This document shows, in pieces, positions 1 to 64,000 of a stretch of DNA of 64,000 nucleotides (positions are counted from its first letter, which is position 1; each line of letters starts with the position of its first letter). The translations under genes and the position numbers were made by a program. The notes under the pieces were generated by a model. It was given only the letters and a program-made list of their open reading frames with translations, was not told the DNA's origin and made no database searches. Source of the DNA: an uncultured Thermoleophilia bacterium (GTDB lineage Bacteria; Actinomycetota; Thermoleophilia; Solirubrobacterales; 70-9); assembly GCA_963803425.1 (NCBI GenBank), contig CAWDMA010000001.1, positions 501,355 through 565,354 on the forward strand, given 5' to 3'.

Positions 1-1
1 C

Positions 2-97
2 GATCGGCGTGGTGCGGGTCCTGTACCCGGACATCACCCCCGACGAGGCGGCCGGCGCGGTGCTTCCCCATGGTGCGGCTGAGAAGGCGGCCGGGTG
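2..97 (+). CDS. 3' end of an unidentified CDS entering from the left edge (partial)
   Basis: Open frame from the window edge ending at TGA 95-97 (...VLYPDITPDEAAGAVLPHGAAEKAAG*); GC3-rich codons; no recognisable family. Confidence 0.25.
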
Positions 98-179
98 ACC
101 GCCACGGTCCAGCGGAGCGACCGCCGAGGAGCGCGGGGCCGGGTCGATGCCCGCCCGCGCTCCTGGCGATTGCGTTGGC

Positions 180-698
180 TCAGCCCGCCGGGCAGATCAT
201 CTGCGCGTAGAACGGGCGATCAACCACGGTGTTGGTCGTGCTGCGCGTGAATACCTGCAGCGTGTTCGCGCTCGCGACCCCAACTGCGACGAACCCGAGG
301 GCCGGGCCCGTGTTGCTCGCGGCAGAGGCCGAGATCGTGCAGCCCGCCACCGGACGCCCGAAGCTGACCCGGTAGTCCCCGGTCGCGCTCTTGCTCGATG
401 TCGCACCGGCCGGAATCGAGCCGAGCAGCGTGCCGTTCGCCTGCACGTTCGCCGAGTAGACGTTCTTCGCGATGCCCGCGCTGTCGGCGGACTCGGCGCT
501 CTTCGCGTGATCCACGCTCAGCGTCGGCGCCGCTGCGTTGATCTGGCTGTTCGCGATCGACTTCACCTTCTTCTTCGTGATCTTGCTGATCGTGGCCGAG
601 GGCCCCGCGACAGCGACGCCGGCGGTTGCCATCACCAGCGCCAGCACGGCAACGATCAACGACGCCCCGGAGGGGCGCCACAGCTTCCGCTTTGGCAT
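180..698 (-). CDS. secreted or membrane-anchored hypothetical protein
   Basis: ORF 180..869 trimmed to the internal ATG at 698. MPKRKLWRPSGASLIVAVLALVMATAGVAVA is a basic N-terminus plus hydrophobic signal/anchor. The longer ORF would overlap tRNA-Val. Confidence 0.55.
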   Translation of the reverse strand: MPKRKLWRPSGASLIVAVLALVMATAGVAVAGPSATISKITKKKVKSIANSQINAAAPTLSVDHAKSAESADSAGIAKNVYSANVQANGTLLGSIPAGATSSKSATGDYRVSFGRPVAGCTISASAASNTGPALGFVAVGVASANTLQVFTRSTTNTVVDRPFYAQMICPAG

Positions 699-784
699 GT
701 CGTCCCTTTCGATTCGAGGAAAACGTCGCGCCGCATTCGCCGGCGCATTCGCACCGTAGCGCACGGCCGGCCCGACACCAGGAA

Positions 785-856
785 TGGGCGCGGCTGGTTT
801 CGAACCAGCGACCTCTCGCGTGTGAAGCGAGCGCTCTCCCACTGAGCTACGCGCCC
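785..856 (-). tRNA. tRNA-Val (anticodon CAC)
   Basis: Reverse complement reads GGGCGCGTAGCTCAGTGGGAGAGCGCTCGCTTCACACGCGAGAGGTCGCTGGTTCGAAACCAGCCGCGCCCA. It has a 7-bp acceptor stem GGGCGCG/CGCGCCC, a D-arm, anticodon stem CTCGC/GCGAG with loop TTCACAC, and T-arm GCTGG-TTCGAAA-CCAGC. 72 nt; CCA not encoded. Confidence 0.93.
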
Positions 857-889
857 TCGCGGCAATCATAGGAGCGGCACAATTGGGAT

Positions 890-1414
890 GTGGACTCCCT
901 GCGCGGGAAGCTTCTGATCGCCTCGCCGGCGCTGCCGGACTGGTTCCGGCGGGCTGTGATCCTGATGGTCGAGCACGCCCCGGAAGGTGCCTTCGGCCTG
1001 GTCCTGAACCGGCCGTCGGAGACCACGGTCGGGGACGCCGTGCCGGAGCTCGCGGAGCTCGCCGGGCCCACCGAGCCGGTTTACATCGGCGGACCCGTGC
1101 AGCCCGACGGCGTCGTCGCGCTGGGCGAGTTCGAGGACCTCGATCTGGCGGCCAAGCCCGTCACGGGGGACGTCGGGCTCGTCGACCTCGAGCACCCGCC
1201 CGACGGGCTCGGCCGGATCCGGCTGTTCGCCGGCCATGCCGGGTGGGGCGAGGGCCAGCTCGACGGTGAGCTGGTGCAGGAGGCCTGGATCGTGTCCGAG
1301 CCGGAGCACGACGACGCGTTCGCGTTCGGCGACCTGTGGGCGTCGGCGCTGCAGCGGATGGGCGGCTCGTACGAGCTGCTCGCCCGGATGCCTTCCGATC
1401 CCTCCCGGAACTAG
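890..1414 (+). CDS. YqgE/AlgH family protein (UPF0301)
   Basis: 174 aa. LLIASPALPDWFRRAVILMVEHAPEGAFGLVLNRP ... FAGHAGWGEGQLDGEL is typical of the YqgE/AlgH family. Confidence 0.8.
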   Translation: MDSLRGKLLIASPALPDWFRRAVILMVEHAPEGAFGLVLNRPSETTVGDAVPELAELAGPTEPVYIGGPVQPDGVVALGEFEDLDLAAKPVTGDVGLVDLEHPPDGLGRIRLFAGHAGWGEGQLDGELVQEAWIVSEPEHDDAFAFGDLWASALQRMGGSYELLARMPSDPSRN

Positions 1415-2088
1415 CGGCGCTCAGGCACCGCGGAGGCCTGCTGCGCTCGGAGCTTCGCGGTCACCCCGCCGCTCTCGTTGCCTTCGCCGCCCCCGCCGCC
1501 GGTCCCGGTCCCGGTCCCGGTGCCGCCCCCGGTGTCGCCGCCGTCCTCCGGCGGCTCGGTCACGTCCCCGCCGTCGGGGCAGTTGATCGTGAACGCCTTG
1601 CGAGCGGGGTGGAACGGCTTCGAGTCCGAGTGCGACCACGACAGGTGCAGGTGATTGCCCTTCCCGTGTCCGGCGTCGCCGTTGTAGCCGACCCACCGGA
1701 ACGGCGGCCGGGGGTGGTCCTGCTTCGGCTCCGCCCACTTCGCCAGCCGGTTCACCTTCTTCCACCGCTTCCCGCTCGGGATGATGTCGAGCGCGAGCCC
1801 GAGCGGGTGCTCGCCGTGGCGGGCGTGCACGTTCGATCGCGAGAACCCGTCGGTGATGAAGATGTCGAACCGGTCGACCAGGTACTCGACGTCGGGGAGC
1901 AGGCGGCGGTCGATCTTCTCGCCGGGGAAGCCGGGGATCTTCACGAACTTGCCGCCGCCGACGGTCTTGCACAGCTTCGGCTCCAGCCTGGTGCTGCGCA
2001 TCTTCGCGGCCGCGGTTGCCGCGAGCACGCCGGCGCCGGCCGCCGCGAAGACGACCGACAGCGCGATTGCTAGCTGACGCCGGATCAT
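1411..2088 (-). CDS. secreted LAS-type zinc peptidase (peptidase M15 / D-Ala-D-Ala carboxypeptidase-like)
   Basis: N-terminal signal sequence. H-x6-D (HPLGLALD) and H-x-H (HLHLSW) zinc motifs of the LAS fold. Gly/Thr-rich low-complexity tail (GTGTGTGTGGGGG). Confidence 0.55.
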   Translation of the reverse strand: MIRRQLAIALSVVFAAAGAGVLAATAAAKMRSTRLEPKLCKTVGGGKFVKIPGFPGEKIDRRLLPDVEYLVDRFDIFITDGFSRSNVHARHGEHPLGLALDIIPSGKRWKKVNRLAKWAEPKQDHPRPPFRWVGYNGDAGHGKGNHLHLSWSHSDSKPFHPARKAFTINCPDGGDVTEPPEDGGDTGGGTGTGTGTGGGGGEGNESGGVTAKLRAQQASAVPERR

Positions 2089-3677
2089 GAATCGCCGAGT
2101 TGGAGTCCCGCCGAGTTAGGACACCCTTGCGGGAGGCTAGCGAGATCTTCACGATCTCGCGGCGCCGCGCTTGCAGCGCGCCGGGGGCGGAAGGCGATCG
2201 CGGCGATCACCGCCACAGCGGCGAAGGCTCCGGCGCACAGCCACAGCCCGGCGGCGTAGCCGGCCGCGAACCCATCCGCGACGGCCCGGACCAGATCGCC
2301 GCCGATTCCTCGGACGACGGCGTCGGTCGCGTCCTCGTCGGAGAGCACCAGCCGGTCGAGCGCAGCGGACTGCTGGTGGGTCAACATCCGGCCCGCGAGC
2401 GCCGTGTCCAGGTCGTGTTCGCGGACGGCGTCCAGCAGGGCGCCGAAGGACACGGTCCCGACCGTCGCGCCGATCCACCGCGACGTGTTCAGGATCCCGG
2501 CGCTCTCGCCCCGTTCGGCGGGCGGCCCGGCGGCGGCGCCCGCGGCCGTCATCGCGATGAGGGCGACCGGCATGCCGATCCCGAACAGGAGCAGGCCCGG
2601 GACCAGGACCGCGTACTCCTGGTCCGGGACGAACGCCGCGAGCCAGGCGCAGCCCGCAGCGGCCGGCAGGGCGCCGGCGATCGCCACCCTCCGGATCCCG
2701 TGACCATCGACGAGTCCTCCCGCGATCGGAGAGAGGGCGGGGGCGAGGATCATCGCCGGAAGCATCGCCAGGCCGGTCATCACCGGGTCGAGGCGGACGA
2801 CCGTGAGCAGGTAGATCGGGACGAAGACGGCGACGCCGCTGATCCCGAGCTGAACCAGGAACAGTCCGGCGGCTGCGCCGGCCAGCACCCGCCTGCGGAG
2901 CAGCCTCAGGTCGACGAGCGGCTGCTCGGTCGCCAGCTCGACGAGCGCGAACACGGGGAGGATCGCCACCCCGGCCGCGAGCACCGCGACGGTCGCACGG
3001 GACGACCACCCCCATGTCGCCGCCTCGATCCCTCCCGTCAGCACCAACCCGAGGCCGGTGAGCGCGAGGACGCTGCCGAGCACGTCGGGCCGCTGACCCT
3101 TCGGCGGGGCATGCGACGGGAGCCCCATCGCGCCGACCGCGAAGACACACGCCGTCAGCACCAGGTAGAGCCAGAAGGTGAGCCTCCAGTCCCCTCCCTG
3201 GACCAGCACGCCGGAGATCACCGGGACGATCGGAAGCGCCACCACGGCCACCCCGACATACCAGCCGACCGCCAGGCCGCGGAGCTCCGGCGGCCAGGCG
3301 GCGATCACGATGCCGACCGTGGGTGCGATCGCCAGCCCCGCTCCGGCGCCCTGCAGCGCCAGGCTCGCCACCAGCAGGCCGAAGCCCCCGGCGAGCGTGG
3401 CGCCCGCGGCGCCGATCGCGATCGCCGACAGCCCGCCGAGGATGGTGCGTCGCGAACCGATGATCTCGGCGAGCCGGCCGCCGTGCGGAACCAGGACCGC
3501 GAGCCCGAGCATGAATGCGTTCACGACCCACAGCGCCTGATCGTGGGTGAGGTGCATCTCCTCCTGGATCTGCGGCTGGACCACCCCGACGTCGAATTGG
3601 CCGTAGTGCAGGAGGAAGAAACCGCCGGCGCCGAAGGCGAGCGCGGCTGCGGCGCGAGGGGCCGGTCTCGACGCCAC
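2085..3677 (-). CDS. MFS transporter (drug:H+ antiporter-like)
   Basis: 530 aa, hydrophobic throughout. MFS motif-A-like GGRLAEIIGSRRTILGG after the second helix. Overlaps the stop of the downstream gene by 4 nt. Confidence 0.85.
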   Translation of the reverse strand: MASRPAPRAAAALAFGAGGFFLLHYGQFDVGVVQPQIQEEMHLTHDQALWVVNAFMLGLAVLVPHGGRLAEIIGSRRTILGGLSAIAIGAAGATLAGGFGLLVASLALQGAGAGLAIAPTVGIVIAAWPPELRGLAVGWYVGVAVVALPIVPVISGVLVQGGDWRLTFWLYLVLTACVFAVGAMGLPSHAPPKGQRPDVLGSVLALTGLGLVLTGGIEAATWGWSSRATVAVLAAGVAILPVFALVELATEQPLVDLRLLRRRVLAGAAAGLFLVQLGISGVAVFVPIYLLTVVRLDPVMTGLAMLPAMILAPALSPIAGGLVDGHGIRRVAIAGALPAAAGCAWLAAFVPDQEYAVLVPGLLLFGIGMPVALIAMTAAGAAAGPPAERGESAGILNTSRWIGATVGTVSFGALLDAVREHDLDTALAGRMLTHQQSAALDRLVLSDEDATDAVVRGIGGDLVRAVADGFAAGYAAGLWLCAGAFAAVAVIAAIAFRPRRAASAAPRDREDLASLPQGCPNSAGLQLGDS

Positions 3678-3705
3678 GGCCGCGAGCCTACAAGTAGGAT
3701 GGTGG

Positions 3706-3983
3706 ATGGACCGTGCTAGGCGGGGAGGTAGCGGTGCCCTGCACCCGCAATCCGCTCTAGCGGGGCCGAATACCCGTCCGAGGGGCCGCGGCCTTCGGGG
3801 TCCGGTCCGCCGCAGGCGGCGTCGACGGCCAGGTCCCGCGCAATGTGGGCTCGCGAATCAGGTCAGGTCCGGAAGGAAGCAGCCTTAAGCGATCCCCCGC
3901 ATGTGCCGCGGACCAGCCTGGCCCGAGCCGGCCACGGCGGCAGCGCCCGGAGACCGCTCTCGACGGCGGGCCGCACGGTCCGT
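3706..3983 (+). ncRNA. ffs: signal recognition particle RNA, large (Alu-domain, Bacillus scRNA-like) type
   Basis: Domain IV hallmark GGTCAGGTCCGGAAGGAAGCAGCC at ~3862-3885. 5' Alu-domain block CCGTGCTAGGCGGGGAGGTAGCGGTGCCCTGCACCCGCAATCCGCTCTAGCGGGGCCGAATACCC closely matches the B. subtilis scRNA as I recall it. The closing helix pairs ATGGACCGTGC (3706-3716) with GCACGGTCCGT (3973-3983). It lies in the classic ffs-dnaX-ybaB-recR neighbourhood. Confidence 0.9.
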
Positions 3984-3988
3984 TTCTC

Positions 3989-5470
3989 TCACCCCGGGCA
4001 GCGCGCAAACAGCAGCCACGAGCGGTTCTCGGCAACCGGCTCGTCGGCGCGCGGCGGGGCGACCGGCATCTTCACGGCACCGGGGTCGTTCGGGTCGAGC
4101 TCGAACTCCTCCGCGACGAGCGAGGAGGCTGGGACGAACGCGTATCCGGTGGCCGGGCGCGCCAGTAGCTCGCCGACTCCGGGGAGGATCGCCGACGGGC
4201 GTCGGTGCAGCCACAGCGCCAGCATCGGGACGGGGCGGGTGTTGGGAGCCTGCACCGGCCCGCACCCCGGCTGCACATCCCCCGCCTCGGAGAGCTTGCG
4301 AAGGTCGGATTGGATTCGGTCCTGGCGGGCGATGCTGCTCCGCAGGTCGTCCACTCTGTCCGCCTGCGCCGGGATCAGGACGACGACCAGCAGGCCGACA
4401 ACGACGAACCCGACGAGCGAGACCGCCCGCCACCGGCTCCCGGGCACGAGCAGCATCCACCCGAGGATCCCGACGGCGAAGAAGATCGACAGCAGCGTCC
4501 CGGTGAGCAGCAGGTAGCGGGTGATCACGGCAAGCCCACCGAGGGCGAGCAGCGCGAACGCCCCGGCGGCGAGCACCAGCGCGGCGAGCGGGAGCCGGGC
4601 GCGGTCCCGGAGCGCGGTCGCCGCCAGCAGGATCCCGATCGCTCCGCCGAGCAGGACCGGCTCCCGGACGACCTCCCCGAGCCGGGGCGGGCCCTCGCTG
4701 ATCAGCCCGCCGATCCCCGTCTCGCGGTCGAGGGTGTCGACGGTGTCGTGGGTACCGGTCAGCGAGTACAGCGCGTCCCCCGCGAAGGCGAGGTCGCTGA
4801 GCGCCCACGCGATCGGAGCGGACGCGACCAGCGCGGTCAGGCTGAGCATCGCGCCGGGGCGGATCAGGGCGCCGAGCGGTGCGACGATGCCAAGCGGGCG
4901 GTCGGGCGCCGTGTAGGCCAGGTACAGCAGGTACGCGATCGAGAACAGCCACGCCTCGGGGCGGAGCAGCCCGGCGACGGCGAGCAGGGCCAGCACCGGC
5001 CACCCGGCGCGCGGGCGCCTCGTCTCGGCGAGCAGCGCCGCCAGCACGATCGCGATGTACGGAAGGTCGACGTAGGCCCGCACCCCGAAGTCGAGCAGCG
5101 GCACCCGGGTGAGCACGATCGCGGATGCGAGCATCCCGATCGCGCGGTTGAACCACTCCGAGCCGAGCCGGTAAGTGAGGTACCCGACGGCGCCCAGCGA
5201 CAGGAACCCGATCGCCACCATCGCCTCCTCGGCTCCGTCCCCGAGCGGCGACAGCACGATCCCCGCCAGGGTGGCGAGCGGGTGCGGCGTCGGGGGCAGC
5301 AGCACGTGCAGGTCGGGGCTCTTGCCCGCGGCGATCTCGTCTCCCCAAACGAGCGCATAGAAGGTGTCGTAGTTGGCGAAGCCGTGGCGGAACACCAGCC
5401 ACAGGCCCGCGGCGAGGACGCCGATCCAGGCCAGCGGGGTGAGCGCGCTGAGGGCCCGTCTGCTCGCCAT
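3989..5470 (-). CDS. polytopic membrane protein, GT-C-type glycosyltransferase-like
   Basis: ORF 3989..5755 trimmed to ATG 5470 (MASRRALSALTPLAWIGVLAAGLWLV). Many TM helices followed by a soluble C-terminal domain. Family assignment is tentative. Confidence 0.5.
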   Translation of the reverse strand: MASRRALSALTPLAWIGVLAAGLWLVFRHGFANYDTFYALVWGDEIAAGKSPDLHVLLPPTPHPLATLAGIVLSPLGDGAEEAMVAIGFLSLGAVGYLTYRLGSEWFNRAIGMLASAIVLTRVPLLDFGVRAYVDLPYIAIVLAALLAETRRPRAGWPVLALLAVAGLLRPEAWLFSIAYLLYLAYTAPDRPLGIVAPLGALIRPGAMLSLTALVASAPIAWALSDLAFAGDALYSLTGTHDTVDTLDRETGIGGLISEGPPRLGEVVREPVLLGGAIGILLAATALRDRARLPLAALVLAAGAFALLALGGLAVITRYLLLTGTLLSIFFAVGILGWMLLVPGSRWRAVSLVGFVVVGLLVVVLIPAQADRVDDLRSSIARQDRIQSDLRKLSEAGDVQPGCGPVQAPNTRPVPMLALWLHRRPSAILPGVGELLARPATGYAFVPASSLVAEEFELDPNDPGAVKMPVAPPRADEPVAENRSWLLFARCPG

Positions 5471-5547
5471 CGGGCCGGGGAGGCTATCGGTGACGGCGGT
5501 TCCCGCCGTCACGGCGCTCGCCGGGGCGGCGGATACACTGGCCGTCC

Positions 5548-7260
5548 GTGGCCGAGATCTCCCTGTACCGACGCCATCGACCGCAGAGCTTCGACGAGGT
5601 GGTCGGGCAGGAGGCCGTCGTCCGGACGCTCCGGAACGCGGTGGAGCGCGACCGGGTCCACCACGCGTACCTGTTCGTCGGCTCGCGCGGGACCGGCAAG
5701 ACCTCGATGGCGAAGATCCTGGCGCGGTGCCTGAACTGCGAGCAGGGGCCGACAACCACCCCGTGCGGCGTGTGCGAGTCGTGCCGTGCGATCGCCGCCG
5801 GCAGCTCGCTCGACGTGATCGAGATGGACGCCGCCTCGAACCGCTCCGTCGACGACATCCGCGATCTGCGCGAGCGGGTCGGATACGTCCCGGCCGCGGG
5901 GAGGTGGAAGGTCTACATCATCGACGAGGCCCACATGCTCACCCGAGAGGCGTGGAACGCGTTCCTGAAGACGCTCGAGGAGCCGCCTCCGCACACGGTC
6001 TTCGTGCTCGCCACCACCGAGGCGCACAAGGTGATGCCGACGATCGTCGACCGGTGCCAGCGGTTCGACTTCCAGCGACCTTCGGGGCGCCAGATCGCCG
6101 GCGTCGTCGAGCGCGTGTCCGAGGCGGAGGGGATCGAGATCGCCGAGGGCGCGGTGGGCGCGATCGCGCGCTCCGCGGGCGGCAGCTTCCGCGATGCACT
6201 CGGCACGCTCGACCAGCTCGTCGCCTACGGCGGCAGCTCGGTGTCCACAGAGGACGTGCTCGCTGTGCTCGGGGTCGCGGACGCGGAGCTGATCTTCGGG
6301 GCGGCCGCCGCGATCGCCGCGGGCGACGGGACGGCGGCGCTCGCGAACGTCGAGGCGCTCGCCGGCTCGGGCCGGGACGCAACCCAGTACATACGCGACC
6401 TGATCGCGCACCTGCGCCAGCTGCTCGTTGTCCGCACCACCGGGGAGGTCCCTGACGCGGTCGCGATCACCGCCGAGGCCGAGCACCGGATCCGCGCCCA
6501 GGCGGACGAGATCGGCGAGGTCGCCCTGGTTCGCGCGATCGATGAGCTGTCGGCGGCGCTCGCCTCGATCAGGGAGTGGGGCGACGACGCCCGCGCGGCG
6601 CTGGAGCTGGCGCTGCTGAAGGCGGCCCGCCCGGACATCGATCCCTCGGCCGACGCCCTCGCGCAGCGGATCGAGCGGCTCGAGCGCGGCTTCACGGACC
6701 CCGTGTCCGTCACCGATGCCCGCGACGCCGATGCCGCGGCCGCCGAGCCCGCCCCGGATCAGCCCTCTCCCGAGGAGCGTGGCGGCGACAAGCCCCCAGA
6801 GGCGTCGTCCACCCCCGCGCTGGAGGCGGCCGATCCCGAGGTCCCCCGGTCGAGCGCCACCCAGGCGACCTCCGCGGTCGTTGAGACGATCGACATCGAG
6901 CGGATCACGGGCCTGTGGCCCGCGGTCCTCGACCACGTTCGCCAGTCGGGCTCCGAGCTGCTCTCGGCCGTGTTCCAGGCCGCCCGCCCGCTCGCGGTGG
7001 ACGCGGAGCGGGCCGTGGTCGAGGTCGGGTTCCCATCCTCTGCGGCGTTCAACAAGCGGAAGGCCGAGGCGCGCGTGAACCAGGAGCGGCTCGCGGAGGC
7101 GCTCCGGACGATCGTCGGCGAGAGCCTCCGCCCCGTGTACGTGCTGATCGAGGGCGAGGACGAGGCGAACGGCAACGGCGCCGCGCCGATGAGCGACGAG
7201 GAGCTTGTTGACTGGATCAAGGCTGAGTTCGACGCCGAGGAGAGGGGGGAAGCGCGGTGA
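5548..7260 (+). CDS. dnaX: DNA polymerase III subunit gamma/tau
   Basis: LYRRHRPQSFDEVVGQEAVVRTLRNAV...YLFVGSRGTGKTSMAKILARCLNC (Walker A plus zinc module CGVCESC), SRC/box VII region, acidic/proline-rich tau linker. Confidence 0.95.
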   Translation: MAEISLYRRHRPQSFDEVVGQEAVVRTLRNAVERDRVHHAYLFVGSRGTGKTSMAKILARCLNCEQGPTTTPCGVCESCRAIAAGSSLDVIEMDAASNRSVDDIRDLRERVGYVPAAGRWKVYIIDEAHMLTREAWNAFLKTLEEPPPHTVFVLATTEAHKVMPTIVDRCQRFDFQRPSGRQIAGVVERVSEAEGIEIAEGAVGAIARSAGGSFRDALGTLDQLVAYGGSSVSTEDVLAVLGVADAELIFGAAAAIAAGDGTAALANVEALAGSGRDATQYIRDLIAHLRQLLVVRTTGEVPDAVAITAEAEHRIRAQADEIGEVALVRAIDELSAALASIREWGDDARAALELALLKAARPDIDPSADALAQRIERLERGFTDPVSVTDARDADAAAAEPAPDQPSPEERGGDKPPEASSTPALEAADPEVPRSSATQATSAVVETIDIERITGLWPAVLDHVRQSGSELLSAVFQAARPLAVDAERAVVEVGFPSSAAFNKRKAEARVNQERLAEALRTIVGESLRPVYVLIEGEDEANGNGAAPMSDEELVDWIKAEFDAEERGEAR

Positions 7261-7622
7261 GCCGCGGCGGCGGACCGGGCGGGATGGACTTCAACGCGCT
7301 GATGAAGCAGGCGCAGCAGATGCAGGCCGAGATGGCGAAGGCGCAGGAGCAGCTCAAGGACGAGGTCGTGGACGCAAGCGCGGGGGGCGGGATGGTGAAG
7401 GTGAAGATGAGCGGCGATCTGCGGCTGCTCGAGATGCAGATCGACCCGGAGGCGATCGACCCCGAAGACGCCGAGGTCCTGGCCGACATGGTCACCGCCG
7501 CGGTCAACGAGGCGCTGCGCGCCGCGCAGCAGCTCGCCGGCGAGCGGATGGGCGGGATCGCGGGGCTCGGCGGACCGGGTGGCGCCGGCCTCGGCGGGCT
7601 CGGCGGACTGCCCGGCGCCTAG
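7257..7622 (+). CDS. ybaB: YbaB/EbfC family nucleoid-associated protein
   Basis: MDFNALMKQAQQMQAEMAKAQEQL...GGGMVKVKMSGDLRLLEMQIDPEAIDPEDAEVLADMVTAAVNEA. GTG start overlaps the dnaX stop (GTGA). The start could instead be ATG 7284. Confidence 0.9.
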   Translation: MSRGGGPGGMDFNALMKQAQQMQAEMAKAQEQLKDEVVDASAGGGMVKVKMSGDLRLLEMQIDPEAIDPEDAEVLADMVTAAVNEALRAAQQLAGERMGGIAGLGGPGGAGLGGLGGLPGA

Positions 7623-7642
7623 CGCCTCGTCGGGATCCACCG

Positions 7643-8236
7643 ATGCAGCCGGGCCCGATCAACCGCCTGATCGCCGAGCTGGCGAAGCTGCCGGGGATCG
7701 GGCAGCGCTCCGCGCAGCGGCTCGCGTTCCACGTGCTGCGCTCCGACGACGCGGAGGCCCGCGCGCTCGCCGACGCGATCCGCGAGGTGAAGGAGCAGGT
7801 GACGCTGTGCGAGGTGTGCTTCAACCTCGCCGAGGGACCCCTGTGCCGGATCTGCTCCGACGAGGGTCGCGATCGGAGCGTGATATGCGTCGTCGAGGAG
7901 CCCGCCGACACGATCCCGATCGAGCGCACCCACGAGTACCGGGGGCTGTACCACGTGCTCGGGGGAGCGCTGTCGCCGATCGACGGGGTCGACCCCGAGG
8001 ACCTGAAGATCGAGCAGCTGGTCGCCCGGGTCGCGGACGGCGAGGTGAGCGAGGTGGTGCTCGCCACCAACCCGACCACGACAGGCGAGGCGACCGCGCT
8101 CCACATCGCCGAGCGGCTCCGCGGCGAGGCGAGGATCACCCGGCTCGCGAGCGGCCTCCCGGTTGGCGCCGACCTCGAGCACGCCGACGAGGTGACGCTG
8201 GGTCGGGCGCTCGCGGGGCGCCGCAGCCTGGACTAG
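7643..8236 (+). CDS. recR: recombination protein RecR
   Basis: INRLIAELAKLPGIGQRSAQRLAFHVL (HhH), C4 zinc finger CEVCFNL...CRIC, Toprim VCVVEEPADTIPIE. Confidence 0.95.
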   Translation: MQPGPINRLIAELAKLPGIGQRSAQRLAFHVLRSDDAEARALADAIREVKEQVTLCEVCFNLAEGPLCRICSDEGRDRSVICVVEEPADTIPIERTHEYRGLYHVLGGALSPIDGVDPEDLKIEQLVARVADGEVSEVVLATNPTTTGEATALHIAERLRGEARITRLASGLPVGADLEHADEVTLGRALAGRRSLD

Positions 8237-8251
8237 CGCCGGGGCCCCGGC

Positions 8252-8494
8252 TCAGCGCATGTGCCGCGTCGGGTCGTCGGGACCCGACGGCGGCGGGCGG
8301 TAGTACTCGTCGTCGCGGCTGCGCCGGTCGGTGGCGAGCAGCTGGTACAGGATCGAGATCGCGAGCCCCGCGAAGCCGGCGATCATCAGGATCAGGCCGA
8401 GCGCCTCGCGGTCCACGCCCTCGATGTCGAAGGTGAAGGCGTACCGGACGATCGCGCCGGCGGCGATCAGGAATATGGACGCGCCGATCGACAA
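8252..8494 (-). CDS. small two-TM membrane protein (DUF6458-like)
   Basis: ORF 8252..8599 would overlap the MMPL gene. It is trimmed to TTG 8494, giving (L/M)SIGASIFLIAAGAIVRYAF..., a typical N-terminus for this small-protein family. The start is uncertain. Confidence 0.5.
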   Translation of the reverse strand: MSIGASIFLIAAGAIVRYAFTFDIEGVDREALGLILMIAGFAGLAISILYQLLATDRRSRDDEYYRPPPSGPDDPTRHMR

Positions 8495-8532
8495 AGCGGG
8501 GCCAGCATAGCTAGCGGCCCAGGCGTGAGGCG

Positions 8533-10632
8533 TCAGGCCTCGCTCACCCGAATCCTCTCGTGCAGGCGGCGAAGCGGCGCCGGCGCCCACCAGTTCCACC
8601 TGCCGAGCAGCTGCATCAGCGATGGGACCAGCAGCGCCCGGATGATCGAGGCGTCGATCAGCACTGCGATGGCGGTGCCCAGGCCGAGTTGCTTGATGAA
8701 CACGATCTCCGAAGTGACGAACGCCCCGATCGCGATCGCGAACAGGAGCGCGGCCGCGGTCACGATCCGGCCGGTGCGCTGCAGCCCGATCGAGACCGCC
8801 TCGGAGTCCGACGCGCCGGAGTCGCGCGCCTCCTTGATCCGCGACAGCAGGAACACCCCGTAGTCGGTCGACAGGCCGAACACGACCGCGAACAGGAGCA
8901 GCAGCTGGTTCGGCTCCAGCGCCCCCTGGCTCGTGTAGCCGAGCAGGCTCTCGAACCGCCCGTCCTGGAACACCAGCACCAGGATCCCGAACACCGCGCT
9001 CAGCCCGAGCGCGTTCATCAGAAGCTGCTTGATCGGCAGCACCAGCGAGCCGGTCATCACGAACAGCACCGCGATCGTCACGGCGGCGACGATCGCCAGC
9101 ACCAGCGGCAGGTGGTCGACGAGGCTCGCCTTCAGGTCGACGAACGACGCGGTCCTGCCCGTGACGAGCGCGTCGTCATGCTCGGCGCGGAGCTTGTCGA
9201 CGAGAGCCTGGCTGCGCTCCCCGAGCGGATCGGTGGCGGGGACGGCCTCCACGACCCAGACGCCGCCGTCGAGCTGTCGCGGCTCGCTCACCGAGGCGAC
9301 CCCGTCCATCGTCGCGGTCTGTCGCGCCACCCGGGCGGCGGTCGACGACCCTCCCTCGACCGCGAGCTGCACCGGCGTGTCGCGGTACGGCGGAAACTCC
9401 GTTCGGAGGGCGTGGTCGACCCTGTACGCGCTCGCCGAGCTCGGCAGGACGCCGGCGTCGACCGAGGTCAGCTGAATCGACCAGAACGGGAGCCCGAGCA
9501 CGATCAGCAGCGCGGCTGTCGCGATCGCGATCCGTCCCGGCATCCTCATCACCACGCCCGAGAGCCGGTACCAGAACCCGCGCTGCTCGCCGCGGGCCTC
9601 TCGCTCGGCGCTGCGCTGCACGGAGCGCGGCGCGAGCGCGTTTACCCGGTCGCCGAGCAGCGCCAGGATCGCGGGCAGCACCACCAGCGCGATCGCGGCG
9701 GCGATCAGCGCCACCAGCGAGCCGCCCAGCCCCATCGAGTACAGGAACCGCTGCGGGAAGACGAGCAGCCCGGCGAGCGCTCCGGCGACGGTCAGGGAGG
9801 AGAACATCACCGTCCGGCCGGCGGTCCCGAGCGTCCGCTTCATCGCGTCCAAGCCCGGCCCCGAGCGGGCGATCTCCTCGCGGTAGCGCGACACCATGAA
9901 CAGGCTGTAGTCGATCGCCAGCCCCAGCCCCAGCCCCGTGATCAGGTTGAGCGCGAAGATCGAGACAGAGGTGAGCTCGCTGGCCACGGTCAGCATCAGG
10001 AACGTCCCCACGATCGCCAGGCCGCCGACGAGCAGCGGCAGCAGCGCGGCGACGAGCCCGCGGAAGAACAGCAGCGAGAGCAGGAACAGGATCGGGAACG
10101 CGTACAGCTCGGCCCTGCGGAGGTCCTCCTGGACCTGCTCGTTCACCTGCGCGTTCGCCACCGCTGGGCCGCCGACGGTCACCCCGGGCTCGCCGTCGAG
10201 CTCGTCGACGAGCCGGTTGGCGACGTCCTGGCGCGTTCCGTCGTCTTTCGTCCTCAGGGAGGCGGCCAGGTAGGTCGCGTCGCCGCCGCGCGAGACGAAC
10301 GCATCGGATCCGGTGTCGAGATAGCTGGACACTCGGCTCACTCCCGGGTCGGCGGCGAGCCGGCCCGCGACCTGCTCCACCCGGTGGCGGCCGGCGGGCG
10401 TGGTGACGTCGACGTCCCGGACCAGGGCGACCACATCGGTCTCCTCGTACCCGGCCGCCTCGAGCCGATCGTCGGCGCGGACGCTCTCGGTGTTGGGGTC
10501 GTCGGCGCCGTACGGCTGCAGCTTGTCGGCGACGCCGCCGCCGATCGCGCCGGCGGCCGCGAACGCGAGCACGCTGAGAATGACGACTGCCCAGCGGCGG
10601 CGGGTTACGAGTGCGGCGAGTGCATCGAGCAT
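8533..10632 (-). CDS. MMPL family (RND superfamily) transporter
   Basis: 699 aa. Two hydrophobic 6-helix bundles, each preceded by a large soluble loop. The start ATG overlaps the PadR stop (TGATG), suggesting translational coupling. Confidence 0.9.
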   Translation of the reverse strand: MLDALAALVTRRRWAVVILSVLAFAAAGAIGGGVADKLQPYGADDPNTESVRADDRLEAAGYEETDVVALVRDVDVTTPAGRHRVEQVAGRLAADPGVSRVSSYLDTGSDAFVSRGGDATYLAASLRTKDDGTRQDVANRLVDELDGEPGVTVGGPAVANAQVNEQVQEDLRRAELYAFPILFLLSLLFFRGLVAALLPLLVGGLAIVGTFLMLTVASELTSVSIFALNLITGLGLGLAIDYSLFMVSRYREEIARSGPGLDAMKRTLGTAGRTVMFSSLTVAGALAGLLVFPQRFLYSMGLGGSLVALIAAAIALVVLPAILALLGDRVNALAPRSVQRSAEREARGEQRGFWYRLSGVVMRMPGRIAIATAALLIVLGLPFWSIQLTSVDAGVLPSSASAYRVDHALRTEFPPYRDTPVQLAVEGGSSTAARVARQTATMDGVASVSEPRQLDGGVWVVEAVPATDPLGERSQALVDKLRAEHDDALVTGRTASFVDLKASLVDHLPLVLAIVAAVTIAVLFVMTGSLVLPIKQLLMNALGLSAVFGILVLVFQDGRFESLLGYTSQGALEPNQLLLLFAVVFGLSTDYGVFLLSRIKEARDSGASDSEAVSIGLQRTGRIVTAAALLFAIAIGAFVTSEIVFIKQLGLGTAIAVLIDASIIRALLVPSLMQLLGRWNWWAPAPLRRLHERIRVSEA

Positions 10633-11192
10633 CAGGCGGACCTCCTTCGGGCCTGCTTCGGGTCCGACTGTTCGGCGCGGAGCTCCGCGAGGACCTCATC
10701 GCACCACTCGATCGCCCACTTGCTGTGGGCGATCCCGTAGCGGACGACGAGGCGGGGGAACCGGTTGGGGCCGGCCTTCGCGATCGGCTCCACCGCGCGA
10801 AGCTGCTCGAGCTTCTCGGCGTGGAACCGTCGCTTCGCCTCCAGCGCCTCGACCCCGGCGGAGGGCTCCGCGTCCGCGAGGAAGAGCTTCAGGAGCGCCT
10901 CGTCACGCGACTCGTTCACCTCCGGCTCGGCCGACAGCCACGCTCGCAGCTCCTCCCGGCCGGTTTCGGTGAGCCGGTACTCGACCCGCTTCCGGCCGCC
11001 GCTGGGGCGCGACGCCCCCTCGACCAGCCCCTTCTCGGCGAGCGAGCGGAGCTCCGGGTAGATCTGCCCGTAGCTTGCGGCCCAGAAGAACCGCGTGGAG
11101 CGGTCGACGAACGACTTGATCTCGTATCCGCTCATCGGCTCGCTGATGTTGAGCAGCCCGAGGATTACGTAGGCCGTGCTCTTGCCCTCCAT
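10632..11192 (-). CDS. PadR family transcriptional regulator
   Basis: YVILGLLNISEPMSGYEIKSFVDRSTRFFWAASYGQIYPELRSLAEKGLVE...RVEYRLTETGREEL, a PadR winged helix with a C-terminal extension. Confidence 0.9.
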   Translation of the reverse strand: MEGKSTAYVILGLLNISEPMSGYEIKSFVDRSTRFFWAASYGQIYPELRSLAEKGLVEGASRPSGGRKRVEYRLTETGREELRAWLSAEPEVNESRDEALLKLFLADAEPSAGVEALEAKRRFHAEKLEQLRAVEPIAKAGPNRFPRLVVRYGIAHSKWAIEWCDEVLAELRAEQSDPKQARRRSA

Positions 11193-11207
11193 TTGGACAA
11201 CATATCA

Positions 11208-11223
11208 CGCCGATATATCGGCG
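11208..11223. promoter_or_regulatory. perfect 16-bp palindrome CGCCGATATATCGGCG, candidate PadR operator
   Basis: Lies 16 nt upstream of the PadR start in an AT-richer patch (ACATATCACGCCGATATATCGGCGAGATAGATGT). Confidence 0.45.
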
Positions 11224-11273
11224 AGATAGATGTGTGACCGACCTCACACCCGAGCGCCGCGGGCGCGGGCGCG

Positions 11274-12740
11274 TCAGCGGCAGGTGGCGCCGGCGCAGTT
11301 GCGGAGCTCGGCGAGCCGCTTCGCCAGCCGGGAGCGGACCAGCGCGTACTCGGGCGAGTCGTGGACGCTGTGCAGCTCCTCCGGGTCGCGCTCCAGGTCG
11401 TACAGCTCCTTGTCGCGGCCGTCGTACTCCGCGTACATGTAGCGGCGCGTCCGCACCCCGACGAAGCGCCCGTGCGTGCGCTCGAACACCTCCAGCAGGA
11501 CCGCCGGGTCGGCCTCGTTCCGGCCCCGGCTGGCGAGCAGGGAGCGGCCGTCGGGCTCGATGTCGGGCTCGGCGCTCGCCAGGTCGAGGATCGTCGGCGC
11601 CAGGTCGACGTTCCCGACCAATCGGTCGCTGCGCACCCCGTGGGCGAACCCGGGGCCCCGGATCAGCAGCGGCACCCCGATCGCCTCCTCGTACGGGTTC
11701 GACTTCCCGGAAGCGATCCGGTGCTCCCCCTTCAGGAACCCGTTGTCCGAGGTGAAGATGAGCACGGTGTTGCCGAGCTCACCCTGGCGGCGCAGCTCCG
11801 CCGCCACCCGCTTCACCAGCTGATCGACCGCCTGCAGCGTCTCGAGCTGGCTCACGTACACCTTGTCGATCTCCCTGCGCTGGGCGCGGTCCAGCCGCGA
11901 CCGGGACTGGATGAAGCGGGGCTTGTCGGAGACGTTGCGCTCGTTCACCGACTTGCGGTGCGGCGGCGTGCGGCCCTCGAACCGGCCCCGGTCGCGCGGG
12001 GCCGGCTCCGGGTTGCGGTCCGAGTACGGGGCCGCGCCGTAGTCGATGTGGGGCGCGGTCGTCGCCACCCACATGAACAGCGGCTGATCGCTCCCGGCCT
12101 GCTCCCGGATCACGTGGACGGCCTTGTCGGCGAGCACGTCGGTCTTGTAGTCGCGGGCGGCGTGGCCGTAGGAGACCAGCGTGCCGTTCTCGTTCACGGG
12201 GAAGTCGAACGGCGACCGGTGCCCCAGGGCCGGCAGCCCGTACCACTCGCTCCACCCGGGCGGCACCACCGTCGCCCCCTCGCCCTCGCCGTAGCCGTTC
12301 AGGAACTTGCCGATGAACGCCGTCCGGTACCCCGCCCGCGACAGCCACACCGGCAGCGTGTGCTCCGTGTCGAGCCGCTTGTACCCGCCCCTCGGCCCCT
12401 GGTTGTTGAGGACGCCGTGGTTGTGCGCGTACTGCCCGGTCATGAAGGTGGCCCGCGACGGACAGCACAGGGGGAAGCTCACCACCGAGTTGGTGTACGT
12501 CACCCCGTGGTCGCCGATCAGCCGCCGGGTCTTCGGCATCACGCTCATCGTGTCCACCGACTGGTCGTCGGTCATCACGACCACCACGTTGGGCGCTGCC
12601 TGGTCGAAGTTCGCCGCGGGCCTGACGGGCGTGGTCGAGTGGCGTAAGCCGCCGCCGACGACCACCAGCACGAGTGCCAACAGCCCGCCGAGCGCCAAGA
12701 CCACCCCTGCCATGCCGCGCCTCCGGACGGCGTCGAGCAT
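11274..12740 (-). CDS. sulfatase (formylglycine-dependent, arylsulfatase/GlcNAc-6-sulfatase-like), secreted
   Basis: VVVMTDDQS...FPLCCPSRATFMTGQYAHNHGV carries the C-x-P-x-R formylglycine motif. N-terminal anchor/signal sequence. Confidence 0.9.
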   Translation of the reverse strand: MLDAVRRRGMAGVVLALGGLLALVLVVVGGGLRHSTTPVRPAANFDQAAPNVVVVMTDDQSVDTMSVMPKTRRLIGDHGVTYTNSVVSFPLCCPSRATFMTGQYAHNHGVLNNQGPRGGYKRLDTEHTLPVWLSRAGYRTAFIGKFLNGYGEGEGATVVPPGWSEWYGLPALGHRSPFDFPVNENGTLVSYGHAARDYKTDVLADKAVHVIREQAGSDQPLFMWVATTAPHIDYGAAPYSDRNPEPAPRDRGRFEGRTPPHRKSVNERNVSDKPRFIQSRSRLDRAQRREIDKVYVSQLETLQAVDQLVKRVAAELRRQGELGNTVLIFTSDNGFLKGEHRIASGKSNPYEEAIGVPLLIRGPGFAHGVRSDRLVGNVDLAPTILDLASAEPDIEPDGRSLLASRGRNEADPAVLLEVFERTHGRFVGVRTRRYMYAEYDGRDKELYDLERDPEELHSVHDSPEYALVRSRLAKRLAELRNCAGATCR

Positions 12741-12815
12741 TGCGGCAACCTAGCAGGCTCCCCGCGCCGCGCGGTCACGTGGGTATTCTCGGCGGTTCCG
12801 CGATCGGCATCGCCA

Positions 12816-14107
12816 ATGGACCGGATCTCAGCTCAAGACCTCGTCGTGATGAAGTTCGGCGGCACCTCGGTCGCCGAGGCCGAGGACATCAAGCGCGCCG
12901 CGCGCCGGATCGTCGCCGCGCGCGAGCGCGGCAGCCGCGTCGTCGCCGTGCTCTCGGCGCGCGGCAAGACCACCGACGAGCTCGTCGCGATGGCCCGCGA
13001 GGTCTCGGATCGTCCCGCCCCGCGCGAGATGGACATGCTGCTCTCGACCGGGGAGCGGATCTCCTGCGCGCTGTGCGCGATGGCGATCAACGACCTCGGC
13101 CACGAGGCGATCTCGCTGACCGGCTCGCAGGCCGGGATCGTCACCGACTCCTCCCACACGAAGGCGCGGATCATCGACGTGCGGGCCGACCGGATCCGCG
13201 AGGCGCTCGCCGAGCGACCGGATCGTGCTGGTCGCCGGGTTCCAGGGGGTGTCGACCGACAGCCGCGACGTCACCACCCTCGGCCGCGGCGGCTCCGACA
13301 CGACCGCCGTCGCGCTCGCCGCGGCGCTCGGCGCCGACGTGTGCGAGATCTACACCGACGTTCGCGGCGTGTTCAGCGCCGACCCGCGGATCGTCCCGGA
13401 TGCGCGCAAGCTGGCGATGGTCTCCTTCGAGGAGATGCTCGAGATGGCCGCCTCGGGCGCCAAGGTGCTGCAGCTGCGCTCCGTCGAGTACGCGCGCAAC
13501 CACGGCGTCCGGATCCACTGCCGCTCGCTCCTTCGAGGACGCCCCCGGTACCCTCGTGCTCTCCGAGGACGAGACGATGGAGACGACCACTCGTAACTGC
13601 CGTCACCCACTCCGACGGAGGAGGCGCGAGTGACGATGACCGGCGTCCGCGACGAGCCCGGCGTCGCCGGGCGGATCTTCGGCGCGCTCGCCGACGCGAA
13701 CGTCAACGTCGACATGATCATCCAGAACGAGCCGGTCGCCGCCGACCATGGCGCGGACCTCTCGTTCACCGTCGCCGCGCGACGAGCTCGCGACCGCGGT
13801 CGAGGCGATCGAGCGGCTCGATGTCGCGACCGGGATCCAGACCGACGAGCAGATCGGCAAGGTCTCGATCGTCGGGGCCGGGATGCGCAGCCACCCGGGC
13901 GTCGCCGCGAAGGTGTTCGAGACGCTCGGCGACGCAGCGGATCAACATCGAGATGATCTCGACCTCGCCGATCAAGATCTCCTGCGTGGTCGCCGCCGAG
14001 CAAGTCCCGACCGCGGTGAAGGCCCTGCACGAGGCGTTCGAGCTCGGCGCCGACGCGGTCCGCCGCGAGCAGCCGACCGGGCTCGAGCACCGTCCCACGG
14101 TGTCGTC

Positions 14108-14111
<4 letters not shown>
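12816..14111 (+). pseudogene. lysC: aspartate kinase, reading frame broken six times (each net +1)
   Basis: VMKFGGTSV...LSTGERISCALCAMAI in frame 0. Continues as [11 protein letters not shown]...[14 protein letters not shown]...[21 protein letters not shown] (ORF 13225..), then [48 protein letters not shown] (ORF 13630..), [14 protein letters not shown]...[21 protein letters not shown] (ORF 13748..) and [17 protein letters not shown]. Frames run 0>1>2>0>1>2>0. Confidence 0.9.
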
Positions 14112-15163
<1,052 letters not shown>

Positions 15164-15191
15164 CGCCGATCCCGCCGGTCATCGCCGTCTG

Positions 15192-16392
15192 ATGGACCTC
15201 AGCTTCGGGGAGGCGCTGCTGGTCGTCGGGCTGCTGCTCGCGGTGGCCGCGGCGCTGTCGGGGGTGATGCGCGGGACCGTGCTGTCGATCTCGGTGCTCT
15301 CGGTCGCGGCCGGGATCGGATTTGCGGTCGCCGACGTGGTCTCGGTCGACACCGAGGACCCCGGCGTGCGTCGAGATCGATCGAGCTGGCGCTCGTCCTC
15401 ACCCTGTTCTCGGACGGGATGTTCGTCGAGCGCGAGCTGTTGGCGAGCACTGGGGCCCGGTCGGCGCGGGCGCTGGTGATCGCGATGCCGGTGACGATGG
15501 TGCTGCTCGCGCTCGGCGCCAAGGCTGCTGTTCGGCGAGCCTCACCTGGGCCGGAGGCGTTCCTGCTCGCCGCGGTGCTCGACGCCGACCGACCCGGTCG
15601 TCACCTCGGCCGTCGTCACCGCGCAGCGCGTCCCGGCACTGGTCCGCCACACGCTCAACCTCGAGTCGGGGCTTAACGACGGCCTGGCGCTGCCGTTCGT
15701 GCTGTTCTTCCTGGTCCTGTCCACGCCCGGCGGCGACGCCGGCACGGAGGCCGTCGAGCTGCTCGGCGAGGCGGCCGTCGGCGCCCTGATCGGGATCGTG
15801 CTCGGCCTGCTGGCGGGCGCATGCACAACCGGCTCCCCGGCGGCGGGATCACCGCGCGCTACGAGGGGATCTACGCGATCGGGTTCGGGTTGACGGCGTT
15901 CGGGCTCGCCGACGTCACCTTCGGCAACGGGCTGATCGCGGCGTTCGTGTGCGGGATCGTGCTTGGCGCCGCTCCGAGCACGAGGTGCCGGAGAGCTTCG
16001 TCGTCTTCAGCGAGAACGTCAGCGCGATCTTCCAGGTGCTGACGTTCTTCGTGTTCGGAGCGCTGATCGTCGCGACGGGCTTCGACGGGTCGATCCCGGC
16101 GCTGGCCGCGTTCATCGTGTTCGCGCTGCTCGTCGCCCGTCCGGTCGCGGTGATGGTGGCGCTGCTCGGCACGAAGCTCCCGCAGGCGCAGAAGCTGTTC
16201 ATCGCCTGGTTCGGGCCGAAGGGCGTCGCCTCGATGCTGTTCGCGCTGCTCGTCCTCGACAGCGGGGTCGCGCACGGATCGCTCGTCTTCGACGTCGCGG
16301 CGTTCATGATCCTCGCCTCGATCACTGCGCACGGGCTCACCGACACCATCGGGGCGCGGTGGATCGAGCGGCGGATGGAGAGCGCGAGCTAG
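15192..16392 (+). pseudogene. cation:proton antiporter (CPA1, Na+/H+ exchanger family), about eight frame changes
   Basis: Pieces sit in different frames: MDLSFGEALLVVGLLLAVAAALSG..., ELALVLTLFSDGMFVERELL, LLFGE, EAFLLAAVL, TDPVVTSAVVTAQRVPALVRHTLNLESGLNDGLALPFVLFFL, HNRLPGGGITARYEGIYAIGFGL, EHEVPESFVVFSENVSAIFQVL...WFGPKGVASMLFALLVL. Confidence 0.8.
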
Positions 16393-17276
16393 GCCGGAAC
16401 CGGCGTCAGCCGCTCCTCGACCCACTCGGTCGAGGCGATGTGCTTGCGCATCCCGAGGCGCTTCGGCTCGATCCCGAGCGCCAGGCCGACGAGCTGCGGG
16501 AGGTGGAGCACGGCAAGGCCGAGCTCGCGTCCGGTGATCTTCGCCGCCTCCGGCTGTTGCATGTCGAGGTTCAGGTGGCATAGCGGGCACGGGGTGACGA
16601 GGCAGTCCGCGCCGGCGTCGAGCGCGTCACCCACGTGGGTGCCGGCCTGGCGCAGCGAGGTCTCCCGGTTCATCGTCACGATCGGGAAGCCGCAGCACTT
16701 GCGGGCGCCGTCGTACTCGACGGCCTCGCCGCCGAGCGCCTCGATCACCTGCTCCAGGTAGAGGTCGCGATCGGGGTTCTCGTCGTACCCCAGCCGCGCC
16801 TTGGGGCGGAGCACGTAGCAGCCGTAGAACGGACCGACCCGCAGCCCTTCGAGGGGGCGTTGGACGTGCTTGCGGAGCTCGTCAAGCCCGAAGTCCTCGA
16901 CCAGCAGCCACAGGAAGTTCTTGTTCGTGATCCCTGCCTCGTAGTTGAGCCCCTCGGCGGCGAGCGCCTCGTTGATGTGGGCGCGGTAGGCGGAGTCGGC
17001 GTCGAGCCGCTGCTGACACTCGGACTGGGCTCCTTGGCAGGTGGAGCAGATGTTCATCATCGAGACGCCGGTCTGCTGGGCGAGCGCAAAGGTGCGGGCG
17101 TTCAGCGTGTCGACGAGCTCCTGGTTGTGCTCCGCAATCACCCCGGCACCGCAGCAGTTGGCGCGGTCCAGCTCGACCAGCTTGATCCCGAGCTCCTCGG
17201 CGACCAGCGCCATCGATCCGTGCAACTCCGGCGTGAACCCGCGCGAGACACAGCCCGGCCAATACGCAACTTTCAT
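16389..17276 (-). CDS. SdhE-like subunit with two CCG domains (HdrB-like), third gene of the sdh operon
   Basis: MKVAYWPGCVSRG...ANCCGAG and GCYVLRP...KCCGFP...TPCPLCHLN are two C-x-CCG-x-C-x2-C modules. This is the C-terminal part of the artefactual 747-aa ORF 16389..18632. Confidence 0.8.
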   Translation of the reverse strand: MKVAYWPGCVSRGFTPELHGSMALVAEELGIKLVELDRANCCGAGVIAEHNQELVDTLNARTFALAQQTGVSMMNICSTCQGAQSECQQRLDADSAYRAHINEALAAEGLNYEAGITNKNFLWLLVEDFGLDELRKHVQRPLEGLRVGPFYGCYVLRPKARLGYDENPDRDLYLEQVIEALGGEAVEYDGARKCCGFPIVTMNRETSLRQAGTHVGDALDAGADCLVTPCPLCHLNLDMQQPEAAKITGRELGLAVLHLPQLVGLALGIEPKRLGMRKHIASTEWVEERLTPVPA

Positions 17277-17279
17277 CTC

Positions 17280-17315
17280 CCGCCGCCTCCTCCGCTTCGC
17301 GTCCGGGGGCGGCGG
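17280..17315 (-). repeat. hairpin element copy A (core GGACGCGAAGCGGAG on the minus strand)
   Basis: Minus strand reads CCGCCGCC-CCCGGACGCGAAGCGGAGGA-GGCGGCGG with perfect 8-bp arms. It sits in the 56-nt spacer between sdhB and the sdhE-like gene, 3 nt before the latter's ATG. Confidence 0.85.
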
Positions 17316-17332
17316 GGCTTGCGCCACTCCCG

Positions 17333-18509
17333 TCATCGGTTTCCTACCTCGTCGGGCTCGGGCTCGACGGCCGCCTCGGGCACGTCCTGGTCGGGCTCCT
17401 CGCCCCGGATGTACAGGTTGAGCTCCTCGCGATGGCCCTCGGTGTGCTCGTAGATCCGCTTCACCCGCTTCTGGGAGTCGCCGGGGAGCTTGTGGTGGAC
17501 ACCGGGGATCAGCTTCGGCAGCGACCGCATCTTCCCGGTCCGGATCCCGCGGATCGCGGTCGGGATCGAGCCGATCAGGCCCTTGATCGCCCCCGGGGTC
17601 GGGACCAGCTTGCCCTTGATCCCGGGCGCGTAGGACTCCTGGAACAGCATCGACTCGTCGAGCGTCCCCTTCTTCTCGATGATCTTCGTGAACGCCTCCT
17701 CGTGCCGGCGTCCGTTGTTGGCGTCGTCGATCCCGTGGTCGTGGGTCGCCGCGCGGCGCAGTCGCATGATCTGGTCCATCGGCGCGACGCCCTTCGGGCA
17801 CGCGTCGATGCAGCTGAAGCAGTGGGTGCAGTCGTAGATCCCGTGCGGGTCCTGGGCGAGGTCGTGGAGGCGCTCGGTGTGCTGGCCGTCGCGCGGGTCG
17901 CCGACGAACCGGTACGCCTTCGCAAGCGCGGCGGGGCCGATGAAGTCTGGGTCGGCCTCCATCGAGAGGCAGGAGGAGACGCACGCGCCGCACTGGATGC
18001 ACGCCATCGACTGGGTGATGTCGATCATCGACTCGGGCGGGACGACGTGCTCGCGCTCGGGCTCCTCGCCCTCGGGAAGCAGCCACGGCGTGACGCGGCG
18101 GATCTTCGTCCAGTGGGTCGACTCCATGTCGGTGACGAGGTCCTTGATCACCGGCATGTTCCCCATCGGCTCGACCACAATTGGGCGCGCTGCGTCTCCG
18201 CTTCGCGTCCGGGCGCCGCGCGGTCACCGCCGGACTGCCGTTCCGTCGATTCGCGGCCTCGTGCGCCTCGCCGATCTGGGTCTTGCAGGCGAGCGTCGAC
18301 TGGCCGTTGATCTTCACCCCGCACGACCCGCAGATCGCGGCGCGGCACGAGCAGCGCACGACCAGCGAGCCGTCCTCGCGGTCGCGGGCCTGGAGCAGGC
18401 CGTCGAGCACGCTGAGCGTCGGGTCGAGCTCGACGTCGAACCGCTCCCAGTACGGCCCCTCGCCCGTCTCCGGCTGGTAGCGGCGCACCTTGAGCTCGAA
18501 CTTGGCCAT
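17333..18509 (-). pseudogene. sdhB: succinate dehydrogenase/fumarate reductase iron-sulfur subunit, frame interrupted at hairpin copy B
   Basis: N-terminal part MAKFELKVRRYQPETGEGPYWERF...CRAAICGSCGVKINGQSTLACKTQIGEAHEAA (frame of ORF 16389..18632). C-terminal part IVVEPMGNMPVIKDLVTDM...CIQCGACVSSC...CTHCFSCIDACPKG (ORF 17333..18178). The two frames are offset by +1 across 18179-18250. Confidence 0.85.
18186..18222 (-). repeat. hairpin element copy B, inside sdhB
   Basis: Minus strand reads CGCGCGGCG-CCCGGACGCGAAGCGGAGA-CGCAGCGCG. 37 nt, arms pair at 8 of 9 positions. Confidence 0.85.
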
Positions 18510-18526
18510 CGGATCGGAGACGGACC

Positions 18527-20231
18527 CTAGTAGGTCCGCTCGGCCGGCTCCCACTGGGTCATCGTCACCGGCGGTGTAGCTCGATCTCCGGCTCGGCGTC
18601 CGTTCGGCGACAGGACGATGTGCTTGTGCCACTCGTCGTCGTTTCGCTCCGGGAAGTCGGTGCGGAACTGCGCGCCGCGGCTCTCGGCCCGGTGCAGGGC
18701 CGCGACGCAGGTCGCCTCGGCGTTGTCGATAAGGAAGCCGAGCTCGATCGCGCCGATCACGTCCTGGTTGAAGACGGTGCCGCGGTCGTCGATGTACGCG
18801 GTCTGGGGCTGCTCCGCGAGCTCGCCGGACCGGTGTCCAGCGCGGTCTGGATCCCGTCAGCGTCGCGGAACACCGCCAGGTGGGCGTCCATGGTCTCGCC
18901 GAGCTCGCGCTTCAGGCTCCGAGACGCGCTCGCCCGAGCCCGCGCTCGCGGCCGATGATCGCGTCGATCCGGCGCTGCTCGTCGGCGAGCGCGGTGCGAG
19001 AGACGGGCCGGGACCGCCGCCGGATTCCTTCGCGCGGCTCGGCGGCGTGCTCGCCGGAGCGGCGCCCGAAGATCAGCGTGTCGAGCAGCGAGTTGGCGCC
19101 GAGCCGGTTGCCGCCGTGGACCGAGACGCACGCGCACTCGCCAGCGGCGTATAGCCCGGGGACGTTCGTGCGCGCCCTGGACGTCGGTCCTTGACCCCGC
19201 CCATCGTGTAGTGGTTGCCGGGCTTGATCCGGATCGGCTCGCGTGGTGATGTCGACGCCGGCGAAGTCCCGGCCGACGAGCACGATCTCGCGGAGCGCCT
19301 CGTGGATCCGCTTCCGCGGGACCACCGTGATGTCGAGCGCCACGGTCCCGTCCGGGAAGCCGCGACCCTCGTTGATCTCGGTCTGCTCGGCGCGCGAGAC
19401 CACGTCGCGGGAGGCGAGCTCCATCTTGTTCGGCGCGTACCGCTCCATGAACCGCTCGCCCTTCGCGTTCAGCAGGTGCGCGCCCTCGCCGCGGGCGCCC
19501 TCGGTGATCAGGAAGCCCTTCCCGGCCAGCGTGGTCGGGTGGTACTGGATCATCTCCATGTCCATCAGCTGCGCCCCGGCGCGGTAGGCGAGCGAGATCC
19601 CGTCGCCGGTGCAGATCAGCGCGTTGGTAGTCGGCTGGAACATCTGGCCGTTCCCGCCGGTGGCGAGGATCGCCGACTTCGCGGTGAACAGCTCCAGCGA
19701 GCCGTCGCCGACGTTGCGGGTGATCGCGCCGGCGCAGTCGCCGTCTTCGTCGATCACGAGGCCGGTCGTGAACCACTCCTCGTAGCGGTCGATCAGCTCC
19801 TCGTACTTCATCAGCTGCTCGTACAGCACGTGCATGATCGCCTGGCCGGTGATGTCGGCGACGTAGTAGGTGCGCGCCGCGGACGCTCCGCCGAAGGCCC
19901 GGGTTCCCAGCCGGCCCTCCTCGTTGCGGTGGAACGTCACCCCGAGGTGCTCCAGGTGGAGGATCTCCTGGGGCGCCTCGCGGCACATGATCTCGATCGC
20001 GTCCTGGTCACCGAGGTAGTCGGAGCCCTTCACCGTGTCGAACGCGTGCGACTCCCAGGAGTCCCCGGGGTTGAGCGCCGCGTTGATCCCGCCCTGGGCG
20101 GCGTTCGAGTGGGAGCGGACCGGGTGGACCTTGCTGATGATCCCCACGGACACGCCCTGCTCGGCCGCGGCGAGCGCCGCCCGCTGGCCGGCCAGGCCGG
20201 CTCCTATGACGAGTACGTCGTGCTCGGGCAA
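18527..20231 (-). pseudogene. sdhA: succinate dehydrogenase/fumarate reductase flavoprotein subunit, about nine frame changes in the C-terminal half
   Basis: Intact N-terminal 330 codons ([15 protein letters not shown]...[15 protein letters not shown]...). The rest is split over three frames: [17 protein letters not shown] / TDVQG / [29 protein letters not shown] / SGERVSE / [27 protein letters not shown] / ELAEQPQTAYIDDRGTVFNQDVIGAIELGF...AESRGAQFRTDFPERND / DAEPEIELHRR / PVTMTQWEPAERTY. Confidence 0.9.
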
Positions 20232-20272
20232 CTTGAGGTGATCCTATATACGGAGGGCTGCCGTCGCGGCGC

Positions 20273-21442
20273 CTACGCGCCGTCGCCCGCGGAACCGGAA
20301 ACCGCCGTCCGCAGCGCCCGGCCGACCTGGTTCAGCGTGACGACGCCGCGCAGCCGGCCGCTCGCGTCCACCGCGATCAGCGCCCCCAGCCGGCGCAGGT
20401 CCTCGTTCCCGAGCAGGCTCTCGAGCGGCTCGTCCTCGCGCACGCGGAGGCTTTCGGCCGCCTCCGCGTCGGCGACGTGACCGACCGTCTCGGAGGCTCG
20501 GAGCTGCTCCGGGACGGCGTCGGCGGCGCCGCGGTTGAGCAGCCCGCGGAGGTTGTGGGCGCCGTCCACCACCGGGAACCACGGCCACCGGTAGCGCAGG
20601 AAGTAGTCGTCGAGCGCGTCGGAGACGCTGAGCTTGTCGGGGATCGCGACCGGGTCGGCGTCCATCACGTCGGCGACCGTGACGCCGCTGATCCGGCTGG
20701 CGACGTCGGACTGGACCTGTGCGGCGCGGGCAGACTGGTACAGGATGAACCCGAGGATCCCGAGCCAGATCCCGCCGAGCGGGTCGCCGTCGACCAGCAG
20801 GAACAGGCCGAGCGCGATCAGGATCCAGGCGAACACCTGCCCCAGCGTCGCCGCGAACCTGGTGGCGCTGCTGCGATCACCGGTCACCCGCCATGCGATC
20901 GCGCGGGCGATCCGCCCCCCGTCGAGCGGGTAGGCCGGGACCAGGTTGAAGAGCAGCACGAGCACGTTGATGCTGGTCAGCCACGCGACCACCGCCAGCC
21001 CCGGTGACACCCCGTTTGCGTCCTGGACGAGCGCGGCCTCGCGGAAGTCGGTGGTGCCCGACGCCGCGACCACGATCGCGCCGCCGATGATCACGAGCGC
21101 GAGCGTCACCAGCGGCCCCGCGACCGCGATCCTGAACTCGGTCCCTGGGGAGTCCGGGTCGCGCTGCATCCGGGCGACGCCGCCGAACATCCACAGCGTG
21201 ATGTCCGAGATCCCGATCCCGTTGCGCATGGCAACGAACGCGTGGCCGAGCTCGTGCAGCAGGATCGACCCGAAGAAGAGCAGCGCGCTGACCAGCGCCA
21301 GCGCGTACGGCCCGATCGAGTCGGAGGAGGTATCGAGCAGCGTCCGGTAGTAGCTCGACATCCACAGGATGATCAGGAAGAGGACGAAGAACCACGACAG
21401 GTCGACCGTGATCCTGATTCCGCGGATCCGAAGCAGAGTCAT
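20273..21442 (-). CDS. site-2 protease family (peptidase M50) with tandem CBS domains
   Basis: HELGHAFVAMRNG zinc motif, several TM helices, C-terminal CBS pair. ORF extends to 21499; ATG 21442 (MTLLRIRGIRI) is preferred. Confidence 0.85.
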   Translation of the reverse strand: MTLLRIRGIRITVDLSWFFVLFLIILWMSSYYRTLLDTSSDSIGPYALALVSALLFFGSILLHELGHAFVAMRNGIGISDITLWMFGGVARMQRDPDSPGTEFRIAVAGPLVTLALVIIGGAIVVAASGTTDFREAALVQDANGVSPGLAVVAWLTSINVLVLLFNLVPAYPLDGGRIARAIAWRVTGDRSSATRFAATLGQVFAWILIALGLFLLVDGDPLGGIWLGILGFILYQSARAAQVQSDVASRISGVTVADVMDADPVAIPDKLSVSDALDDYFLRYRWPWFPVVDGAHNLRGLLNRGAADAVPEQLRASETVGHVADAEAAESLRVREDEPLESLLGNEDLRRLGALIAVDASGRLRGVVTLNQVGRALRTAVSGSAGDGA

Positions 21443-21519
21443 GCCGCCGCCGGTAGGCATGTGAGCCATGTTACGGGCGGCGGAACCGGGCGGGATCACT
21501 CGGTAGCTTTCCGAGCCCG

Positions 21520-22731
21520 ATGGCGGGCGCTGTCACACCCGATGCTCGCGGGCTCGGGGGCGAGCTCGACCACGGGCGGCTTCGCGCCCAGGTCGAGGCG
21601 CTCGCGACGATCCACCGGCCGACCGCCTCGGAGGGTGAGCGCGACGCGGCGGAGTGGGTGCGCTCGCGGCTCGCCGAGACCGGGATCGATGCCCGGCTCG
21701 AGCGTGAGGACTCGAACGGCGGCTACTGGTGGCCGCTCGGCCTGACCGCCGCGGCCGCCGGGCTGGCCGGCGTCGCCGCGCTCCGCGGTCGGCGCGCGCT
21801 GGGCGCCGCGCTCGGGGCGGCCGCCTGCGCGGCCGCGGTCGACGACCTGCCGCCGCGCTCCCGGGCGCTGCGCGGCGTGCTCCCGAAGCGGGACTCGTGG
21901 AACGTGGTCGGCCAGCTCGGCCCCGACGACGCCGAGCGCGCCGTGGTCCTGGTCGCGCACCACGACACCGCCCACGCCGGTCTGGTCTTCCACCCCGCAC
22001 TGCCCCGGATCGCCGACAGGCTCGGGATCCTGGAGCGCAACGACACCAGCCCGCCGCTGATGTGGCCGGTGGTCGGCTGCGGCGCGGTCGTCGCGGCGGG
22101 CGCCCTCACCGGAAGCCGCGCCCTGACCCGGATCGGCACGACGCTGAGCGCGGGGGTCGCGGCGGCGATGGTCGACCTCGGCCTCCGCGAGGCGGTCCCC
22201 GGCGCGAACGACAACGCCACCGGGACGGTCGCGATGCTTGTCGTCGCGCGGGCGCTCGCCGCCCGCCCGCCCGAGGGACTCCGGGTGCTCTTCGTGTCCA
22301 CCTCGGAGGAGGCGACCTGCGAGGGGATGCACCGGTTCGCCGCCCGCCACTTGCACGCGCTGCCGCGGGAGAGCACCTTCTTCCTCAACCTCGACACGGT
22401 CGGCTCGCCGCACCTGATCGTGCTCCGCGGCGAGGGGATGTTCGGAGTGAAGGAGTACCCGCCCGCCTCCCTGGAGCTCGCCGACGGGCTCGCCGAGCAG
22501 CTCGGGATCTGGCTGTTCCCGAACCTCCGGCTCCGCAACGCGACCGACGGCGTGTACCCGCTGAACGCCGGCTACCAGTGCGTCTCGATCGCGTCCTGCA
22601 CGAAGCTGAAGCAGCCCGCGAACTACCACTGGCCGAGCGACGTTCCCGAGAACGTCGAGTACGGGACCGTCGCCGATGCGGTCCGGCTCACCGAGGCGAT
22701 CGTCCGCCGGCTCGACCAGCGCTGGGTGTAG
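21520..22731 (+). CDS. M28 family metallopeptidase (membrane-associated)
   Basis: VVLVAHHDTAHAG, GANDNATGTVAML and STSEEATCEGM metal-ligand blocks typical of M28, with internal hydrophobic segments. Confidence 0.75.
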   Translation: MAGAVTPDARGLGGELDHGRLRAQVEALATIHRPTASEGERDAAEWVRSRLAETGIDARLEREDSNGGYWWPLGLTAAAAGLAGVAALRGRRALGAALGAAACAAAVDDLPPRSRALRGVLPKRDSWNVVGQLGPDDAERAVVLVAHHDTAHAGLVFHPALPRIADRLGILERNDTSPPLMWPVVGCGAVVAAGALTGSRALTRIGTTLSAGVAAAMVDLGLREAVPGANDNATGTVAMLVVARALAARPPEGLRVLFVSTSEEATCEGMHRFAARHLHALPRESTFFLNLDTVGSPHLIVLRGEGMFGVKEYPPASLELADGLAEQLGIWLFPNLRLRNATDGVYPLNAGYQCVSIASCTKLKQPANYHWPSDVPENVEYGTVADAVRLTEAIVRRLDQRWV

Positions 22732-22738
22732 CCGGGGC

Positions 22739-23170
22739 ATGCGCCGCGAGCTGCCCGGCGGGTACGAGCTCGACGACGATCCGAGGCGCGTCGACGTGGA
22801 CGCCGTGCACGACTTCCTCGCCAACCGCTCCTACTGGGCCGCCGGGCGTCCCCGCGAGCTGGTGGAGCGGCTTGTCCGCGAGGCGACGCGAGTGGTCGGC
22901 GCGTACCGGGGAGGCGAGCAGGTCGGGTTCGCCCGCGTCGTGTCCGACGGCGTGGTGTTCGCCTACCTTGCGGACGTCTACGTGATTTCCGAGCATCGCC
23001 GCCGGGGGGTGGGGCGGGAGATCCTCGTCGAGGCGGTCGAGAACGGCCCGCACAGCGAGTTGCGATGGTTGCTCGGCACCCAGGACGCGCACGAACTCTA
23101 CGCGCGACTCGGCTTTGGACCACCGTCCCGACTGATGATGGAGCGCCCACCTCCGGCCGAACGCGGCTGA
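22739..23170 (+). CDS. GNAT family N-acetyltransferase
   Basis: ORF 22676.. trimmed to ATG 22739. YLADVYVISEHRRRGVGREIL is the acetyl-CoA binding motif A (R-x-x-G-x-G). Confidence 0.8.
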   Translation: MRRELPGGYELDDDPRRVDVDAVHDFLANRSYWAAGRPRELVERLVREATRVVGAYRGGEQVGFARVVSDGVVFAYLADVYVISEHRRRGVGREILVEAVENGPHSELRWLLGTQDAHELYARLGFGPPSRLMMERPPPAERG

Positions 23171-25183
23171 GTGGCCGTCCGGCTGGACCCCGACTACCAT
23201 GGAGAGATCATGGGGGGACGCTCCGGGAGGACCTCCACGCGACAGCATCAGGCCCCGCTCGTCGACCGCGCCCGGGAGCTCGAGGCGGGCCGGCGGATGC
23301 TGGACGCCAAGGCCGGCTTCTCGGTCCTGTTCCTCCACGGGCCCGGGGGGATCGGCAAGAGCGCCCTGTGTGGCGCGCTGACGCGGCTCGCGTCGGAATC
23401 CGGGCGCCCGGTGCTCGAGCTCGATGCGCGCGCCGTTCCGCCGAGCCCGGACGGCCTGGCGGACGCGCTCGAGGCGGCCCGCGGGCGTGCCAGACCGCTG
23501 ATCGTGATCGACAGCTTCGAGCTGATCGAATCGAGCGGGGCACGGTTGCGAGACGAGCTGATTCCAGCATTGCCCGACGGCAGCGTCGTTGTGATCGCGG
23601 GGCGGGCGCCTCCCGATCGCGGCTGGTTCCGTGGATCGTGGAGCGAGCACGTGGAGCAGATCCGCCTCGGCCCGCTGCCCGATGCACCCGCCGCCGAACT
23701 GGTGGCGGCGCGTGGCGTCGAGGGAGAGGCCGCCTCACGGGTGCTCGAGTGGGGGCGGGGCCATCCGCTGGCGCTCGGCCTCGCGGCGGAGATCGCCTCG
23801 CAGGACGGAGGATGGCTGCCGGGGGAGGAGATGGCGCCGGACGCCCTGGTCGACGCTCTGGTTCGTCGCCTCGGCGAGGCCGATGTCGGCGCCGCGCACC
23901 TGCCGGCGCTGCGGGCGGCGGCGATCGCTCGCTCCACGACCCCGGCCCTGCTGGCGGCCGCGCTGCCCGAGCATGACGGCGGCGCCGAGTGGGCGTGGCT
24001 GGCGGGCCGCAGCTTCGCCGAGCCGGTCGGAGATGGAATCGCGCTCCACGCCCTGCTGCGGGACGCGGTCCGCGCGGACCTGAAGCGCCGCGACCCGCTG
24101 CTCGAGGCCGACCTGAAGCGCCGGATTGCGGATCACGTGTACGAGGCCGCCGAGAGCTCCGGCGAGCTGAACCGGGTGCTCGACCTCTCCCACCTGATCG
24201 AGGATCCGGGGCTGCGGTGGGGGTTCACGTGGGAATCGTCGGCGCGGTGGCAGCTCGACACCCCGCGCCCCGGGGACGCGGAGGAGATCGATCGGGCGCT
24301 CGCCGCGCCGTCGGTGCCGCCGTTCGGAGGCGGCGTCGACACGTGGGAGATAACACGGCCGTTCTTCGAGCGGATGCCTGAGCTCGGTGTGGTCGTCAGG
24401 GACGCGGGCGGAGCGATCACGGGATTCACGTTCGTCCCCACGACCGCGGTGGACGACACCGAGCTCGAGGCGGCGCCGCTGCTCGGGCCCTGCCTGCGCC
24501 ACGCCCGCACGCTCGAGCCGCGCGGCGAGGCGGTGATCATGCCCTACATGTGCGACCTGACCGGCGATCCCGCCTCCGGGATCATCGGCATGCTCGCCAA
24601 CGCCGCCCTGCTTCGCTCCTCGCACTCGAACCCGCGCTACACGTACATGACGATAGATCGGGGGATCGAGCTCGGTCGGGCGTTCGCGGAAGCAGCCGGT
24701 GCCGAGCGGGTTCCCGGGCTCGACACCACGGTCGGGTCGCTGCGCGTGGATGCGTGGCTGATCGACTTCGGCCCCGGTGGATTCCTCGCCAATCAGCGGG
24801 ATCTCGTGTACCGGGAGTTGAACCGGGAGCCGCCGCCCCGCCCTGCGGAGCGGGGCGAGTCCGTGCGGGCCGAGGAGGTCCGCGACGCGCTTCGCCACCT
24901 GCGAAGCCCGGTCCAGCTCGCTCGCAGCCCGCTCGCTGCCGGCGGCGGCGTCGAGGAGCGCGCCGCCTCTGTCCGAGCGCTGCTCGACGCCGCTGCGCAG
25001 CGGGCGTTCGGCGACGACCCCACCGACGAGCTGCTTCGGGACGTGCTCAAGCGCGGATACCTCGAGCCGGCCGCCAGCCACGAGCTCGCCGCAAACGAGC
25101 TGCACCTGTCCCGAACGGCGTACTTCCGCCGACTCAAGCAGGCCGTCCAGCGGATCTCCGAGTACCTCTCCGGGGGTGAGTAG
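23171..25183 (+). CDS. STAND/NB-ARC-type ATPase regulator with central GNAT-like module and C-terminal HTH
   Basis: Walker A LHGPGGIGKSAL, Walker B LIVIDSFE, GHPLAL motif as in NB-ARC. C-terminal ELAANELHLSRTAYFRRLKQAVQRISEYL is HTH-like. Confidence 0.65.
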   Translation: MAVRLDPDYHGEIMGGRSGRTSTRQHQAPLVDRARELEAGRRMLDAKAGFSVLFLHGPGGIGKSALCGALTRLASESGRPVLELDARAVPPSPDGLADALEAARGRARPLIVIDSFELIESSGARLRDELIPALPDGSVVVIAGRAPPDRGWFRGSWSEHVEQIRLGPLPDAPAAELVAARGVEGEAASRVLEWGRGHPLALGLAAEIASQDGGWLPGEEMAPDALVDALVRRLGEADVGAAHLPALRAAAIARSTTPALLAAALPEHDGGAEWAWLAGRSFAEPVGDGIALHALLRDAVRADLKRRDPLLEADLKRRIADHVYEAAESSGELNRVLDLSHLIEDPGLRWGFTWESSARWQLDTPRPGDAEEIDRALAAPSVPPFGGGVDTWEITRPFFERMPELGVVVRDAGGAITGFTFVPTTAVDDTELEAAPLLGPCLRHARTLEPRGEAVIMPYMCDLTGDPASGIIGMLANAALLRSSHSNPRYTYMTIDRGIELGRAFAEAAGAERVPGLDTTVGSLRVDAWLIDFGPGGFLANQRDLVYRELNREPPPRPAERGESVRAEEVRDALRHLRSPVQLARSPLAAGGGVEERAASVRALLDAAAQRAFGDDPTDELLRDVLKRGYLEPAASHELAANELHLSRTAYFRRLKQAVQRISEYLSGGE

Positions 25184-25206
25184 GGACGGCCGTCCAGCGC
25201 CGGCCG

Positions 25207-26964
25207 CTATCGCTTCTTCTTCAGCTTCACCGGCGTGCTCTGCTTGTTCGGCTGGCCGCCGTCGGGCGTGTAGGTGACCTCGGCGGAGACCTTCGCCTTG
25301 CCCCTCTTGCGCAGCTTCCGCTTCGCCTTCCCGCGGGACTTGACCTTCAGCTTCACCGTGATCCCGGCGCCGGCCGCCGTCGCACCGGCCTGCTCGGTGA
25401 CCGGCTTCACCTTGTCGCCTCCCAGCACGACTGCTCCCGGCCCCGGGACCTCGACGGTCAGCGTCGCCGTTCCCTTTCTCTTGTTCCGCTTCGTCTTCCC
25501 GAAGCTGAACTCGTTCGAGACCGCCGCCGGGGGGCCGCCGCCGGCGGGCGGAGGCGGCGAAGCGAGCTCGAAGGCGCCGCTGTCACATGCCGGGCCCTTC
25601 GGGCGCCCCACCCCCCGCTGGTCGATGCTCGGCGGGGGGCAGGCCCCGGCTGGCCACGCGTCGTGCGCCGGGCTGTTGGCGGGGATCGCGTGCGTCTTCG
25701 TCGGCCCGCCGTTGGCGCTCAGGGGGCCGATCAGAGGGTTGCTGTTCGGCTTGTCCCCCGGGCCGTCGAGGTTGCAGGAATCGCCGGTCTCGACGTTGTA
25801 GCCGAGCGATGTCACGGTCCCCGCGGACGAGCAGATCTCCGGTACCCCGGGGTAGGCGAGTATCGAGCCCTCGAGCGTCAGGGTGGTGGCGGGAAAGCCC
25901 ACGATCGCGTCGCCGTTCAGCGTCGAGGCGGACATGTCGGTGGTGGTGCCGCCGGTGAGCAGCAGGATCGCCTCGTCACCGTTGCCGGAGAAGGTGCTGT
26001 TCTCGATCGTCGTGTCGCCGAGGATCGCCATCCCGTCGGCGGCGAACGGCCCGCCGTCGGCGGTGTTCTGAGCGACCGTGCTCTGCCGCAGCGTGAACCC
26101 GCCGACGCTGCTGCGGAAGATTCCGCCGCCCCGCCCGTCGGAGTGGTTGCCCTCGAAAGTCGAATCCTCGACCGTGGTAGTGATCCCCGCAAAGAGGCCT
26201 CCTCCCGCGGTTCCGGCCGGCAGCGGGTTCTCGGCTCTCGCTTGGTTGCCGGCGATCGTCGATCGGGTGAGCACGAGTGACGCGCCGGAGACGGCGCCCT
26301 GGGAGATGCCACCGCCGACGGGACCCGCCGGGTCGTCGCCGGTGTTCTCGACGACGTTCTGGGAGATCACCGAGTCCTCGATCCTCATCGTGCGAAACCC
26401 CCCCGCCGCGGAGACGCCGCCCCCGGCGTTCTGCAGCCCGAGCGTAGGAGTGGTGGCGGTGTTGTCCGTGATCCTGGTCCGCCTGAGAATTGTGGTGCCG
26501 CTGCTCCCGGCGTCCAACACGCCGCCGCCGCTGGCGTCGCTCTCGGTCGCGCCGGCGGCGACACCGCCCGTGACCGCGAGATCCCGGACCGTCACATCTT
26601 CGTCGGAGACGTCCAGCTTGAAGACGCGATCGACACCGGTCTGCTGGACCGTGGTCGCGTTCCTTCCGGCGCCGGCGATCGTGGCGCCGTCGGTCACCAC
26701 GAGCTGGCCGAGGTCGAGCTGCACGGTTCCGGCGGGGACCGTGATCAGGTCGTCGTCGGTCGTGCTCGCGTTCGACTCCTCGGTCGCCGCGCGCAGGGTG
26801 CAATTGCCGGCGCCGTCGTCGCAGTTTCCGTCGCCCGGGCTCGCATCGCTCGCGTCCGCACTCGAATTGACCGCAAACGTGGCGGCGGCCGCGGGCTGCG
26901 CGGAAGCGAGTGCGATCACGAGTGCGATCGCGGTACCAGCCACCCTGCGCAAGCTGCGTGCCAT
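25207..26964 (-). CDS. secreted right-handed beta-helix repeat protein with CSLREA-type N-terminal motif
   Basis: Signal peptide, then GDGNCDDGAGNCTLRAATEESNA. Repeated G-G-G(I/V)-x-N/ GGG..beta-helix turns. C-terminal basic strand module ...KVKSRGKAKRKLRKRGKAKVSAEVTYTPDG...VKLKKKR. Confidence 0.7.
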   Translation of the reverse strand: MARSLRRVAGTAIALVIALASAQPAAAATFAVNSSADASDASPGDGNCDDGAGNCTLRAATEESNASTTDDDLITVPAGTVQLDLGQLVVTDGATIAGAGRNATTVQQTGVDRVFKLDVSDEDVTVRDLAVTGGVAAGATESDASGGGVLDAGSSGTTILRRTRITDNTATTPTLGLQNAGGGVSAAGGFRTMRIEDSVISQNVVENTGDDPAGPVGGGISQGAVSGASLVLTRSTIAGNQARAENPLPAGTAGGGLFAGITTTVEDSTFEGNHSDGRGGGIFRSSVGGFTLRQSTVAQNTADGGPFAADGMAILGDTTIENSTFSGNGDEAILLLTGGTTTDMSASTLNGDAIVGFPATTLTLEGSILAYPGVPEICSSAGTVTSLGYNVETGDSCNLDGPGDKPNSNPLIGPLSANGGPTKTHAIPANSPAHDAWPAGACPPPSIDQRGVGRPKGPACDSGAFELASPPPPAGGGPPAAVSNEFSFGKTKRNKRKGTATLTVEVPGPGAVVLGGDKVKPVTEQAGATAAGAGITVKLKVKSRGKAKRKLRKRGKAKVSAEVTYTPDGGQPNKQSTPVKLKKKR

Positions 26965-27046
26965 CGCGTCAAGTGATGCAGGCTTGGCACGTCTTGTCAG
27001 TACCGATCTGGTCCCTACCTCGATCCGCCGGCGGGGTGCGGGGCGT

Positions 27047-28300
27047 CTACCGCTTCAGCTTCACCTTCAGCGTGGAGGCCGGCGAGGAGTTGCCCGCGGC
27101 GTCGGACGCGGTCGCGGTCACGGTGACCCTCGACTTCTTTCCCTTCTTGAATGCCCGCTTCACTCGCTTCGAGGCGTTCTTCGGCAGGTCCAGGGTGAGC
27201 GCTTCGGTGTGGCCGGCCGCGACGTCGGCACTCGCCGGCGTCAGGTCGTATCGCTTCTTGCCGGCGGCGGCCGCCGAGGAGCCGGGCACCTTCGGGACCT
27301 TGACCGTGGCGCCCACCTCGACGTGGCACGCCGTGTTGCAGCTCACCTCGACCTCGACCCTTCTCCGTGAGGTCTGCCTCGGCTCCCCGCTCAGCTCCAG
27401 CTCGGGAATGGTCGTTTCCGGGCTGGCGGGCGGCTGCAGGGAGTCGACCGCGACCCCGCTCGGGAATGGGCCCAGGAGGCCTGTGCCGCCGCGGCTGTCC
27501 CCGTGGATGAAGCTGGAGCTCACCATCGCGCCGCTCAGGTTGGCGCGTCCGATCGTGTTGGCCGGCCAGCTCGTCCAGTAGACCTGCGAATCGTTCACGT
27601 CGACGTCGTAGGCGAAGTCCGGCCCCGAGATGAACGCGGTGTTCACGCTCGCGGGGTTGCCGTCGATGCTCGCTCGGCCGACGGTCCCGTCGGAGGCGCC
27701 GGTCCAGAACACGTGCGAGGAGTTGATCGCCACTCCGGGGCCGACGGGCGCCTTCACGTCCAGCCAGTCCTCGTTCGCGGCGCCGCAGTTGATCGCGGCG
27801 CGGCCGATGGTCCGGTGGGGCTCGTTCGCCCAGTAGACGTGAGTGGCGCTCGCGGCAACGTCGTACGGACCGACGATCCCGGTGATGCAGTTCTGGGCGA
27901 CGCCGTCGCTCTTCCGGATCGCCTTGACGCCGGAGCTCATCCCGTAGAACACGTGGGTGCCGCTCGGAGCAAGGCCGACGGGATCTTCCCCCGGGACAGG
28001 GGCGAAGTTGCGCTCCACACCGGTGCCGTCGAGCCTGGCGCGCCGAATCACGTCCTCGGAGTCGGGCAACGTGTCGTACGTCCAGTAGATGTGGGTGCTG
28101 TCGACCGCGATGCTTCCGTCGGCCGGACCCCGCTTGGCGGGAATGAAGTTCTGGTTCACCCCCGTGCCGTCGAGGTTCGCGCGACCGATAGAGTGGCTGG
28201 CGTTGTTGACCCAGTACACGTATGCCCCGGCGGGGGTCGCGTGCAGGGCTGTCACGGCCGCGGTCGACGCGAGTCCGGCGACGAGCGCAGTCATCCGCAC
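27047..28300 (-). CDS. secreted six-bladed YWTD-like beta-propeller protein
   Basis: Signal peptide. Six repeats of (Y/H)(V/I)YW(T/V/A)N...IGRA(N/S)(L/I)DG... (YVYWVNN..IGRANLDGTG, HIYWTYD..IRRARLDGTG, HVYWANE..IGRAAINCG, HVFWTGA..VGRASIDGN, QVYWTSW..IGRANLSGA). C-terminal basic module ...KRVKRAFKKGKKSRVTVTATASD...LKVKLKR. Confidence 0.7.
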   Translation of the reverse strand: MRMTALVAGLASTAAVTALHATPAGAYVYWVNNASHSIGRANLDGTGVNQNFIPAKRGPADGSIAVDSTHIYWTYDTLPDSEDVIRRARLDGTGVERNFAPVPGEDPVGLAPSGTHVFYGMSSGVKAIRKSDGVAQNCITGIVGPYDVAASATHVYWANEPHRTIGRAAINCGAANEDWLDVKAPVGPGVAINSSHVFWTGASDGTVGRASIDGNPASVNTAFISGPDFAYDVDVNDSQVYWTSWPANTIGRANLSGAMVSSSFIHGDSRGGTGLLGPFPSGVAVDSLQPPASPETTIPELELSGEPRQTSRRRVEVEVSCNTACHVEVGATVKVPKVPGSSAAAAGKKRYDLTPASADVAAGHTEALTLDLPKNASKRVKRAFKKGKKSRVTVTATASDAAGNSSPASTLKVKLKR

Positions 28301-28390
28301 CCACCACCGATTCGCCTTGGCGTCTCCACGTACGATGGCGCGACGGTAGGCGCCGGCGCGCGGGCAGTCAGTACCGACTTGGTGCCGATC

Positions 28391-32139
<3,749 letters not shown>

Positions 32140-32149
32140 CGCGGTCCGT

Positions 32150-32503
32150 TCAGACCGCGGAGTACCCGCGACCGGACTTCCGGACCCGCCCCTCCTTCTG
32201 CAGATCTGCCATCACCCGGTACACGTAGTTGGGCTTGATCTTGAGCTGCTTCGCGACCTCTGAAGCGGTGATCCCGGGGTTCTCGGAGATGATCTTGACG
32301 GCCTGATCCGCCCGCGTTCCACCGCGGCGCCCGCGCCGGCGGGTCTTCGATCCCCGGGGGCGGCCCGGGCGGCGGCGGCCGGCCTTCCCGTCGGTGAGGT
32401 CGGCGAGCGTGCGCTCCAACCGCGCCTTCTCGTCCTCGAGCTCCCGGAGCCGCTCCTGTATCAGCGAGCGGGCCTGGTCGAGAACGGGTGATGACGGTGA
32501 CAT
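32150..32503 (-). CDS. small DNA-binding protein: coiled-coil, AT-hook-like basic tract, C-terminal winged HTH
   Basis: 117 aa. RRRPGRPRGSKTRRRGRRGG (GRP core), then ITASEVAKQLKIKPNYVYRVMADLQKEGRVRK. Confidence 0.6.
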   Translation of the reverse strand: MSPSSPVLDQARSLIQERLRELEDEKARLERTLADLTDGKAGRRRPGRPRGSKTRRRGRRGGTRADQAVKIISENPGITASEVAKQLKIKPNYVYRVMADLQKEGRVRKSGRGYSAV

Positions 32504-32533
32504 TCGAGTAGTTCCTTCCGTTGAATCGTGAAA

Positions 32534-32580
32534 TGTGAGTGTGAGCTATGCACGCTCACGCTCGACACAGTGTGAGCACA
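32534..32580. promoter_or_regulatory. TGTGAGC repeat cluster upstream of the HTH gene (candidate operator/promoter)
   Basis: TGTGAG at 32534, TGTGAGC at 32540, inverted GCTCAC at 32554, TGTGAGC at 32571, in a locally AT-richer region 30-77 nt upstream of start 32503. Confidence 0.4.
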
Positions 32581-32688
32581 CGAGTTTAGGGCGCGCCGGA
32601 GTGGGTAACGCCGGATGGATCGTGCGTGCAATAGGTATTTCTGCTGGTGTGCGCGCCCGCGCCACCGAGCACGCCGCGGGAATGATTC

Positions 32689-33321
32689 CTAGGCTCGGCG
32701 GCGCTTCGGGAGCGTCCGGAACACCACGTCCCACAGCGGGGAGGAGACGCCGAAGCCGTACCGGTGATCCTGGAAGTGGTGGCGCATGTGCTGCTCCCGG
32801 AGCCGCTTGCCGAGCTTCGTCCTCGGCGTGGCGTGGTGCAGGTAGTAGTGGGTGTAGTCGTAGGTGAGGTAGCCCACGATCAACCCCGCGAACAGCGGGT
32901 ACGCCGCGGGCGTCCCGAAGATCAGCGCGAACAGCCCCAAGAACACGAGCGCCAGCGGGATGCTGAGCGCCGGCGGCATCACCAGCCGCATCCGGTCGTT
33001 GGGATGGTCGTGATGTACGCCGTGGATGATGAAGTGGAGCCGGTCGCCGTACTTGAAGCTCGGCTCCCAGTGGAACAGCAGCCGGTGCAGCCAGTACTCG
33101 GTCAGCGTCCACAGCGCCAGACCGCCCGCGACCAGCCCGACGAGCTCGAGCGCGCCCAGACCGCGGTCCGCGCCCACCCACACCATCGCGCCGATCACCG
33201 GCACGAAGATCACCGCCGGAACGGCCGGATGGATCCGGGAGAAGAAGTCCAGGAAGCCGCTCTCGAACAGCCGCGGCGAGGCGCTCAGCTGCTTCGTCCG
33301 TGGATCTGACATCGGCGGCAT
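32689..33321 (-). CDS. fatty acid hydroxylase / sterol desaturase family membrane protein
   Basis: Histidine boxes HRLLFH, HGVHHDHP, HYYLHH and HMRHHF, with hydrophobic helices. Confidence 0.8.
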   Translation of the reverse strand: MPPMSDPRTKQLSASPRLFESGFLDFFSRIHPAVPAVIFVPVIGAMVWVGADRGLGALELVGLVAGGLALWTLTEYWLHRLLFHWEPSFKYGDRLHFIIHGVHHDHPNDRMRLVMPPALSIPLALVFLGLFALIFGTPAAYPLFAGLIVGYLTYDYTHYYLHHATPRTKLGKRLREQHMRHHFQDHRYGFGVSSPLWDVVFRTLPKRRRA

Positions 33322-33458
33322 TCTAGCCCGTCAACGAAAGCTCCGAAACAGCAGCGATTCGCGCCCTCGAGGCCGATCTCGGCCTCGATGAAAAAAAAGC
33401 AGTGCTTTGCGAGAAACCGCGCTCCGCCGCAGCGCCCCGGTGGCAAGATGCTCCGCCT

Positions 33459-33674
33459 ATGAGCGCGGCGCGCAAGAAACAGCGGCCTCCGAGCTGCGAG
33501 GAGTGCTTCTTTCGGTGCCACGGCCTGTGCGCCCTCGACCTCGACCAGCCCTGCTCGACCTTCCGGCCCAATCTTCCCGAGGGGCTCGTCCCGCCCCGGC
33601 AGCCGGCGCTGCTGGTCCGCGATCCGGAGGCCGCCGCGGCGAACCTCGACGACGGCCTAACCGCCAGCGCCTGA
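33459..33674 (+). CDS. small Cys-rich hypothetical protein (C-x2-C-x3-C-x3-C)
   Basis: ORF 33402.. trimmed to ATG 33459. MSAARKKQRPPSCEECFFRCHGLCALDLDQPCSTFRP... Coding status is only moderately supported. Confidence 0.4.
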   Translation: MSAARKKQRPPSCEECFFRCHGLCALDLDQPCSTFRPNLPEGLVPPRQPALLVRDPEAAAANLDDGLTASA

Positions 33675-33777
33675 ACAACTCCCGCGGCGTGCTCCGCGCG
33701 CCGCCGTGTTGCGGGTCCCGTTGCAGCGTCGCAGTGGCCGGCGTGAGCAGCGTCCCGCGAGGGTTACGCTTGCCGCG

Positions 33778-34572
33778 ATGCGGGTCACGGTGCTCGGCAA
33801 GTCGCCCTCCTGGGAGGACGCTGGAGGCGCGTGCAGCGGCTATCTGATCGACGCGGGAGGGACGGCCGTCCTGCTCGACTGCGGCAACGGCGTGTTCTCG
33901 AAGCTGCGTCTGCACCGCGACTACACCGACGTCGGCGCGGTGATCGTGTCGCACATGCACGCTGACCACTTCCTCGACCTGGTCCCGTACGCGTACGCGC
34001 TCACCTACGCGCCCCGCCAGCAGCCGGTCCCGGTGGCCCAATGGCCCGGCACCGACGATCCGGCGCGCCCCCGGCTGTTGCTCCCGCCCGGCGGGCGGAG
34101 AGCGGTGCGCCGCGTGTGCAGCGCCTGGGGCGACGAGGCCCTGGTTGAGAACGCGTTCCGGCTGGAGGAGTACGACCCGGACTCGACGGTCACGGCCGGG
34201 AGCATCACCGCCCGCTTCCAGGAGGTTCCCCACTTCATCACCGCCTACGCGATCGACTTCACGTCCACAGACGGGCCGGGCCGGATCACGTACGGCGCCG
34301 ACTGTCGCCCGAACGAGAACCTGGTCGCGATCGCCCGCGGCACCGACGTCCTGATCGTCGAGGCGACGCTGCCGCGCCCGGAGCGGGCCGGGCCGCGCGG
34401 CCACATGACGCCGGCCGAGGCCGGCGAGCACGCCCGCCGGGCCGGTGTCGGGCGGGTCGTCCTCACGCACATCTCGGACGAGCTCGATCGCGAGTGGGCG
34501 CTGGAGCAGGGCAGGGACACGTTCGACGGCGAGGTGACGGTCGCCCGCGAGGGCGACACCTACGAGGTGTGA
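33778..34572 (+). CDS. MBL-fold metallo-hydrolase
   Basis: ATG 33778 (MRVTVLGKSPSW...). HxHxDH motif SHMHADHF; later HFITAYA and TH motifs. Confidence 0.8.
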   Translation: MRVTVLGKSPSWEDAGGACSGYLIDAGGTAVLLDCGNGVFSKLRLHRDYTDVGAVIVSHMHADHFLDLVPYAYALTYAPRQQPVPVAQWPGTDDPARPRLLLPPGGRRAVRRVCSAWGDEALVENAFRLEEYDPDSTVTAGSITARFQEVPHFITAYAIDFTSTDGPGRITYGADCRPNENLVAIARGTDVLIVEATLPRPERAGPRGHMTPAEAGEHARRAGVGRVVLTHISDELDREWALEQGRDTFDGEVTVAREGDTYEV

Positions 34573-34575
34573 GCG

Positions 34576-35058
34576 ATGCACGCCGCGCGGCTACCCTGTG
34601 ACCGGATGACCTCCGGGGGCGATCCGTTCAGCGACTTCGAGCGCATGCGGCGCGAGATGGACGAGTTCGTCGGAGCCGTCTGGGACCGGCCGCTGGCCGG
34701 CCCGCGGCGGGTCCGCGGCTTCTCACCGAAGGTCGACGTGTACTACTGCGGCGAGAGCTCACCGCGCGCGATCGTGAAGGCCGATCTCGGCGGCATCCCG
34801 ATCGCCGACGTCCACCTGGAGATCAGCGGTCGCCGGCTCGTGATCAGCGGCGAGCGCCCCGTGCAGGAGACCGAGGGGCGGATCTATCAGCAGCTCGAGA
34901 TCGAGACCGGCCCGTTTCGCCGGGTGATCGCGCTCAGCGCCGACGTCCGGGCGGACGCCGCCCGAGCCACCTACGAGGACGGCATCCTCCGGGTGGAGCT
35001 GCCGCTGGTCGAGCAGCGGGAGCCCCACCAGGTGCCGGTCAAGCGCGCGGAGGAGTAG
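34576..35058 (+). CDS. Hsp20/alpha-crystallin family small heat-shock protein
   Basis: FSPKVDVYYCGE...LEISGRRLVISGER...FRRVIALSADVRADAARATYEDGILRVELP. The start may be ATG 34606. Confidence 0.85.
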   Translation: MHAARLPCDRMTSGGDPFSDFERMRREMDEFVGAVWDRPLAGPRRVRGFSPKVDVYYCGESSPRAIVKADLGGIPIADVHLEISGRRLVISGERPVQETEGRIYQQLEIETGPFRRVIALSADVRADAARATYEDGILRVELPLVEQREPHQVPVKRAEE

Positions 35059-35061
35059 CCG

Positions 35062-37470
<2,409 letters not shown>

Positions 37471-37534
37471 GTGCACACCCGGGATTCGGGTATAAGCTCT
37501 GCCGGGACCCGAGATCCGAGCTAGGAGAGTTTCG

Positions 37535-37990
37535 ATGGCGTCAAGCAGCCGCGCGCAGGAATCCGCGAAGAGGGTGGGCGAGGCCACGTCCGCGCTGCGG
37601 TCGAACCCCTACGTGCAGCGTCTGATCGAGGACGAGGACCTCCGCGACAACATCCGCGAGGCGTTCGAGGCGGCGCGCGACGCGTACGCGCGAATCGCCA
37701 ACGGCAAGGGCCCTGCGAAGGCGCTGATGGACGACAAGAAGGTGCAGCGCGACCTGCGCCGGGCGGCGGAGTCGATGCGCGAGGCATCCGAGCAGCTCCG
37801 TGGCAAGCGCAAGCGCAAGAGCCGGGTCGGCCGGCTGATTCTGATCGCGCTGCTCGGAGCCGGCCTGGCGCTGCTGCTCAGCGAGGACCTGCGCAAGGCG
37901 GTGCTCGACCGTCTGTTCGGAGCCGAGGAGGAGTTCGAGTACACCTCGACCACCTCGCCGGCGCCGGAGACCGCCTCCACGCAGAGCTAG
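37535..37990 (+). CDS. hypothetical membrane-anchored protein (helical N-domain, one TM)
   Basis: 151 aa. Charged helical region, KRKRKSRVGRLILIALLGAGLALLL TM segment, short tail. Confidence 0.5.
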   Translation: MASSSRAQESAKRVGEATSALRSNPYVQRLIEDEDLRDNIREAFEAARDAYARIANGKGPAKALMDDKKVQRDLRRAAESMREASEQLRGKRKRKSRVGRLILIALLGAGLALLLSEDLRKAVLDRLFGAEEEFEYTSTTSPAPETASTQS

Positions 37991-38012
37991 ACCAGCACGC
38001 CCTGCCCGCAAC

Positions 38013-38050
38013 CCGCTCGCGCGCGGACGCGAAGCGGAGCACGCGAGCGG
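38013..38050 (+). repeat. hairpin element copy C
   Basis: CCGCTCGCG-CGCGGACGCGAAGCGGAGCA-CGCGAGCGG with perfect 9-bp arms. It ends 1 nt before ATG 38052. Confidence 0.85.
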
Positions 38051-38102
38051 AATGATGCCGGGTCGCTGCCAGGTCGTGCGGCAGCCGTACACTGCGCGGC
38101 AC

Positions 38103-38708
38103 ATGGAAGCGGCCACCAAGCAGCGCGAGCTCTCCAGCGACAAGGCGCAGCGGATCATCGAGGCGATGCGCGCCAGCGTCGCCGCGCGCGGGATCGCCGG
38201 ATCGACGTTCGAGCACGTCTCGCGCGAGGCGGGCGTCAGCCGGGGCCTCTTGCACTACTACTTCGGGACCAAGGAGCGGCTCCTGGTGGAGGTGGTGCGC
38301 CGCGACTCCGAGGTGCGGGTGGCGCGCCTTGACGAGTCGCTGGCGCGCGCGCAGACGGTCGACGACGTCGTCGACGTGCTGGTCTCGAACCTGCTCGACC
38401 TGATCGAGAACGAGCCGGGCTTCTTCGACCTGATCTTCGAGGTGTACACCGCCGGCCGCCGCACGCCCGAGATCCAGCGCGAGACCGCAGAGCTGTTCAA
38501 GCGTAGCCGCGATCACGTCGCCGAGGTGCTCGACGCCAAGAACGAGGAGGGGGTGCTGTCGCTGCGGTTCGGAGCCCAGGCGACGGTCGCCTACCTGTTC
38601 GCGATCGCGGACGGGACCGCACTGCAGGCGCTCACCGATCGCGGCCGCGAGTTCGACGAGGTGATCGAGACCGGCACCGCCGCGGCGCGCTTCCTGCTTA
38701 CCTCGTAA
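38103..38708 (+). CDS. TetR/AcrR family transcriptional regulator
   Basis: KAQRIIEAMRASVAARGIAGSTFEHVSREAGVSRGLLHYYFGTKERLL is a TetR HTH. The ORF opens at ATG 38052; ATG 38103 gives a normal N-terminal length. Confidence 0.85.
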   Translation: MEAATKQRELSSDKAQRIIEAMRASVAARGIAGSTFEHVSREAGVSRGLLHYYFGTKERLLVEVVRRDSEVRVARLDESLARAQTVDDVVDVLVSNLLDLIENEPGFFDLIFEVYTAGRRTPEIQRETAELFKRSRDHVAEVLDAKNEEGVLSLRFGAQATVAYLFAIADGTALQALTDRGREFDEVIETGTAAARFLLTS

Positions 38709-38745
38709 CGCCCCATTCGCCGAGCAGCCCGTCCCGCCGGCCACC

Positions 38746-38781
38746 CCGCCAAAAGCGGACGCGAAGCGGAGCATTTGGCGG
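38746..38781 (+). repeat. hairpin element copy D
   Basis: CCGCCAAA-AGCGGACGCGAAGCGGAGCA-TTTGGCGG with perfect 8-bp arms (9 if C38745/G38782 are counted). Confidence 0.85.
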
Positions 38782-38825
38782 GCCTTGATGCGGGCCGCGC
38801 CGACCGGGTAAGATGACTTTGTAAC

Positions 38826-38841
38826 GACTGATCACTCAGTC
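38826..38841. promoter_or_regulatory. inverted repeat GACTGA-TCAC-TCAGTC upstream of the atpE-like gene (candidate TetR operator)
   Basis: Lies in the AT-richer stretch GGTAAGATGACTTTGTAACGACTGATCACTCAGTCAGTCACG, 24 nt upstream of ATG 38865. The SD sequence GAAGGGAG follows. Confidence 0.35.
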
Positions 38842-38864
38842 AGTCACGACGAAGGGAGTGCTGC

Positions 38865-39137
38865 ATGGAAGCGCTTCTTCCCATCGCACAGGCATCCGCC
38901 GACACAGCAGGGCTCGACGCCGCGAAGGCGCTCGCGCTCGGACTCGGCACCGGGTTCGGGGCGATCGGCCCCGGGATCGGCGTCGGCTACATCTTCGGCA
39001 AGACGATCGAGTCGGTCACCCGCCAGCCGGAGATGCGCGGCGAGATCCAGAGCATCATGTGGCTCGGGTTCGCGCTCACCGAGGCGATCGTCTTCTACGC
39101 CCTGATGATGTCGCTGGTGGCGTTCTTCATCGCCTAG
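38865..39137 (+). CDS. atpE: F-type ATP synthase subunit c-like protein, not in an atp operon
   Basis: 90 aa. Helix 1 carries GAIGPGIGVGYIFG (GxGxGxG packing motif). Polar loop RQPE. Helix 2 WLGFALTEAIVFYALMMSL carries the conserved carboxylate. Confidence 0.85.
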   Translation: MEALLPIAQASADTAGLDAAKALALGLGTGFGAIGPGIGVGYIFGKTIESVTRQPEMRGEIQSIMWLGFALTEAIVFYALMMSLVAFFIA

Positions 39138-39139
39138 GT

Positions 39140-39174
39140 CCGCAAGATGCTCCGCTTTGCGTCCGGTTCGGCGG
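39140..39174 (-). repeat. hairpin element copy E (degenerate, inverted relative to C and D)
   Basis: Plus strand reads CCGCAAGA-TGCTCCGCTTTGCGTCCGG-TTCGGCGG. One core substitution and weak arms. It starts 3 nt after the atpE-like stop. Confidence 0.65.
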
Positions 39175-39392
39175 GGTCCCGGAAGGGACGACCGCGCCGC
39201 ACGTTAAGAACGGATTAACCGAAGTTCCGCACCGCGGCCGCCTTACGGTGGGCGCGGGATATAGGCTGCCAGGGTCAGCTGGAGGAGTTCCGGGATCCGT
39301 GGAACTGGAGGAGATCTGGGGTCCGCAAGAGAGGGCGTGGCCGCCTGGGGCGAGGGCCGGGTAGGACACAACGTGAGCACGAGGATGGGGCA

Positions 39393-40781
39393 GTGAGCGC
39401 GGGCGACGGCTCGACCGGGCGGACGACCCCCGGGCGGATCGCCGCCCTCGGCGCCCTGCTGGGCGCGATCGTGCTCGTCCTGATCCTGTTCCTCGGCGGC
39501 GGCAACGGCGCCTCCTACCGGCTCCTGTTCCAGACCGGGGGGCAGCTCGTGCCCGGCAACCTGGTCCAGGTCGGCGGCCACCCGATCGGCTCGGTCGACA
39601 AGATCGAGCTGACCGACGACTGGCAGGCCGACGTCCACATCTCCACCGACGAGCCCCTCACCGAGGGGACGACCGCGGTGATCCGGACCACCTCGCTGTC
39701 GGGGATCGCGAATCGCTATATCGCGATCACCCCGGGACCCGACGACGCGCCCGAGCTCGACGACGGCGGCGTGATCACGGCGGACAGCACCACCTCGCCG
39801 GTCGACCTCGACCAGCTCTTCGACACCTTCCACCCGCGCCAGCGGCGCGCGCTCCGCAACGTGATCCAGGGATTCGCCGCCACCTACTCCGGCGCCGGGC
39901 AGACCGCGAACGCGACCTACAAGTACTTCAACCCGAGCCTCGACGCCGCCCGCCGCCTGTTCGCGCAGCTCACCCGCGACCAGCAGTCCTTCAGCGACTT
40001 CCTCGCGGACGGCTCCCGGGTGGTGAAGGCGATCGCCGAGCGCCGCGACGACCTCTCGGCGCTGACCCAGAACGGGAACGAGGCGCTCGGCGCGATCGCC
40101 AGCCAGAACTCCTCGCTGGACAGGGTGCTGACCGCGTTCCCGCCGACCCTGCGCCAGGCGAACACGACGTTCGTCAACCTCCGCGCCGCCCTCGACGACC
40201 TCGATCCGCTGGTCGCGACGGCGAAGGTCTCCACCCGCAACCTGGCCCCGTTCCTGCGCGACCTGCGGCCGGTGGTGAGCAGAAGCGTTCCGGTGTTCCG
40301 GAACCTGCGCAAGGTCTTCAACAAGAAGGGGAAGGCAAACGACCTCGCCGACAACCTCAAGGACCTTCCGAAGCTCCGGAAGCGGGGGAGGAAGGACCTG
40401 CCCCGCGCCAGCCAGGGGATCGAGGACTCGCTCCCCGACTTCCAGTTCGCGCGGCCCTACGCGCCGGAGCTGCTCGGCCTGATCAGCAGGCTGGGCCAGG
40501 GCGCCTCGTACTACGACGAGAACGGGCACTACGCGCGGGCGTCGGTGCTCACCAACATCTTCAACTACGCGGGCGGGGCGCTCACCCCGAACGACCCGTC
40601 GCAGCAGTACGACTTCTACGACTCGAACTCGCTCGGGAAGGGCAAGTTCGTGCGCTGCCCGGGCGGCTCCACGCAGGCGATCAGCGGCTCCAACCCCTTC
40701 ACCGACGACGGTGCGCTGCTGTCGGGCGGCAAGTCGCCGAACCCGAAGTGCGAGACCGGGGACGTGCCACCGGGGCCATGA
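39393..40781 (+). CDS. MCE family protein (MlaD domain) 1 of 6
   Basis: N-terminal TM helix, then YRLLFQTGGQLVPGNLVQVGGHPIGSVDKIEL...AVIRTTSLSGIANRYIAITPG and a long helical region. Confidence 0.85.
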   Translation: MSAGDGSTGRTTPGRIAALGALLGAIVLVLILFLGGGNGASYRLLFQTGGQLVPGNLVQVGGHPIGSVDKIELTDDWQADVHISTDEPLTEGTTAVIRTTSLSGIANRYIAITPGPDDAPELDDGGVITADSTTSPVDLDQLFDTFHPRQRRALRNVIQGFAATYSGAGQTANATYKYFNPSLDAARRLFAQLTRDQQSFSDFLADGSRVVKAIAERRDDLSALTQNGNEALGAIASQNSSLDRVLTAFPPTLRQANTTFVNLRAALDDLDPLVATAKVSTRNLAPFLRDLRPVVSRSVPVFRNLRKVFNKKGKANDLADNLKDLPKLRKRGRKDLPRASQGIEDSLPDFQFARPYAPELLGLISRLGQGASYYDENGHYARASVLTNIFNYAGGALTPNDPSQQYDFYDSNSLGKGKFVRCPGGSTQAISGSNPFTDDGALLSGGKSPNPKCETGDVPPGP

Positions 40782-42367
40782 GGCGGATGGCGCTCATAGC
40801 GTGCGGGCTGGCGGCCGCCGCCGGGCTGGCGATCGCCGGCCCGGCGCTCAGCGACGACGGCGGGCCGTACGAGGTGCGGGCGATCTTCGACAACGCGTCG
40901 TTCCTGGTCACCGGTGAGGACGTCCGGGTCGCCGGCGCCACGGTCGGGACCGTCTCGGAGGTCGAGGTGACCAGGCCGGGCGAGACCGATAGCAAGGAGG
41001 GCAACGGCAAGCAGCCGGGGAAGGCCGCGGTCGTGCTCCGGATCGACGACCCCGGGTTCCAGGACTTCCGGGCGGACGCCTCGTGCCTGATCCAGCCCCA
41101 GTCGACCCTGGGCGAGAAGTTCGTCGGGTGCAAGCCGACCCAGCCGCGCGCGGCCGGCACCGAGCCGCCGCCGCCGCTGGACCAGGTCCCCGACGGCCAG
41201 CCGGGCGCGGGCCAGCTCCTGCTGCCGCTGGAGAACAACGGCAAGGCAGTCGACATCGACCTCGTCAACGACATCATGCGGGAGCCGTACGCCGACCGGT
41301 TCCGGCTGATCCTGAACGACCTCGGCGCCGGCCTCGCCGCGCGCGGCAAGGACCTCGAGCAGATCGTCGAGCGGGCGAACCCGGCGCTGCGCGAGACGAA
41401 CCAGGTGCTGGCGATCCTCCGCGACCAGAACCGAACGCTCGCCCAGCTCGCGGACGAGTCGGACACCGTCCTGAAGCCGCTTGCCCGCGAGCGCAGCCAC
41501 ATCACCGGCTTCATCCGCAACTCCACCGTTCCCGCGCAGGCGACGGCCGATCACGAGGGCGACCTCGAAGCGGGGCTGCAGCGGTTCCCCGCCTACCTGC
41601 GCGAGCTCCGCTCGACGATGAACGACCTGCGCGCCTTCTCCGACGCCGGCACCCCGGTGATCACCAACTTCGGCGCTGCCGCGCCCGACGTCACCCGCGC
41701 GCAGCGAGCGCTCGTGCCGCTCTCCTCGGCCGCCACCGACTCGGTCACCACCCTCGGCGACGCCGCCTCCGAGAGCCAGGCCGACATCATCGGCTCCGAC
41801 CCGGTGATCAAGGACGTCCGCGACCTGGCGAAGTCCGCGAAGCCGGGCTCCAAGCAGCTCAACAAGCTGCTCGTCAGCCTCGACAAGCGCCTGTGCGTGG
41901 GCCGCAACCTGGACACGGGCAAGTGCGATACGACGACCACGGGGCTGAGGTCGCTGATGGACTTCATCTTCGGGACCTCCGCCGCCGTGAACGGGTACGA
42001 CGCCTACGGCCACTACCTGCGCACCTTCGGGCTCGTCACCACCTGCACCCAGGTCACCGTCCAGGTGCTCGGCGAGTGCGATGCGCACTTCGGCAGCGCC
42101 GACGAGCGCCAGACCAGCTCCCCCACGACGAGCTCGGCCGGCGGCGGCGGGCACAAGCGCTCGGCCGGCGGCGGCGGGCGTGAACCGAGCACGGGCGGCT
42201 CCGAGAGCGGCGGTGCCGGCCACCCGGCGGCCCCGGCGCCCGCGGACGGGTCGCTGGGCGGCTCGGGAGCGGTGACGCCGGAGCCCAGCGCCGCGATCGG
42301 CGGCCGCTCCAAGCGCGCCAGCCGGGCGCTGCTCCACTTCCTGATCGGGAATGGAGGCAAGCGGTGA
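40778..42367 (+). CDS. MCE family protein 2 of 6 (lipoprotein-like signal, Gly/Ser-rich tail)
   Basis: ATGA overlap with the previous gene. MRRMALIACG is lipobox-like. YEVRAIFDNASFLVTGEDVRVAGATVGTVSEVEV. Confidence 0.85.
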   Translation: MRRMALIACGLAAAAGLAIAGPALSDDGGPYEVRAIFDNASFLVTGEDVRVAGATVGTVSEVEVTRPGETDSKEGNGKQPGKAAVVLRIDDPGFQDFRADASCLIQPQSTLGEKFVGCKPTQPRAAGTEPPPPLDQVPDGQPGAGQLLLPLENNGKAVDIDLVNDIMREPYADRFRLILNDLGAGLAARGKDLEQIVERANPALRETNQVLAILRDQNRTLAQLADESDTVLKPLARERSHITGFIRNSTVPAQATADHEGDLEAGLQRFPAYLRELRSTMNDLRAFSDAGTPVITNFGAAAPDVTRAQRALVPLSSAATDSVTTLGDAASESQADIIGSDPVIKDVRDLAKSAKPGSKQLNKLLVSLDKRLCVGRNLDTGKCDTTTTGLRSLMDFIFGTSAAVNGYDAYGHYLRTFGLVTTCTQVTVQVLGECDAHFGSADERQTSSPTTSSAGGGGHKRSAGGGGREPSTGGSESGGAGHPAAPAPADGSLGGSGAVTPEPSAAIGGRSKRASRALLHFLIGNGGKR

Positions 42368-43812
42368 GGCGCGGCGCGATGGGAACGCTCGCCTCCAGCC
42401 CGACGATGGTTGGCGCGATCACCGTCCTGATCGTCGTCGTCGCGGTGTTCCTCGCCTACAACGCGAACACCGGCCTCCCGTTCGTGCCCACCTATCGGAT
42501 CGCGGCCCAGGTCCCGAACGCGAACTCGCTGGTGCCGTCCAACGAGGTGCGGATGGGCGGCGTCCGGATCGGCTTGGTCGAGGACGTGACGCCGGTCCAG
42601 CACGAGAACGGCTCCACCACCGCGAAGCTCGACCTGAAGCTTGACAACAACGTCCGCGAGATCCCCGAGGACTCGACCGTGGTGGTCCGGTCCCGGTCGG
42701 CGCTCGGCCTGAAGTACCTGCAGATCACCAAGGGAAGCTCGGACCACGGCATCTCGGAGGGCGCCACGATCCCGCTCCGCAACGCGCGCCCGGAGCCGGT
42801 CGAGCTCGACCAGGTCCTGAACACCTTCGACGAGCCCACCCGGCTCGCGATCCGGCGCAACCTGGTCGAGTTCGGGAGCGCGATCGCGGCTCGCGGCCCC
42901 TCCCTGAACGAGGCGATCGGGAAGCTCGCCCCGGCGCTGCGCAGCCTGCAGCCGGTGGCGCGGGTCCTGTCGAATCCGCGCACCCAGCTCGGCAGGTTGT
43001 TCGTGGCGCTCCGCAACACCGCCGCGGAGGTTGCCCCGGTGGCCGAGGTGCAGGCGCAGATGTTCGTCGTGCTCGACACCACGTTCGGGGCGCTCGCCGA
43101 CGTCGCCCGGCCGTTCATCGAGGAGACGATCACGCGGACGCCGCCGTCGTTCGAGACCGCGATCCGGACGCTGCCGCGGATCAGGCCGTTCCTCCGCAAC
43201 ACGACGGGACTGTTCAACGACCTCGCACCGGGCGCGCGGGCGCTCCGAAAGACGGCCCCGGACCTTGCCGACGCCGCCGTCGTCGGCGTGCCGGCGCTGT
43301 TGCTCGGGCCGCGCTTCAACCGCCAGCTTCCGCCGACAGCCGCATCGCTGAAGCGGTTCAACGACAACTCCGGGGCCCGCGCCGGGATCGACCAGCTCAC
43401 CACGTTCTCGGACGAGATCACGCCCACCCTGCGCTTCATCGGCCCCGCCCAGTCGGTCTGCTACTACGGCTCGCTGCTCTTCTACAACCTGTCCAACACC
43501 GGGAGCCTTGGGAACAGCCTCGGCAACTGGCAGCGCTTCATCGTGCTGTCGGCACCCGGTGCCCCCGACTCGGCGAACAACGAGGGCGTCCCGTCGTCGG
43601 GGATCGCGAGCGGCCCGTCGCCGGACGCCAACTTCCTGCACGTCAACCCGTACCCGAACACGGCTGCGAAGGGCCAGAAGCCGAAGGAGTGCGAGGCCGG
43701 ACGCGAGCCGTACACCGCGGGCCAGGTCGTGATCGGCAACACCCCGGGGAACCAGGGGCTGATGCCTGACTCGATCACGAAGCCCAACAAGACGGTCGGA
43801 GGCTCAGGCTGA
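42364..43812 (+). CDS. MCE family protein 3 of 6
   Basis: GTGA overlap. TM helix, then YRIAAQVPNANSLVPSNEVRMGGVRIGLVEDV. Confidence 0.85.
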   Translation: MRRGAMGTLASSPTMVGAITVLIVVVAVFLAYNANTGLPFVPTYRIAAQVPNANSLVPSNEVRMGGVRIGLVEDVTPVQHENGSTTAKLDLKLDNNVREIPEDSTVVVRSRSALGLKYLQITKGSSDHGISEGATIPLRNARPEPVELDQVLNTFDEPTRLAIRRNLVEFGSAIAARGPSLNEAIGKLAPALRSLQPVARVLSNPRTQLGRLFVALRNTAAEVAPVAEVQAQMFVVLDTTFGALADVARPFIEETITRTPPSFETAIRTLPRIRPFLRNTTGLFNDLAPGARALRKTAPDLADAAVVGVPALLLGPRFNRQLPPTAASLKRFNDNSGARAGIDQLTTFSDEITPTLRFIGPAQSVCYYGSLLFYNLSNTGSLGNSLGNWQRFIVLSAPGAPDSANNEGVPSSGIASGPSPDANFLHVNPYPNTAAKGQKPKECEAGREPYTAGQVVIGNTPGNQGLMPDSITKPNKTVGGSG

Positions 43813-45368
43813 TGGCGAACGGGCCCGGGAACACCCCGATGGGCCAGGCGAAGGCCTACGACGAGCGCCTGTACCGGCGCGGTCCGCAGGGGCTGAGCCG
43901 GACCGCGGTCGGGGCGATCGTCGCGATCATCCTCGTCGCCCTCACCTATCTGGCGTTCACGAAGTCGGTCCCGTTCGTCGGCGGCGGGTACGAGGCGAAG
44001 GCGGTGTTCGAGAACGCCGCCACCCTCCGGAAGACCGCGCCGGTCCGGATCGCGGGAGTCAACGTCGGCGAGGTGACCTCGGTCGAGGCGAAGGGGAGCG
44101 CGACCGAGGTCACGTTCACCGTCGACGATCAGGGCCTGCCTCTGCACAGCGACGCGAACATCAAGATCCGGCCGCGGCTGTTCCTCGAGGGCAACTTCTT
44201 CCTCGACATGGACCCGGGCAGCCCCAGCGCTCCCGATCTTCCGGACGGCGGCACGATCCCGATCACCCAGACCTCGGTCGCGGTGCAGCTGGACCAGGTG
44301 CTGACGACGCTGCAGAAGCCGGATCGCAAGAACCTCGCCCAGTTCCTCGAGGGGTTCGGCACCGGCCTCAACCATCAGCCGACGGCGGCGGAGGACAAGA
44401 CCCAGGACCCCGACGTGCAGGGCGAGAGCGGCGCCCAGGCGCTGAACGGCGCGTTCCGCTACGGCGGGGCCGCCGGCCGCGACTCGGCGATCGTCAACAC
44501 GGCGCTGCAGGGCACGCAGCCGAACGACCTGTCGCGCCTGATCGCAGGCAACCGAAGGCTGTTCGGGGCGCTCGTCAGCCGCCAGGAGCAGCTCAAGGAC
44601 CTGATCACGAACTTCAACACGACGGTCGGGGCGCTCGCCGCGGAGTCGACGAACCTGAGCGACACCGTCCGCGAGGCGGCGCCCACGCTGGAGATCGCGC
44701 AGCCCTCGCTTCGCCACCTGAGCGAGTCCCTGCCGCCGCTGCGGGCGTTCGCGCGCGAGCTCGAGCCCAGCATCGCGGAGCTGCCGGCGACGATCCGCGC
44801 CGCGAACCCGTGGCTGCGCCAGACGCACAGGCTGCTTCGCAAGAGCGAGCTGGGCGGTCTGGCGCAGATTCTCCGCAAGGGCACGCCCGGTCTGGCCAAG
44901 ACCACGAACAAGGGGATCGGCCTGTTGCGCCAGAACGGCCTGCTCGGCCTGTGCGCGAGCGACGTGCTGGTCCCGACCGGCAACATCGTGATCGACAACG
45001 CCAGCGGCGCCTACCCGTTCAGCACGGGCCAGCCCAACTTCCGGGAGTTCTGGTACACGGCCGCGCAGCAGGCGGGGACCGGCGGGGACTTCGACGGGAA
45101 CGGGAGCTACCTGCGGATCCAGCCGGGCGGGGGCGACGTGCTCGCCACGACGACGAACCCGGACCCGTCGGAGGTCAAGAACCAGACGCTCTACACCTAC
45201 ACGATCTCGGACCCGCTCGGGACCCGGCCGAACGTGGCGGCCTCGGCGAAGCCCCCGTTCGACACCGACACGAAGTGCCACAAGAACCCCGTCCCCGATC
45301 TGAACGGGACCGGCGGCAGCGGTCTCCCGGGTGACATCGGGTCGCCACAGCCGGAGACGCTGCCATGA
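43812..45368 (+). CDS. MCE family protein 4 of 6
   Basis: 1-nt start/stop overlap (TGATG). TM helix, then YEAKAVFENAATLRKTAPVRIAGVNVGEVTSVEA. Confidence 0.85.
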   Translation: MANGPGNTPMGQAKAYDERLYRRGPQGLSRTAVGAIVAIILVALTYLAFTKSVPFVGGGYEAKAVFENAATLRKTAPVRIAGVNVGEVTSVEAKGSATEVTFTVDDQGLPLHSDANIKIRPRLFLEGNFFLDMDPGSPSAPDLPDGGTIPITQTSVAVQLDQVLTTLQKPDRKNLAQFLEGFGTGLNHQPTAAEDKTQDPDVQGESGAQALNGAFRYGGAAGRDSAIVNTALQGTQPNDLSRLIAGNRRLFGALVSRQEQLKDLITNFNTTVGALAAESTNLSDTVREAAPTLEIAQPSLRHLSESLPPLRAFARELEPSIAELPATIRAANPWLRQTHRLLRKSELGGLAQILRKGTPGLAKTTNKGIGLLRQNGLLGLCASDVLVPTGNIVIDNASGAYPFSTGQPNFREFWYTAAQQAGTGGDFDGNGSYLRIQPGGGDVLATTTNPDPSEVKNQTLYTYTISDPLGTRPNVAASAKPPFDTDTKCHKNPVPDLNGTGGSGLPGDIGSPQPETLP

Positions 45369-46690
45369 GGCGCGCGATCCGCGAGCACCTCGGTGACTTC
45401 ATCGCGATCGTCGCGCTGCTCGTGATCGGGGTGGCGGTGACCGGGGCGGTGCTGTCGCAGCAGCAGTATCCCTACCCGGACTGGATCCCGTTCCTCGGCA
45501 AGGACCGGTTCGAGTTGAAGGCCAGGTTCACCACCGCGCAGGCGGTCACCCCGGGCCAGGGGCAGACGGTGAACATCGCGGGAGTCGAGGCCGGGGACGT
45601 GACCAAGGTCGAGCTCGACAACGGCGAGGCCGTCGTCACGATGTCGGTCGACGACAAGTACAAGTCCCTGATCCACGACGACGCGACGATCGTGATGCGC
45701 CCGCGGACCGGGCTCCAGGACATCACCCTGGAGATGGATCCAGGGACGAAGGGCAAGCCCGTCGAGGACGGGACGACGCTCCCGGTCTCCCAGACGCAGC
45801 CGAACGTGCAGCCGGACCAGATCCTGGCGACGCTGGACGGGGACACGCAGGGGTACCTGAGGCTGCTGCTGCAGGGCGGCGCCCAGGGGCTCGGCGGTCA
45901 CGGCAAGGAGCTGTCCGCGGGGCTGCGCCGGTTCGAGCCGTTCACCCGCGACGTCGCGAAGATCAACAAGCTGCTGGCGAAGCGGCGCGAGAGCATCCGC
46001 GGGTCGATCCACAACTTCCGCCTGGTCGCCGAGGAGCTCGGCCACAACGACAAGCAGGTCGCTGAGTGGGTCGACGCCTCGAATGCCGCGCTGCGCGGGT
46101 TCGCGAACCAGGAGGCATCGATCCGCGAGACGCTCCGCGAGGCGCCGTCCGCGCTGGGTGCCACCCAGCGCGCCCTGCGCAGCTCGAACCGGTTCTCGCT
46201 CGCTGCGGCTCCGTCGCTGCGCGCCCAGACGTCGGTCGCCCGCACGCTCGGCCCCGCCCTGAAGGCCTCGCGTCCGTTCTTCCGGAAGACCACCGGGCCG
46301 ATCAAGAAGCAGATCCGTCCGTTCACCCGCAAGGTCCAGAAGCCGTTCCGGCACCTGCAGCAGGCCGCCAACCCGCTGGCCGCCACCACGAAGAACCTGC
46401 GGGGGGGCCTGAGCCAGCTGAACGAAGTGTTCAACGCGCTTGCCGCCAACCCCGACGGCAGCCAGGAGAGCTTCCTGTTCTGGGCGGCGTGGCTGAACCA
46501 CAACCTGAACGCGCTCAGCTTCGTCCAGGACGCGAACGGGCCGATCCCGAGGGGCGTCGTCCTGCTCAGCTGCGCGACGGCCGGGCTCGCCGAGGGCGTG
46601 TCGCTGCGCGACGAGACGTACAAGTTCCTGCTCGACGTGAACCGGACCGTGAGGCGCCAGGAGATCGAGGACCTCGGAGGGTGCGGCTAG
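45365..46690 (+). CDS. MCE family protein 5 of 6
   Basis: ATGA overlap. TM helix, then FELKARFTTAQAVTPGQGQTVNIAGVEAGDVTKVEL. Confidence 0.85.
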   Translation: MRRAIREHLGDFIAIVALLVIGVAVTGAVLSQQQYPYPDWIPFLGKDRFELKARFTTAQAVTPGQGQTVNIAGVEAGDVTKVELDNGEAVVTMSVDDKYKSLIHDDATIVMRPRTGLQDITLEMDPGTKGKPVEDGTTLPVSQTQPNVQPDQILATLDGDTQGYLRLLLQGGAQGLGGHGKELSAGLRRFEPFTRDVAKINKLLAKRRESIRGSIHNFRLVAEELGHNDKQVAEWVDASNAALRGFANQEASIRETLREAPSALGATQRALRSSNRFSLAAAPSLRAQTSVARTLGPALKASRPFFRKTTGPIKKQIRPFTRKVQKPFRHLQQAANPLAATTKNLRGGLSQLNEVFNALAANPDGSQESFLFWAAWLNHNLNALSFVQDANGPIPRGVVLLSCATAGLAEGVSLRDETYKFLLDVNRTVRRQEIEDLGGCG

Positions 46691-48271
46691 ATGGAGACCC
46701 GCCCACCCACACCGATCCAGCTGCTGATCGCCGTCGCCTTCGCGATCTCCTGCTTCGGGCTGCTGCTGTTCCTGTGGCTCTCGTTTGGCGGGCCGACCCC
46801 GCTGAAGCCGCAGAGCTACCAGTTCAGGGTGCCGTTCGACGAGGCGACCCAGCTTCCGGCCGAGGCCGACGTGCGGATCTCCGGGGTATCGGTCGGCAAG
46901 GTGAAGTCGGTCGACCTGAACGACAAGGGACGGGCCGAGGCGACGGTCGAGATGGATTCGAAGTACGCGCCGATCGCCTCCAACACGCGCGCGATCCTGC
47001 GCCAGAAGACGCTGCTCGGCGAGACCTACGTTGAGCTGACGCCGGGCTCCCCTGACGCCAGCCCGGTGCCGAAGAACCCGCTTCCCGAGGGCGGCAAGCT
47101 CCGCGCCGCCCAGGTCTCCGACGCGGTCCAGCTGGACGAGGTGTTCCGGGCGTTCGACGAGCCGACCCGCGAGGCGTTCCAGGTATGGCAGCAGTCGGCC
47201 GCGCTCGCCCTGCACCATCGCGGCGAGGACCTGTCGGCGGCGTTCGGGAACCTGGGCCCGTTCGCCGACGAGCTCGACCGGGTGCTGCGCGTGCTCGACA
47301 CCCAGCGGATCCAGACCCGCAACTTCGTCCGCGACACCGGCGAGGTGTTCGACGCGTTCAGCGAGCGCCAGGGCCAGCTTCGGGGTCTGATCAGCAACTC
47401 CGAGCGGGTGTTCTCGACCACCGCCGCCCGCAACCAGAGCCTCCGGGAGCTGTTCCAGGCGCTCCCCACCTACCTGGACGAGCAGCGCCTCACCCTGGCC
47501 CGGCTGGAGCAGTTCTCGGGCGACACGAACCCGCTGATCACCCAGCTTCGCCCCGCTGCGCGCGAGCTCAGCCCGACCCTGGTCGACCTGGGCCGGCTGG
47601 CGCCGCAGCTGCGCGACTTCTTCATCGGGTTCCGGCGGGCCGCGAACCGCGCCAAGCCGGGGTTCCCCGCGCTGCGCGAGGTGCTCGACGATCAGCTGCC
47701 GCCGTTCCTGACCGATCTCGACCCGCTGCTTCGCAACCTCACCCCGATCGTGCAGGTGGTGAGGAAGTACCAGCAGGACGTCACCGGGTTCCTCGGCAAC
47801 GTCGCGGCGGCGACGCAGGCCCGGCGTTCCGCGCCCGAGGAGCCCGCGAACGGGGCGATCGTCCACTACCTGCGGACCGGCGCGCCGGTGGGTCCGGAGT
47901 CGGTCGCCGGGTATCCCAACCGGCTCCGCGTGGACCGCTCCAACCCGTACATCCAGCCCGGCGGGTACAACAGCATCGCCAGCGGCCTGGCGAGCTTCGA
48001 GACGCGTCAATGCTCCACCGGGATCACCGCCACGTTCCCGGCCAAGGCGACGGCGATCGCGGATCCCGCGTTCGCCGACTGGGCCCGCTACCCGGTCGGG
48101 TCGACCGAGCTGGGCGACTTCTACGATCTGCTGCGCGCGTTCACGTTCAGGGACGAGACCAGCTCGAACGACATCCCGGCCCCGCCGTGCCGCAAGCAGG
48201 ACCCCTACGAGTCGATCGGCGGCTCGTCCTCCGAGTCCACGGACTACCTGCACGTGTTCGAGCTTCCGTGA
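46691..48271 (+). CDS. MCE family protein 6 of 6
   Basis: Starts directly after the previous stop. TM helix, then YQFRVPFDEATQLPAEADVRISGVSVGKVKSVDL. Confidence 0.85.
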   Translation: METRPPTPIQLLIAVAFAISCFGLLLFLWLSFGGPTPLKPQSYQFRVPFDEATQLPAEADVRISGVSVGKVKSVDLNDKGRAEATVEMDSKYAPIASNTRAILRQKTLLGETYVELTPGSPDASPVPKNPLPEGGKLRAAQVSDAVQLDEVFRAFDEPTREAFQVWQQSAALALHHRGEDLSAAFGNLGPFADELDRVLRVLDTQRIQTRNFVRDTGEVFDAFSERQGQLRGLISNSERVFSTTAARNQSLRELFQALPTYLDEQRLTLARLEQFSGDTNPLITQLRPAARELSPTLVDLGRLAPQLRDFFIGFRRAANRAKPGFPALREVLDDQLPPFLTDLDPLLRNLTPIVQVVRKYQQDVTGFLGNVAAATQARRSAPEEPANGAIVHYLRTGAPVGPESVAGYPNRLRVDRSNPYIQPGGYNSIASGLASFETRQCSTGITATFPAKATAIADPAFADWARYPVGSTELGDFYDLLRAFTFRDETSSNDIPAPPCRKQDPYESIGGSSSESTDYLHVFELP

Positions 48272-48425
48272 GCGAAACTCCCTGCTGGTGTTGCAAAACA
48301 ATGTAGGCTTGCTCGCAACGACCGCTACTAAGCGGTGGCGGGAGTGTTGTTTAGAGGAGGAATAGGGAGCGTGGGATGCGGCGCTGGTGCCGCGATCGCG
48401 CGGTCCCGTCAACGAGGAGGAGTAA

Positions 48426-49337
48426 ATGCGAAAGCGTCGCATTGGCTATGTAGGCGCCTTGGGGCTCGCGCTCGCCGTGGCGATCCCCGCGAGCGCGATG
48501 GCCGCTGGCACGCAGAAGGTCGAGGCCGGGTTCCAGCCGACGACGACGAAGGCGGATGCCCAGCTGGACTTCCCGGTGCCGCCGTTCCCGATTCCGCCCA
48601 GCTCGGCGGACCTGGGCGGCAAGGACAGCAAGCACGGAACGCAGTACACGCGGCTGTTCCTGAAGGACTTCACCGCCCCGGTTCCCGAGGCGGGCGTGTT
48701 CGACATCTATGCTCCCGAGGAGCTCACGTACACGACCAAGGGTCTCGCCCAGTGTGATCCGGCGACGATCCGCGGCCAGGACGCGGCTACGGCCAAGAGC
48801 CTGTGTGAGGACGCGCTGATCGGCGCCGGCAAGTCCGACGCGTTCCTCGGCCAGGGCGTGCCGGGTGCAACCGGCCCCGTCCTGACCGGCGGGGTGGCGC
48901 TGTTCAACGGGACGCCGCAGAACGGCCACCCGACGGTGCTGTTCCACGCGACGGCCGGGACGCCGGTGACCCTGATCAGCGAGATGATTCCGTTCAACCA
49001 GGACGGGTTCGGAACCCTGTTCCACACCCTCGTCGCGCAGAGCGCCGGCGGAGCAGTCCCGGACGGGATCCCGATCACGGACACCGCGTTCACGATCAGC
49101 AAGGACTACACGGACGCGAAGCTCAAGAAGCAGTCCAAGAAGCTGAAGAAGAAGGCGAAGAAGGCGTCTGGCAAGAAGGCCAAGAAGCTGAAGAAGAAGT
49201 CGAAGAAGAAGAAGCAGCAGTCGAAGAAGAGCTGGGTCGTCGGGAAGTGCACCGACGGCGAGCTCACCACGAAGATCAACGTCTCGTACGTGAGCGGCCC
49301 GGCCCAGACCGACAGCGTCACGCAGGCGTGCACCTAG
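48426..49337 (+). CDS. secreted hypothetical protein with internal poly-Lys tract, copy 1
   Basis: 303 aa. Signal peptide MRKRRIGYVGALGLALAVAIPASAMA; K-rich tract KLKKQSKKLKKKAKKASGKKAKKLKKKSKKKKQQSKKS; ends ...SVTQACT. Confidence 0.8.
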   Translation: MRKRRIGYVGALGLALAVAIPASAMAAGTQKVEAGFQPTTTKADAQLDFPVPPFPIPPSSADLGGKDSKHGTQYTRLFLKDFTAPVPEAGVFDIYAPEELTYTTKGLAQCDPATIRGQDAATAKSLCEDALIGAGKSDAFLGQGVPGATGPVLTGGVALFNGTPQNGHPTVLFHATAGTPVTLISEMIPFNQDGFGTLFHTLVAQSAGGAVPDGIPITDTAFTISKDYTDAKLKKQSKKLKKKAKKASGKKAKKLKKKSKKKKQQSKKSWVVGKCTDGELTTKINVSYVSGPAQTDSVTQACT

Positions 49338-49372
49338 CCCGCTGAGCGAGAGGGCTCTCGAGCCCGATGCTG

Positions 49373-49408
49373 GAGAGGGGCGGCCTTCGGGCCGCCCCTC
49401 TCATTTGG
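49373..49408 (+). terminator. rho-independent terminator-like hairpin after copy 1
   Basis: GAGAGGGGCGGCC-TTCG-GGCCGCCCCTCTC (13-bp stem) followed by ATTTGG. Confidence 0.65.
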
Positions 49409-49530
49409 TCGTGCCGCTACAAACCGGCCGGCCGCGTGTTGCTACAAGTGGATGTGCAGGCGGGCGCTGCCCGGCGCCGCGTTTTGCGTGATCAAGCGGG
49501 GGAGCGCGCGACAAGGAGGAGGAGGAGGAA

Positions 49531-50499
49531 ATGAGAAAGCGTCGCATTGGAAAGCGTCGCATTGGCTATGTAGGCGCCTTGGGGCTCGCGCTCGCCGTGG
49601 CGATCCCCGCGAGCGCGATGGCCGCTGGCACGCAGAAGGTCGAGGCCGGGTTCCAGCCGACGACGACGAAGGCGGATGCCCAGCTGGACTTCCCGGTGCC
49701 GCCGTTCCCGATTCCGCCCAGCTCGGCGGACCTGGGCGGCAAGGACAGCAAGCACGGAACGCAGTACACGCGGCTGTTCCTGAAGGACTTCACCGCCCCG
49801 GTTCCCGAGGCGGGCGTGTTCGACATCTATGCTCCCGAGGAGCTCACGTACACGACCAAGGGTCTCGCCCAGTGTGATCCGGCGACGATCCGCGGCCAGG
49901 ACGCGGCTACGGCCAAGAGCCTGTGTAAGGACGCGCTGATCGGCGCCGGCAAGTCGGGGGCGTTCCTCGGCCAGGGCGTGCCGGGTGCAACCGGCCCCGT
50001 GCTGTACGGCGGGGTGGCGCTGTTCAACGGGACGCGGCAGAACGGCCACCCGACGGTGCTGTTCCACTCGACGGCCGGGACGCCGGTGACCCTGGTCAGC
50101 GAGATGATTCCGTTCAACCAGGACGGGTTCGGAACCCTGTTCCACACCCTCGTCGCGCAGAGCGCCGGCGGAGCAGTCCCGGACGGGATCCCGATCACGG
50201 ACACCGCGTTCACGATCAGCAAGGACTACAAGGACGCGAAGCTCAAGAAGAAGTCCAAGAAGCTGAAGAAGAAGTCGAAGAAGTACAAGAAGAAGGCGAA
50301 GAAGGCGTCCGGCAAGAAGGCCAAGAAGCTGAAGAAGAAGTCCAAGAAGCTGAAGAAGAAGTCGAAGAAGAAGAAGCAGCAGTCGAAGAAGAGCTGGGTC
50401 GTCGGGAAGTGCACCGACGGCGAGCTCACCACGAAGATCAACGTCTCGTACGTGAGCGGCCCGGCCCAGACCGACAGCGTCACGCAGGCGTGCACCTAG
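49531..50499 (+). CDS. secreted hypothetical protein with internal poly-Lys tract, copy 2
   Basis: 322 aa. Same as copy 1 except for a 15-nt N-terminal duplication (KRRIG x2), 7 substitutions and a longer Lys tract. Confidence 0.8.
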   Translation: MRKRRIGKRRIGYVGALGLALAVAIPASAMAAGTQKVEAGFQPTTTKADAQLDFPVPPFPIPPSSADLGGKDSKHGTQYTRLFLKDFTAPVPEAGVFDIYAPEELTYTTKGLAQCDPATIRGQDAATAKSLCKDALIGAGKSGAFLGQGVPGATGPVLYGGVALFNGTRQNGHPTVLFHSTAGTPVTLVSEMIPFNQDGFGTLFHTLVAQSAGGAVPDGIPITDTAFTISKDYKDAKLKKKSKKLKKKSKKYKKKAKKASGKKAKKLKKKSKKLKKKSKKKKQQSKKSWVVGKCTDGELTTKINVSYVSGPAQTDSVTQACT

Positions 50500-50527
50500 C
50501 CCGCTGAGCGAGACGCAGGCATGAGCG

Positions 50528-50557
50528 GGGGGCGGCCTTCGGGCCGCCCCCTTCTCT
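50528..50557 (+). terminator. rho-independent terminator-like hairpin after copy 2
   Basis: GGGGGCGGCC-TTCG-GGCCGCCCCC followed by TTCTCT. Confidence 0.6.
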
Positions 50558-50571
50558 GCGATCTTCGAACG

Positions 50572-51681
50572 ATGCGATTCGGTCCGGCAGCAGCCGCCGC
50601 GGCGGCGACCGCGCTGGTCACCCTCCCGGCTGCGGCGGTGGCCGCCCCGAGCCTCGGCTACAACGAGGACCTGCACGCGCTGCAGCTCCAGGGCAGGCTG
50701 GGGTCCGTCCTGGACGACATCGAGGCGGAGGGTGCGGAGACCGTGCGCCTCAACGTGTACGCGTGCCGCGCCACGGCCCCCGGCGGATGGGAGCCGTACG
50801 ACGCCGTCGTCTCCGCAATCCGCGACCGCGGCCTGCACGCGGTCGTGATGGTCGGCGGCGTCCCCGGCGGCTCGTGTGACCGGGCGTGGGAGCCGCCGCG
50901 GACCGGGCGCGAGTGGAACGCGTGGTACGGATTCGTCGCGGAGACGGTGCGGCGCACATGGGCTGTCGCCGACGCGTACGAGATCTGGAACGAGCCCAAC
51001 CTGCCCGCGTTCTGGCCGGCCGAGGTGGACCCGGCCGCCTACGCAACGGTGGTGGCGTACGCCGAGTACGCGGTCACCGACGCGCAGGCCCGTGTGTGCG
51101 CGGAGCATGGCGAGTGCGACCTCGACCCCCGGACCACGGTGGCGGGCCTCGGCCGTCCGGCGCTGAGTTGCCGGAAGCGCGGGCAGCAGGCCCCGGTGTG
51201 CGCGACCGGCTACATGCGGGAGACGCTCCGCTACCTCAGCCCGTTCTCGGTGGACGCGGTCGGCATCCACCTGTACCCGGAGCGCAGCTACGGGGCGGAC
51301 AACGAGGCGGCCGAGGACGAGGCGGTCGCGCAGTACGACGATCTCGACGCGGTCGTCGACGCCGCCGGGTTCGGCGACGCCGCCCGGCTCGTCACCGAGC
51401 TCGGGTTCAGGACGCGAACCGACCCCGACCGGTGCGGCGGCCTCACCGAGGCGGGCCAGGCGGCGCGGCTGACGGGTACGTGGCGGCGGCTCTCCGGGAA
51501 GGCACGGCTCGAGACCGTCCAGGTCCACCGCTTCGCCGACAGCCGCCACGAGGTATGCGCGGCCGGCCCCTACCAGGCATACGGCGTGATGGGCCCGGAG
51601 TTCGGCCCCGACGGGTTCGAGCCGAAGCAGTCCTACTGCGCGCTGGCGGCCGAGCTCGATCGGGATCCGCCGAAGTGCTGA
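50572..51681 (+). CDS. secreted clan GH-A glycoside hydrolase (GH5-like)
   Basis: ORF 50521.. trimmed to ATG 50572 (MRFGPAAAAAAATALVTLPAAAVA signal), because 50521-50557 is the terminator hairpin. YEIWNEPN acid/base motif; later TELGF is nucleophile-like. Confidence 0.5.
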   Translation: MRFGPAAAAAAATALVTLPAAAVAAPSLGYNEDLHALQLQGRLGSVLDDIEAEGAETVRLNVYACRATAPGGWEPYDAVVSAIRDRGLHAVVMVGGVPGGSCDRAWEPPRTGREWNAWYGFVAETVRRTWAVADAYEIWNEPNLPAFWPAEVDPAAYATVVAYAEYAVTDAQARVCAEHGECDLDPRTTVAGLGRPALSCRKRGQQAPVCATGYMRETLRYLSPFSVDAVGIHLYPERSYGADNEAAEDEAVAQYDDLDAVVDAAGFGDAARLVTELGFRTRTDPDRCGGLTEAGQAARLTGTWRRLSGKARLETVQVHRFADSRHEVCAAGPYQAYGVMGPEFGPDGFEPKQSYCALAAELDRDPPKC

Positions 51682-51691
51682 GCGACCGCGC

Positions 51692-53002
51692 CTAGCGCGG
51701 GAAGATCTTGCCCATCCGGAGCAGCTGCCGGATCGAGCCGCGCGGTCGGATCCGGCCCCGTAGGATCGCCTTCCGGGGGTCGCCGCGATGCGTGGAGACC
51801 GCGATCCAGTCGCGCCAGGTGGTCTCGAACGTGAGATCGGGGTCCGCTGCCTCGCCCGGCTCGGCTCGGCTGGAGCCGTTGTCGATCCGCAGGTGCCACG
51901 GCTCCGCATCGGCGAACCGCCATTGGATCGTCATCGGGTCGCCGTCGACCGCGCTGTGGTCCACGGAGCGCTCCACCGTGTCGAAGTACAGCCGCTGGAT
52001 CTCGGGCGAGCACTGGGGGCTGTCGTTCGGCTCTCCGACGACGCCGGCCTGCATCAGCTTCACGATCCCCTCCACGCGCTGCTCGGGCGACAGCGCGAAG
52101 TCGACGGGGAACACGCCCGGTGGCATCTCCTCGATCGGGTAGCCCGCGGCGCGCCACTTGGTCTCCACCGAGCGGAACCCCCACGCGTAGATCTCCTCCA
52201 GCGTGAACCCGTACTCCTCCGTGTAGCGCCGGTCCCAGTTGGGCGGGATGTACACCGCGAGCGTGTAGGGCGCAACCTCGCGAAGCAGCTCGCCCACGGC
52301 CTGCTTGCACTCCTCGGACTCGGCGAAACACTCCGACAGCACCTTGACCCCGAACCCGATGTGTCGCTGCTCGTCGCGGGACACGTTCTTCATCCCCTCG
52401 GCGAACCCGGGCATCGTCCCCGACTTGACGAAGAAGTCCTCGATGAAGTGCTGCCCCGGCTGAGCCAGCTCGGCCTCCACCACCATGTGGTAGAGCGCGA
52501 TCGCCTGCGCGAACTTGGGCAGCGAGCGATCGCGTCGGAGCTCGTCCGCCATCCGATCGAGCCGGTCGAACACCTTCCGGAAGCCCCAGGTGAGCTGCGG
52601 CTCGGTGTAGGCGAGGCCGGACGCGACGGTGCCCCCGGCGCCGATCACCTCGGAGAAGAAGCGGGAGAAGAAGACCGAGTGGCGGGCCTCGTCCACCTGC
52701 TGGGTGGCGAGGAAGTACTTCTGCTCCGCCTGCGGCGCCGCGTCGATGTACGGGGAGAGGTTGTCGGCAACCGAGTCCTCGCCGTAGAAGAACATCGAGT
52801 ACGTCCACAGCGCGCTGGCGCGCTGGATCTCGGACAGCTCCCGCCACCCCGTGCGGTCCTGGGCGAAGTCGATCCCGGTGGCGCTCCAGTTCCCCTCCTC
52901 CCAGCGGCGGTACAGGTCCGAGTAGCTGATCGAGGCGATCGCGCTCGAATCACCCGCGCCGTTCGCGCCTGCCTGCCTGCGCGACGCCTGCTCGGTCGCC
53001 AT
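51692..53002 (-). CDS. ferritin-like diiron protein (RNR R2 / R2lox-like) fused to a C-terminal SCP2 sterol-carrier-like domain
   Basis: Metal ligand pattern E...DEARH...E...DEQRH. The C-terminal ~100 aa (DGDPMTIQWRFADAEPWHLRIDNG...TFETTWRDWIAVSTHRGDPRKAILRGRIRPRG) are SCP2-like. Confidence 0.65.
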   Translation of the reverse strand: MATEQASRRQAGANGAGDSSAIASISYSDLYRRWEEGNWSATGIDFAQDRTGWRELSEIQRASALWTYSMFFYGEDSVADNLSPYIDAAPQAEQKYFLATQQVDEARHSVFFSRFFSEVIGAGGTVASGLAYTEPQLTWGFRKVFDRLDRMADELRRDRSLPKFAQAIALYHMVVEAELAQPGQHFIEDFFVKSGTMPGFAEGMKNVSRDEQRHIGFGVKVLSECFAESEECKQAVGELLREVAPYTLAVYIPPNWDRRYTEEYGFTLEEIYAWGFRSVETKWRAAGYPIEEMPPGVFPVDFALSPEQRVEGIVKLMQAGVVGEPNDSPQCSPEIQRLYFDTVERSVDHSAVDGDPMTIQWRFADAEPWHLRIDNGSSRAEPGEAADPDLTFETTWRDWIAVSTHRGDPRKAILRGRIRPRGSIRQLLRMGKIFPR

Positions 53003-53054
53003 GCATGCAGCTTAGATCAAGGCTGGCTGTCCGGCCAGTCCAATCTGACCGAGC

Positions 53055-54470
53055 TCACCGCGCCAGCTTCGGGCTGGTCCAGGGCCGCTCCAGGCGGGCG
53101 GCCAGATCGTCGGCCAGGCCCTCGATCGGGACGCGGACCTGTTCCAGCGAGTCGCGGTCGCGGAGCGTCACCGTGCCCGTGTCCTCGGTCTCGCCGTCCA
53201 CGGTGATCCCCCACGGCGTGCCGATCTCGTCCTGGCGGCGATAGCGCTTCCCGATCGAGCCGCCCTCGTCGTACTCGGCCGGGATCCGGCGGCGGAGGCT
53301 CTCGTGGATCTCCCGCGCCCGCTCCGGCATCCCCGCCTTGGAGACGAGCGGCAGCACGGCGACCTTCACCGGCGCCAGCTTCGGGTGCAGCCGCAGCACC
53401 GTCCGCTTCCGGCCCTCGACCTCCTCGACGTCGTAGGCGTCGACAATGAACGCGAGCAGGGAGCGGTCGACGCCGGCTGCGGGCTCGACGACGTGGGGGA
53501 CGTACGCCTCGCCGCGCTCCTGGTCGAAGTACTCGAGCTTCTCGCCCGACGCCTTCGCGTGCGCGGTCAGGTCGAAGTCGCCGCGGTTCGCGATCCCCTC
53601 CAGCTCCGACCACCCGATCGGGAACAGGTACTCGATGTCCGACGTCGCCGACGAGTAGTGGGACAGCTCGTCGGCTCCGTGCTCGCGGAGGCGGAGCTGG
53701 TCGGGACGGATACCGAGCTCCGTGTACCACCGCATCCGGTCGTCCATCCACCGCCGGTGCCACTCCTCCGCCTCGTCCGGCGGTGTGAAGAACTCCATCT
53801 CCATCTGCTCGAACTCGCGCGTCCGGAACACGAAGTTCCCCGGGGTGATCTCGTTCCGGAACGACTTCCCGATCTGGGCGATCCCGAACGGTGGCTTCTT
53901 GCGCGCGAACTGGAGCACGTTCTTGAAGTTGATGAAGATCCCCTGGGCGGTCTCGGGGCGGAGGTAGGCGACCGAGGCGTCGTCGGCGACCGGCCCGATG
54001 TGGGTCTCGAACATCAGGTTGAATCGCCGCGGCTCGCTGAGCTCGCCCCCACAATTCGGACATCTCAAGACACTGCCTGCGGCGTCCTCCGCTTCGCGTC
54101 CGGGCGCGGCAGGGTCCCGGGCGGACTCCTCACGCAGGTGGTCCTCCCGCCACCGCCGCTTGCACTCGCCGAGGCACTGGACGAGCGGGTCGGTGAACCC
54201 CTCGAGATGGCCGGACGCCTCCCACACCCGGGGGTGCTGGATGATCGCCGAGTCGATCGCGACGATGTCGTCCCGGTCCTGCAGCATCGCCCGCCACCAC
54301 TCCGCCTTCACGTTGTTCTTGAGCAGGACCCCGTAGTGGCCGTAGTCGTAGGTGTTCGCGAACCCGCCGTAGATCTCCGAGGCGCCGAAGATGAAGCCGC
54401 GCCGCTTGCACAGCGCGACTATCTCGTCGAGCGACGCCTCGCCCTGGGCGTCTGTACGGGCTGCCTCCAT
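53055..54470 (-). CDS. glyQS: glycine--tRNA ligase (dimeric GlyQS type) carrying hairpin copy F in frame
   Basis: RGFIFGASEIYGGFANTYDYGHYG..., FNLMFETHIGPV, YLRPETAQGIFINF, GIAQIGKSFRNEITP, class II motifs, C-terminal anticodon-binding domain. Confidence 0.95.
   Translation of the reverse strand: MEAARTDAQGEASLDEIVALCKRRGFIFGASEIYGGFANTYDYGHYGVLLKNNVKAEWWRAMLQDRDDIVAIDSAIIQHPRVWEASGHLEGFTDPLVQCLGECKRRWREDHLREESARDPAAPGREAEDAAGSVLRCPNCGGELSEPRRFNLMFETHIGPVADDASVAYLRPETAQGIFINFKNVLQFARKKPPFGIAQIGKSFRNEITPGNFVFRTREFEQMEMEFFTPPDEAEEWHRRWMDDRMRWYTELGIRPDQLRLREHGADELSHYSSATSDIEYLFPIGWSELEGIANRGDFDLTAHAKASGEKLEYFDQERGEAYVPHVVEPAAGVDRSLLAFIVDAYDVEEVEGRKRTVLRLHPKLAPVKVAVLPLVSKAGMPERAREIHESLRRRIPAEYDEGGSIGKRYRRQDEIGTPWGITVDGETEDTGTVTLRDRDSLEQVRVPIEGLADDLAARLERPWTSPKLAR
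54076..54113 (-). repeat. hairpin element copy F, inside glyQS
   Basis: Minus strand reads CCTGCCGCG-CCCGGACGCGAAGCGGAGGA-CGCCGCAGG with arms pairing at 8 of 9 positions. Translated as PAAPGREAEDAAG. Confidence 0.85.
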
Positions 54471-54493
54471 GACGGCTGCGATAATCGCATCAG

Positions 54494-54814
54494 ATGCCGA
54501 TCTACGAGTACAGGTGCGCGAACGGGCACGAGTTCGAGGAGTTCCAGAACATGTCCGACGACCCGGTCACGGAGTGCCCGCAGTGCGGGGCGGAGGTCGA
54601 GCGCGTCTTCAACCCGATCGCCGTGCACTTCAAGGGCTCGGGCTTCTACACGACCGACTACGCGCGCTCCGGGAGCACGGACGGCAAGTCCTCGAGCTCG
54701 TCCGACGGGAAGGGCGACGGGAAGAAGGACTCGAGCTCCGGCGAGTCCAAGGCTGACTCCTCCGGCAAGGACGCCGGCGGAGACAAGGCGAAGGCCTCCT
54801 CCAGCGGCGACTAG
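54494..54814 (+). CDS. FmdB family zinc-ribbon protein with Ser/Lys/Asp-rich tail
   Basis: MPIYEYRCANGHEFE...CPQCGAEVERV (CxxC...CxxC). Confidence 0.85.
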   Translation: MPIYEYRCANGHEFEEFQNMSDDPVTECPQCGAEVERVFNPIAVHFKGSGFYTTDYARSGSTDGKSSSSSDGKGDGKKDSSSGESKADSSGKDAGGDKAKASSSGD

Positions 54815-55872
54815 CTGTAGTTCCTCACCACGTTGTTCATCCGGGCCTCCTTGGAGGCTGGGGGTGTCAATCCCACCCAGCACCAAGGAGGACACCGAAT
54901 GAAGCTCCACGCTAACGCCCGGACCTGTCCGAACTCCCGCAAGCTCCTCGTCACGCGGATCGAGAAGCGAGGCTGGTCGCTGGTGGCGGCGGCCGAGGCC
55001 GTCGGCATCAGCGAGCGATCGGCACGAAAGTGGCTGGCTCGCTGGCGCTCCGAGGGCGAAGCCGGCCTGCTCGACCGCAGCTCAGCTCCGCAGCGGTCTC
55101 CAGCCCGCTTGGACGCCGGCCGCGTCGCGGTGATCGAAAAGCTGCGTCGGGTCCGGATGACCGCCGCGGAGATCGCCGAGGTGCTCGGGATGGCGCTCTC
55201 GACCGTCTCCAGGTGGCTGCGGCGAATCGGCCTCGGACGCCTCAGCCGCCTCGATCCACCGGAGCCGCCCAACCGCTACGAGCGTGCCCGTCCCGGCGAG
55301 CTCGTCCACGTCGACGTCAAAAAGCTGGGGCGAATTGGCTCGAGGGGCGCCGGTCATCGAGTCCTCGGGACCGGCAAGCGCGCCAGCCAGCTGAAGGTAG
55401 GTCCAAAACGCCGCGGAGGGACGGGCTGGGAGTTCGTCCACGTCTGCGTCGACGACGCCACCCGGCTGGCCTACGCCGAGATCCTGCCCGACGAGAAGGG
55501 AAGGACCGCCGCTGGCCTTCTTCGTCGCGCGACCGCCTGGCTTCCCTCGATGGGGATCACGGTCGATCGTGTGCTCTCCGACAACGGCGCCGGCTATCGC
55601 TCCAAGGCCCACGCCGAGGCCTGCGCCGAGCTCGGGATGCGCCACCTCTTCACCCGCCCCTACCGGCCGCGGACCAATGGGAAGGCCGAGCGGTTCATCC
55701 AGACGCTCACCAACCGCCGGGCCTACGGAGCGATCTATGGTTCCTCAACCGAGCGGGCTGCAGCTCTGCCCGGCTGGCTTTCGCACTACAACTTCAAACG
55801 CAGACATGGAGCCCTCGGCCACCGACCGCAGCTCGGCTCACCGAGCTGGAACAACGTCATGAGTAGCCACAG
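54815..55872 (+). mobile_element. IS481-family insertion sequence (about 1.06 kb) flanked by duplicated CTAG
   Basis: Imperfect inverted repeats: CTGTAGTTCCTCACCACGTTGTTC (left) versus the reverse complement of the right end, CTGTGGCTACTCATGACGTTGTTC (18/24 matches). CTAG occurs at 54811-54814 and 55873-55876. Confidence 0.85.
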
Positions 55873-55876
55873 CTAG
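54899..55876 (+). CDS. IS481 family DDE transposase
   Basis: N-terminal HTH (ISERSARKWLARWRSEG), D in HVDVKKL, D in VLSDNGAGY, E in NGKAERF. The stop TAG lies in the flanking CTAG. Confidence 0.9.
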   Translation: MKLHANARTCPNSRKLLVTRIEKRGWSLVAAAEAVGISERSARKWLARWRSEGEAGLLDRSSAPQRSPARLDAGRVAVIEKLRRVRMTAAEIAEVLGMALSTVSRWLRRIGLGRLSRLDPPEPPNRYERARPGELVHVDVKKLGRIGSRGAGHRVLGTGKRASQLKVGPKRRGGTGWEFVHVCVDDATRLAYAEILPDEKGRTAAGLLRRATAWLPSMGITVDRVLSDNGAGYRSKAHAEACAELGMRHLFTRPYRPRTNGKAERFIQTLTNRRAYGAIYGSSTERAAALPGWLSHYNFKRRHGALGHRPQLGSPSWNNVMSSHS

Positions 55877-57042
55877 CCGTCGAGCAGCTTCTTCAGCGCC
55901 CGCTGGCGCTCCGCGTCGGTGATGATCAGGCTGCCGTCCTGGTTGGTCCCCTCGGGCTTCAGCACCTGCGTTCCGCTGTCGCCCCCGATCGCCGCGGCGA
56001 GCACGAGTTGCGGCATCGTCAGCGCGCCCATGTCGCTGACGATCGCCTTCGGCGCCGCCCACCCGATCCACGGGCCCTTGATGAAGTTGTAGGGGAGCCG
56101 GAACGGGCTGGTCAGCCTGCCCTTGATCCCGGACAGGATCAGCTGCTGGCGCTTGGCCCGGTCGAGGTCGCTCTCCGCCGGGTTGCACAGGTTCTCGCGG
56201 GTGCGGGCGAGTACCAGCGCATCCGCGCCGCTGAGCGTGTGCTCGCCGGCGTCGAGCTTCAGGCTGAATCCGCCGTTCGCCTCACCGCCCGAGATCTCGG
56301 AGCACACCTTGCCGGGGAGGTCGACCTTGACGCCGCCGATCGCATCGATGAAGTCCTGAAAGCCCTGGAAGTCGACGATCACGACGTGGTCGATGTTGGT
56401 GTCCATGAAGCCCTCGACGGTCTGGATCTGGAGCGCGGCGCCGCCGAACGCGTAGGCGGCGTTGATCTTCTGCGGGCTCTGGCCCGGGATCTCGGCGAAG
56501 CTGTCGCGGGGGATCGAGAGCTTGTTGAACTTCCCGCCCCCGGCGCGGACGAGCATCAGGGTGTCGGCGCGGAACCCGGGGCAGCCCGCCGGCGGCGCGT
56601 CGCCGTTCGCGCCCGCATCGATGCACTTCTCGGTGGTGTTGGAGCCGTCCAGCGTCCCAGGCGCGCGCGCGTCGGTGCCGATCACGAGGATCGTCTGCGG
56701 GTCCACGGCGATCAGCGGGATCGTCGCCCCGAGCTGCTCCTTGGCGCTGTCGGCGAGCTTCGACTTCTGGATCTGCGACGAGATCATGAACGCGAGCAGG
56801 CTGATCGCGAGCCAGGCGCCGATTCCGTACAGCACCCAGCGCCACCACGGCCGCCGACCGGCGCGGGAGACCGTCCGCCGCGGGCCGCGATCGCCGCCGC
56901 CCGGTTTGCGGGCACGGTTGCGCAGCGCCCCGACGTCGGGCGCTCGGATCCGGTCGAGCAGCCGGGGACGCGACTTGTAGACCTTGTAGTCGGGCCGCTC
57001 GCCGTGCCCCTGCCCGCGGCCCTGCTCGCTGTCGTCGGGCAT
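55873..57042 (-). CDS. LytR-CpsA-Psr (LCP) family protein
   Basis: Cytoplasmic basic N-terminus, one TM helix, then ILVIGTDAR...DTLMLVR...LSIPRDS...KINAAYAFGG LCP domain. Confidence 0.85.
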   Translation of the reverse strand: MPDDSEQGRGQGHGERPDYKVYKSRPRLLDRIRAPDVGALRNRARKPGGGDRGPRRTVSRAGRRPWWRWVLYGIGAWLAISLLAFMISSQIQKSKLADSAKEQLGATIPLIAVDPQTILVIGTDARAPGTLDGSNTTEKCIDAGANGDAPPAGCPGFRADTLMLVRAGGGKFNKLSIPRDSFAEIPGQSPQKINAAYAFGGAALQIQTVEGFMDTNIDHVVIVDFQGFQDFIDAIGGVKVDLPGKVCSEISGGEANGGFSLKLDAGEHTLSGADALVLARTRENLCNPAESDLDRAKRQQLILSGIKGRLTSPFRLPYNFIKGPWIGWAAPKAIVSDMGALTMPQLVLAAAIGGDSGTQVLKPEGTNQDGSLIITDAERQRALKKLLDG

Positions 57043-57069
57043 CGGGTATCAATACTGCCGCATGACCCG

Positions 57070-58053
57070 GTGCGAGACGCACGCCCATTGAGCGCCGCCG
57101 AGGCGATCGGCGTCGATCTCGGGGGCACGAAGATGCTCGTCGGGGTGATCGACTCGGAGCAGCGGGTCCTGCGCGAGAGCCGGGAGACGTCGCTCGGACT
57201 CGACACCGGCGGGCTGTTGGACACGCTGGAGCGGGAGCTGACCGAGGCGCGGAAGGCGCACCCGGAGGCGGTCGCGGCGGGGCTCGGGATCCCGTGCACG
57301 ATCGACCGCGTCCGCGGCATCGCGGTGACGGCGGTCAACCTGCCGCTGGTCGACGTCCCGATCCGCGACGAGATGCTGCGTCGGCTGGGGCTGCCGGTGT
57401 TCATCGACAACGACGTCAACGTCGCGGCGCTCGCCGAGCACCGGTTCGGGGCTGCGCGGGGGACGACCAACGCGGTGATGGTCGCGGTCGGGACGGGGAT
57501 CGGCGGCGGGCTGATCCTGGGCGGCGAGGTGTACCGGGGGACGCGGGGCGCGGGGGCTGAGCTCGGTCACACCGTGGTCGACCTGAACGGCCCGCCCTGC
57601 CAGGGGAACTGCCCCAACCGCGGCTGCATCGAGGCGATCGCATCGGGGACGGCGCTGACGCGCGAGGCCCGGGAGGCGGCGGAGCGGGCCCCGGACTCGG
57701 CGCTCGGTCGCGAGCTCGCGGCGGGGCGCGAGGTGGACGGCGTCGCGGTGACCGAGGCGGCGGTCGGCGGCGATCCGACCGCGCTCGAGGTGGTGGAGCT
57801 GATCGGCCGCCGGCTCGGGGTCGCCTTCTCGAGCTTCGCGAACACGTTCGAGCCGGAGGTGATCGTCGTCGGGGGCGGGGTGACCGCCGGGCTTGGAGAG
57901 CTGCTGCTGGAGCCGGCGCGGGAGGAGCTTCGCGCCAGGGCGCTGCCGCCGATGCGCTCGGTGCCGGTGGCCGCCGCCGAGCTCGGCCCGGCCGCGGGGA
58001 TGATCGGCGCCGCGGAGATGGCGCGGATCGAGCTCGAGGCGGGCGTGAACTGA
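57070..58053 (+). CDS. ROK family glucokinase
   Basis: IGVDLGGTKMLVG, DNDVNVAALAE, GTGIGGGLI, GHTVVDLNGPPCQGNCPNRGCIEAIASG zinc motif. Start is GTG 57070 or TTG 57088. Confidence 0.8.
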   Translation: MRDARPLSAAEAIGVDLGGTKMLVGVIDSEQRVLRESRETSLGLDTGGLLDTLERELTEARKAHPEAVAAGLGIPCTIDRVRGIAVTAVNLPLVDVPIRDEMLRRLGLPVFIDNDVNVAALAEHRFGAARGTTNAVMVAVGTGIGGGLILGGEVYRGTRGAGAELGHTVVDLNGPPCQGNCPNRGCIEAIASGTALTREAREAAERAPDSALGRELAAGREVDGVAVTEAAVGGDPTALEVVELIGRRLGVAFSSFANTFEPEVIVVGGGVTAGLGELLLEPAREELRARALPPMRSVPVAAAELGPAAGMIGAAEMARIELEAGVN

Positions 58054-58094
58054 GTTGATGGCGTGATCGGTGAGATCGAACCCGGACGGGGCCG

Positions 58095-58922
58095 ATGCCC
58101 GGCAGGCTGACCGTCTGCCCGACGCCGATCGGGAACCTCGGCGACCTCAGCCCGCGGGCGCACGAGGCGCTCACAGCCGCGGAGCTGGTCGCGTGCGAGG
58201 ACACACGGCGGGCGGGCCGGCTGTACGAGCGGCTCGAGATCGCGCCGCCGCGGCTGGTCTCCTACCACGACCAGAACGAGCAGCGCCGGGCGGCGCAGAT
58301 CGTGCAGCAGATCGAGCGCGGCTCCAGGGTGACCCTGATCAGCGACGCGGGCACGCCGGGGATCTCGGACCCCGGCTACCGGCTGATCCGGGCCTGCATC
58401 GACCGCGACCTCGAGATCGAGGTGCTGCCGGGGCCGTCCGCGATCGTCACGGCGCTGGTCGCCTCCGGGCTGCCCACTGACAGGTGGCGGTTCGAGGGGT
58501 TCCTGCCGCGCCGCTCCGGTGAGCTGGAGCGGGTGCTGCGCTCGGCCGAGACGGTGGTGGCATTCGAGTCGCCGCGGCGGCTGGCCGCCTCGCTGACGGC
58601 GCTCGGCGCCCTCGCTCCAGACCGCCCGGCCGCGGTCTGTCGGGAGCTCACCAAGCTGCACGAGGAGGTGGCGCGGGGGGCGCTGTCGGAGCTTGCGCGC
58701 AGGTTCCGGGAAAACGTCCGCGGGGAGATCGTGGTCGTGATCGGGGCCGCGTCGACTCCGGGCAACCGCGATCCCGACATGACGATGGCGGTCGACGCGC
58801 TCCGCCGGCTGGTCCAGTCGGGCGCCCGGCCGCGGGCCGCGGCGAGCGTGGTCGCGACGCTCACCGGTACCCGCGCCAACGACCTGTACCGGGCGCTGAC
58901 CGGCCGCGAGCCGCGGGAATGA
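58095..58922 (+). CDS. rsmI: 16S rRNA (cytidine1402-2'-O)-methyltransferase
   Basis: LTVCPTPIGNLGDLSPRAHEAL...VACEDTRRAGRL...LISDAGTPGISDPGYRLI...LPGPSAIVTAL. Confidence 0.9.
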   Translation: MPGRLTVCPTPIGNLGDLSPRAHEALTAAELVACEDTRRAGRLYERLEIAPPRLVSYHDQNEQRRAAQIVQQIERGSRVTLISDAGTPGISDPGYRLIRACIDRDLEIEVLPGPSAIVTALVASGLPTDRWRFEGFLPRRSGELERVLRSAETVVAFESPRRLAASLTALGALAPDRPAAVCRELTKLHEEVARGALSELARRFRENVRGEIVVVIGAASTPGNRDPDMTMAVDALRRLVQSGARPRAAASVVATLTGTRANDLYRALTGREPRE

Positions 58923-58957
58923 CCCGCGTCGCGGGCGCGGACGGTAGCCTCGCGGCG

Positions 58958-59605
58958 ATGACCGACGGGGCGGAGCGGAGCACGCAGATCAGCATCGTGC
59001 TCGCCGACGACCACGCGGTGGTACGCAGCGCGCTCCGGATGCTGCTCCAGGCGGAGACCGACTTCGAGGTGGTCGCGGAGGCCGGAGACGCGGACAGCGC
59101 GGTCCGGTACGCGAGCGGGCACAAGCCCAGCGTCCTGATCCTCGACCTGAACATGCCCGGGCCGCCGAGCCTGGAGCGGGTGCCCGCGATCAAGTCCGTC
59201 TCGCCAGGGACCGAGATCGTGGTGCTGACGATGCAGGAAGACCCCGCCTTCGCGCGCGAGGCGATGCGAGCCGGCGTGCTTGGGTACGTCCTCAAGGAGG
59301 CCGCCGACGCCGAGCTGGTCAAGGCCGTCAGGCTCGCCGCCCGGGGCGAGACGTACCTGCAGCCGGCCCTCGGCGCACGCCTGGCCGCGGAGCCGGCCCC
59401 AGGTCGCGACGAGCTCTCCGACCGTGAGACGGAGGTGCTGAGGCTGATCGCCCTGGGGCACACGAACGCCGAGATCGCCGACCAGCTCTACTTGAGCGTG
59501 CGCACGGTCGAGTCCCACCGGGCGCACATCCAGCAGAAGCTCCGCCTCACGAAGCGGTCGGAGCTGGTCCAGTACGCGCTGGAGCGGGGCCTGCTCGAGA
59601 CCTGA
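58958..59605 (+). CDS. NarL/LuxR-type response regulator
   Basis: ISIVLADDHAVVR...LILDLNMPG receiver domain. C-terminal LSDRETEVLRLIALGHTNAEIADQLYLSVRTVESHRAHI. The ORF opens at 58919. Confidence 0.9.
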   Translation: MTDGAERSTQISIVLADDHAVVRSALRMLLQAETDFEVVAEAGDADSAVRYASGHKPSVLILDLNMPGPPSLERVPAIKSVSPGTEIVVLTMQEDPAFAREAMRAGVLGYVLKEAADAELVKAVRLAARGETYLQPALGARLAAEPAPGRDELSDRETEVLRLIALGHTNAEIADQLYLSVRTVESHRAHIQQKLRLTKRSELVQYALERGLLET

Positions 59606-59616
59606 CCCGGCCTCGC

Positions 59617-61308
59617 TCAGGCGGCCCCGCGGCCGATCTCCGCCGCCCGCCGCGGGATATCGATCCGGAGCTTCGTGCCGGCCCCCGGAGACGACGCGAT
59701 CTCGATCCGCCCGCCGGCGAGCTCGACGCGCTCCCGCATCCCGACCAGGCCGAACCCTCTCACCACGGTGTCGGGATCGAATCCCACCCCGTCGTCCTCG
59801 ATCCGAAGCTCGATCGTCTGCTCGGACGCGGACAGCCGCACCGACACGTGCTCGGCGCGGGCGTGCTTGGCCGTGTTCGTGAGCGCCTCCTGGATCACCC
59901 GGTAGATCGTGTTCTCGAGCTCGGAGTCCAGTCCCGCTGGAGCGCCGGCCCCGTCGAGGTCCACCACGATCCCGACGGCGACGCCCTGGGTCTTCTCGAC
60001 GTGCAGCGCGAGCGCCTCGATCGCCGGCTCGAGGCCGATCTGGTCGAGCGCCGCCGGTCGCAGCTCGGTGATCAGGGCGCGGAGCTTGTCGATCTCCTCG
60101 CCTAGCTGCGCGATCGCGTCCCGGACCGCGCGCTCCCGCACAGGCTCGTCGGCCTTCATCGCCGAGGAGAGCAGCATCCGCATCGCTCCGAGCCCCTGCA
60201 GGGTCTCGTCGTGAAGCTCCCGCGCCCACCGGCCGCGCTCCCGCTCGGACGCCGCGATGTTGTCCCTGACCCGGTCTTCGGACACGGCCTTCGCGGTCGC
60301 CACCGCGGTCGCGGCGCTGACCGCGAACGCGAGCAGCAGCGTCTCGTCCTCCGCGCTGAAGCTGGGGCCGTCGGTGAGCCTGTCGAAAGCCGCGATCAGC
60401 CCCAGCGCCTGGCCGCGGAACACCAGCGGCACGAGCATCGCCGCCTCAGCCTGCACGCCGAGCTCCGCCGGTGCGATCCGCAGCCGAGCTGTGACGTCGG
60501 CGACGCGCTCCGCCCTCAGCGTTCTCATCACCTCTCCGGTGGTCGATCCCGAGATCGCCAACCGTGTGCCGCGCGCCGCCCGATCGAGCTCCCCGGCGGT
60601 CGCGGTGACCTCGAGCTCGGCGTCGACCCCGAGCAGGATCACGAGCGCGCGCGCCTCTACCAGCGCCCGGGCGCGCTTCGCGATCGTCTCCAGGACGCGA
60701 TCGAGGTCGGTCTCGCCGCCGACGATCAGAGCTATCTCGGTCGCGGCGTCGAGGCTTCGAACCACCCGGGCAAGCTCGGAGCGATCCCGCTCCGCCTCCC
60801 CGTACAGACGGGCGTTCTCGATCCCGATCGCCGCCCACGCGGCCAGCGTCACGACGGTCTGCTGATCTATCTCGTCGAACTCGCCGCCGCGCTTCTCGGT
60901 CAGGTACAGATTGCCGTAGGCCTCACCGCGAATCAGCACCGGCACCCCGAGGAACGTCCCCATCGCGGGGTGCACCGGCGGGAACCCGTAGGAGCGCGGA
61001 TGCGCGCCGACGTCGGCGAGCCGCAGCGGCTTCGGATCGTCGATCAGCAGCCCCAGCACCCCGTGTCCGCGGGGGAGCTGGCCGATTCGCTCCCGGGTGG
61101 CGTCGTCGATCCCGAGCGTGATGAAGCGCTCCAGACCGCTCCCCTGCTCGTCGAGGATCCCGAGCGCGGCGTACCTGGCGCCGGTCAGCTCCCGGGCCAC
61201 CTCGAGCACCCGCCGCAGCACCGTCTCCAGGTCCAGCTCCGCCACCAGCGAGCGACCCACCTCGATCAGGCGGGTGAGCCGGCGCTCGTCGAGCGCTCCC
61301 GCACCCAT
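59617..61308 (-). CDS. GAF-domain sensor histidine kinase (HisKA_3/NarX-like)
   Basis: Two GAF-like modules, H-box RWARELHDETLQGL, HATPase N/G boxes (EALTNTAKHA..., DDGVGF, GLVGMRERV). Confidence 0.85.
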   Translation of the reverse strand: MGAGALDERRLTRLIEVGRSLVAELDLETVLRRVLEVARELTGARYAALGILDEQGSGLERFITLGIDDATRERIGQLPRGHGVLGLLIDDPKPLRLADVGAHPRSYGFPPVHPAMGTFLGVPVLIRGEAYGNLYLTEKRGGEFDEIDQQTVVTLAAWAAIGIENARLYGEAERDRSELARVVRSLDAATEIALIVGGETDLDRVLETIAKRARALVEARALVILLGVDAELEVTATAGELDRAARGTRLAISGSTTGEVMRTLRAERVADVTARLRIAPAELGVQAEAAMLVPLVFRGQALGLIAAFDRLTDGPSFSAEDETLLLAFAVSAATAVATAKAVSEDRVRDNIAASERERGRWARELHDETLQGLGAMRMLLSSAMKADEPVRERAVRDAIAQLGEEIDKLRALITELRPAALDQIGLEPAIEALALHVEKTQGVAVGIVVDLDGAGAPAGLDSELENTIYRVIQEALTNTAKHARAEHVSVRLSASEQTIELRIEDDGVGFDPDTVVRGFGLVGMRERVELAGGRIEIASSPGAGTKLRIDIPRRAAEIGRGAA

Positions 61309-61337
61309 CGAGTGTCAACGGTATTGAAGTCCGGGGG

Positions 61338-62570
61338 TCAGCTCGCCGCCCGAGCCGGCCCCGATCCGGAGATCCGGACACCGTCCTCGGAGAGCTGCAC
61401 GTCGACGACGGTCGACTCCCCTTCGATCGGTGGGCGGGGATGCAGCTCGACGCCCGTGAGTGCGCCCAGGTGGGGCGCCAGGTAGCGGCCGGCGATCTTC
61501 CCGGGGGGCCACCACAGCGGGTGCGCCACGGCGGCCGATGGGTCGCCGCGCCCGCCGCTGAGCTCGGCCCGCATGAACGCAGGCCTGCCGCCGGTGAGCA
61601 GCAGGCCTCGCAGCACCGGCCGGAACGGATGCGGGTCGACCGGCGCGCCGGCCTCCGCTGCGATCGCCTCGGCGGCCGCGTCGGCCTGCTGCGTCGCGAT
61701 CCCCCCCTGCTTCACAGGGAACGTGGTGACGTCGCCCGCCGCGTACACACGCTCCAGGCCGATCACCCGGCACTGGGTGTCGACCGGGATGAAGCCCTGC
61801 TCGTCCTGTGGCAGCCCCTCGATCGATCGCCCCGCGGGGCGGGGAATCGTGACGACGCGGTCAGCCTCGAGCCGGGCGGCGGGGACGAGCGACAGCCCCT
61901 GGCTCGACACGGACTCCGGGTGATGGCCGCACACGGCCGTGATCCCCCGGCCCTCCAGGAGCGCCGCGACCAGCCCCGACGCGCGGGCGCCGAACAGCGC
62001 CAGCGGGGTCGGCTCCGGGGTTGCGATCGAGACCTCCGCGCCCGAGACCCTCCGCGCCAGGAGCTCGTGCTGGACCAGCAGCGCCAGCTCGTACACCGGC
62101 AGCGGCCACCCGGCGGCGGCGGGAACCGCAAACGCGATCCGCGGCCGCTCGCCGCCCGGCAGCCCTTCGAGCACCTTGCCGAGATCACCCCCGACGGAGC
62201 CCCAGAACGTGACAGCCCCGGGCAGCGACTCGACCGAGCGCGCCCCGCATGCGACGACGAGCGCGTCGTAGGCGATCTCCGCGCCGGCCCGCGTGCGCAC
62301 GCGCCTCCGAGAGCAGTCGACGGCGACGACGCCGTCGGCGCGAAAGCGGGCGTCCTGCTGGGCGACGAGGGTGGCGAGATCGAACCTGACGGCGCGGCCA
62401 TACCCGAGCCCCTCCGCGATCGCCAGCGGCCGGTAAGCGAAGTCTCGCTGCGGCGCGACCAGCTCGATCTCGACCCGGCCGGCAGCGAGCCGGCGAAGCG
62501 CCAGCAGCGCCTCGAGGCCGGCGACGCCGCCGCCGGCGATCAGCACTCGCAGGGGGCCCGCAGCCACCAT
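61338..62570 (-). CDS. FAD-dependent pyridine nucleotide-disulfide oxidoreductase (SQR / NDH-2-like)
   Basis: RVLIAGGGVAGLEALLAL dinucleotide fold; second GxGxxG-like region; AAGDVT near the C-terminal third. Confidence 0.7.
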   Translation of the reverse strand: MVAAGPLRVLIAGGGVAGLEALLALRRLAAGRVEIELVAPQRDFAYRPLAIAEGLGYGRAVRFDLATLVAQQDARFRADGVVAVDCSRRRVRTRAGAEIAYDALVVACGARSVESLPGAVTFWGSVGGDLGKVLEGLPGGERPRIAFAVPAAAGWPLPVYELALLVQHELLARRVSGAEVSIATPEPTPLALFGARASGLVAALLEGRGITAVCGHHPESVSSQGLSLVPAARLEADRVVTIPRPAGRSIEGLPQDEQGFIPVDTQCRVIGLERVYAAGDVTTFPVKQGGIATQQADAAAEAIAAEAGAPVDPHPFRPVLRGLLLTGGRPAFMRAELSGGRGDPSAAVAHPLWWPPGKIAGRYLAPHLGALTGVELHPRPPIEGESTVVDVQLSEDGVRISGSGPARAAS

Positions 62571-62913
62571 CGGCGGCGGCTAGAAGCCCCGCGTCTCGCG
62601 CTGGCGGTTCAGGCTTCTGCGCAGCTCGTCGTGGCCGGGAGCGCCCTCGTCGCGGAGCACCCTCATCACCCGGATCTCATGCGCGATCAGCATCGCGAAC
62701 CCCAGAACGCCACCCGGATCTCCCCGGTCGCGCCGCTCGCGCGATTGCCTGGAAACCTCATCTCGGACCTCCTCTCACGGACCCACGCTATGGCCGCTCG
62801 TGGCGGCGATCATCCGAGCAACCTCCTCGTCCAACCGGGGACAACTACTGATCCGCGGCGAGGTGGATACCCGATGGCGCCGCCGCGGCGGGCGTGGAAG
62901 GATCGGCGCGAAC

Positions 62914-63360
62914 GTGGCGAGCGACGGCTACAGCAACATCCTGGTCGCATACGACGACACCGACGGCGCCGAGGCGGCGCTGCGCCGGGCAACGGCGCTG
63001 GCCGCGGCCTCCGGCGCGGCGCTGACGCTCGTCAGGGCGACCACGGAGGACGCCGGGCTGACCGGCGCCGCCCGCCTCCCCGGCCGCCATCCCTCGCCCG
63101 AGGACGTTGCCGAGACCCGCCATTCCGTGGAGGCCGCGATCGCGGCGCTGGACCCCGGGCTGGAGGCGAGCCCGTGGGTCGTCGGCGGCCCCGCCGGGAG
63201 GGCGATCCTCGCCGTCGCCCGGGAGATCGGCGCGGACCTGCTCGTCGCCGGTTCGCGCGGTCGCGGCGCCGTCGGTCGCACATTGCTGGGCAGTGTCTCC
63301 ACCGAGCTCGTCCACGACGCCCCCTGCGACGTGCTCGTGGTCCGCCCGGCGGCCGCGTGA
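62914..63360 (+). CDS. universal stress protein family
   Basis: GTG 62914. NILVAYDDTDGAEAAL...ADLLVAGSRGRGAVGRTLLGSVSTELVHDAPCDVLVV. Confidence 0.8.
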   Translation: MASDGYSNILVAYDDTDGAEAALRRATALAAASGAALTLVRATTEDAGLTGAARLPGRHPSPEDVAETRHSVEAAIAALDPGLEASPWVVGGPAGRAILAVAREIGADLLVAGSRGRGAVGRTLLGSVSTELVHDAPCDVLVVRPAAA

Positions 63361-64000
63361 CGGCGGCGCTCGCCGCGGTGGCCGGCGCGGCCCTGGTCGT
63401 GCTCGCCGTGCGCGATGTGTTCGACACCCTGTTCCACCCGCACGGGCGCGGGGTGGTCAGTGAGGCGCTCGTCCGGGCCGCCTGGAGGGTCTGGCACGCC
63501 CTTGCCCGGGGGCGCCAGGCGAGGCTCTCCTACGCCGGCCCGACGGCGTTTCTGGCCGTCGTGCTGACCTGGGTGGCGCTGGTGGTCGTCGGGTTCGCGG
63601 TGATCCTCGTCCCGCACCTGCCGGAGGAGTTCGTGCTCGCGGGCGGCCTCCGCCCCGAGGCGAACGGCGGGTTCATCGACGCCGTGTACGTCTCGCTTGT
63701 CAGCCTCACCAGTCTCGGCTACGGGGACGTCGTGGCGAAGAACGACGCGCTCCGCCTGCTCGGCCCGGCGGAGACGATCGTCGGGCTCGGAATCCTGACC
63801 GCGAGCATCTCCTGGATCCTTTCGATCTACGCCGTGCTCGCCGACTACCGCTCGGTCTCGCACGAGATCGCGCTCCTGTGCGAGGCGGAGCGGCGGACGG
63901 GGTCGAGCCTGGCGCGACTGGAGCCAGCGGAGGCGGCCACCCTGCTGGGGCGGCTGACCTCACAGCTGATCGCCGCCCGGCGTGACCTGCTGCATTTCCC
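63357..64000 (+). CDS. two-TM potassium channel family protein (partial, runs off the right edge)
   Basis: GTGA overlap with the USP stop. FIDAVYVSLVSLTSLGYGDV carries the selectivity filter T-x-GYGD between two TM helices. Confidence 0.75.
   Translation, partial: MTAALAAVAGAALVVLAVRDVFDTLFHPHGRGVVSEALVRAAWRVWHALARGRQARLSYAGPTAFLAVVLTWVALVVVGFAVILVPHLPEEFVLAGGLRPEANGGFIDAVYVSLVSLTSLGYGDVVAKNDALRLLGPAETIVGLGILTASISWILSIYAVLADYRSVSHEIALLCEAERRTGSSLARLEPAEAATLLGRLTSQLIAARRDLLHF

Follow-up and report, generated by a model that had tools for sequence, protein, structure and literature searches.

Six hairpins dispersed through a 64,000-nucleotide stretch of DNA from an uncultured Thermoleophilia bacterium (the window) are real copies of an undescribed family of small palindromic repeats, found here only in Thermoleophilia, a class of soil Actinobacteria, and mainly in Solirubrobacterales. 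The 15-mer GGACGCGAAGCGGAG occurs in the window as five exact copies and one with a single mismatch, each capping a hairpin of 37-38 nt that lies on one of the DNA strands (Table 1). At up to two mismatches six sites are observed against 1.2 expected, and none of 100 shuffles gets to six. The initial annotation proposed dispersed hairpins that share an invariant apex and whose stems covary, and this is borne out by the family as a whole, in which 93-94% of cells are paired compared with 70-74% in shuffles.

Table 1. Hairpin copies in the window and the two genes that host copies.
Feature	Position	Strand	Apex 15-mer	Arms	Remarks	Score (bits)
Copy A, T1 type	17280-17315	-	17290-17304, exact	CCGCCGCC(C)/GGCGGCGG(G), 9 bp	sense	67.2
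Copy B	18186-18222	-	18196-18210, exact		sense, inside sdhB	37.3
Copy C, T1	38013-38050	+	38025-38039, exact	CCGCTCGCG/CGCGAGCGG	intergenic, sense	61.6
Copy D, T1	38746-38781	+	38757-38771, exact	CCGCCAAA(A)/(T)TTTGGCGG, AT-containing	intergenic, sense	56.3
Copy E, T2-like, decaying	39140-39174	-	39150-39164, G->A	degenerate		21.9
Copy F	54076-54113	-	54087-54101, exact		in-frame in glyQS, sense, translation DPAAPGREAEDAAG	62.5
Seventh copy, apex deleted	33677-33711	-		ACGGCGGCG/CGCCGCGGG, retained	covariance model, apex skipped	17
sdhB, host of copy B	17333-18509	-			frameshifted at copy B, two frames in this assembly
glyQS, host of copy F	53055-54470	-

Copies in the window and beyond

Copy A lies between the stop codon of sdhB (17333) and the ATG (17276) of a CCG/HdrB-like subunit gene; it finishes 3 nt short of this ATG, with GGAGGAGG 9 nt upstream. 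Copy C follows the stop of an ORF (37574-37990) by 23 nt. The ATG at 38052, noted initially as following copy C, is not the TetR start; homologues of the TetR gene begin about 17 codons later, near 38103, which places the true start about 52 nt after copy C. Copy D sits between the TetR stop (38708) and an ATP-synthase-c-like gene (38865-39137), and the 7-codon ORF annotated after it has no support. The 3' tail of copy E is 2 nt from the TAG (39135-39137) of that same, opposite-strand ATP-synthase-c-like gene, and T2 copies across the family typically adjoin a converging stop codon. As annotated, the remaining two copies are within conserved genes. Copy B, which has one arm mismatch and lacks 1 nt 3' of the core, falls in the interdomain linker of SdhB that joins the 2Fe-2S domain (Fer2_3, 18237-18509) to the 4Fe-4S domain (Fer4, 17333-18178), and copy F falls in a loop of glycyl-tRNA synthetase (GlyRS). 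The covariance model adds a seventh copy to these six, in which CGC-GGAG-CA remains in place of the apex, 11 nt having been lost between the two GGA repeats; its tail AGTTGTTCA adjoins the stop of an ORF (33459-33674, + strand).

A search for copies outside the window had been suggested, and a scan for the exact 15-mer returned 120 loci, 78 of Thermoleophilia type (mostly Solirubrobacterales metagenome-assembled genomes) and 42 control loci. The 78 loci (0.66 Mb) contain more than 85 full hairpins of the same fold, scoring 30-67 bits with model R1. The hairpin is absent from all 42 loci with a bare 15-mer (41 from other phyla and one from Thermoleophilaceae), where R1 scores reach at most 25 bits. 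Copy density is about one per 10-50 kb and nearly all copies are singlets, the sole close inverted pair flanking rpsE; composite copies identical to each other are present at two loci of a single contig (L124) and in a second genome (L081). The repeat had not been recognised as a described family, and the searches agree: Rfam covariance models match none of the copies at the gathering threshold and yield nothing with E <= 10 in the region of C, D and E, and the 15-mer, a 12-nt sub-string and their reverse complements are missing from the literature searched except for the 12-mer in two unrelated virology papers.

Structure and covariation of the hairpin

The stem is 9 bp long, and its sequence is free but self-complementary. 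Above it come a 1x1 mismatch or an A bulge and two pairs (S:S' and an invariant C:G), and then a compact, almost invariant apex made of a bulged G, tandem G·A/A·G, a 3-bp CGC/GCG stem and a GAA triloop. The invariance of the apex appears greater than it is, because most loci were picked up through an exact match to the core. Short modules flank the unit: (G/A)ACC precedes it, 5', and G(C)AGTGAT or AGTCATCTA follows it, 3'.

Pairing of the arms within each copy, as first noted, is complete in A, C and D (9/9), 8/9 in B and F, and degenerate in E; the probability that nine positions are complementary by chance is about 1.5e-5. In A, C and D the minimum-free-energy structure is the proposed fold (z = -2.8 to -4.4), and B, E and F taken singly fold no better than shuffles. 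Across the family, cells with a double change number 229 against 66 in shuffles, and slid controls are 30-56% paired. Covariation of the pair adjoining the core, seen originally in four window copies, extends through the family (C-G 60, G-C 24, G-U 1, other 3). The arms had been described as unrelated between copies; family-wide they instead group round CCGCCGCC/GGCGGCGG together with a few subfamilies.

The apex includes the exact heptamer GCGAAGC, flanked by purines able to form tandem sheared G·A pairs. A d(GCGAAGC) mini-hairpin was reportedly characterised by Hirao and co-workers, and by analogy unusual stability is expected of the apex in single-stranded DNA; d(GCGAAGC) is a biophysical motif rather than a genetic element, and ViennaRNA energies give it no special term. 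In a kink-turn, a 3-nt bulge is followed by tandem G·A/A·G between the C-stem and the NC-stem. Tandem GA/AG is possible in the repeat, but covariation puts S:S' and C:G directly under a single bulged G, and half of the copies oppose the direction of transcription, so that a kink-turn was rejected.

Copies inside genes

About 27 of 70 copies (~40%) are within ORFs, and their hosts include the genes for GlyRS, SdhB, Lon and RpsE. Sense copies use the three reading frames in a ratio of 15:2:1 (p = 4e-5), favouring the peptide PGREAEE, and antisense copies in a ratio of 10:0:0, favouring SSASRPG. Only two of the six frames thus persist, and the encoded peptides are small and acidic or flexible. 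In three comparisons an allele with the repeat exceeds its empty counterpart by 14 codons. Intrinsic terminators were considered and rejected: no T run follows any copy, some copies are within ORFs, and others are inside the spc ribosomal-protein operon, the sdh operon and other operons, and therefore are not terminators.

Presence, absence and decay of copies

Orthologous sites with and without the repeat, the comparison suggested at the outset, were found for sdhB, Lon and glyQS. The sdhB site holds the repeat in the window and lacks it in ortholog L028 (net +43 nt); in Lon, locus L042 is filled and the window empty (+42 nt). Among glyQS genes that are 98% identical, L127 is filled and L128 empty, and the reverse holds for a copy in the glyQS 5'UTR, which L128 has and L127 lacks. 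Copy F is missing from the closest glyQS homologue (P0001, 90% identical) and from most others, relative to which the filled gene has 14 additional codons. Copies C, D and E are all missing from L129 (TetR protein identity 93%), in which a 100-nt block is absent at the site of copy D; copy C is also missing from L131.

Copies also decay and are interrupted. Besides window copy E and the apex-deleted copy at 33677, the GlyRS copy of L124 has two core changes. Nested inserts are found in P0019/P0020 and in L130, where the orthologous site has the arms of copy C and the apex is broken by a foreign palindrome. In L125 the same GlyRS loop holds a different family member, with arms CCGCGAAA. Some hairpins are kept better than their surroundings: hairpin A is identical in L028, where the flanks are 85% identical, and compensatory changes have occurred in place in the pairs L018/L074 and L019/L062 and in a GlyRS pair with compensatory T-A, G-C and C-G at synonymous sites. 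Both observations are a hint that the hairpin has come under selection since it was inserted.

Comparison with known repeat families

Rickettsia palindromic elements (RPEs) are in-frame inserts in functional, even essential genes, with a preferred frame and a tolerated surface peptide. The present family is likewise in-frame in functional ORFs with a preferred frame. RPEs differ in length (~100-150 bp compared with 38 nt here) and host (Rickettsia rather than Solirubrobacterales), and have no sequence relation to the repeat, which adds 14 codons only and whose conserved part is the 15-19 nt apex.

RPE-type cases are mentioned as background in a survey of REP/REPIN elements, which are mobilised by RAYT (Y1 HUH) transposases in E. 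coli, Pseudomonas and Stenotrophomonas (PMC3733652). The repeat resembles REP/REPIN elements as a short GC-rich imperfect palindrome that is non-coding, with dispersed copies numbering in the tens to hundreds, and falls within the REP size and abundance range (20-40 nt, GC-rich, many dispersed copies). It shares with them complementary stem changes, some intragenic copies, composite or tandem arrangements and a role as target for other insertions. The initial annotation had called the hairpins the opposite of such repeats. This is too strong, as described REP families also have complementary stem changes and intragenic copies (PMC3733652), and in its presence or absence between close relatives, its decay and its nested insertions the family is itself REP/RPE-like. 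The constraints on its hairpin apply to one strand. Unlike REPs, it has its invariant part in the apex and not the stem and belongs to a different host phylum. The REP head was not found: at the stem foot GTAG and CGTC are lacking on both strands, the profiles there being (G/A)ACC (5') and G(C)AGT (3'), and CGTC is present only in a weak module ~15 nt upstream. Nor are the copies predominantly extragenic inverted doublets, being mostly singlets and often within ORFs.

The MIRUs of mycobacteria are also actinobacterial, lie between operon genes and in some cases overlap or adjoin stop and start codons; TGATG occurs after T1 copies. MIRUs differ in being 46-100 bp tandem units without this hairpin and without sequence similarity to the mostly single copies seen here. 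A MITE was rejected, as the arms differ between copies and no consistent flanking direct repeat is present in the sdhB, Lon, glyQS, glyQS 5'UTR and D pairs, although divergence blurs the boundaries and makes the test for target-site duplication a weak one.

An invariant loop on a free stem is the classic layout of HUH nuclease substrates. The repeat would be comparable to IS200/IS605-type substrates in having a single-strand-specific hairpin, no target-site duplication and no terminal inverted repeats. The one-strand constraint is evident in the wobble pairs: read on the apex strand, G·T outnumbers A·C by 20 to 5 (p = 0.004), and by 6 to 0 in antisense copies. The likeness is one of analogy, no transposase, cleavage site or left and right ends having been identified for the family.

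Nature and spread of the repeat

We think it moderately probable that the family is a non-autonomous, largely selfish palindromic DNA repeat that is REP/RPE-like and mobile; selfish REP/RPE-type repeats are what it most resembles, rather than regulatory RNA. A rather unlikely alternative is a cis-acting RNA of the host, in which a protein would bind the apex (tandem G·A, k-turn-like), GGAGGA would modulate starts, or the hairpin would protect or process transcripts. Five of the six window copies are sense, the RNA folds are very stable (z down to -4.4), and L028 keeps hairpin A fully, with compensatory changes at other orthologous sites. A Shine-Dalgarno or start-codon role, raised initially, fits some intergenic copies such as A, 3 nt before its ATG, and about ten intergenic copies beyond the window that stop 2-8 nt before a start codon, but is inapplicable to antisense and intragenic copies. 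The sense-strand bias, however, was a sampling effect, orientation in the family being about 28 sense to 25 antisense (p = 0.78), with ten antisense copies within ORFs. This near 1:1 orientation, together with the excess of G·T even in antisense copies, speaks for a DNA hairpin specific to one strand and against an element of the mRNA. The RNA explanation is further weakened by the absence of copies from the closest relatives, their decay and interruption, the lack of any Rfam match even at E <= 10, and the missing canonical 3-nt k-turn bulge.

It is less likely still that the repeat spread mainly by homologous recombination or molecular drive, resembling uptake signals or gene conversion, with biased transfer or conversion keeping the core invariant. 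In the filled/empty pairs neither a target-site duplication nor a clean edge of the insertion is definable, and no terminal inverted repeats or transposase were found. In the 98%-identical comparisons (glyQS and its 5'UTR) the element arrives with a replaced flanking block (in glyQS 82 nt for 40 nt; the L127/L128 5'UTR difference is likewise block-like), which looks like allele exchange by recombination and not a fresh insertion, and a linked 'RLDDL' haplotype is common to all filled glyQS alleles across different backgrounds. Uptake sequences, too, are orientation-independent and show a frame bias in ORFs. Against this, the same element occurs in unrelated genes (those for GlyRS, SdhB, Lon, RpsE and many others) and at intergenic sites, so that new sites must be colonised by non-homologous insertion; its density is far under that of uptake sequences; and each event adds an entire 42-nt hairpin, not a point-mutated motif. 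Chance in a 70% GC genome, or selection on the peptide PGREAEE, is extremely improbable and effectively refuted: the exact 15-mer does arise by chance in unrelated GC-rich genomes (the 42 control loci) and many copies are translated, but the shuffles never give six copies, the control loci never have arms, the stems covary, nine complementary positions are improbable by chance, and the same DNA is present in intergenic and antisense copies.

If the family is a mobile selfish repeat, a trans-acting enzyme would recognise the apex and a paired stem on one strand, and for this reason the apex would be invariant and the stem merely required to pair. An HUH/RAYT-like single-strand transposase is one guess at this enzyme. 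Searches by tblastn with IS608, IS200 and RAYT probes gave no match to a Y1/RAYT-like gene in ~1.1 Mb of Thermoleophilia loci and the window, and no recurrent transposase-like ORF was found near copies. Copies do turn up at new sites, essential genes included, and some may since have been co-opted, as part of a ribosome-binding region (copy A) or as 3'-end hairpins (T2 copies and E).

Hairpin copies in the window

The 15-mer GGACGCGAAGCGGAG, which forms the invariant apex of the hairpins, has five exact matches in the window and a sixth with a single mismatch, at the positions of the six copies of the initial annotation (A to F). With up to two mismatches allowed, 1.2 occurrences are expected in the 64 kb, which have about 70% G+C, and none of 100 dinucleotide-preserving shuffles reached six. 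When the flanks were folded as DNA or RNA, the proposed hairpin was the minimum-energy structure for copies A, C and D, and for F only as RNA, but it was imperfect in B and E. A covariance model of the family (R1) found exactly the six copies in the window, at 67 to 22 bits, plus a seventh in which 11 nt are missing between the two GGA repeats. A further hairpin carries the commonest arms of the family, CCGCCGCC/GGCGGCGG, around an unrelated 22-nt loop, GTAACATGGCTCACATGCCTAC. Its 3' end lies 1 nt ahead of the ATG of an M50 peptidase gene and the orthologous site in the outside locus L028 has no hairpin; it could be a family copy with an exchanged apex or belong to another hairpin family.

Positions of the hairpin copies and other features in the window and in outside loci (L numbers)
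Feature	Sequence	Position	Strand	Context
Copy A	window	17280-17315	-	between sdhB and CCG/HdrB-like subunit gene, 3 nt ahead of the latter's ATG
Copy B	window	18186-18222	-	within sdhB, linker joining 2Fe-2S and 4Fe-4S domains
Copy C	window	38013-38050	+	between an ORF and TetR gene
Copy D	window	38746-38781	+	between TetR gene and ATP-synthase-c-like gene
Copy E	window	39140-39174	-	2 nt past TAG of ATP-synthase-c-like gene, opposite strand
Copy F	window	54076-54113	-	in-frame in glycyl-tRNA synthetase; translation DPAAPGREAEDAAG
Seventh copy	window	33677-33711	-	arms and flanks intact, apex collapsed to GGAG
Hairpin with family arms	window	21439-21488	-	ahead of M50 peptidase gene
Palindrome	window	38103 region		just upstream of TetR start
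SRP RNA	window	3711-3978	+
Indel-broken sdhA	window	~18900-18960
Indel-broken sdhB	window	18180-18240
Indel-broken ask/asd fragments	window	13100-15000
Tandem array	L086	6876-6989
Tandem array	L090	1001-1200
Tandem array	L043	4897-5058
Tandem array	L014	1563-1688
Tandem array	L064	4620-4762
Two inverted copies	L029	5141-5842		either side of rpsE, spc ribosomal-protein operon
Filled glyQS block	L127	728-809
Orthologue of copy C	L130	2850-2990

Genes in the window were called by a codon log-odds model, with approximate start codons, and annotated by Pfam. The two copies thought to lie inside conserved protein genes proved to be in sdhB (B) and in the glycyl-tRNA synthetase (GlyRS) gene (F). Homologues put the TetR start about 17 codons beyond the ATG noted after copy C. 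Copy C lies upstream of a TetR-proximal palindrome, GGCTAGCC / GGCCGGTTGGCC, which is followed by TACACTG, is kept in all orthologues (L129, L130, L131) and is probably an operator/promoter. The sdhB reading frame shifts at copy B. Compared with orthologues, sdhA, sdhB and ask/asd fragments are all broken by single-base indels; since these are scattered over several essential genes, the assembly appears indel-prone, in the style of long-read MAGs, and the frame break at copy B is therefore probably an assembly artefact and not biological. The window also encodes, at full length, an SRP RNA of the large bacterial type with an Alu domain (173 bits); the genome is of the Solirubrobacterales (Actinomycetota), and most Actinobacteria are described as having the small 4.5S-type SRP RNA.

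Distribution, fold and subfamilies

GlyRS homologues place the window in the Solirubrobacterales, abundant and mostly uncultured soil bacteria for which we know of no described repeat family. A pattern and covariance-model search for further copies had been proposed, and an exact-match scan with the 15-mer across one genome per GTDB species returned at least 120 loci. Among the 120 matches listed, 78 belong to MAGs classed as Solirubrobacterales, Thermoleophilia or Conexibacteraceae, or to 'Actinomycetes' MAGs without further classification that have the same element; complementary arms nearly always stand beside the core in these, and R1 scored more than 85 hairpins in them at 30-67 bits. The other 42 listed matches, 41 from other phyla and one from a Thermoleophilaceae MAG (L094), served as controls and have the bare core only, at 25 bits or less. 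Among the matches listed, the family is confined to Thermoleophilia-type genomes, where its density extends from zero copies in the 18 kb of L123 up to roughly one every 10 kb in the window.

The consensus runs, in order, through a 9-bp arm, one unpaired N, S, C, GGACGCGAAGCGGAG, S', A and the 9-bp partner arm. S is paired with S' and the C with the final core G, and the A, either bulged or mismatched, is conserved. Within the core a GAA triloop is closed by CGC/GCG, and GGA opposite GA could possibly form a bulged G with tandem G·A/A·G pairs. The fold covaries: in 41 hand-aligned copies, pre-selected for paired arms, 94% of cells were paired and 96 were double-change cells, compared with 74% and 23 in shuffles. 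In a model-based alignment of 89 distinct copies, which is fitted to the model, the figures were 93% against 70% and 229 against 66, and slid controls were 30-56% paired. The arms had been described as sharing no sequence between copies, but across the family they are non-random, with CCGCCGCC/GGCGGCGG predominant and several subfamilies present. Three types are distinguished. T1 has (G/A)ACC on the 5' side and the 3' tail G(C)AGTGAT. T2 lacks the unpaired N, its arms end in CCG...GA / TC...CGG and its tail is AGTCATCTA. The third type is composite and includes an additional AT-rich hairpin, ATCTCATGCAGATGAGAT; two examples are in L124 and one is in a different genome. Tandem arrays with periods of 68, 82 and 116 nt combine the hairpin with a second conserved module, e.g. 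TGCGAGCGGCGCCGATATGGCGCATTGCC, and resemble BIME/VNTR composite forms. A second conserved-loop family, CATGGCT.CAC, was dropped as it had a single match only.

Turnover at orthologous sites

Comparison of filled and empty orthologous loci, a check suggested in the initial annotation, revealed presence/absence polymorphism at sdhB, lon, glyQS and copies C to E, together with decay and nested insertions. At sdhB the window carries a copy and L028 has none; at lon the window is empty and L042 filled, with exactly 14 codons added in a 5-residue variable linker. L129 (TetR 93% identical at the protein level) is without C, D and E. The glyQS 5'UTR has a degenerate copy in L128 and none in L127.

In GlyRS the majority of homologues are empty, including the closest protein, P0001 (90% identical), and filled alleles are longer by 14 codons, or by 16-17 in two other lineages. 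The filled glyQS gene of L127 and the empty one of L128 share 98% identity bar one block, in which 82 nt stand in place of 40 nt and the element is linked to a change of REDDL to RLDDL and to synonymous differences; the RLDDL motif is common to all filled alleles. The block would be a short stretch exchanged by recombination between alleles that had diverged. Because of the 82-for-40-nt replacement and the common RLDDL, the filled allele seems to move between backgrounds by recombination, and many independent insertions into the GlyRS loop, read from a neighbour-joining tree, were withdrawn for the main type on the same grounds. The copy in the same loop of L125 is a different family member, with arms CCGCGAAA, and the only clear case of a separate insertion event. 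Longer inserts of the form ...ARASEAGD...RSGEAERA... occupy the loop that holds copy F in homologues of other lineages, P0012, P0045, P0056, P0062, P0064 and P0068; judged from these sequences, they may also encode GCGAAGC-type apices and represent related hairpin families.

The L130 orthologue of copy C has identical arms and a 73-nt foreign palindrome (stems GCTCGCTCGC/GCGAGCGAGC) between 5' arm and apex, and in P0019 and P0020 a nested insert of 13 residues interrupts the apex of the GlyRS copy. Other insertions thus seem drawn to the apex. No target-site duplication was consistent across the filled/empty comparisons. Duplication of a TA or stop-codon target was suggestive for D (TAA at both ends of a 100-nt block) and E, but absent in the coding cases and C, and was therefore not adopted; arms copied from the target by inverted duplication of a flank were rejected as the empty sdhB site of L028 has neither arm.

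Reading frame, orientation and the level of action

About 27 of 70 classified copies lie within ORFs, and host genes include those of GlyRS, SdhB, Lon, where the copy immediately precedes Walker A, and, in the spc operon, ribosomal protein S5, where it lies at the C-terminus. One of the two L029 copies forms the S5 C-terminal tail, its stop overlapping the rpmD start, and the other is antisense between rplR and rpsE. Sense coding copies read PxxPGREAEExxG (n=15), PRTRSGG (n=2) or, in copy B only, PDAKRRR, and all 10 antisense coding copies read SSASRPG (p ~4e-5 for each set). As the hairpin is open in all six reading frames, this bias must come from tolerated peptides or from an insertion phase preference. 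Where the 3' side faces a converging gene, 16 of 26 copies lie within 10 nt of its stop codon, which is typical of T2 and window copy E. The T2 tail as source of the stop codon was ruled out for E, whose TAG is native and present in L129 without the element.

A function at the mRNA level is argued against as the main explanation of the hairpins. The sense-strand bias in the window (five of six copies) is no property of the family, which has 28 sense and 25 antisense copies; antisense copies occur within ORFs, and copies are lost in close relatives. On the apex strand the stems have 20 G·T wobbles against 5 A·C mismatches (p = 0.004), and 6 against 0 in copies antisense to their gene. As this excess includes antisense copies, pairing matters on the apex strand regardless of transcription direction, which suggests a hairpin in single-stranded DNA, or else a transcript independent of the host gene. 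Some orthologous copies outconserve their flanks, as copy A does in the comparison with L028, or have changed in a compensatory way (L018/L074, L019/L062, and GlyRS pair 3, which is T-A, G-C or C-G at synonymous sites), so that selection in place, conversion between copies or re-insertion is possible.

Relationship to known elements

Membership of the REP families fails: the hairpins have no GTAG or CGTC head, are not chiefly extragenic and are almost all singlets, not doublets. Probe searches of about 1.1 Mb of Thermoleophilia sequence found no HUH/RAYT-like gene. Membership of MITEs fails for want of a consistent target-site duplication, and k-turns and terminators also fail. The impression that this was no described repeat family held, with no match to Rfam models. 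Literature text searches with the 15-mer and a 12-nt part of it, each read on both strands, returned only two unrelated virology papers containing the 12-mer, and a keyword search gave no paper on Thermoleophilia repeats. RPEs are found in-frame within essential genes. Covarying arms had been considered the opposite of plain REPs, but described REP families also show complementary stem changes, as well as intragenic copies (PMC3733652). The kind of element is therefore already known, and the present family adds a form with a lineage-specific architecture.

The reading with the most support takes the hairpins as a mobile but non-autonomous palindrome, of the REP/RPE kind, in which the apex is invariant, the stem free and the increment codon-neutral. 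A trans-acting enzyme would recognise the apex and paired stem on one strand, and our guess is that it might be HUH/RAYT-like. No transposase-like ORF recurred near the copies; neighbouring-ORF clusters were ABC, SDR, acyl-CoA-dehydrogenase and similar paralogues. A bolder proposal, which we think improbable, is that the apex (bulged G, tandem G·A and GCGAAGC mini-hairpin) would be the single-stranded DNA ligand of a lineage-specific enzyme not yet tied to small repeats. The family (38-nt hairpin, 14-codon increment, six frames open and two tolerated) would then be shaped for the coding sequence of essential genes as a new 'codon-neutral' class of mobile hairpin, and the host would have secondarily recruited some copies as RNA or DNA signals.

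Read as a mobile palindrome of the REP/RPE kind, the family marks a process, specific to this lineage, by which very close relatives come to differ in intergenic regions and in the loops of essential proteins (GlyRS, SdhB, Lon, ribosomal protein S5). The family accounts for polymorphism in the length of these proteins and perhaps for some of their 'signature indels', and offers a compact marker for strain typing and for assembly errors in the window. The invariant 15-19 nt apex and free stem provide a defined substrate for seeking the responsible enzyme and, if that enzyme is new or the apex binds protein, the family would add to knowledge of how small palindromes spread.

Follow-up and report, generated by a model that had tools for sequence, protein, structure and literature searches.

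The 64,000-nt stretch of DNA from an uncultured Thermoleophilia bacterium that we analysed (the window) carries an sdhB gene whose reading frame changes at a short hairpin. This raises the question of whether the gene has been destroyed by an inserted element, has decayed by other mutations, is expressed across the hairpin by recoding, or appears broken only in the assembly. The N-terminal part, with the [2Fe-2S] domain, is read in frame 1 (18226..18509, minus strand; ATG at 18509-18507) and enters the element as ...ANRRNGSPAVT followed by ARRPDAKRRRSAP, and the C-terminal part (PIVVEPMGNMPVIKDLV... to the stop; 17333..18184, minus strand) lies in a different frame. A first-pass annotation of the locus had described a 37-nt hairpin at 18186-18222 of the minus strand, and the sequence there, CGCGCGGCGCCCGGACGCGAAGCGGAGACGCAGCGCG, matches that description. 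As it had also stated, a TGA of the C-terminal frame lies just upstream of the hairpin, two conserved blocks are 70 nt (3n+1) apart, and removal of the 37 nt fuses both frames. The TGA is at 18226-18224, after which the frame (ORF 17333-18178) reads PRGARTRSGDAARPIVVEPMGNMPVIKDLV; the 70 nt separate EAHEAA from IVVEPM; and the fused SdhB has 379 aa, with 88-89% identity to full-length homologues of 377 aa. After the deletion, which in that description leaves a normal loop length, the LACKT-PVIKDL loop is 29 residues long versus 27 in insert-free homologues (27 to 41 among homologues). Because the remaining loop is two residues above that of the insert-free homologues, the 37-nt deletion is one of several cuts that restore the frame and is not the true boundary of the element.

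The sdhB hairpin is one copy of a previously undescribed 42-nt hairpin repeat of Solirubrobacterales/Thermoleophilia; within the literature library searched, no match was found for the core sequence or for Solirubrobacterales repeats. The natural unit is 42 nt, from GAC to CGC, and the sdhB copy (copy B; 18185..18225, minus strand; covariance model R1) keeps 41 nt of it, laid out as GAC, the 5’ arm CGCGCGGCG (18222-18214), CCC, the core, A, the 3’ arm CGCAGCGCG (18194-18186) and C. The invariant core, GGACGCGAAGCGGAG, contains a CGC-GAA-GCG mini-hairpin and is matched exactly in copy B (18196..18210, minus strand). Across the family the core is preceded by CC or GC and followed by (G/C)A, the invariant apex of the repeat is CC-GGACGCGAAGCGGAG-GA, and 14 columns are invariant in 135 copies. 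Below the apex, the G+C-rich stem of 9 bp differs in sequence among copies, yet its pairing is kept. The stem is followed by a C.A mismatch or A bulge, a 2-bp step (CC/GG or GC/GC) and a GGA/GA internal loop, with the mini-hairpin at the top. In 135 copies, 83% of cells are paired versus 68% after shuffling (28-52% in slid registers), and covariation is 0.356 versus 0.127 in shuffled alignments, a value reached by 0 of 500 shuffles.

Copy B itself pairs at 8 of 9 stem positions (CGCGCGGCG / CGCAGCGCG), with one G.A mismatch, and because of this mismatch its fold in isolation does not stand out from that of shuffled sequence (z = 0.07 as DNA, 0.5 as RNA). Model R1, built without copy B, nevertheless scores it at 36.4 bits (E = 4.7e-5). 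Copy B therefore counts as a hairpin through its membership in the family and not through its own folding.

The core occurs six times in the window. Copy A (17274..17320, minus strand; 64.9 bits with R1) forms a perfect hairpin in the gap that separates the stop codon of sdhB from the start codon (ATG) of a gene for a CCG-domain (SdhE/HdrB-like) subunit. Copies C (38009..38055) and D (38741..38787), both on the plus strand, are intergenic perfect hairpins. Copy E (39134..39180, minus strand), just after an ATP synthase c-subunit-like ORF, is degenerate, with a GCAAAGC core and a broken stem. Copy F (54071..54117, minus strand) lies in frame within an intact glycine--tRNA ligase (GlyRS) ORF (53055-54470; ...ARDPAAPGREAEDAAGS...), which matches NF003211 in one stretch (E = 1.5e-193). 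The sdhB copy is alone among the six in lacking the G/C after GGAG, as the first-pass annotation had noticed, and an A at this position was found in only 2 of 138 copies elsewhere. Rfam 15 at gathering thresholds reported only SRP RNA and one tRNA in the window, and with an E-value limit of 10 it gave no match at copies C, D and E.

Outside the window, more than 130 copies were found in Solirubrobacterales/Thermoleophilia MAGs, and at least 119 matching stretches in GTDB genomes; among the 119 matches listed, 114 belong to Solirubrobacterales, Thermoleophilia or unclassified actinobacterial/bacterial MAGs. A phage origin was considered and rejected, the single viral-contig match having no stem and being a chance match. 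Most copies adjoin stop codons, the intergenic ones usually lying 0-40 nt from a stop in either orientation (same/same 21, opposite/opposite 24). By a strict two-flank test, 16 of 133 copies (about 1 in 8) lie within genes, in several genes, frames and orientations; the in-gene counts come from this test only, as the rough gene caller over-extended starts through hairpins. We inspected 19 of the 20 copies whose coding-looking flanks were in different frames. About ten were read-through gene pairs, in which the upstream ORF crosses the element and stops at or beside the start of the next gene, and a few more proved to be closely packed gene pairs of other kinds, or copies that are in frame on one strand and had been read on the wrong one. 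Only the window sdhB copy, one copy in another genome (L115; MAG MFD09730.bin.1.164, contig_8403) and possibly L036 looked genuinely out of frame. The L115 copy lies in a glycosyltransferase gene and is without the same G.

Orthologues of the two host genes show how the element behaves inside a coding sequence. In SdhB, ten or more related lineages have it at the same place and in frame, as ...DR[T/A]APGREAE[E/D]A[V/A]RPI(L/V)VEPM (proteins P0026, P0028, P0035, P0040, P0064, P0080, P0091, P0107, P0112 and L124). The last of these was added by the second query of a metagenome scan; a scan for the window’s own 5’ arm plus core gave 0 matches. The DNA of L001, L002, L124, L125 and L126 is colinear with the window at the sdhB element, and copy B is colinear with six in-frame orthologous copies of 36 or 42 nt from GAC CGC through GGAG, after which it has one G fewer. 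All of the intact orthologues use a third frame (APGREAE), matching neither the N-terminal nor the C-terminal frame of the window gene. In L084, sdhB has an independent insertion 5 codons upstream. Soil-metagenome contigs of hairpin-free relatives depart from the window in length over the region of the sdhB element by 37, 43, 43 and 46 nt, each value being 3n+1. In GlyRS, the insert-free homologue P0121 (90% identical) stands beside the insert-bearing P0124-6 and P0169, the insert adding 14 residues in the window, P0124 and P0126, 15 in P0169 and 16 in P0125 (42-48 nt). In-gene peptide variants elsewhere include GRVAE, GSEAE, GGEAE and GRDAE. The conserved 3n, stop-free length of the in-gene copies in these predicted proteins is a signature of translation. 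The predicted SdhB proteins indicate that the element is old and tolerated there, because it is in frame at one junction in at least ten lineages with shared flanks (S-D-R ... R-P-I). An AlphaFold2 model of the insert-bearing P0080, with a mean pLDDT of 42, was too poor to place the insert.

These comparisons bear directly on the proposal that a mobile element was freshly inserted in sdhB and that the insertion itself destroyed the gene. Such an event would agree with the patchy presence and absence of the insert on the SdhB tree and with its absence from the closest homologues (P0001 and P0002, 88-89% identical) and from L003 and L004. However, the unit is 42 nt and stop-free, it occupies the same junction in frame in lineages with common flanks, the window GlyRS also carries it in frame, and the frame defect is due to 1-3 nt rather than to the length of the element. 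We consider a fresh, disruptive insertion very unlikely, and inactivation of sdhB by insertion, the first option of the first-pass annotation, is unsupported as stated, since only small indels break the frame.

A second proposal, that the hairpin is skipped or recoded during expression (by a 3n+1 bypass or two -1 frameshifts) to give a normal SdhB, draws on the 3n+1 length, on a stable hairpin in the gap with a landing-frame TGA just upstream, and on the G-less copies in out-of-frame genes of two assemblies. Hairpin-derived bypass elements are known from T4 gene 60 and Magnusiomyces mitochondria, whose byps derive from mobile G+C-rich hairpins; like the sdhB copy, the gene 60 gap and the byps are short inserts that form hairpins, lie within essential genes and, under normal reading, would break the frame. 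Bypass requires matched take-off and landing codons, and in gene 60 also a stop after take-off. In sdhB, however, no identical codons surround the 37 nt (ACC precedes the gap, with no ACC at the landing site), no stop follows any candidate take-off, the N-terminal frame staying open for more than 500 codons (a 747-aa ORF), and no X XXY YYZ slippery heptamer is present at ...GCG GTG ACC... or ...GCG GAG ACG.... In addition, all other in-gene copies are 3n and stop-free and evolve as protein, as expected of translated sequence and not of an untranslated gap. In the absence of bypass signals, and with orthologues keeping the insert 3n and stop-free, we reject skipping or recoding, which had been offered as the least likely option, as extremely improbable.

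The remaining evidence comes from the surroundings of sdhB. Frameshifts in the region are confined to the genes for aspartokinase and a Na+/H+ exchanger, asd, the 3’ part of sdhA and the sdhB hairpin; the neighbouring CCG, M50, M28, MMPL, PadR, RecR and YbaB genes are intact. Cluster I (13214..15970, unstranded), in aspartokinase, asd and the exchanger gene, comprises about 21 single-base indels, nearly all insertions, and cluster II (18570..19243, unstranded), in the 3’ part of sdhA, about 11 sites with 1-2 extra bases. The two clusters total about 35 small indels, and almost every one is an insertion of a single base. Comparisons with L001, L003 and L004 place about 30 of these insertions in the window at the same sites, where they come in bursts, about 3 to every 30-70 nt; sdhA has 11 indels in its last 700 nt and 0 in the first 1000. 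At codon positions 1/2/3, the clean part of sdhB differs by 0.059/0.037/0.168 and the CCG gene by 0.029/0.011/0.225, a pattern of purifying selection in both; for the 3’ part of sdhA the values are 0.08/0.098/0.187 versus 0.046/0.019/0.194, with non-synonymous differences somewhat raised.

These data allow two readings of the broken frame. In one, the assembly is right and sdhB has recently become a pseudogene, together with sdhA: real indels on both sides of the core, which the hairpin itself may have promoted, have put a once in-frame insert out of frame. The frame is indeed broken as assembled, and a search for a second sdhB within the window found none. The raised non-synonymous differences in sdhA point the same way, and the loss of the same G from the out-of-frame L115 gene hints at a mutational hot spot. 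On the other hand, the indels are crowded into two short tracts that run across gene boundaries and affect the essential asd, aspartokinase and sdhA, these genes and their neighbours being otherwise free of indels, and neither the C-terminal two thirds of sdhB nor the CCG subunit gene is relaxed. To our knowledge, bacteria do not naturally accumulate mutations in this pattern, with about 30 insertions to a few deletions and no tie to homopolymers. The G loss also makes the hairpin less perfect, and quasi-palindrome mutagenesis usually makes hairpins more perfect. We think a pseudogene unlikely.

The reading that we regard as probable is that sdhB contains a translated in-frame insert of the hairpin repeat together with local base-call or assembly errors. 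The repeat family, its structure, the in-frame orthologues and the indel clusters are direct observations; the indels are most likely technical, and the sdhB frame break would accordingly be an error of sequencing or assembly. A search of sequencing runs returned only relatives, sharing at most 14% of words, or nothing, and no closely related assembly was found. The copy sits in the SdhB linker behind the [2Fe-2S] domain and would add about 14 residues to a tolerant loop. A length of 3n and the lack of stops in almost every frame would let the unit persist within genes as well; in any one of the six frames, about 90% of copies contain no stop. The frame would then be lost to small indels on either side of the element, namely the G lost after GGAG and the 3n+2 upstream spacer (AAC to GAC, 18242-18226, 17 nt), and these would belong to the same error patches as the indels in sdhA, asd, aspartokinase and the Na+/H+ exchanger gene.

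Relative to intact orthologues, the window has either 2 extra nt upstream and 1 missing G, or 1 extra nt and a real loss of G. The real product would be ...NGSPA-DRAAPGREAEDAAR-PIVV... in the first case (assembly +2 nt, -1 nt) and ...NGSPAV-PRGARTRSGDAAR-PIVV... in the second (assembly +1 nt, the G-less core being real). Either gives a loop of 30 residues, as in insert-bearing orthologues. This reading is closest to the option of the first-pass annotation that posited an in-frame insert plus a spurious base; its size of 36 nt was not upheld, as the unit is 42 nt. Three observations run against an error. The missing G is a deletion, whereas insertions make up nearly all of the cluster indels; a clean stretch of about 350 nt separates the hairpin from the last cluster II indel; and the G loss in L115 could mean a real recurrent mutation at that position. 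Overall, this assembly gives no ground for labelling sdhB as a pseudogene or the hairpin as a disruptive insertion or a bypass signal, and two putative indel-error patches break five housekeeping genes in the window.

Across genomes the stems of the sdhB copies are ACC/GGT, GCC/GGC or GCCGCG/CGCGGC, that is, compensatory double substitutions inside coding sequence. We tentatively propose, with somewhat less than even confidence, that an order-specific 42-nt hairpin has colonised gene ends and in-frame loops of essential proteins (SdhB, GlyRS, the glycosyltransferase and others) and that its stem is kept paired in coding sequence. Pairing kept there would imply a nucleic-acid-level function, or copying or repair in which one arm templates the other; we infer, rather than observe, both the manner of spread and any function of the hairpin. 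A wilder version of this proposal would have G-less copies, such as those of the window sdhB and L115, expressed by recoding. The repeat adds a compact hairpin family to Solirubrobacterales, which are abundant yet little-studied soil Actinomycetota. With its addition of about 14 residues to loops of essential enzymes, its repeated gain and loss and its stem-preserving evolution in genes, the family could serve to explore how proteins accommodate selfish or structural DNA, how a hairpin can persist within coding sequence and what such hairpins do to the accuracy of assemblies.

In its behaviour the family resembles the protein-coding palindromes of Rickettsia (RPEs), at one third of their size. 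RPEs are palindromes of about 150 bp inserted in frame in genes (PMC10969869), and they form ten families in Rickettsia. Both families are dispersed, palindromic, intergenic as well as in frame in unrelated housekeeping genes, apparently translated and tolerated, and patchy among orthologues. In the window, copies A, C and D are intergenic, and copies B and F lie in sdhB and glyQS; the six orthologous sdhB copies and GlyRS keep the frame, whereas the window sdhB copy as assembled does not. The two are set apart by description, RPEs being Rickettsia elements of about 100-150 bp with conserved sequence, and the Solirubrobacterales (Actinomycetota) element being 42 nt long and conserving only a 20-nt apex, with compensatory changes in the stem. 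The family likewise resembles the REP/BIME elements of Enterobacteria and Pseudomonas, short (20-40 nt), imperfect, G+C-rich palindromes near gene 3’ ends in either orientation, which sometimes stand in tandem and have no target-site duplications. By definition REPs lie outside genes; they have a stem conserved within a family and a 5’ GT(A/G)G motif, and the gene for their cognate RAYT (Y1) transposase is often flanked by REPs. Unlike them, about 1 in 8 Solirubrobacterales copies is in a gene and the stems vary, and a REP-type GTAG is absent from the family logo, which has G-A-C-C at -15 to -12 instead. The family further differs from T4 gene 60 and the byps, since sdhB is without bypass signals and its other in-gene copies are 3n and predicted to be translated.

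The heptamer d(GCGAAGC) is an extraordinarily stable DNA mini-hairpin (Hirao and co-workers; reviewed in PMC13037366) that is found in phage G4-type origins and among other signals for single-strand initiation (PMC13037366). The invariant apex of the Solirubrobacterales element, CGCGAAGCG, contains this heptamer, but d(GCGAAGC) is a structural motif and not a repeat family, and a priming or origin role is not indicated for the element. Mitochondrial repetitive hairpin-forming elements, for example the RHEs of sponges (PMC2800124), and GC clusters are also small hairpin repeats, and they share with the element repeated genome invasion and a hairpin kept while the sequence drifts; they are organellar, A+T-rich and mostly intergenic, and no relationship is implied. 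A canonical intrinsic terminator is not supported, no terminator-like site being present at copies C, D and E; over the family as a whole, T is only modestly enriched at +28 to +33. A MITE was rejected, as no target-site duplication was found: whatever the fixed offset, at most 5 of 139 copies had a 4-mer common to the left and right flanks. Copy A is missing from L002, L003, L004 and L125, where the sdhB and CCG genes overlap by ATGA, and the GATGA repeat around copy A in the window arises because the element splits this stop/start overlap.

On the minus strand, positions 18222-18186 of the window read CGCGCGGCGCCCGGACGCGAAGCGGAGACGCAGCGCG, a stretch inside sdhB, whose start codon is the ATG at 18509 (minus strand). 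The N-terminal sdhB frame runs through ...EAHEAANRRNGSPAVT, reads the element as ARRPDAKRRRSAP, and continues with no stop for hundreds of codons to form a 747-aa ORF. The conserved C-terminal part of SdhB, PIVVEPMGNMPVIKDLV..., lies in a different frame, and the TGA that the first-pass annotation had placed in this frame just before the hairpin is found at 18226-18224. That annotation had also described 37 nt at 18186-18222 whose removal rejoins the frames, a description that is correct because the cut gives a 379-aa SdhB that NCBIfam assigns to the SdhB/FrdB families and that shares 88-89% identity, end to end, with 377-aa proteins from soil Solirubrobacterales. The stretch it called a hairpin is present as described; taken alone, however, its fold is not unusually good (z about 0). 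The gene belongs to a succinate dehydrogenase operon (16389-20231, minus strand) comprising sdhA, a long SdhB with ~130 residues past the usual C-terminal end, and an HdrB/SdhE-like subunit with a CCG domain. The operon has no gene for a haem-b membrane anchor between them, the layout of the non-classical 'type E' enzymes.

Skipping or recoding of the hairpin during expression had been proposed as the least likely of three explanations for the frame change. Bypass as in T4 gene 60 or the mitochondrial byps was considered and rejected, since the 37 nt in sdhB are not flanked by identical codons, no stop follows any possible take-off codon at the hairpin, and neither shift point carries a slippery heptamer. 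All other in-gene copies of the element are a multiple of three in length, stop-free and evolving as protein, which is not expected for an untranslated gap. Bypass of the sdhB hairpin is therefore very unlikely.

Within the window, the 15-mer GGACGCGAAGCGGAG has five exact occurrences and one with a single mismatch, at 17290, 18196, 38025, 38757, 39150 and 54087. These copies share CC/GC before the core, the invariant apex of the element, and (G/C)A after it; their 9-nt arms vary from copy to copy and are complementary inside each. In copies A, C and D the fold consists of a 9-bp stem and a 1x1 loop, then a 2-bp step and a GGA/GA internal loop, with CGC-GAA-GCG at the apex. An exact scan with SCGGACGCGAAGCGGAGSA across one genome per GTDB species returned at least 119 matching stretches; 114 of the 119 listed came from Solirubrobacterales, Conexibacteraceae, Thermoleophilia or unclassified actinobacterial or bacterial MAGs, and the remaining five from Streptomyces and Amycolatopsis, where those inspected had no stem. 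In an alignment of 135 copies the core was invariant, and the proposed pairs were formed in 83% of cells versus 68% in column shuffles and 28-52% in slid pairing registers. Covariation was 0.356 versus 0.127, a value reached by none of 500 shuffles. Sequence information spans about -15 (G-A-C-C) to about +33, with mild 3' T enrichment. No Rfam family resembles the element, and the literature searched held no match to the core sequence; the GCGAAGC in the apex is the classic extraordinarily stable DNA mini-hairpin (PMC13037366). The only Rfam matches in the window at the gathering threshold are a large bacterial SRP RNA (3711-3978, plus strand) and a tRNA (785-856, minus strand). A weak covariance-model match (25 bits, E = 0.012) at 33676-33711 on the minus strand resembles a truncated copy; it reads GGGACCCGC...GCGGAGCACGCCGCGGGAGTTG, keeping the flanks and 3' arm and missing GGACGCGAA.

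The same insert is found in SdhB of relatives. Most SdhB homologues have a 27-residue loop from LACKT to PVIKDL (ANRRNGGSEPIVVEPM), and ten clusters carry 12-14 extra residues at exactly the site of the window's element, for example ANRRNKPASNRTAPGREAEEAVRPILVEPM (P0026, P0028, P0035, P0040, P0064, P0080, P0091, P0107 and P0112, with P0051 in altered form). P0051 begins as the hairpin insert (DRTAPGR) and then takes another reading (TGASPPRRPSGAS), overall still in frame; P0111 and P0115 carry an unrelated 11-residue insert in the same loop (ERTGGARSGGSAQ / ERAEGAPGEPGEQ). The DNA of the syntenic contig L001 reads GAC/AAC CGC ACC GCC CCC GGA CGC GAA GCG GAG GAG GCG GTG CGA here, a 42-nt unit whose stem, CGCACCGCC/GGCGGTGCG, pairs perfectly. 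The copies in contigs L124, L125 and L126 also have perfect stems, of other sequences (CGCGCCGCC/GGCGGCGCG and CGCGCCGCG/CGCGGCGCG), so compensatory double changes have occurred inside the coding region. In L084 the element sits five codons further upstream (ANRR-PAADPAAPGREAEEAAG-NGSVAPI), representing a separate insertion into that loop. Insert-bearing sequences are scattered in the SdhB tree, and the window's closest SdhB relatives (P0001, P0002, L003 and L004) have no insert. Compared with the window, hairpin-free soil-metagenome contigs of relatives differ in length here by 37, 43, 43 and 46 nt, all 3n+1.

A second gene in the window carries the element in frame. Copy F (54071-54117) lies within an intact 471-aa ORF at 53055-54470 on the minus strand, a glycine--tRNA ligase matched by NF003211 in one continuous stretch (E = 1.5e-193), and is read there as ...REESARDPAAPGREAEDAAGSVLRCPNCGG. 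The resulting 14-residue insert (DPAAPGREAEDAAG) precedes the CPxCGG motif in a loop of 50 residues, versus 36 in the closest homologue, P0121 (90% identical, no insert), a difference of 14 aa or 42 nt. The window's genome thus demonstrably tolerates the element as translated sequence in GlyRS. The same insert occurs in P0124, P0125, P0126 and P0169, decayed versions in P0129 and P0151, and a nested version in P0139; P0139, P0140 and P0195 show an apparent second insert nested within the APGREAE element. Another, longer insert family (HPPGADA...AEQPGG, 12-40 extra residues) occupies this loop in other lineages (P0123, P0132, P0165, P0176, P0182, P0184 and P0188).

Aligned to six intact orthologous copies, the window's sdhB copy is colinear over GAC CGC GCG GCG CCC GGA CGC GAA GCG GAG and is then one nucleotide short, with GAG-AC versus GAG GAN in every orthologue; 3' of this gap it reads GCA GCG CGC CCA ATT GTG GTC, as in L126. 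The upstream spacer from AAC to GAC is 17 nt in the window versus 12 or 6 in orthologues; overall, the window exceeds them by 3n+1. The frame can be repaired minimally in two ways, each yielding a loop of 30 residues, as in the orthologues. Two spurious nucleotides upstream plus one lost G would restore NGSPA-DRAAPGREAEDAAR-PIVV, and one spurious nucleotide near 18224-18226, with the G-less core real, would give NGSPAV-PRGARTRSGDAAR-PIVV, in the RTRSG frame that is used by in-gene copies of contigs L025 and L118. A second copy without the same G after GGAG occurs in L115 (reverse strand, about 1420; MAG MFD09730.bin.1.164, another Solirubrobacterales), inside a GT4 glycosyltransferase whose N-terminal half is out of frame with the C-terminal half. 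Once the G is put back, the two join as ...RPARPGREAEDLAGVVSFYFPG, and the L025 orthologue is in frame, with the core read as RTRSGG. This position is either error-prone in assemblies or a real deletion hot spot.

When proteins of L001 were compared to the window by tblastn, frame changes appeared in five places only: aspartokinase (12849-14108), asd (14310-15160), a Na+/H+ exchanger (15192-16380), sdhB and the 3' third of sdhA. No such break was seen in the CCG subunit, M50, M28, MMPL, PadR, RecR or YbaB. Nucleotide alignment to L004, L003 and L001, three syntenic relatives, placed ~35 small indels, nearly all single-base insertions and very few deletions, in two patches (13214-15970 and 18570-19243, the latter cluster II), with intact genes between and around them. 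Aspartokinase and asd hold 12 single-base insertions at identical sites versus both references, the exchanger gene holds 7, and sdhA has ~11 indels between 19243 and 18570 and none in its first 1000 nt. The indels show no tie to homopolymers and come in bursts of ~3 per 30-70 nt. Because they are concentrated in two short patches that extend across gene borders and affect essential genes, and because nearly all are insertions, they look technical, not biological. Many related MAGs in the scan have MFD isolate names and large 'contig_' records, and are presumably long-read assemblies. We infer that the sdhB hairpin defects belong to the cluster-II patch, a step beyond the alignment because the hairpin lies ~350 nt past the final indel of cluster II and a deletion accounts for one of its two defects. 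The main rival, that sdhB is a real recent pseudogene, is considerably less probable though not negligible; in the indel-free parts of sdhB and the CCG gene, divergence is strongly biased towards third positions. We consider it likely that the insert in sdhB is tolerated and translated, and that local sequence errors account for its broken frame.

This most likely reading makes the sdhB locus ordinary, and the interest lies in the family itself, a 42-nt, one-order-specific hairpin repeat, conserved at the apex and variable along the stem, that is gained and lost at orthologous sites and undergoes stem-preserving substitutions inside genes. The protein-coding palindromes of Rickettsia (PMC10969869) behave similarly; the Solirubrobacterales element is of REP size. 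Both 150-nt flanks were open in one shared frame with a strong GC3 signal for 16 of 133 copies, whose predicted translation is APGREAE(E/D)A or PRTRSGG in sense and SSASRPG or LRFASGG in antisense. In about 10 more cases the copy supplies the C-terminal end of an ORF that stops at, or adjoining, the next gene's start, and in any given one of the six frames ~90% of copies are free of stops. Most intergenic copies have a stop codon 0-40 nt away, and intergenic copies show no preferred orientation relative to flanking genes (21 co-oriented, 24 anti-oriented); a role as canonical terminators was not supported, no terminator-like site being found at copies C, D or E. No target-site duplication was found at fixed offsets around copies. 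In several genomes 2-3 copies stand in short tandem arrays, at periods of 39-138 nt (L057 1005-1187, L055 6890-6976, L033 4911-5045, L050 2130-2286 and L091 5709-5763). The overlap between sdhB and the CCG gene is interrupted by copy A in the window, L001 and L022 and not in L002, L003, L004 and L125; where it is absent, the genes overlap by ATGA. At the junction with copy A (window 17274-17352), the inserted segment is flanked on either side by GATGA, or by TGATG in L001, so that the sdhB stop and the CCG start are both preserved.
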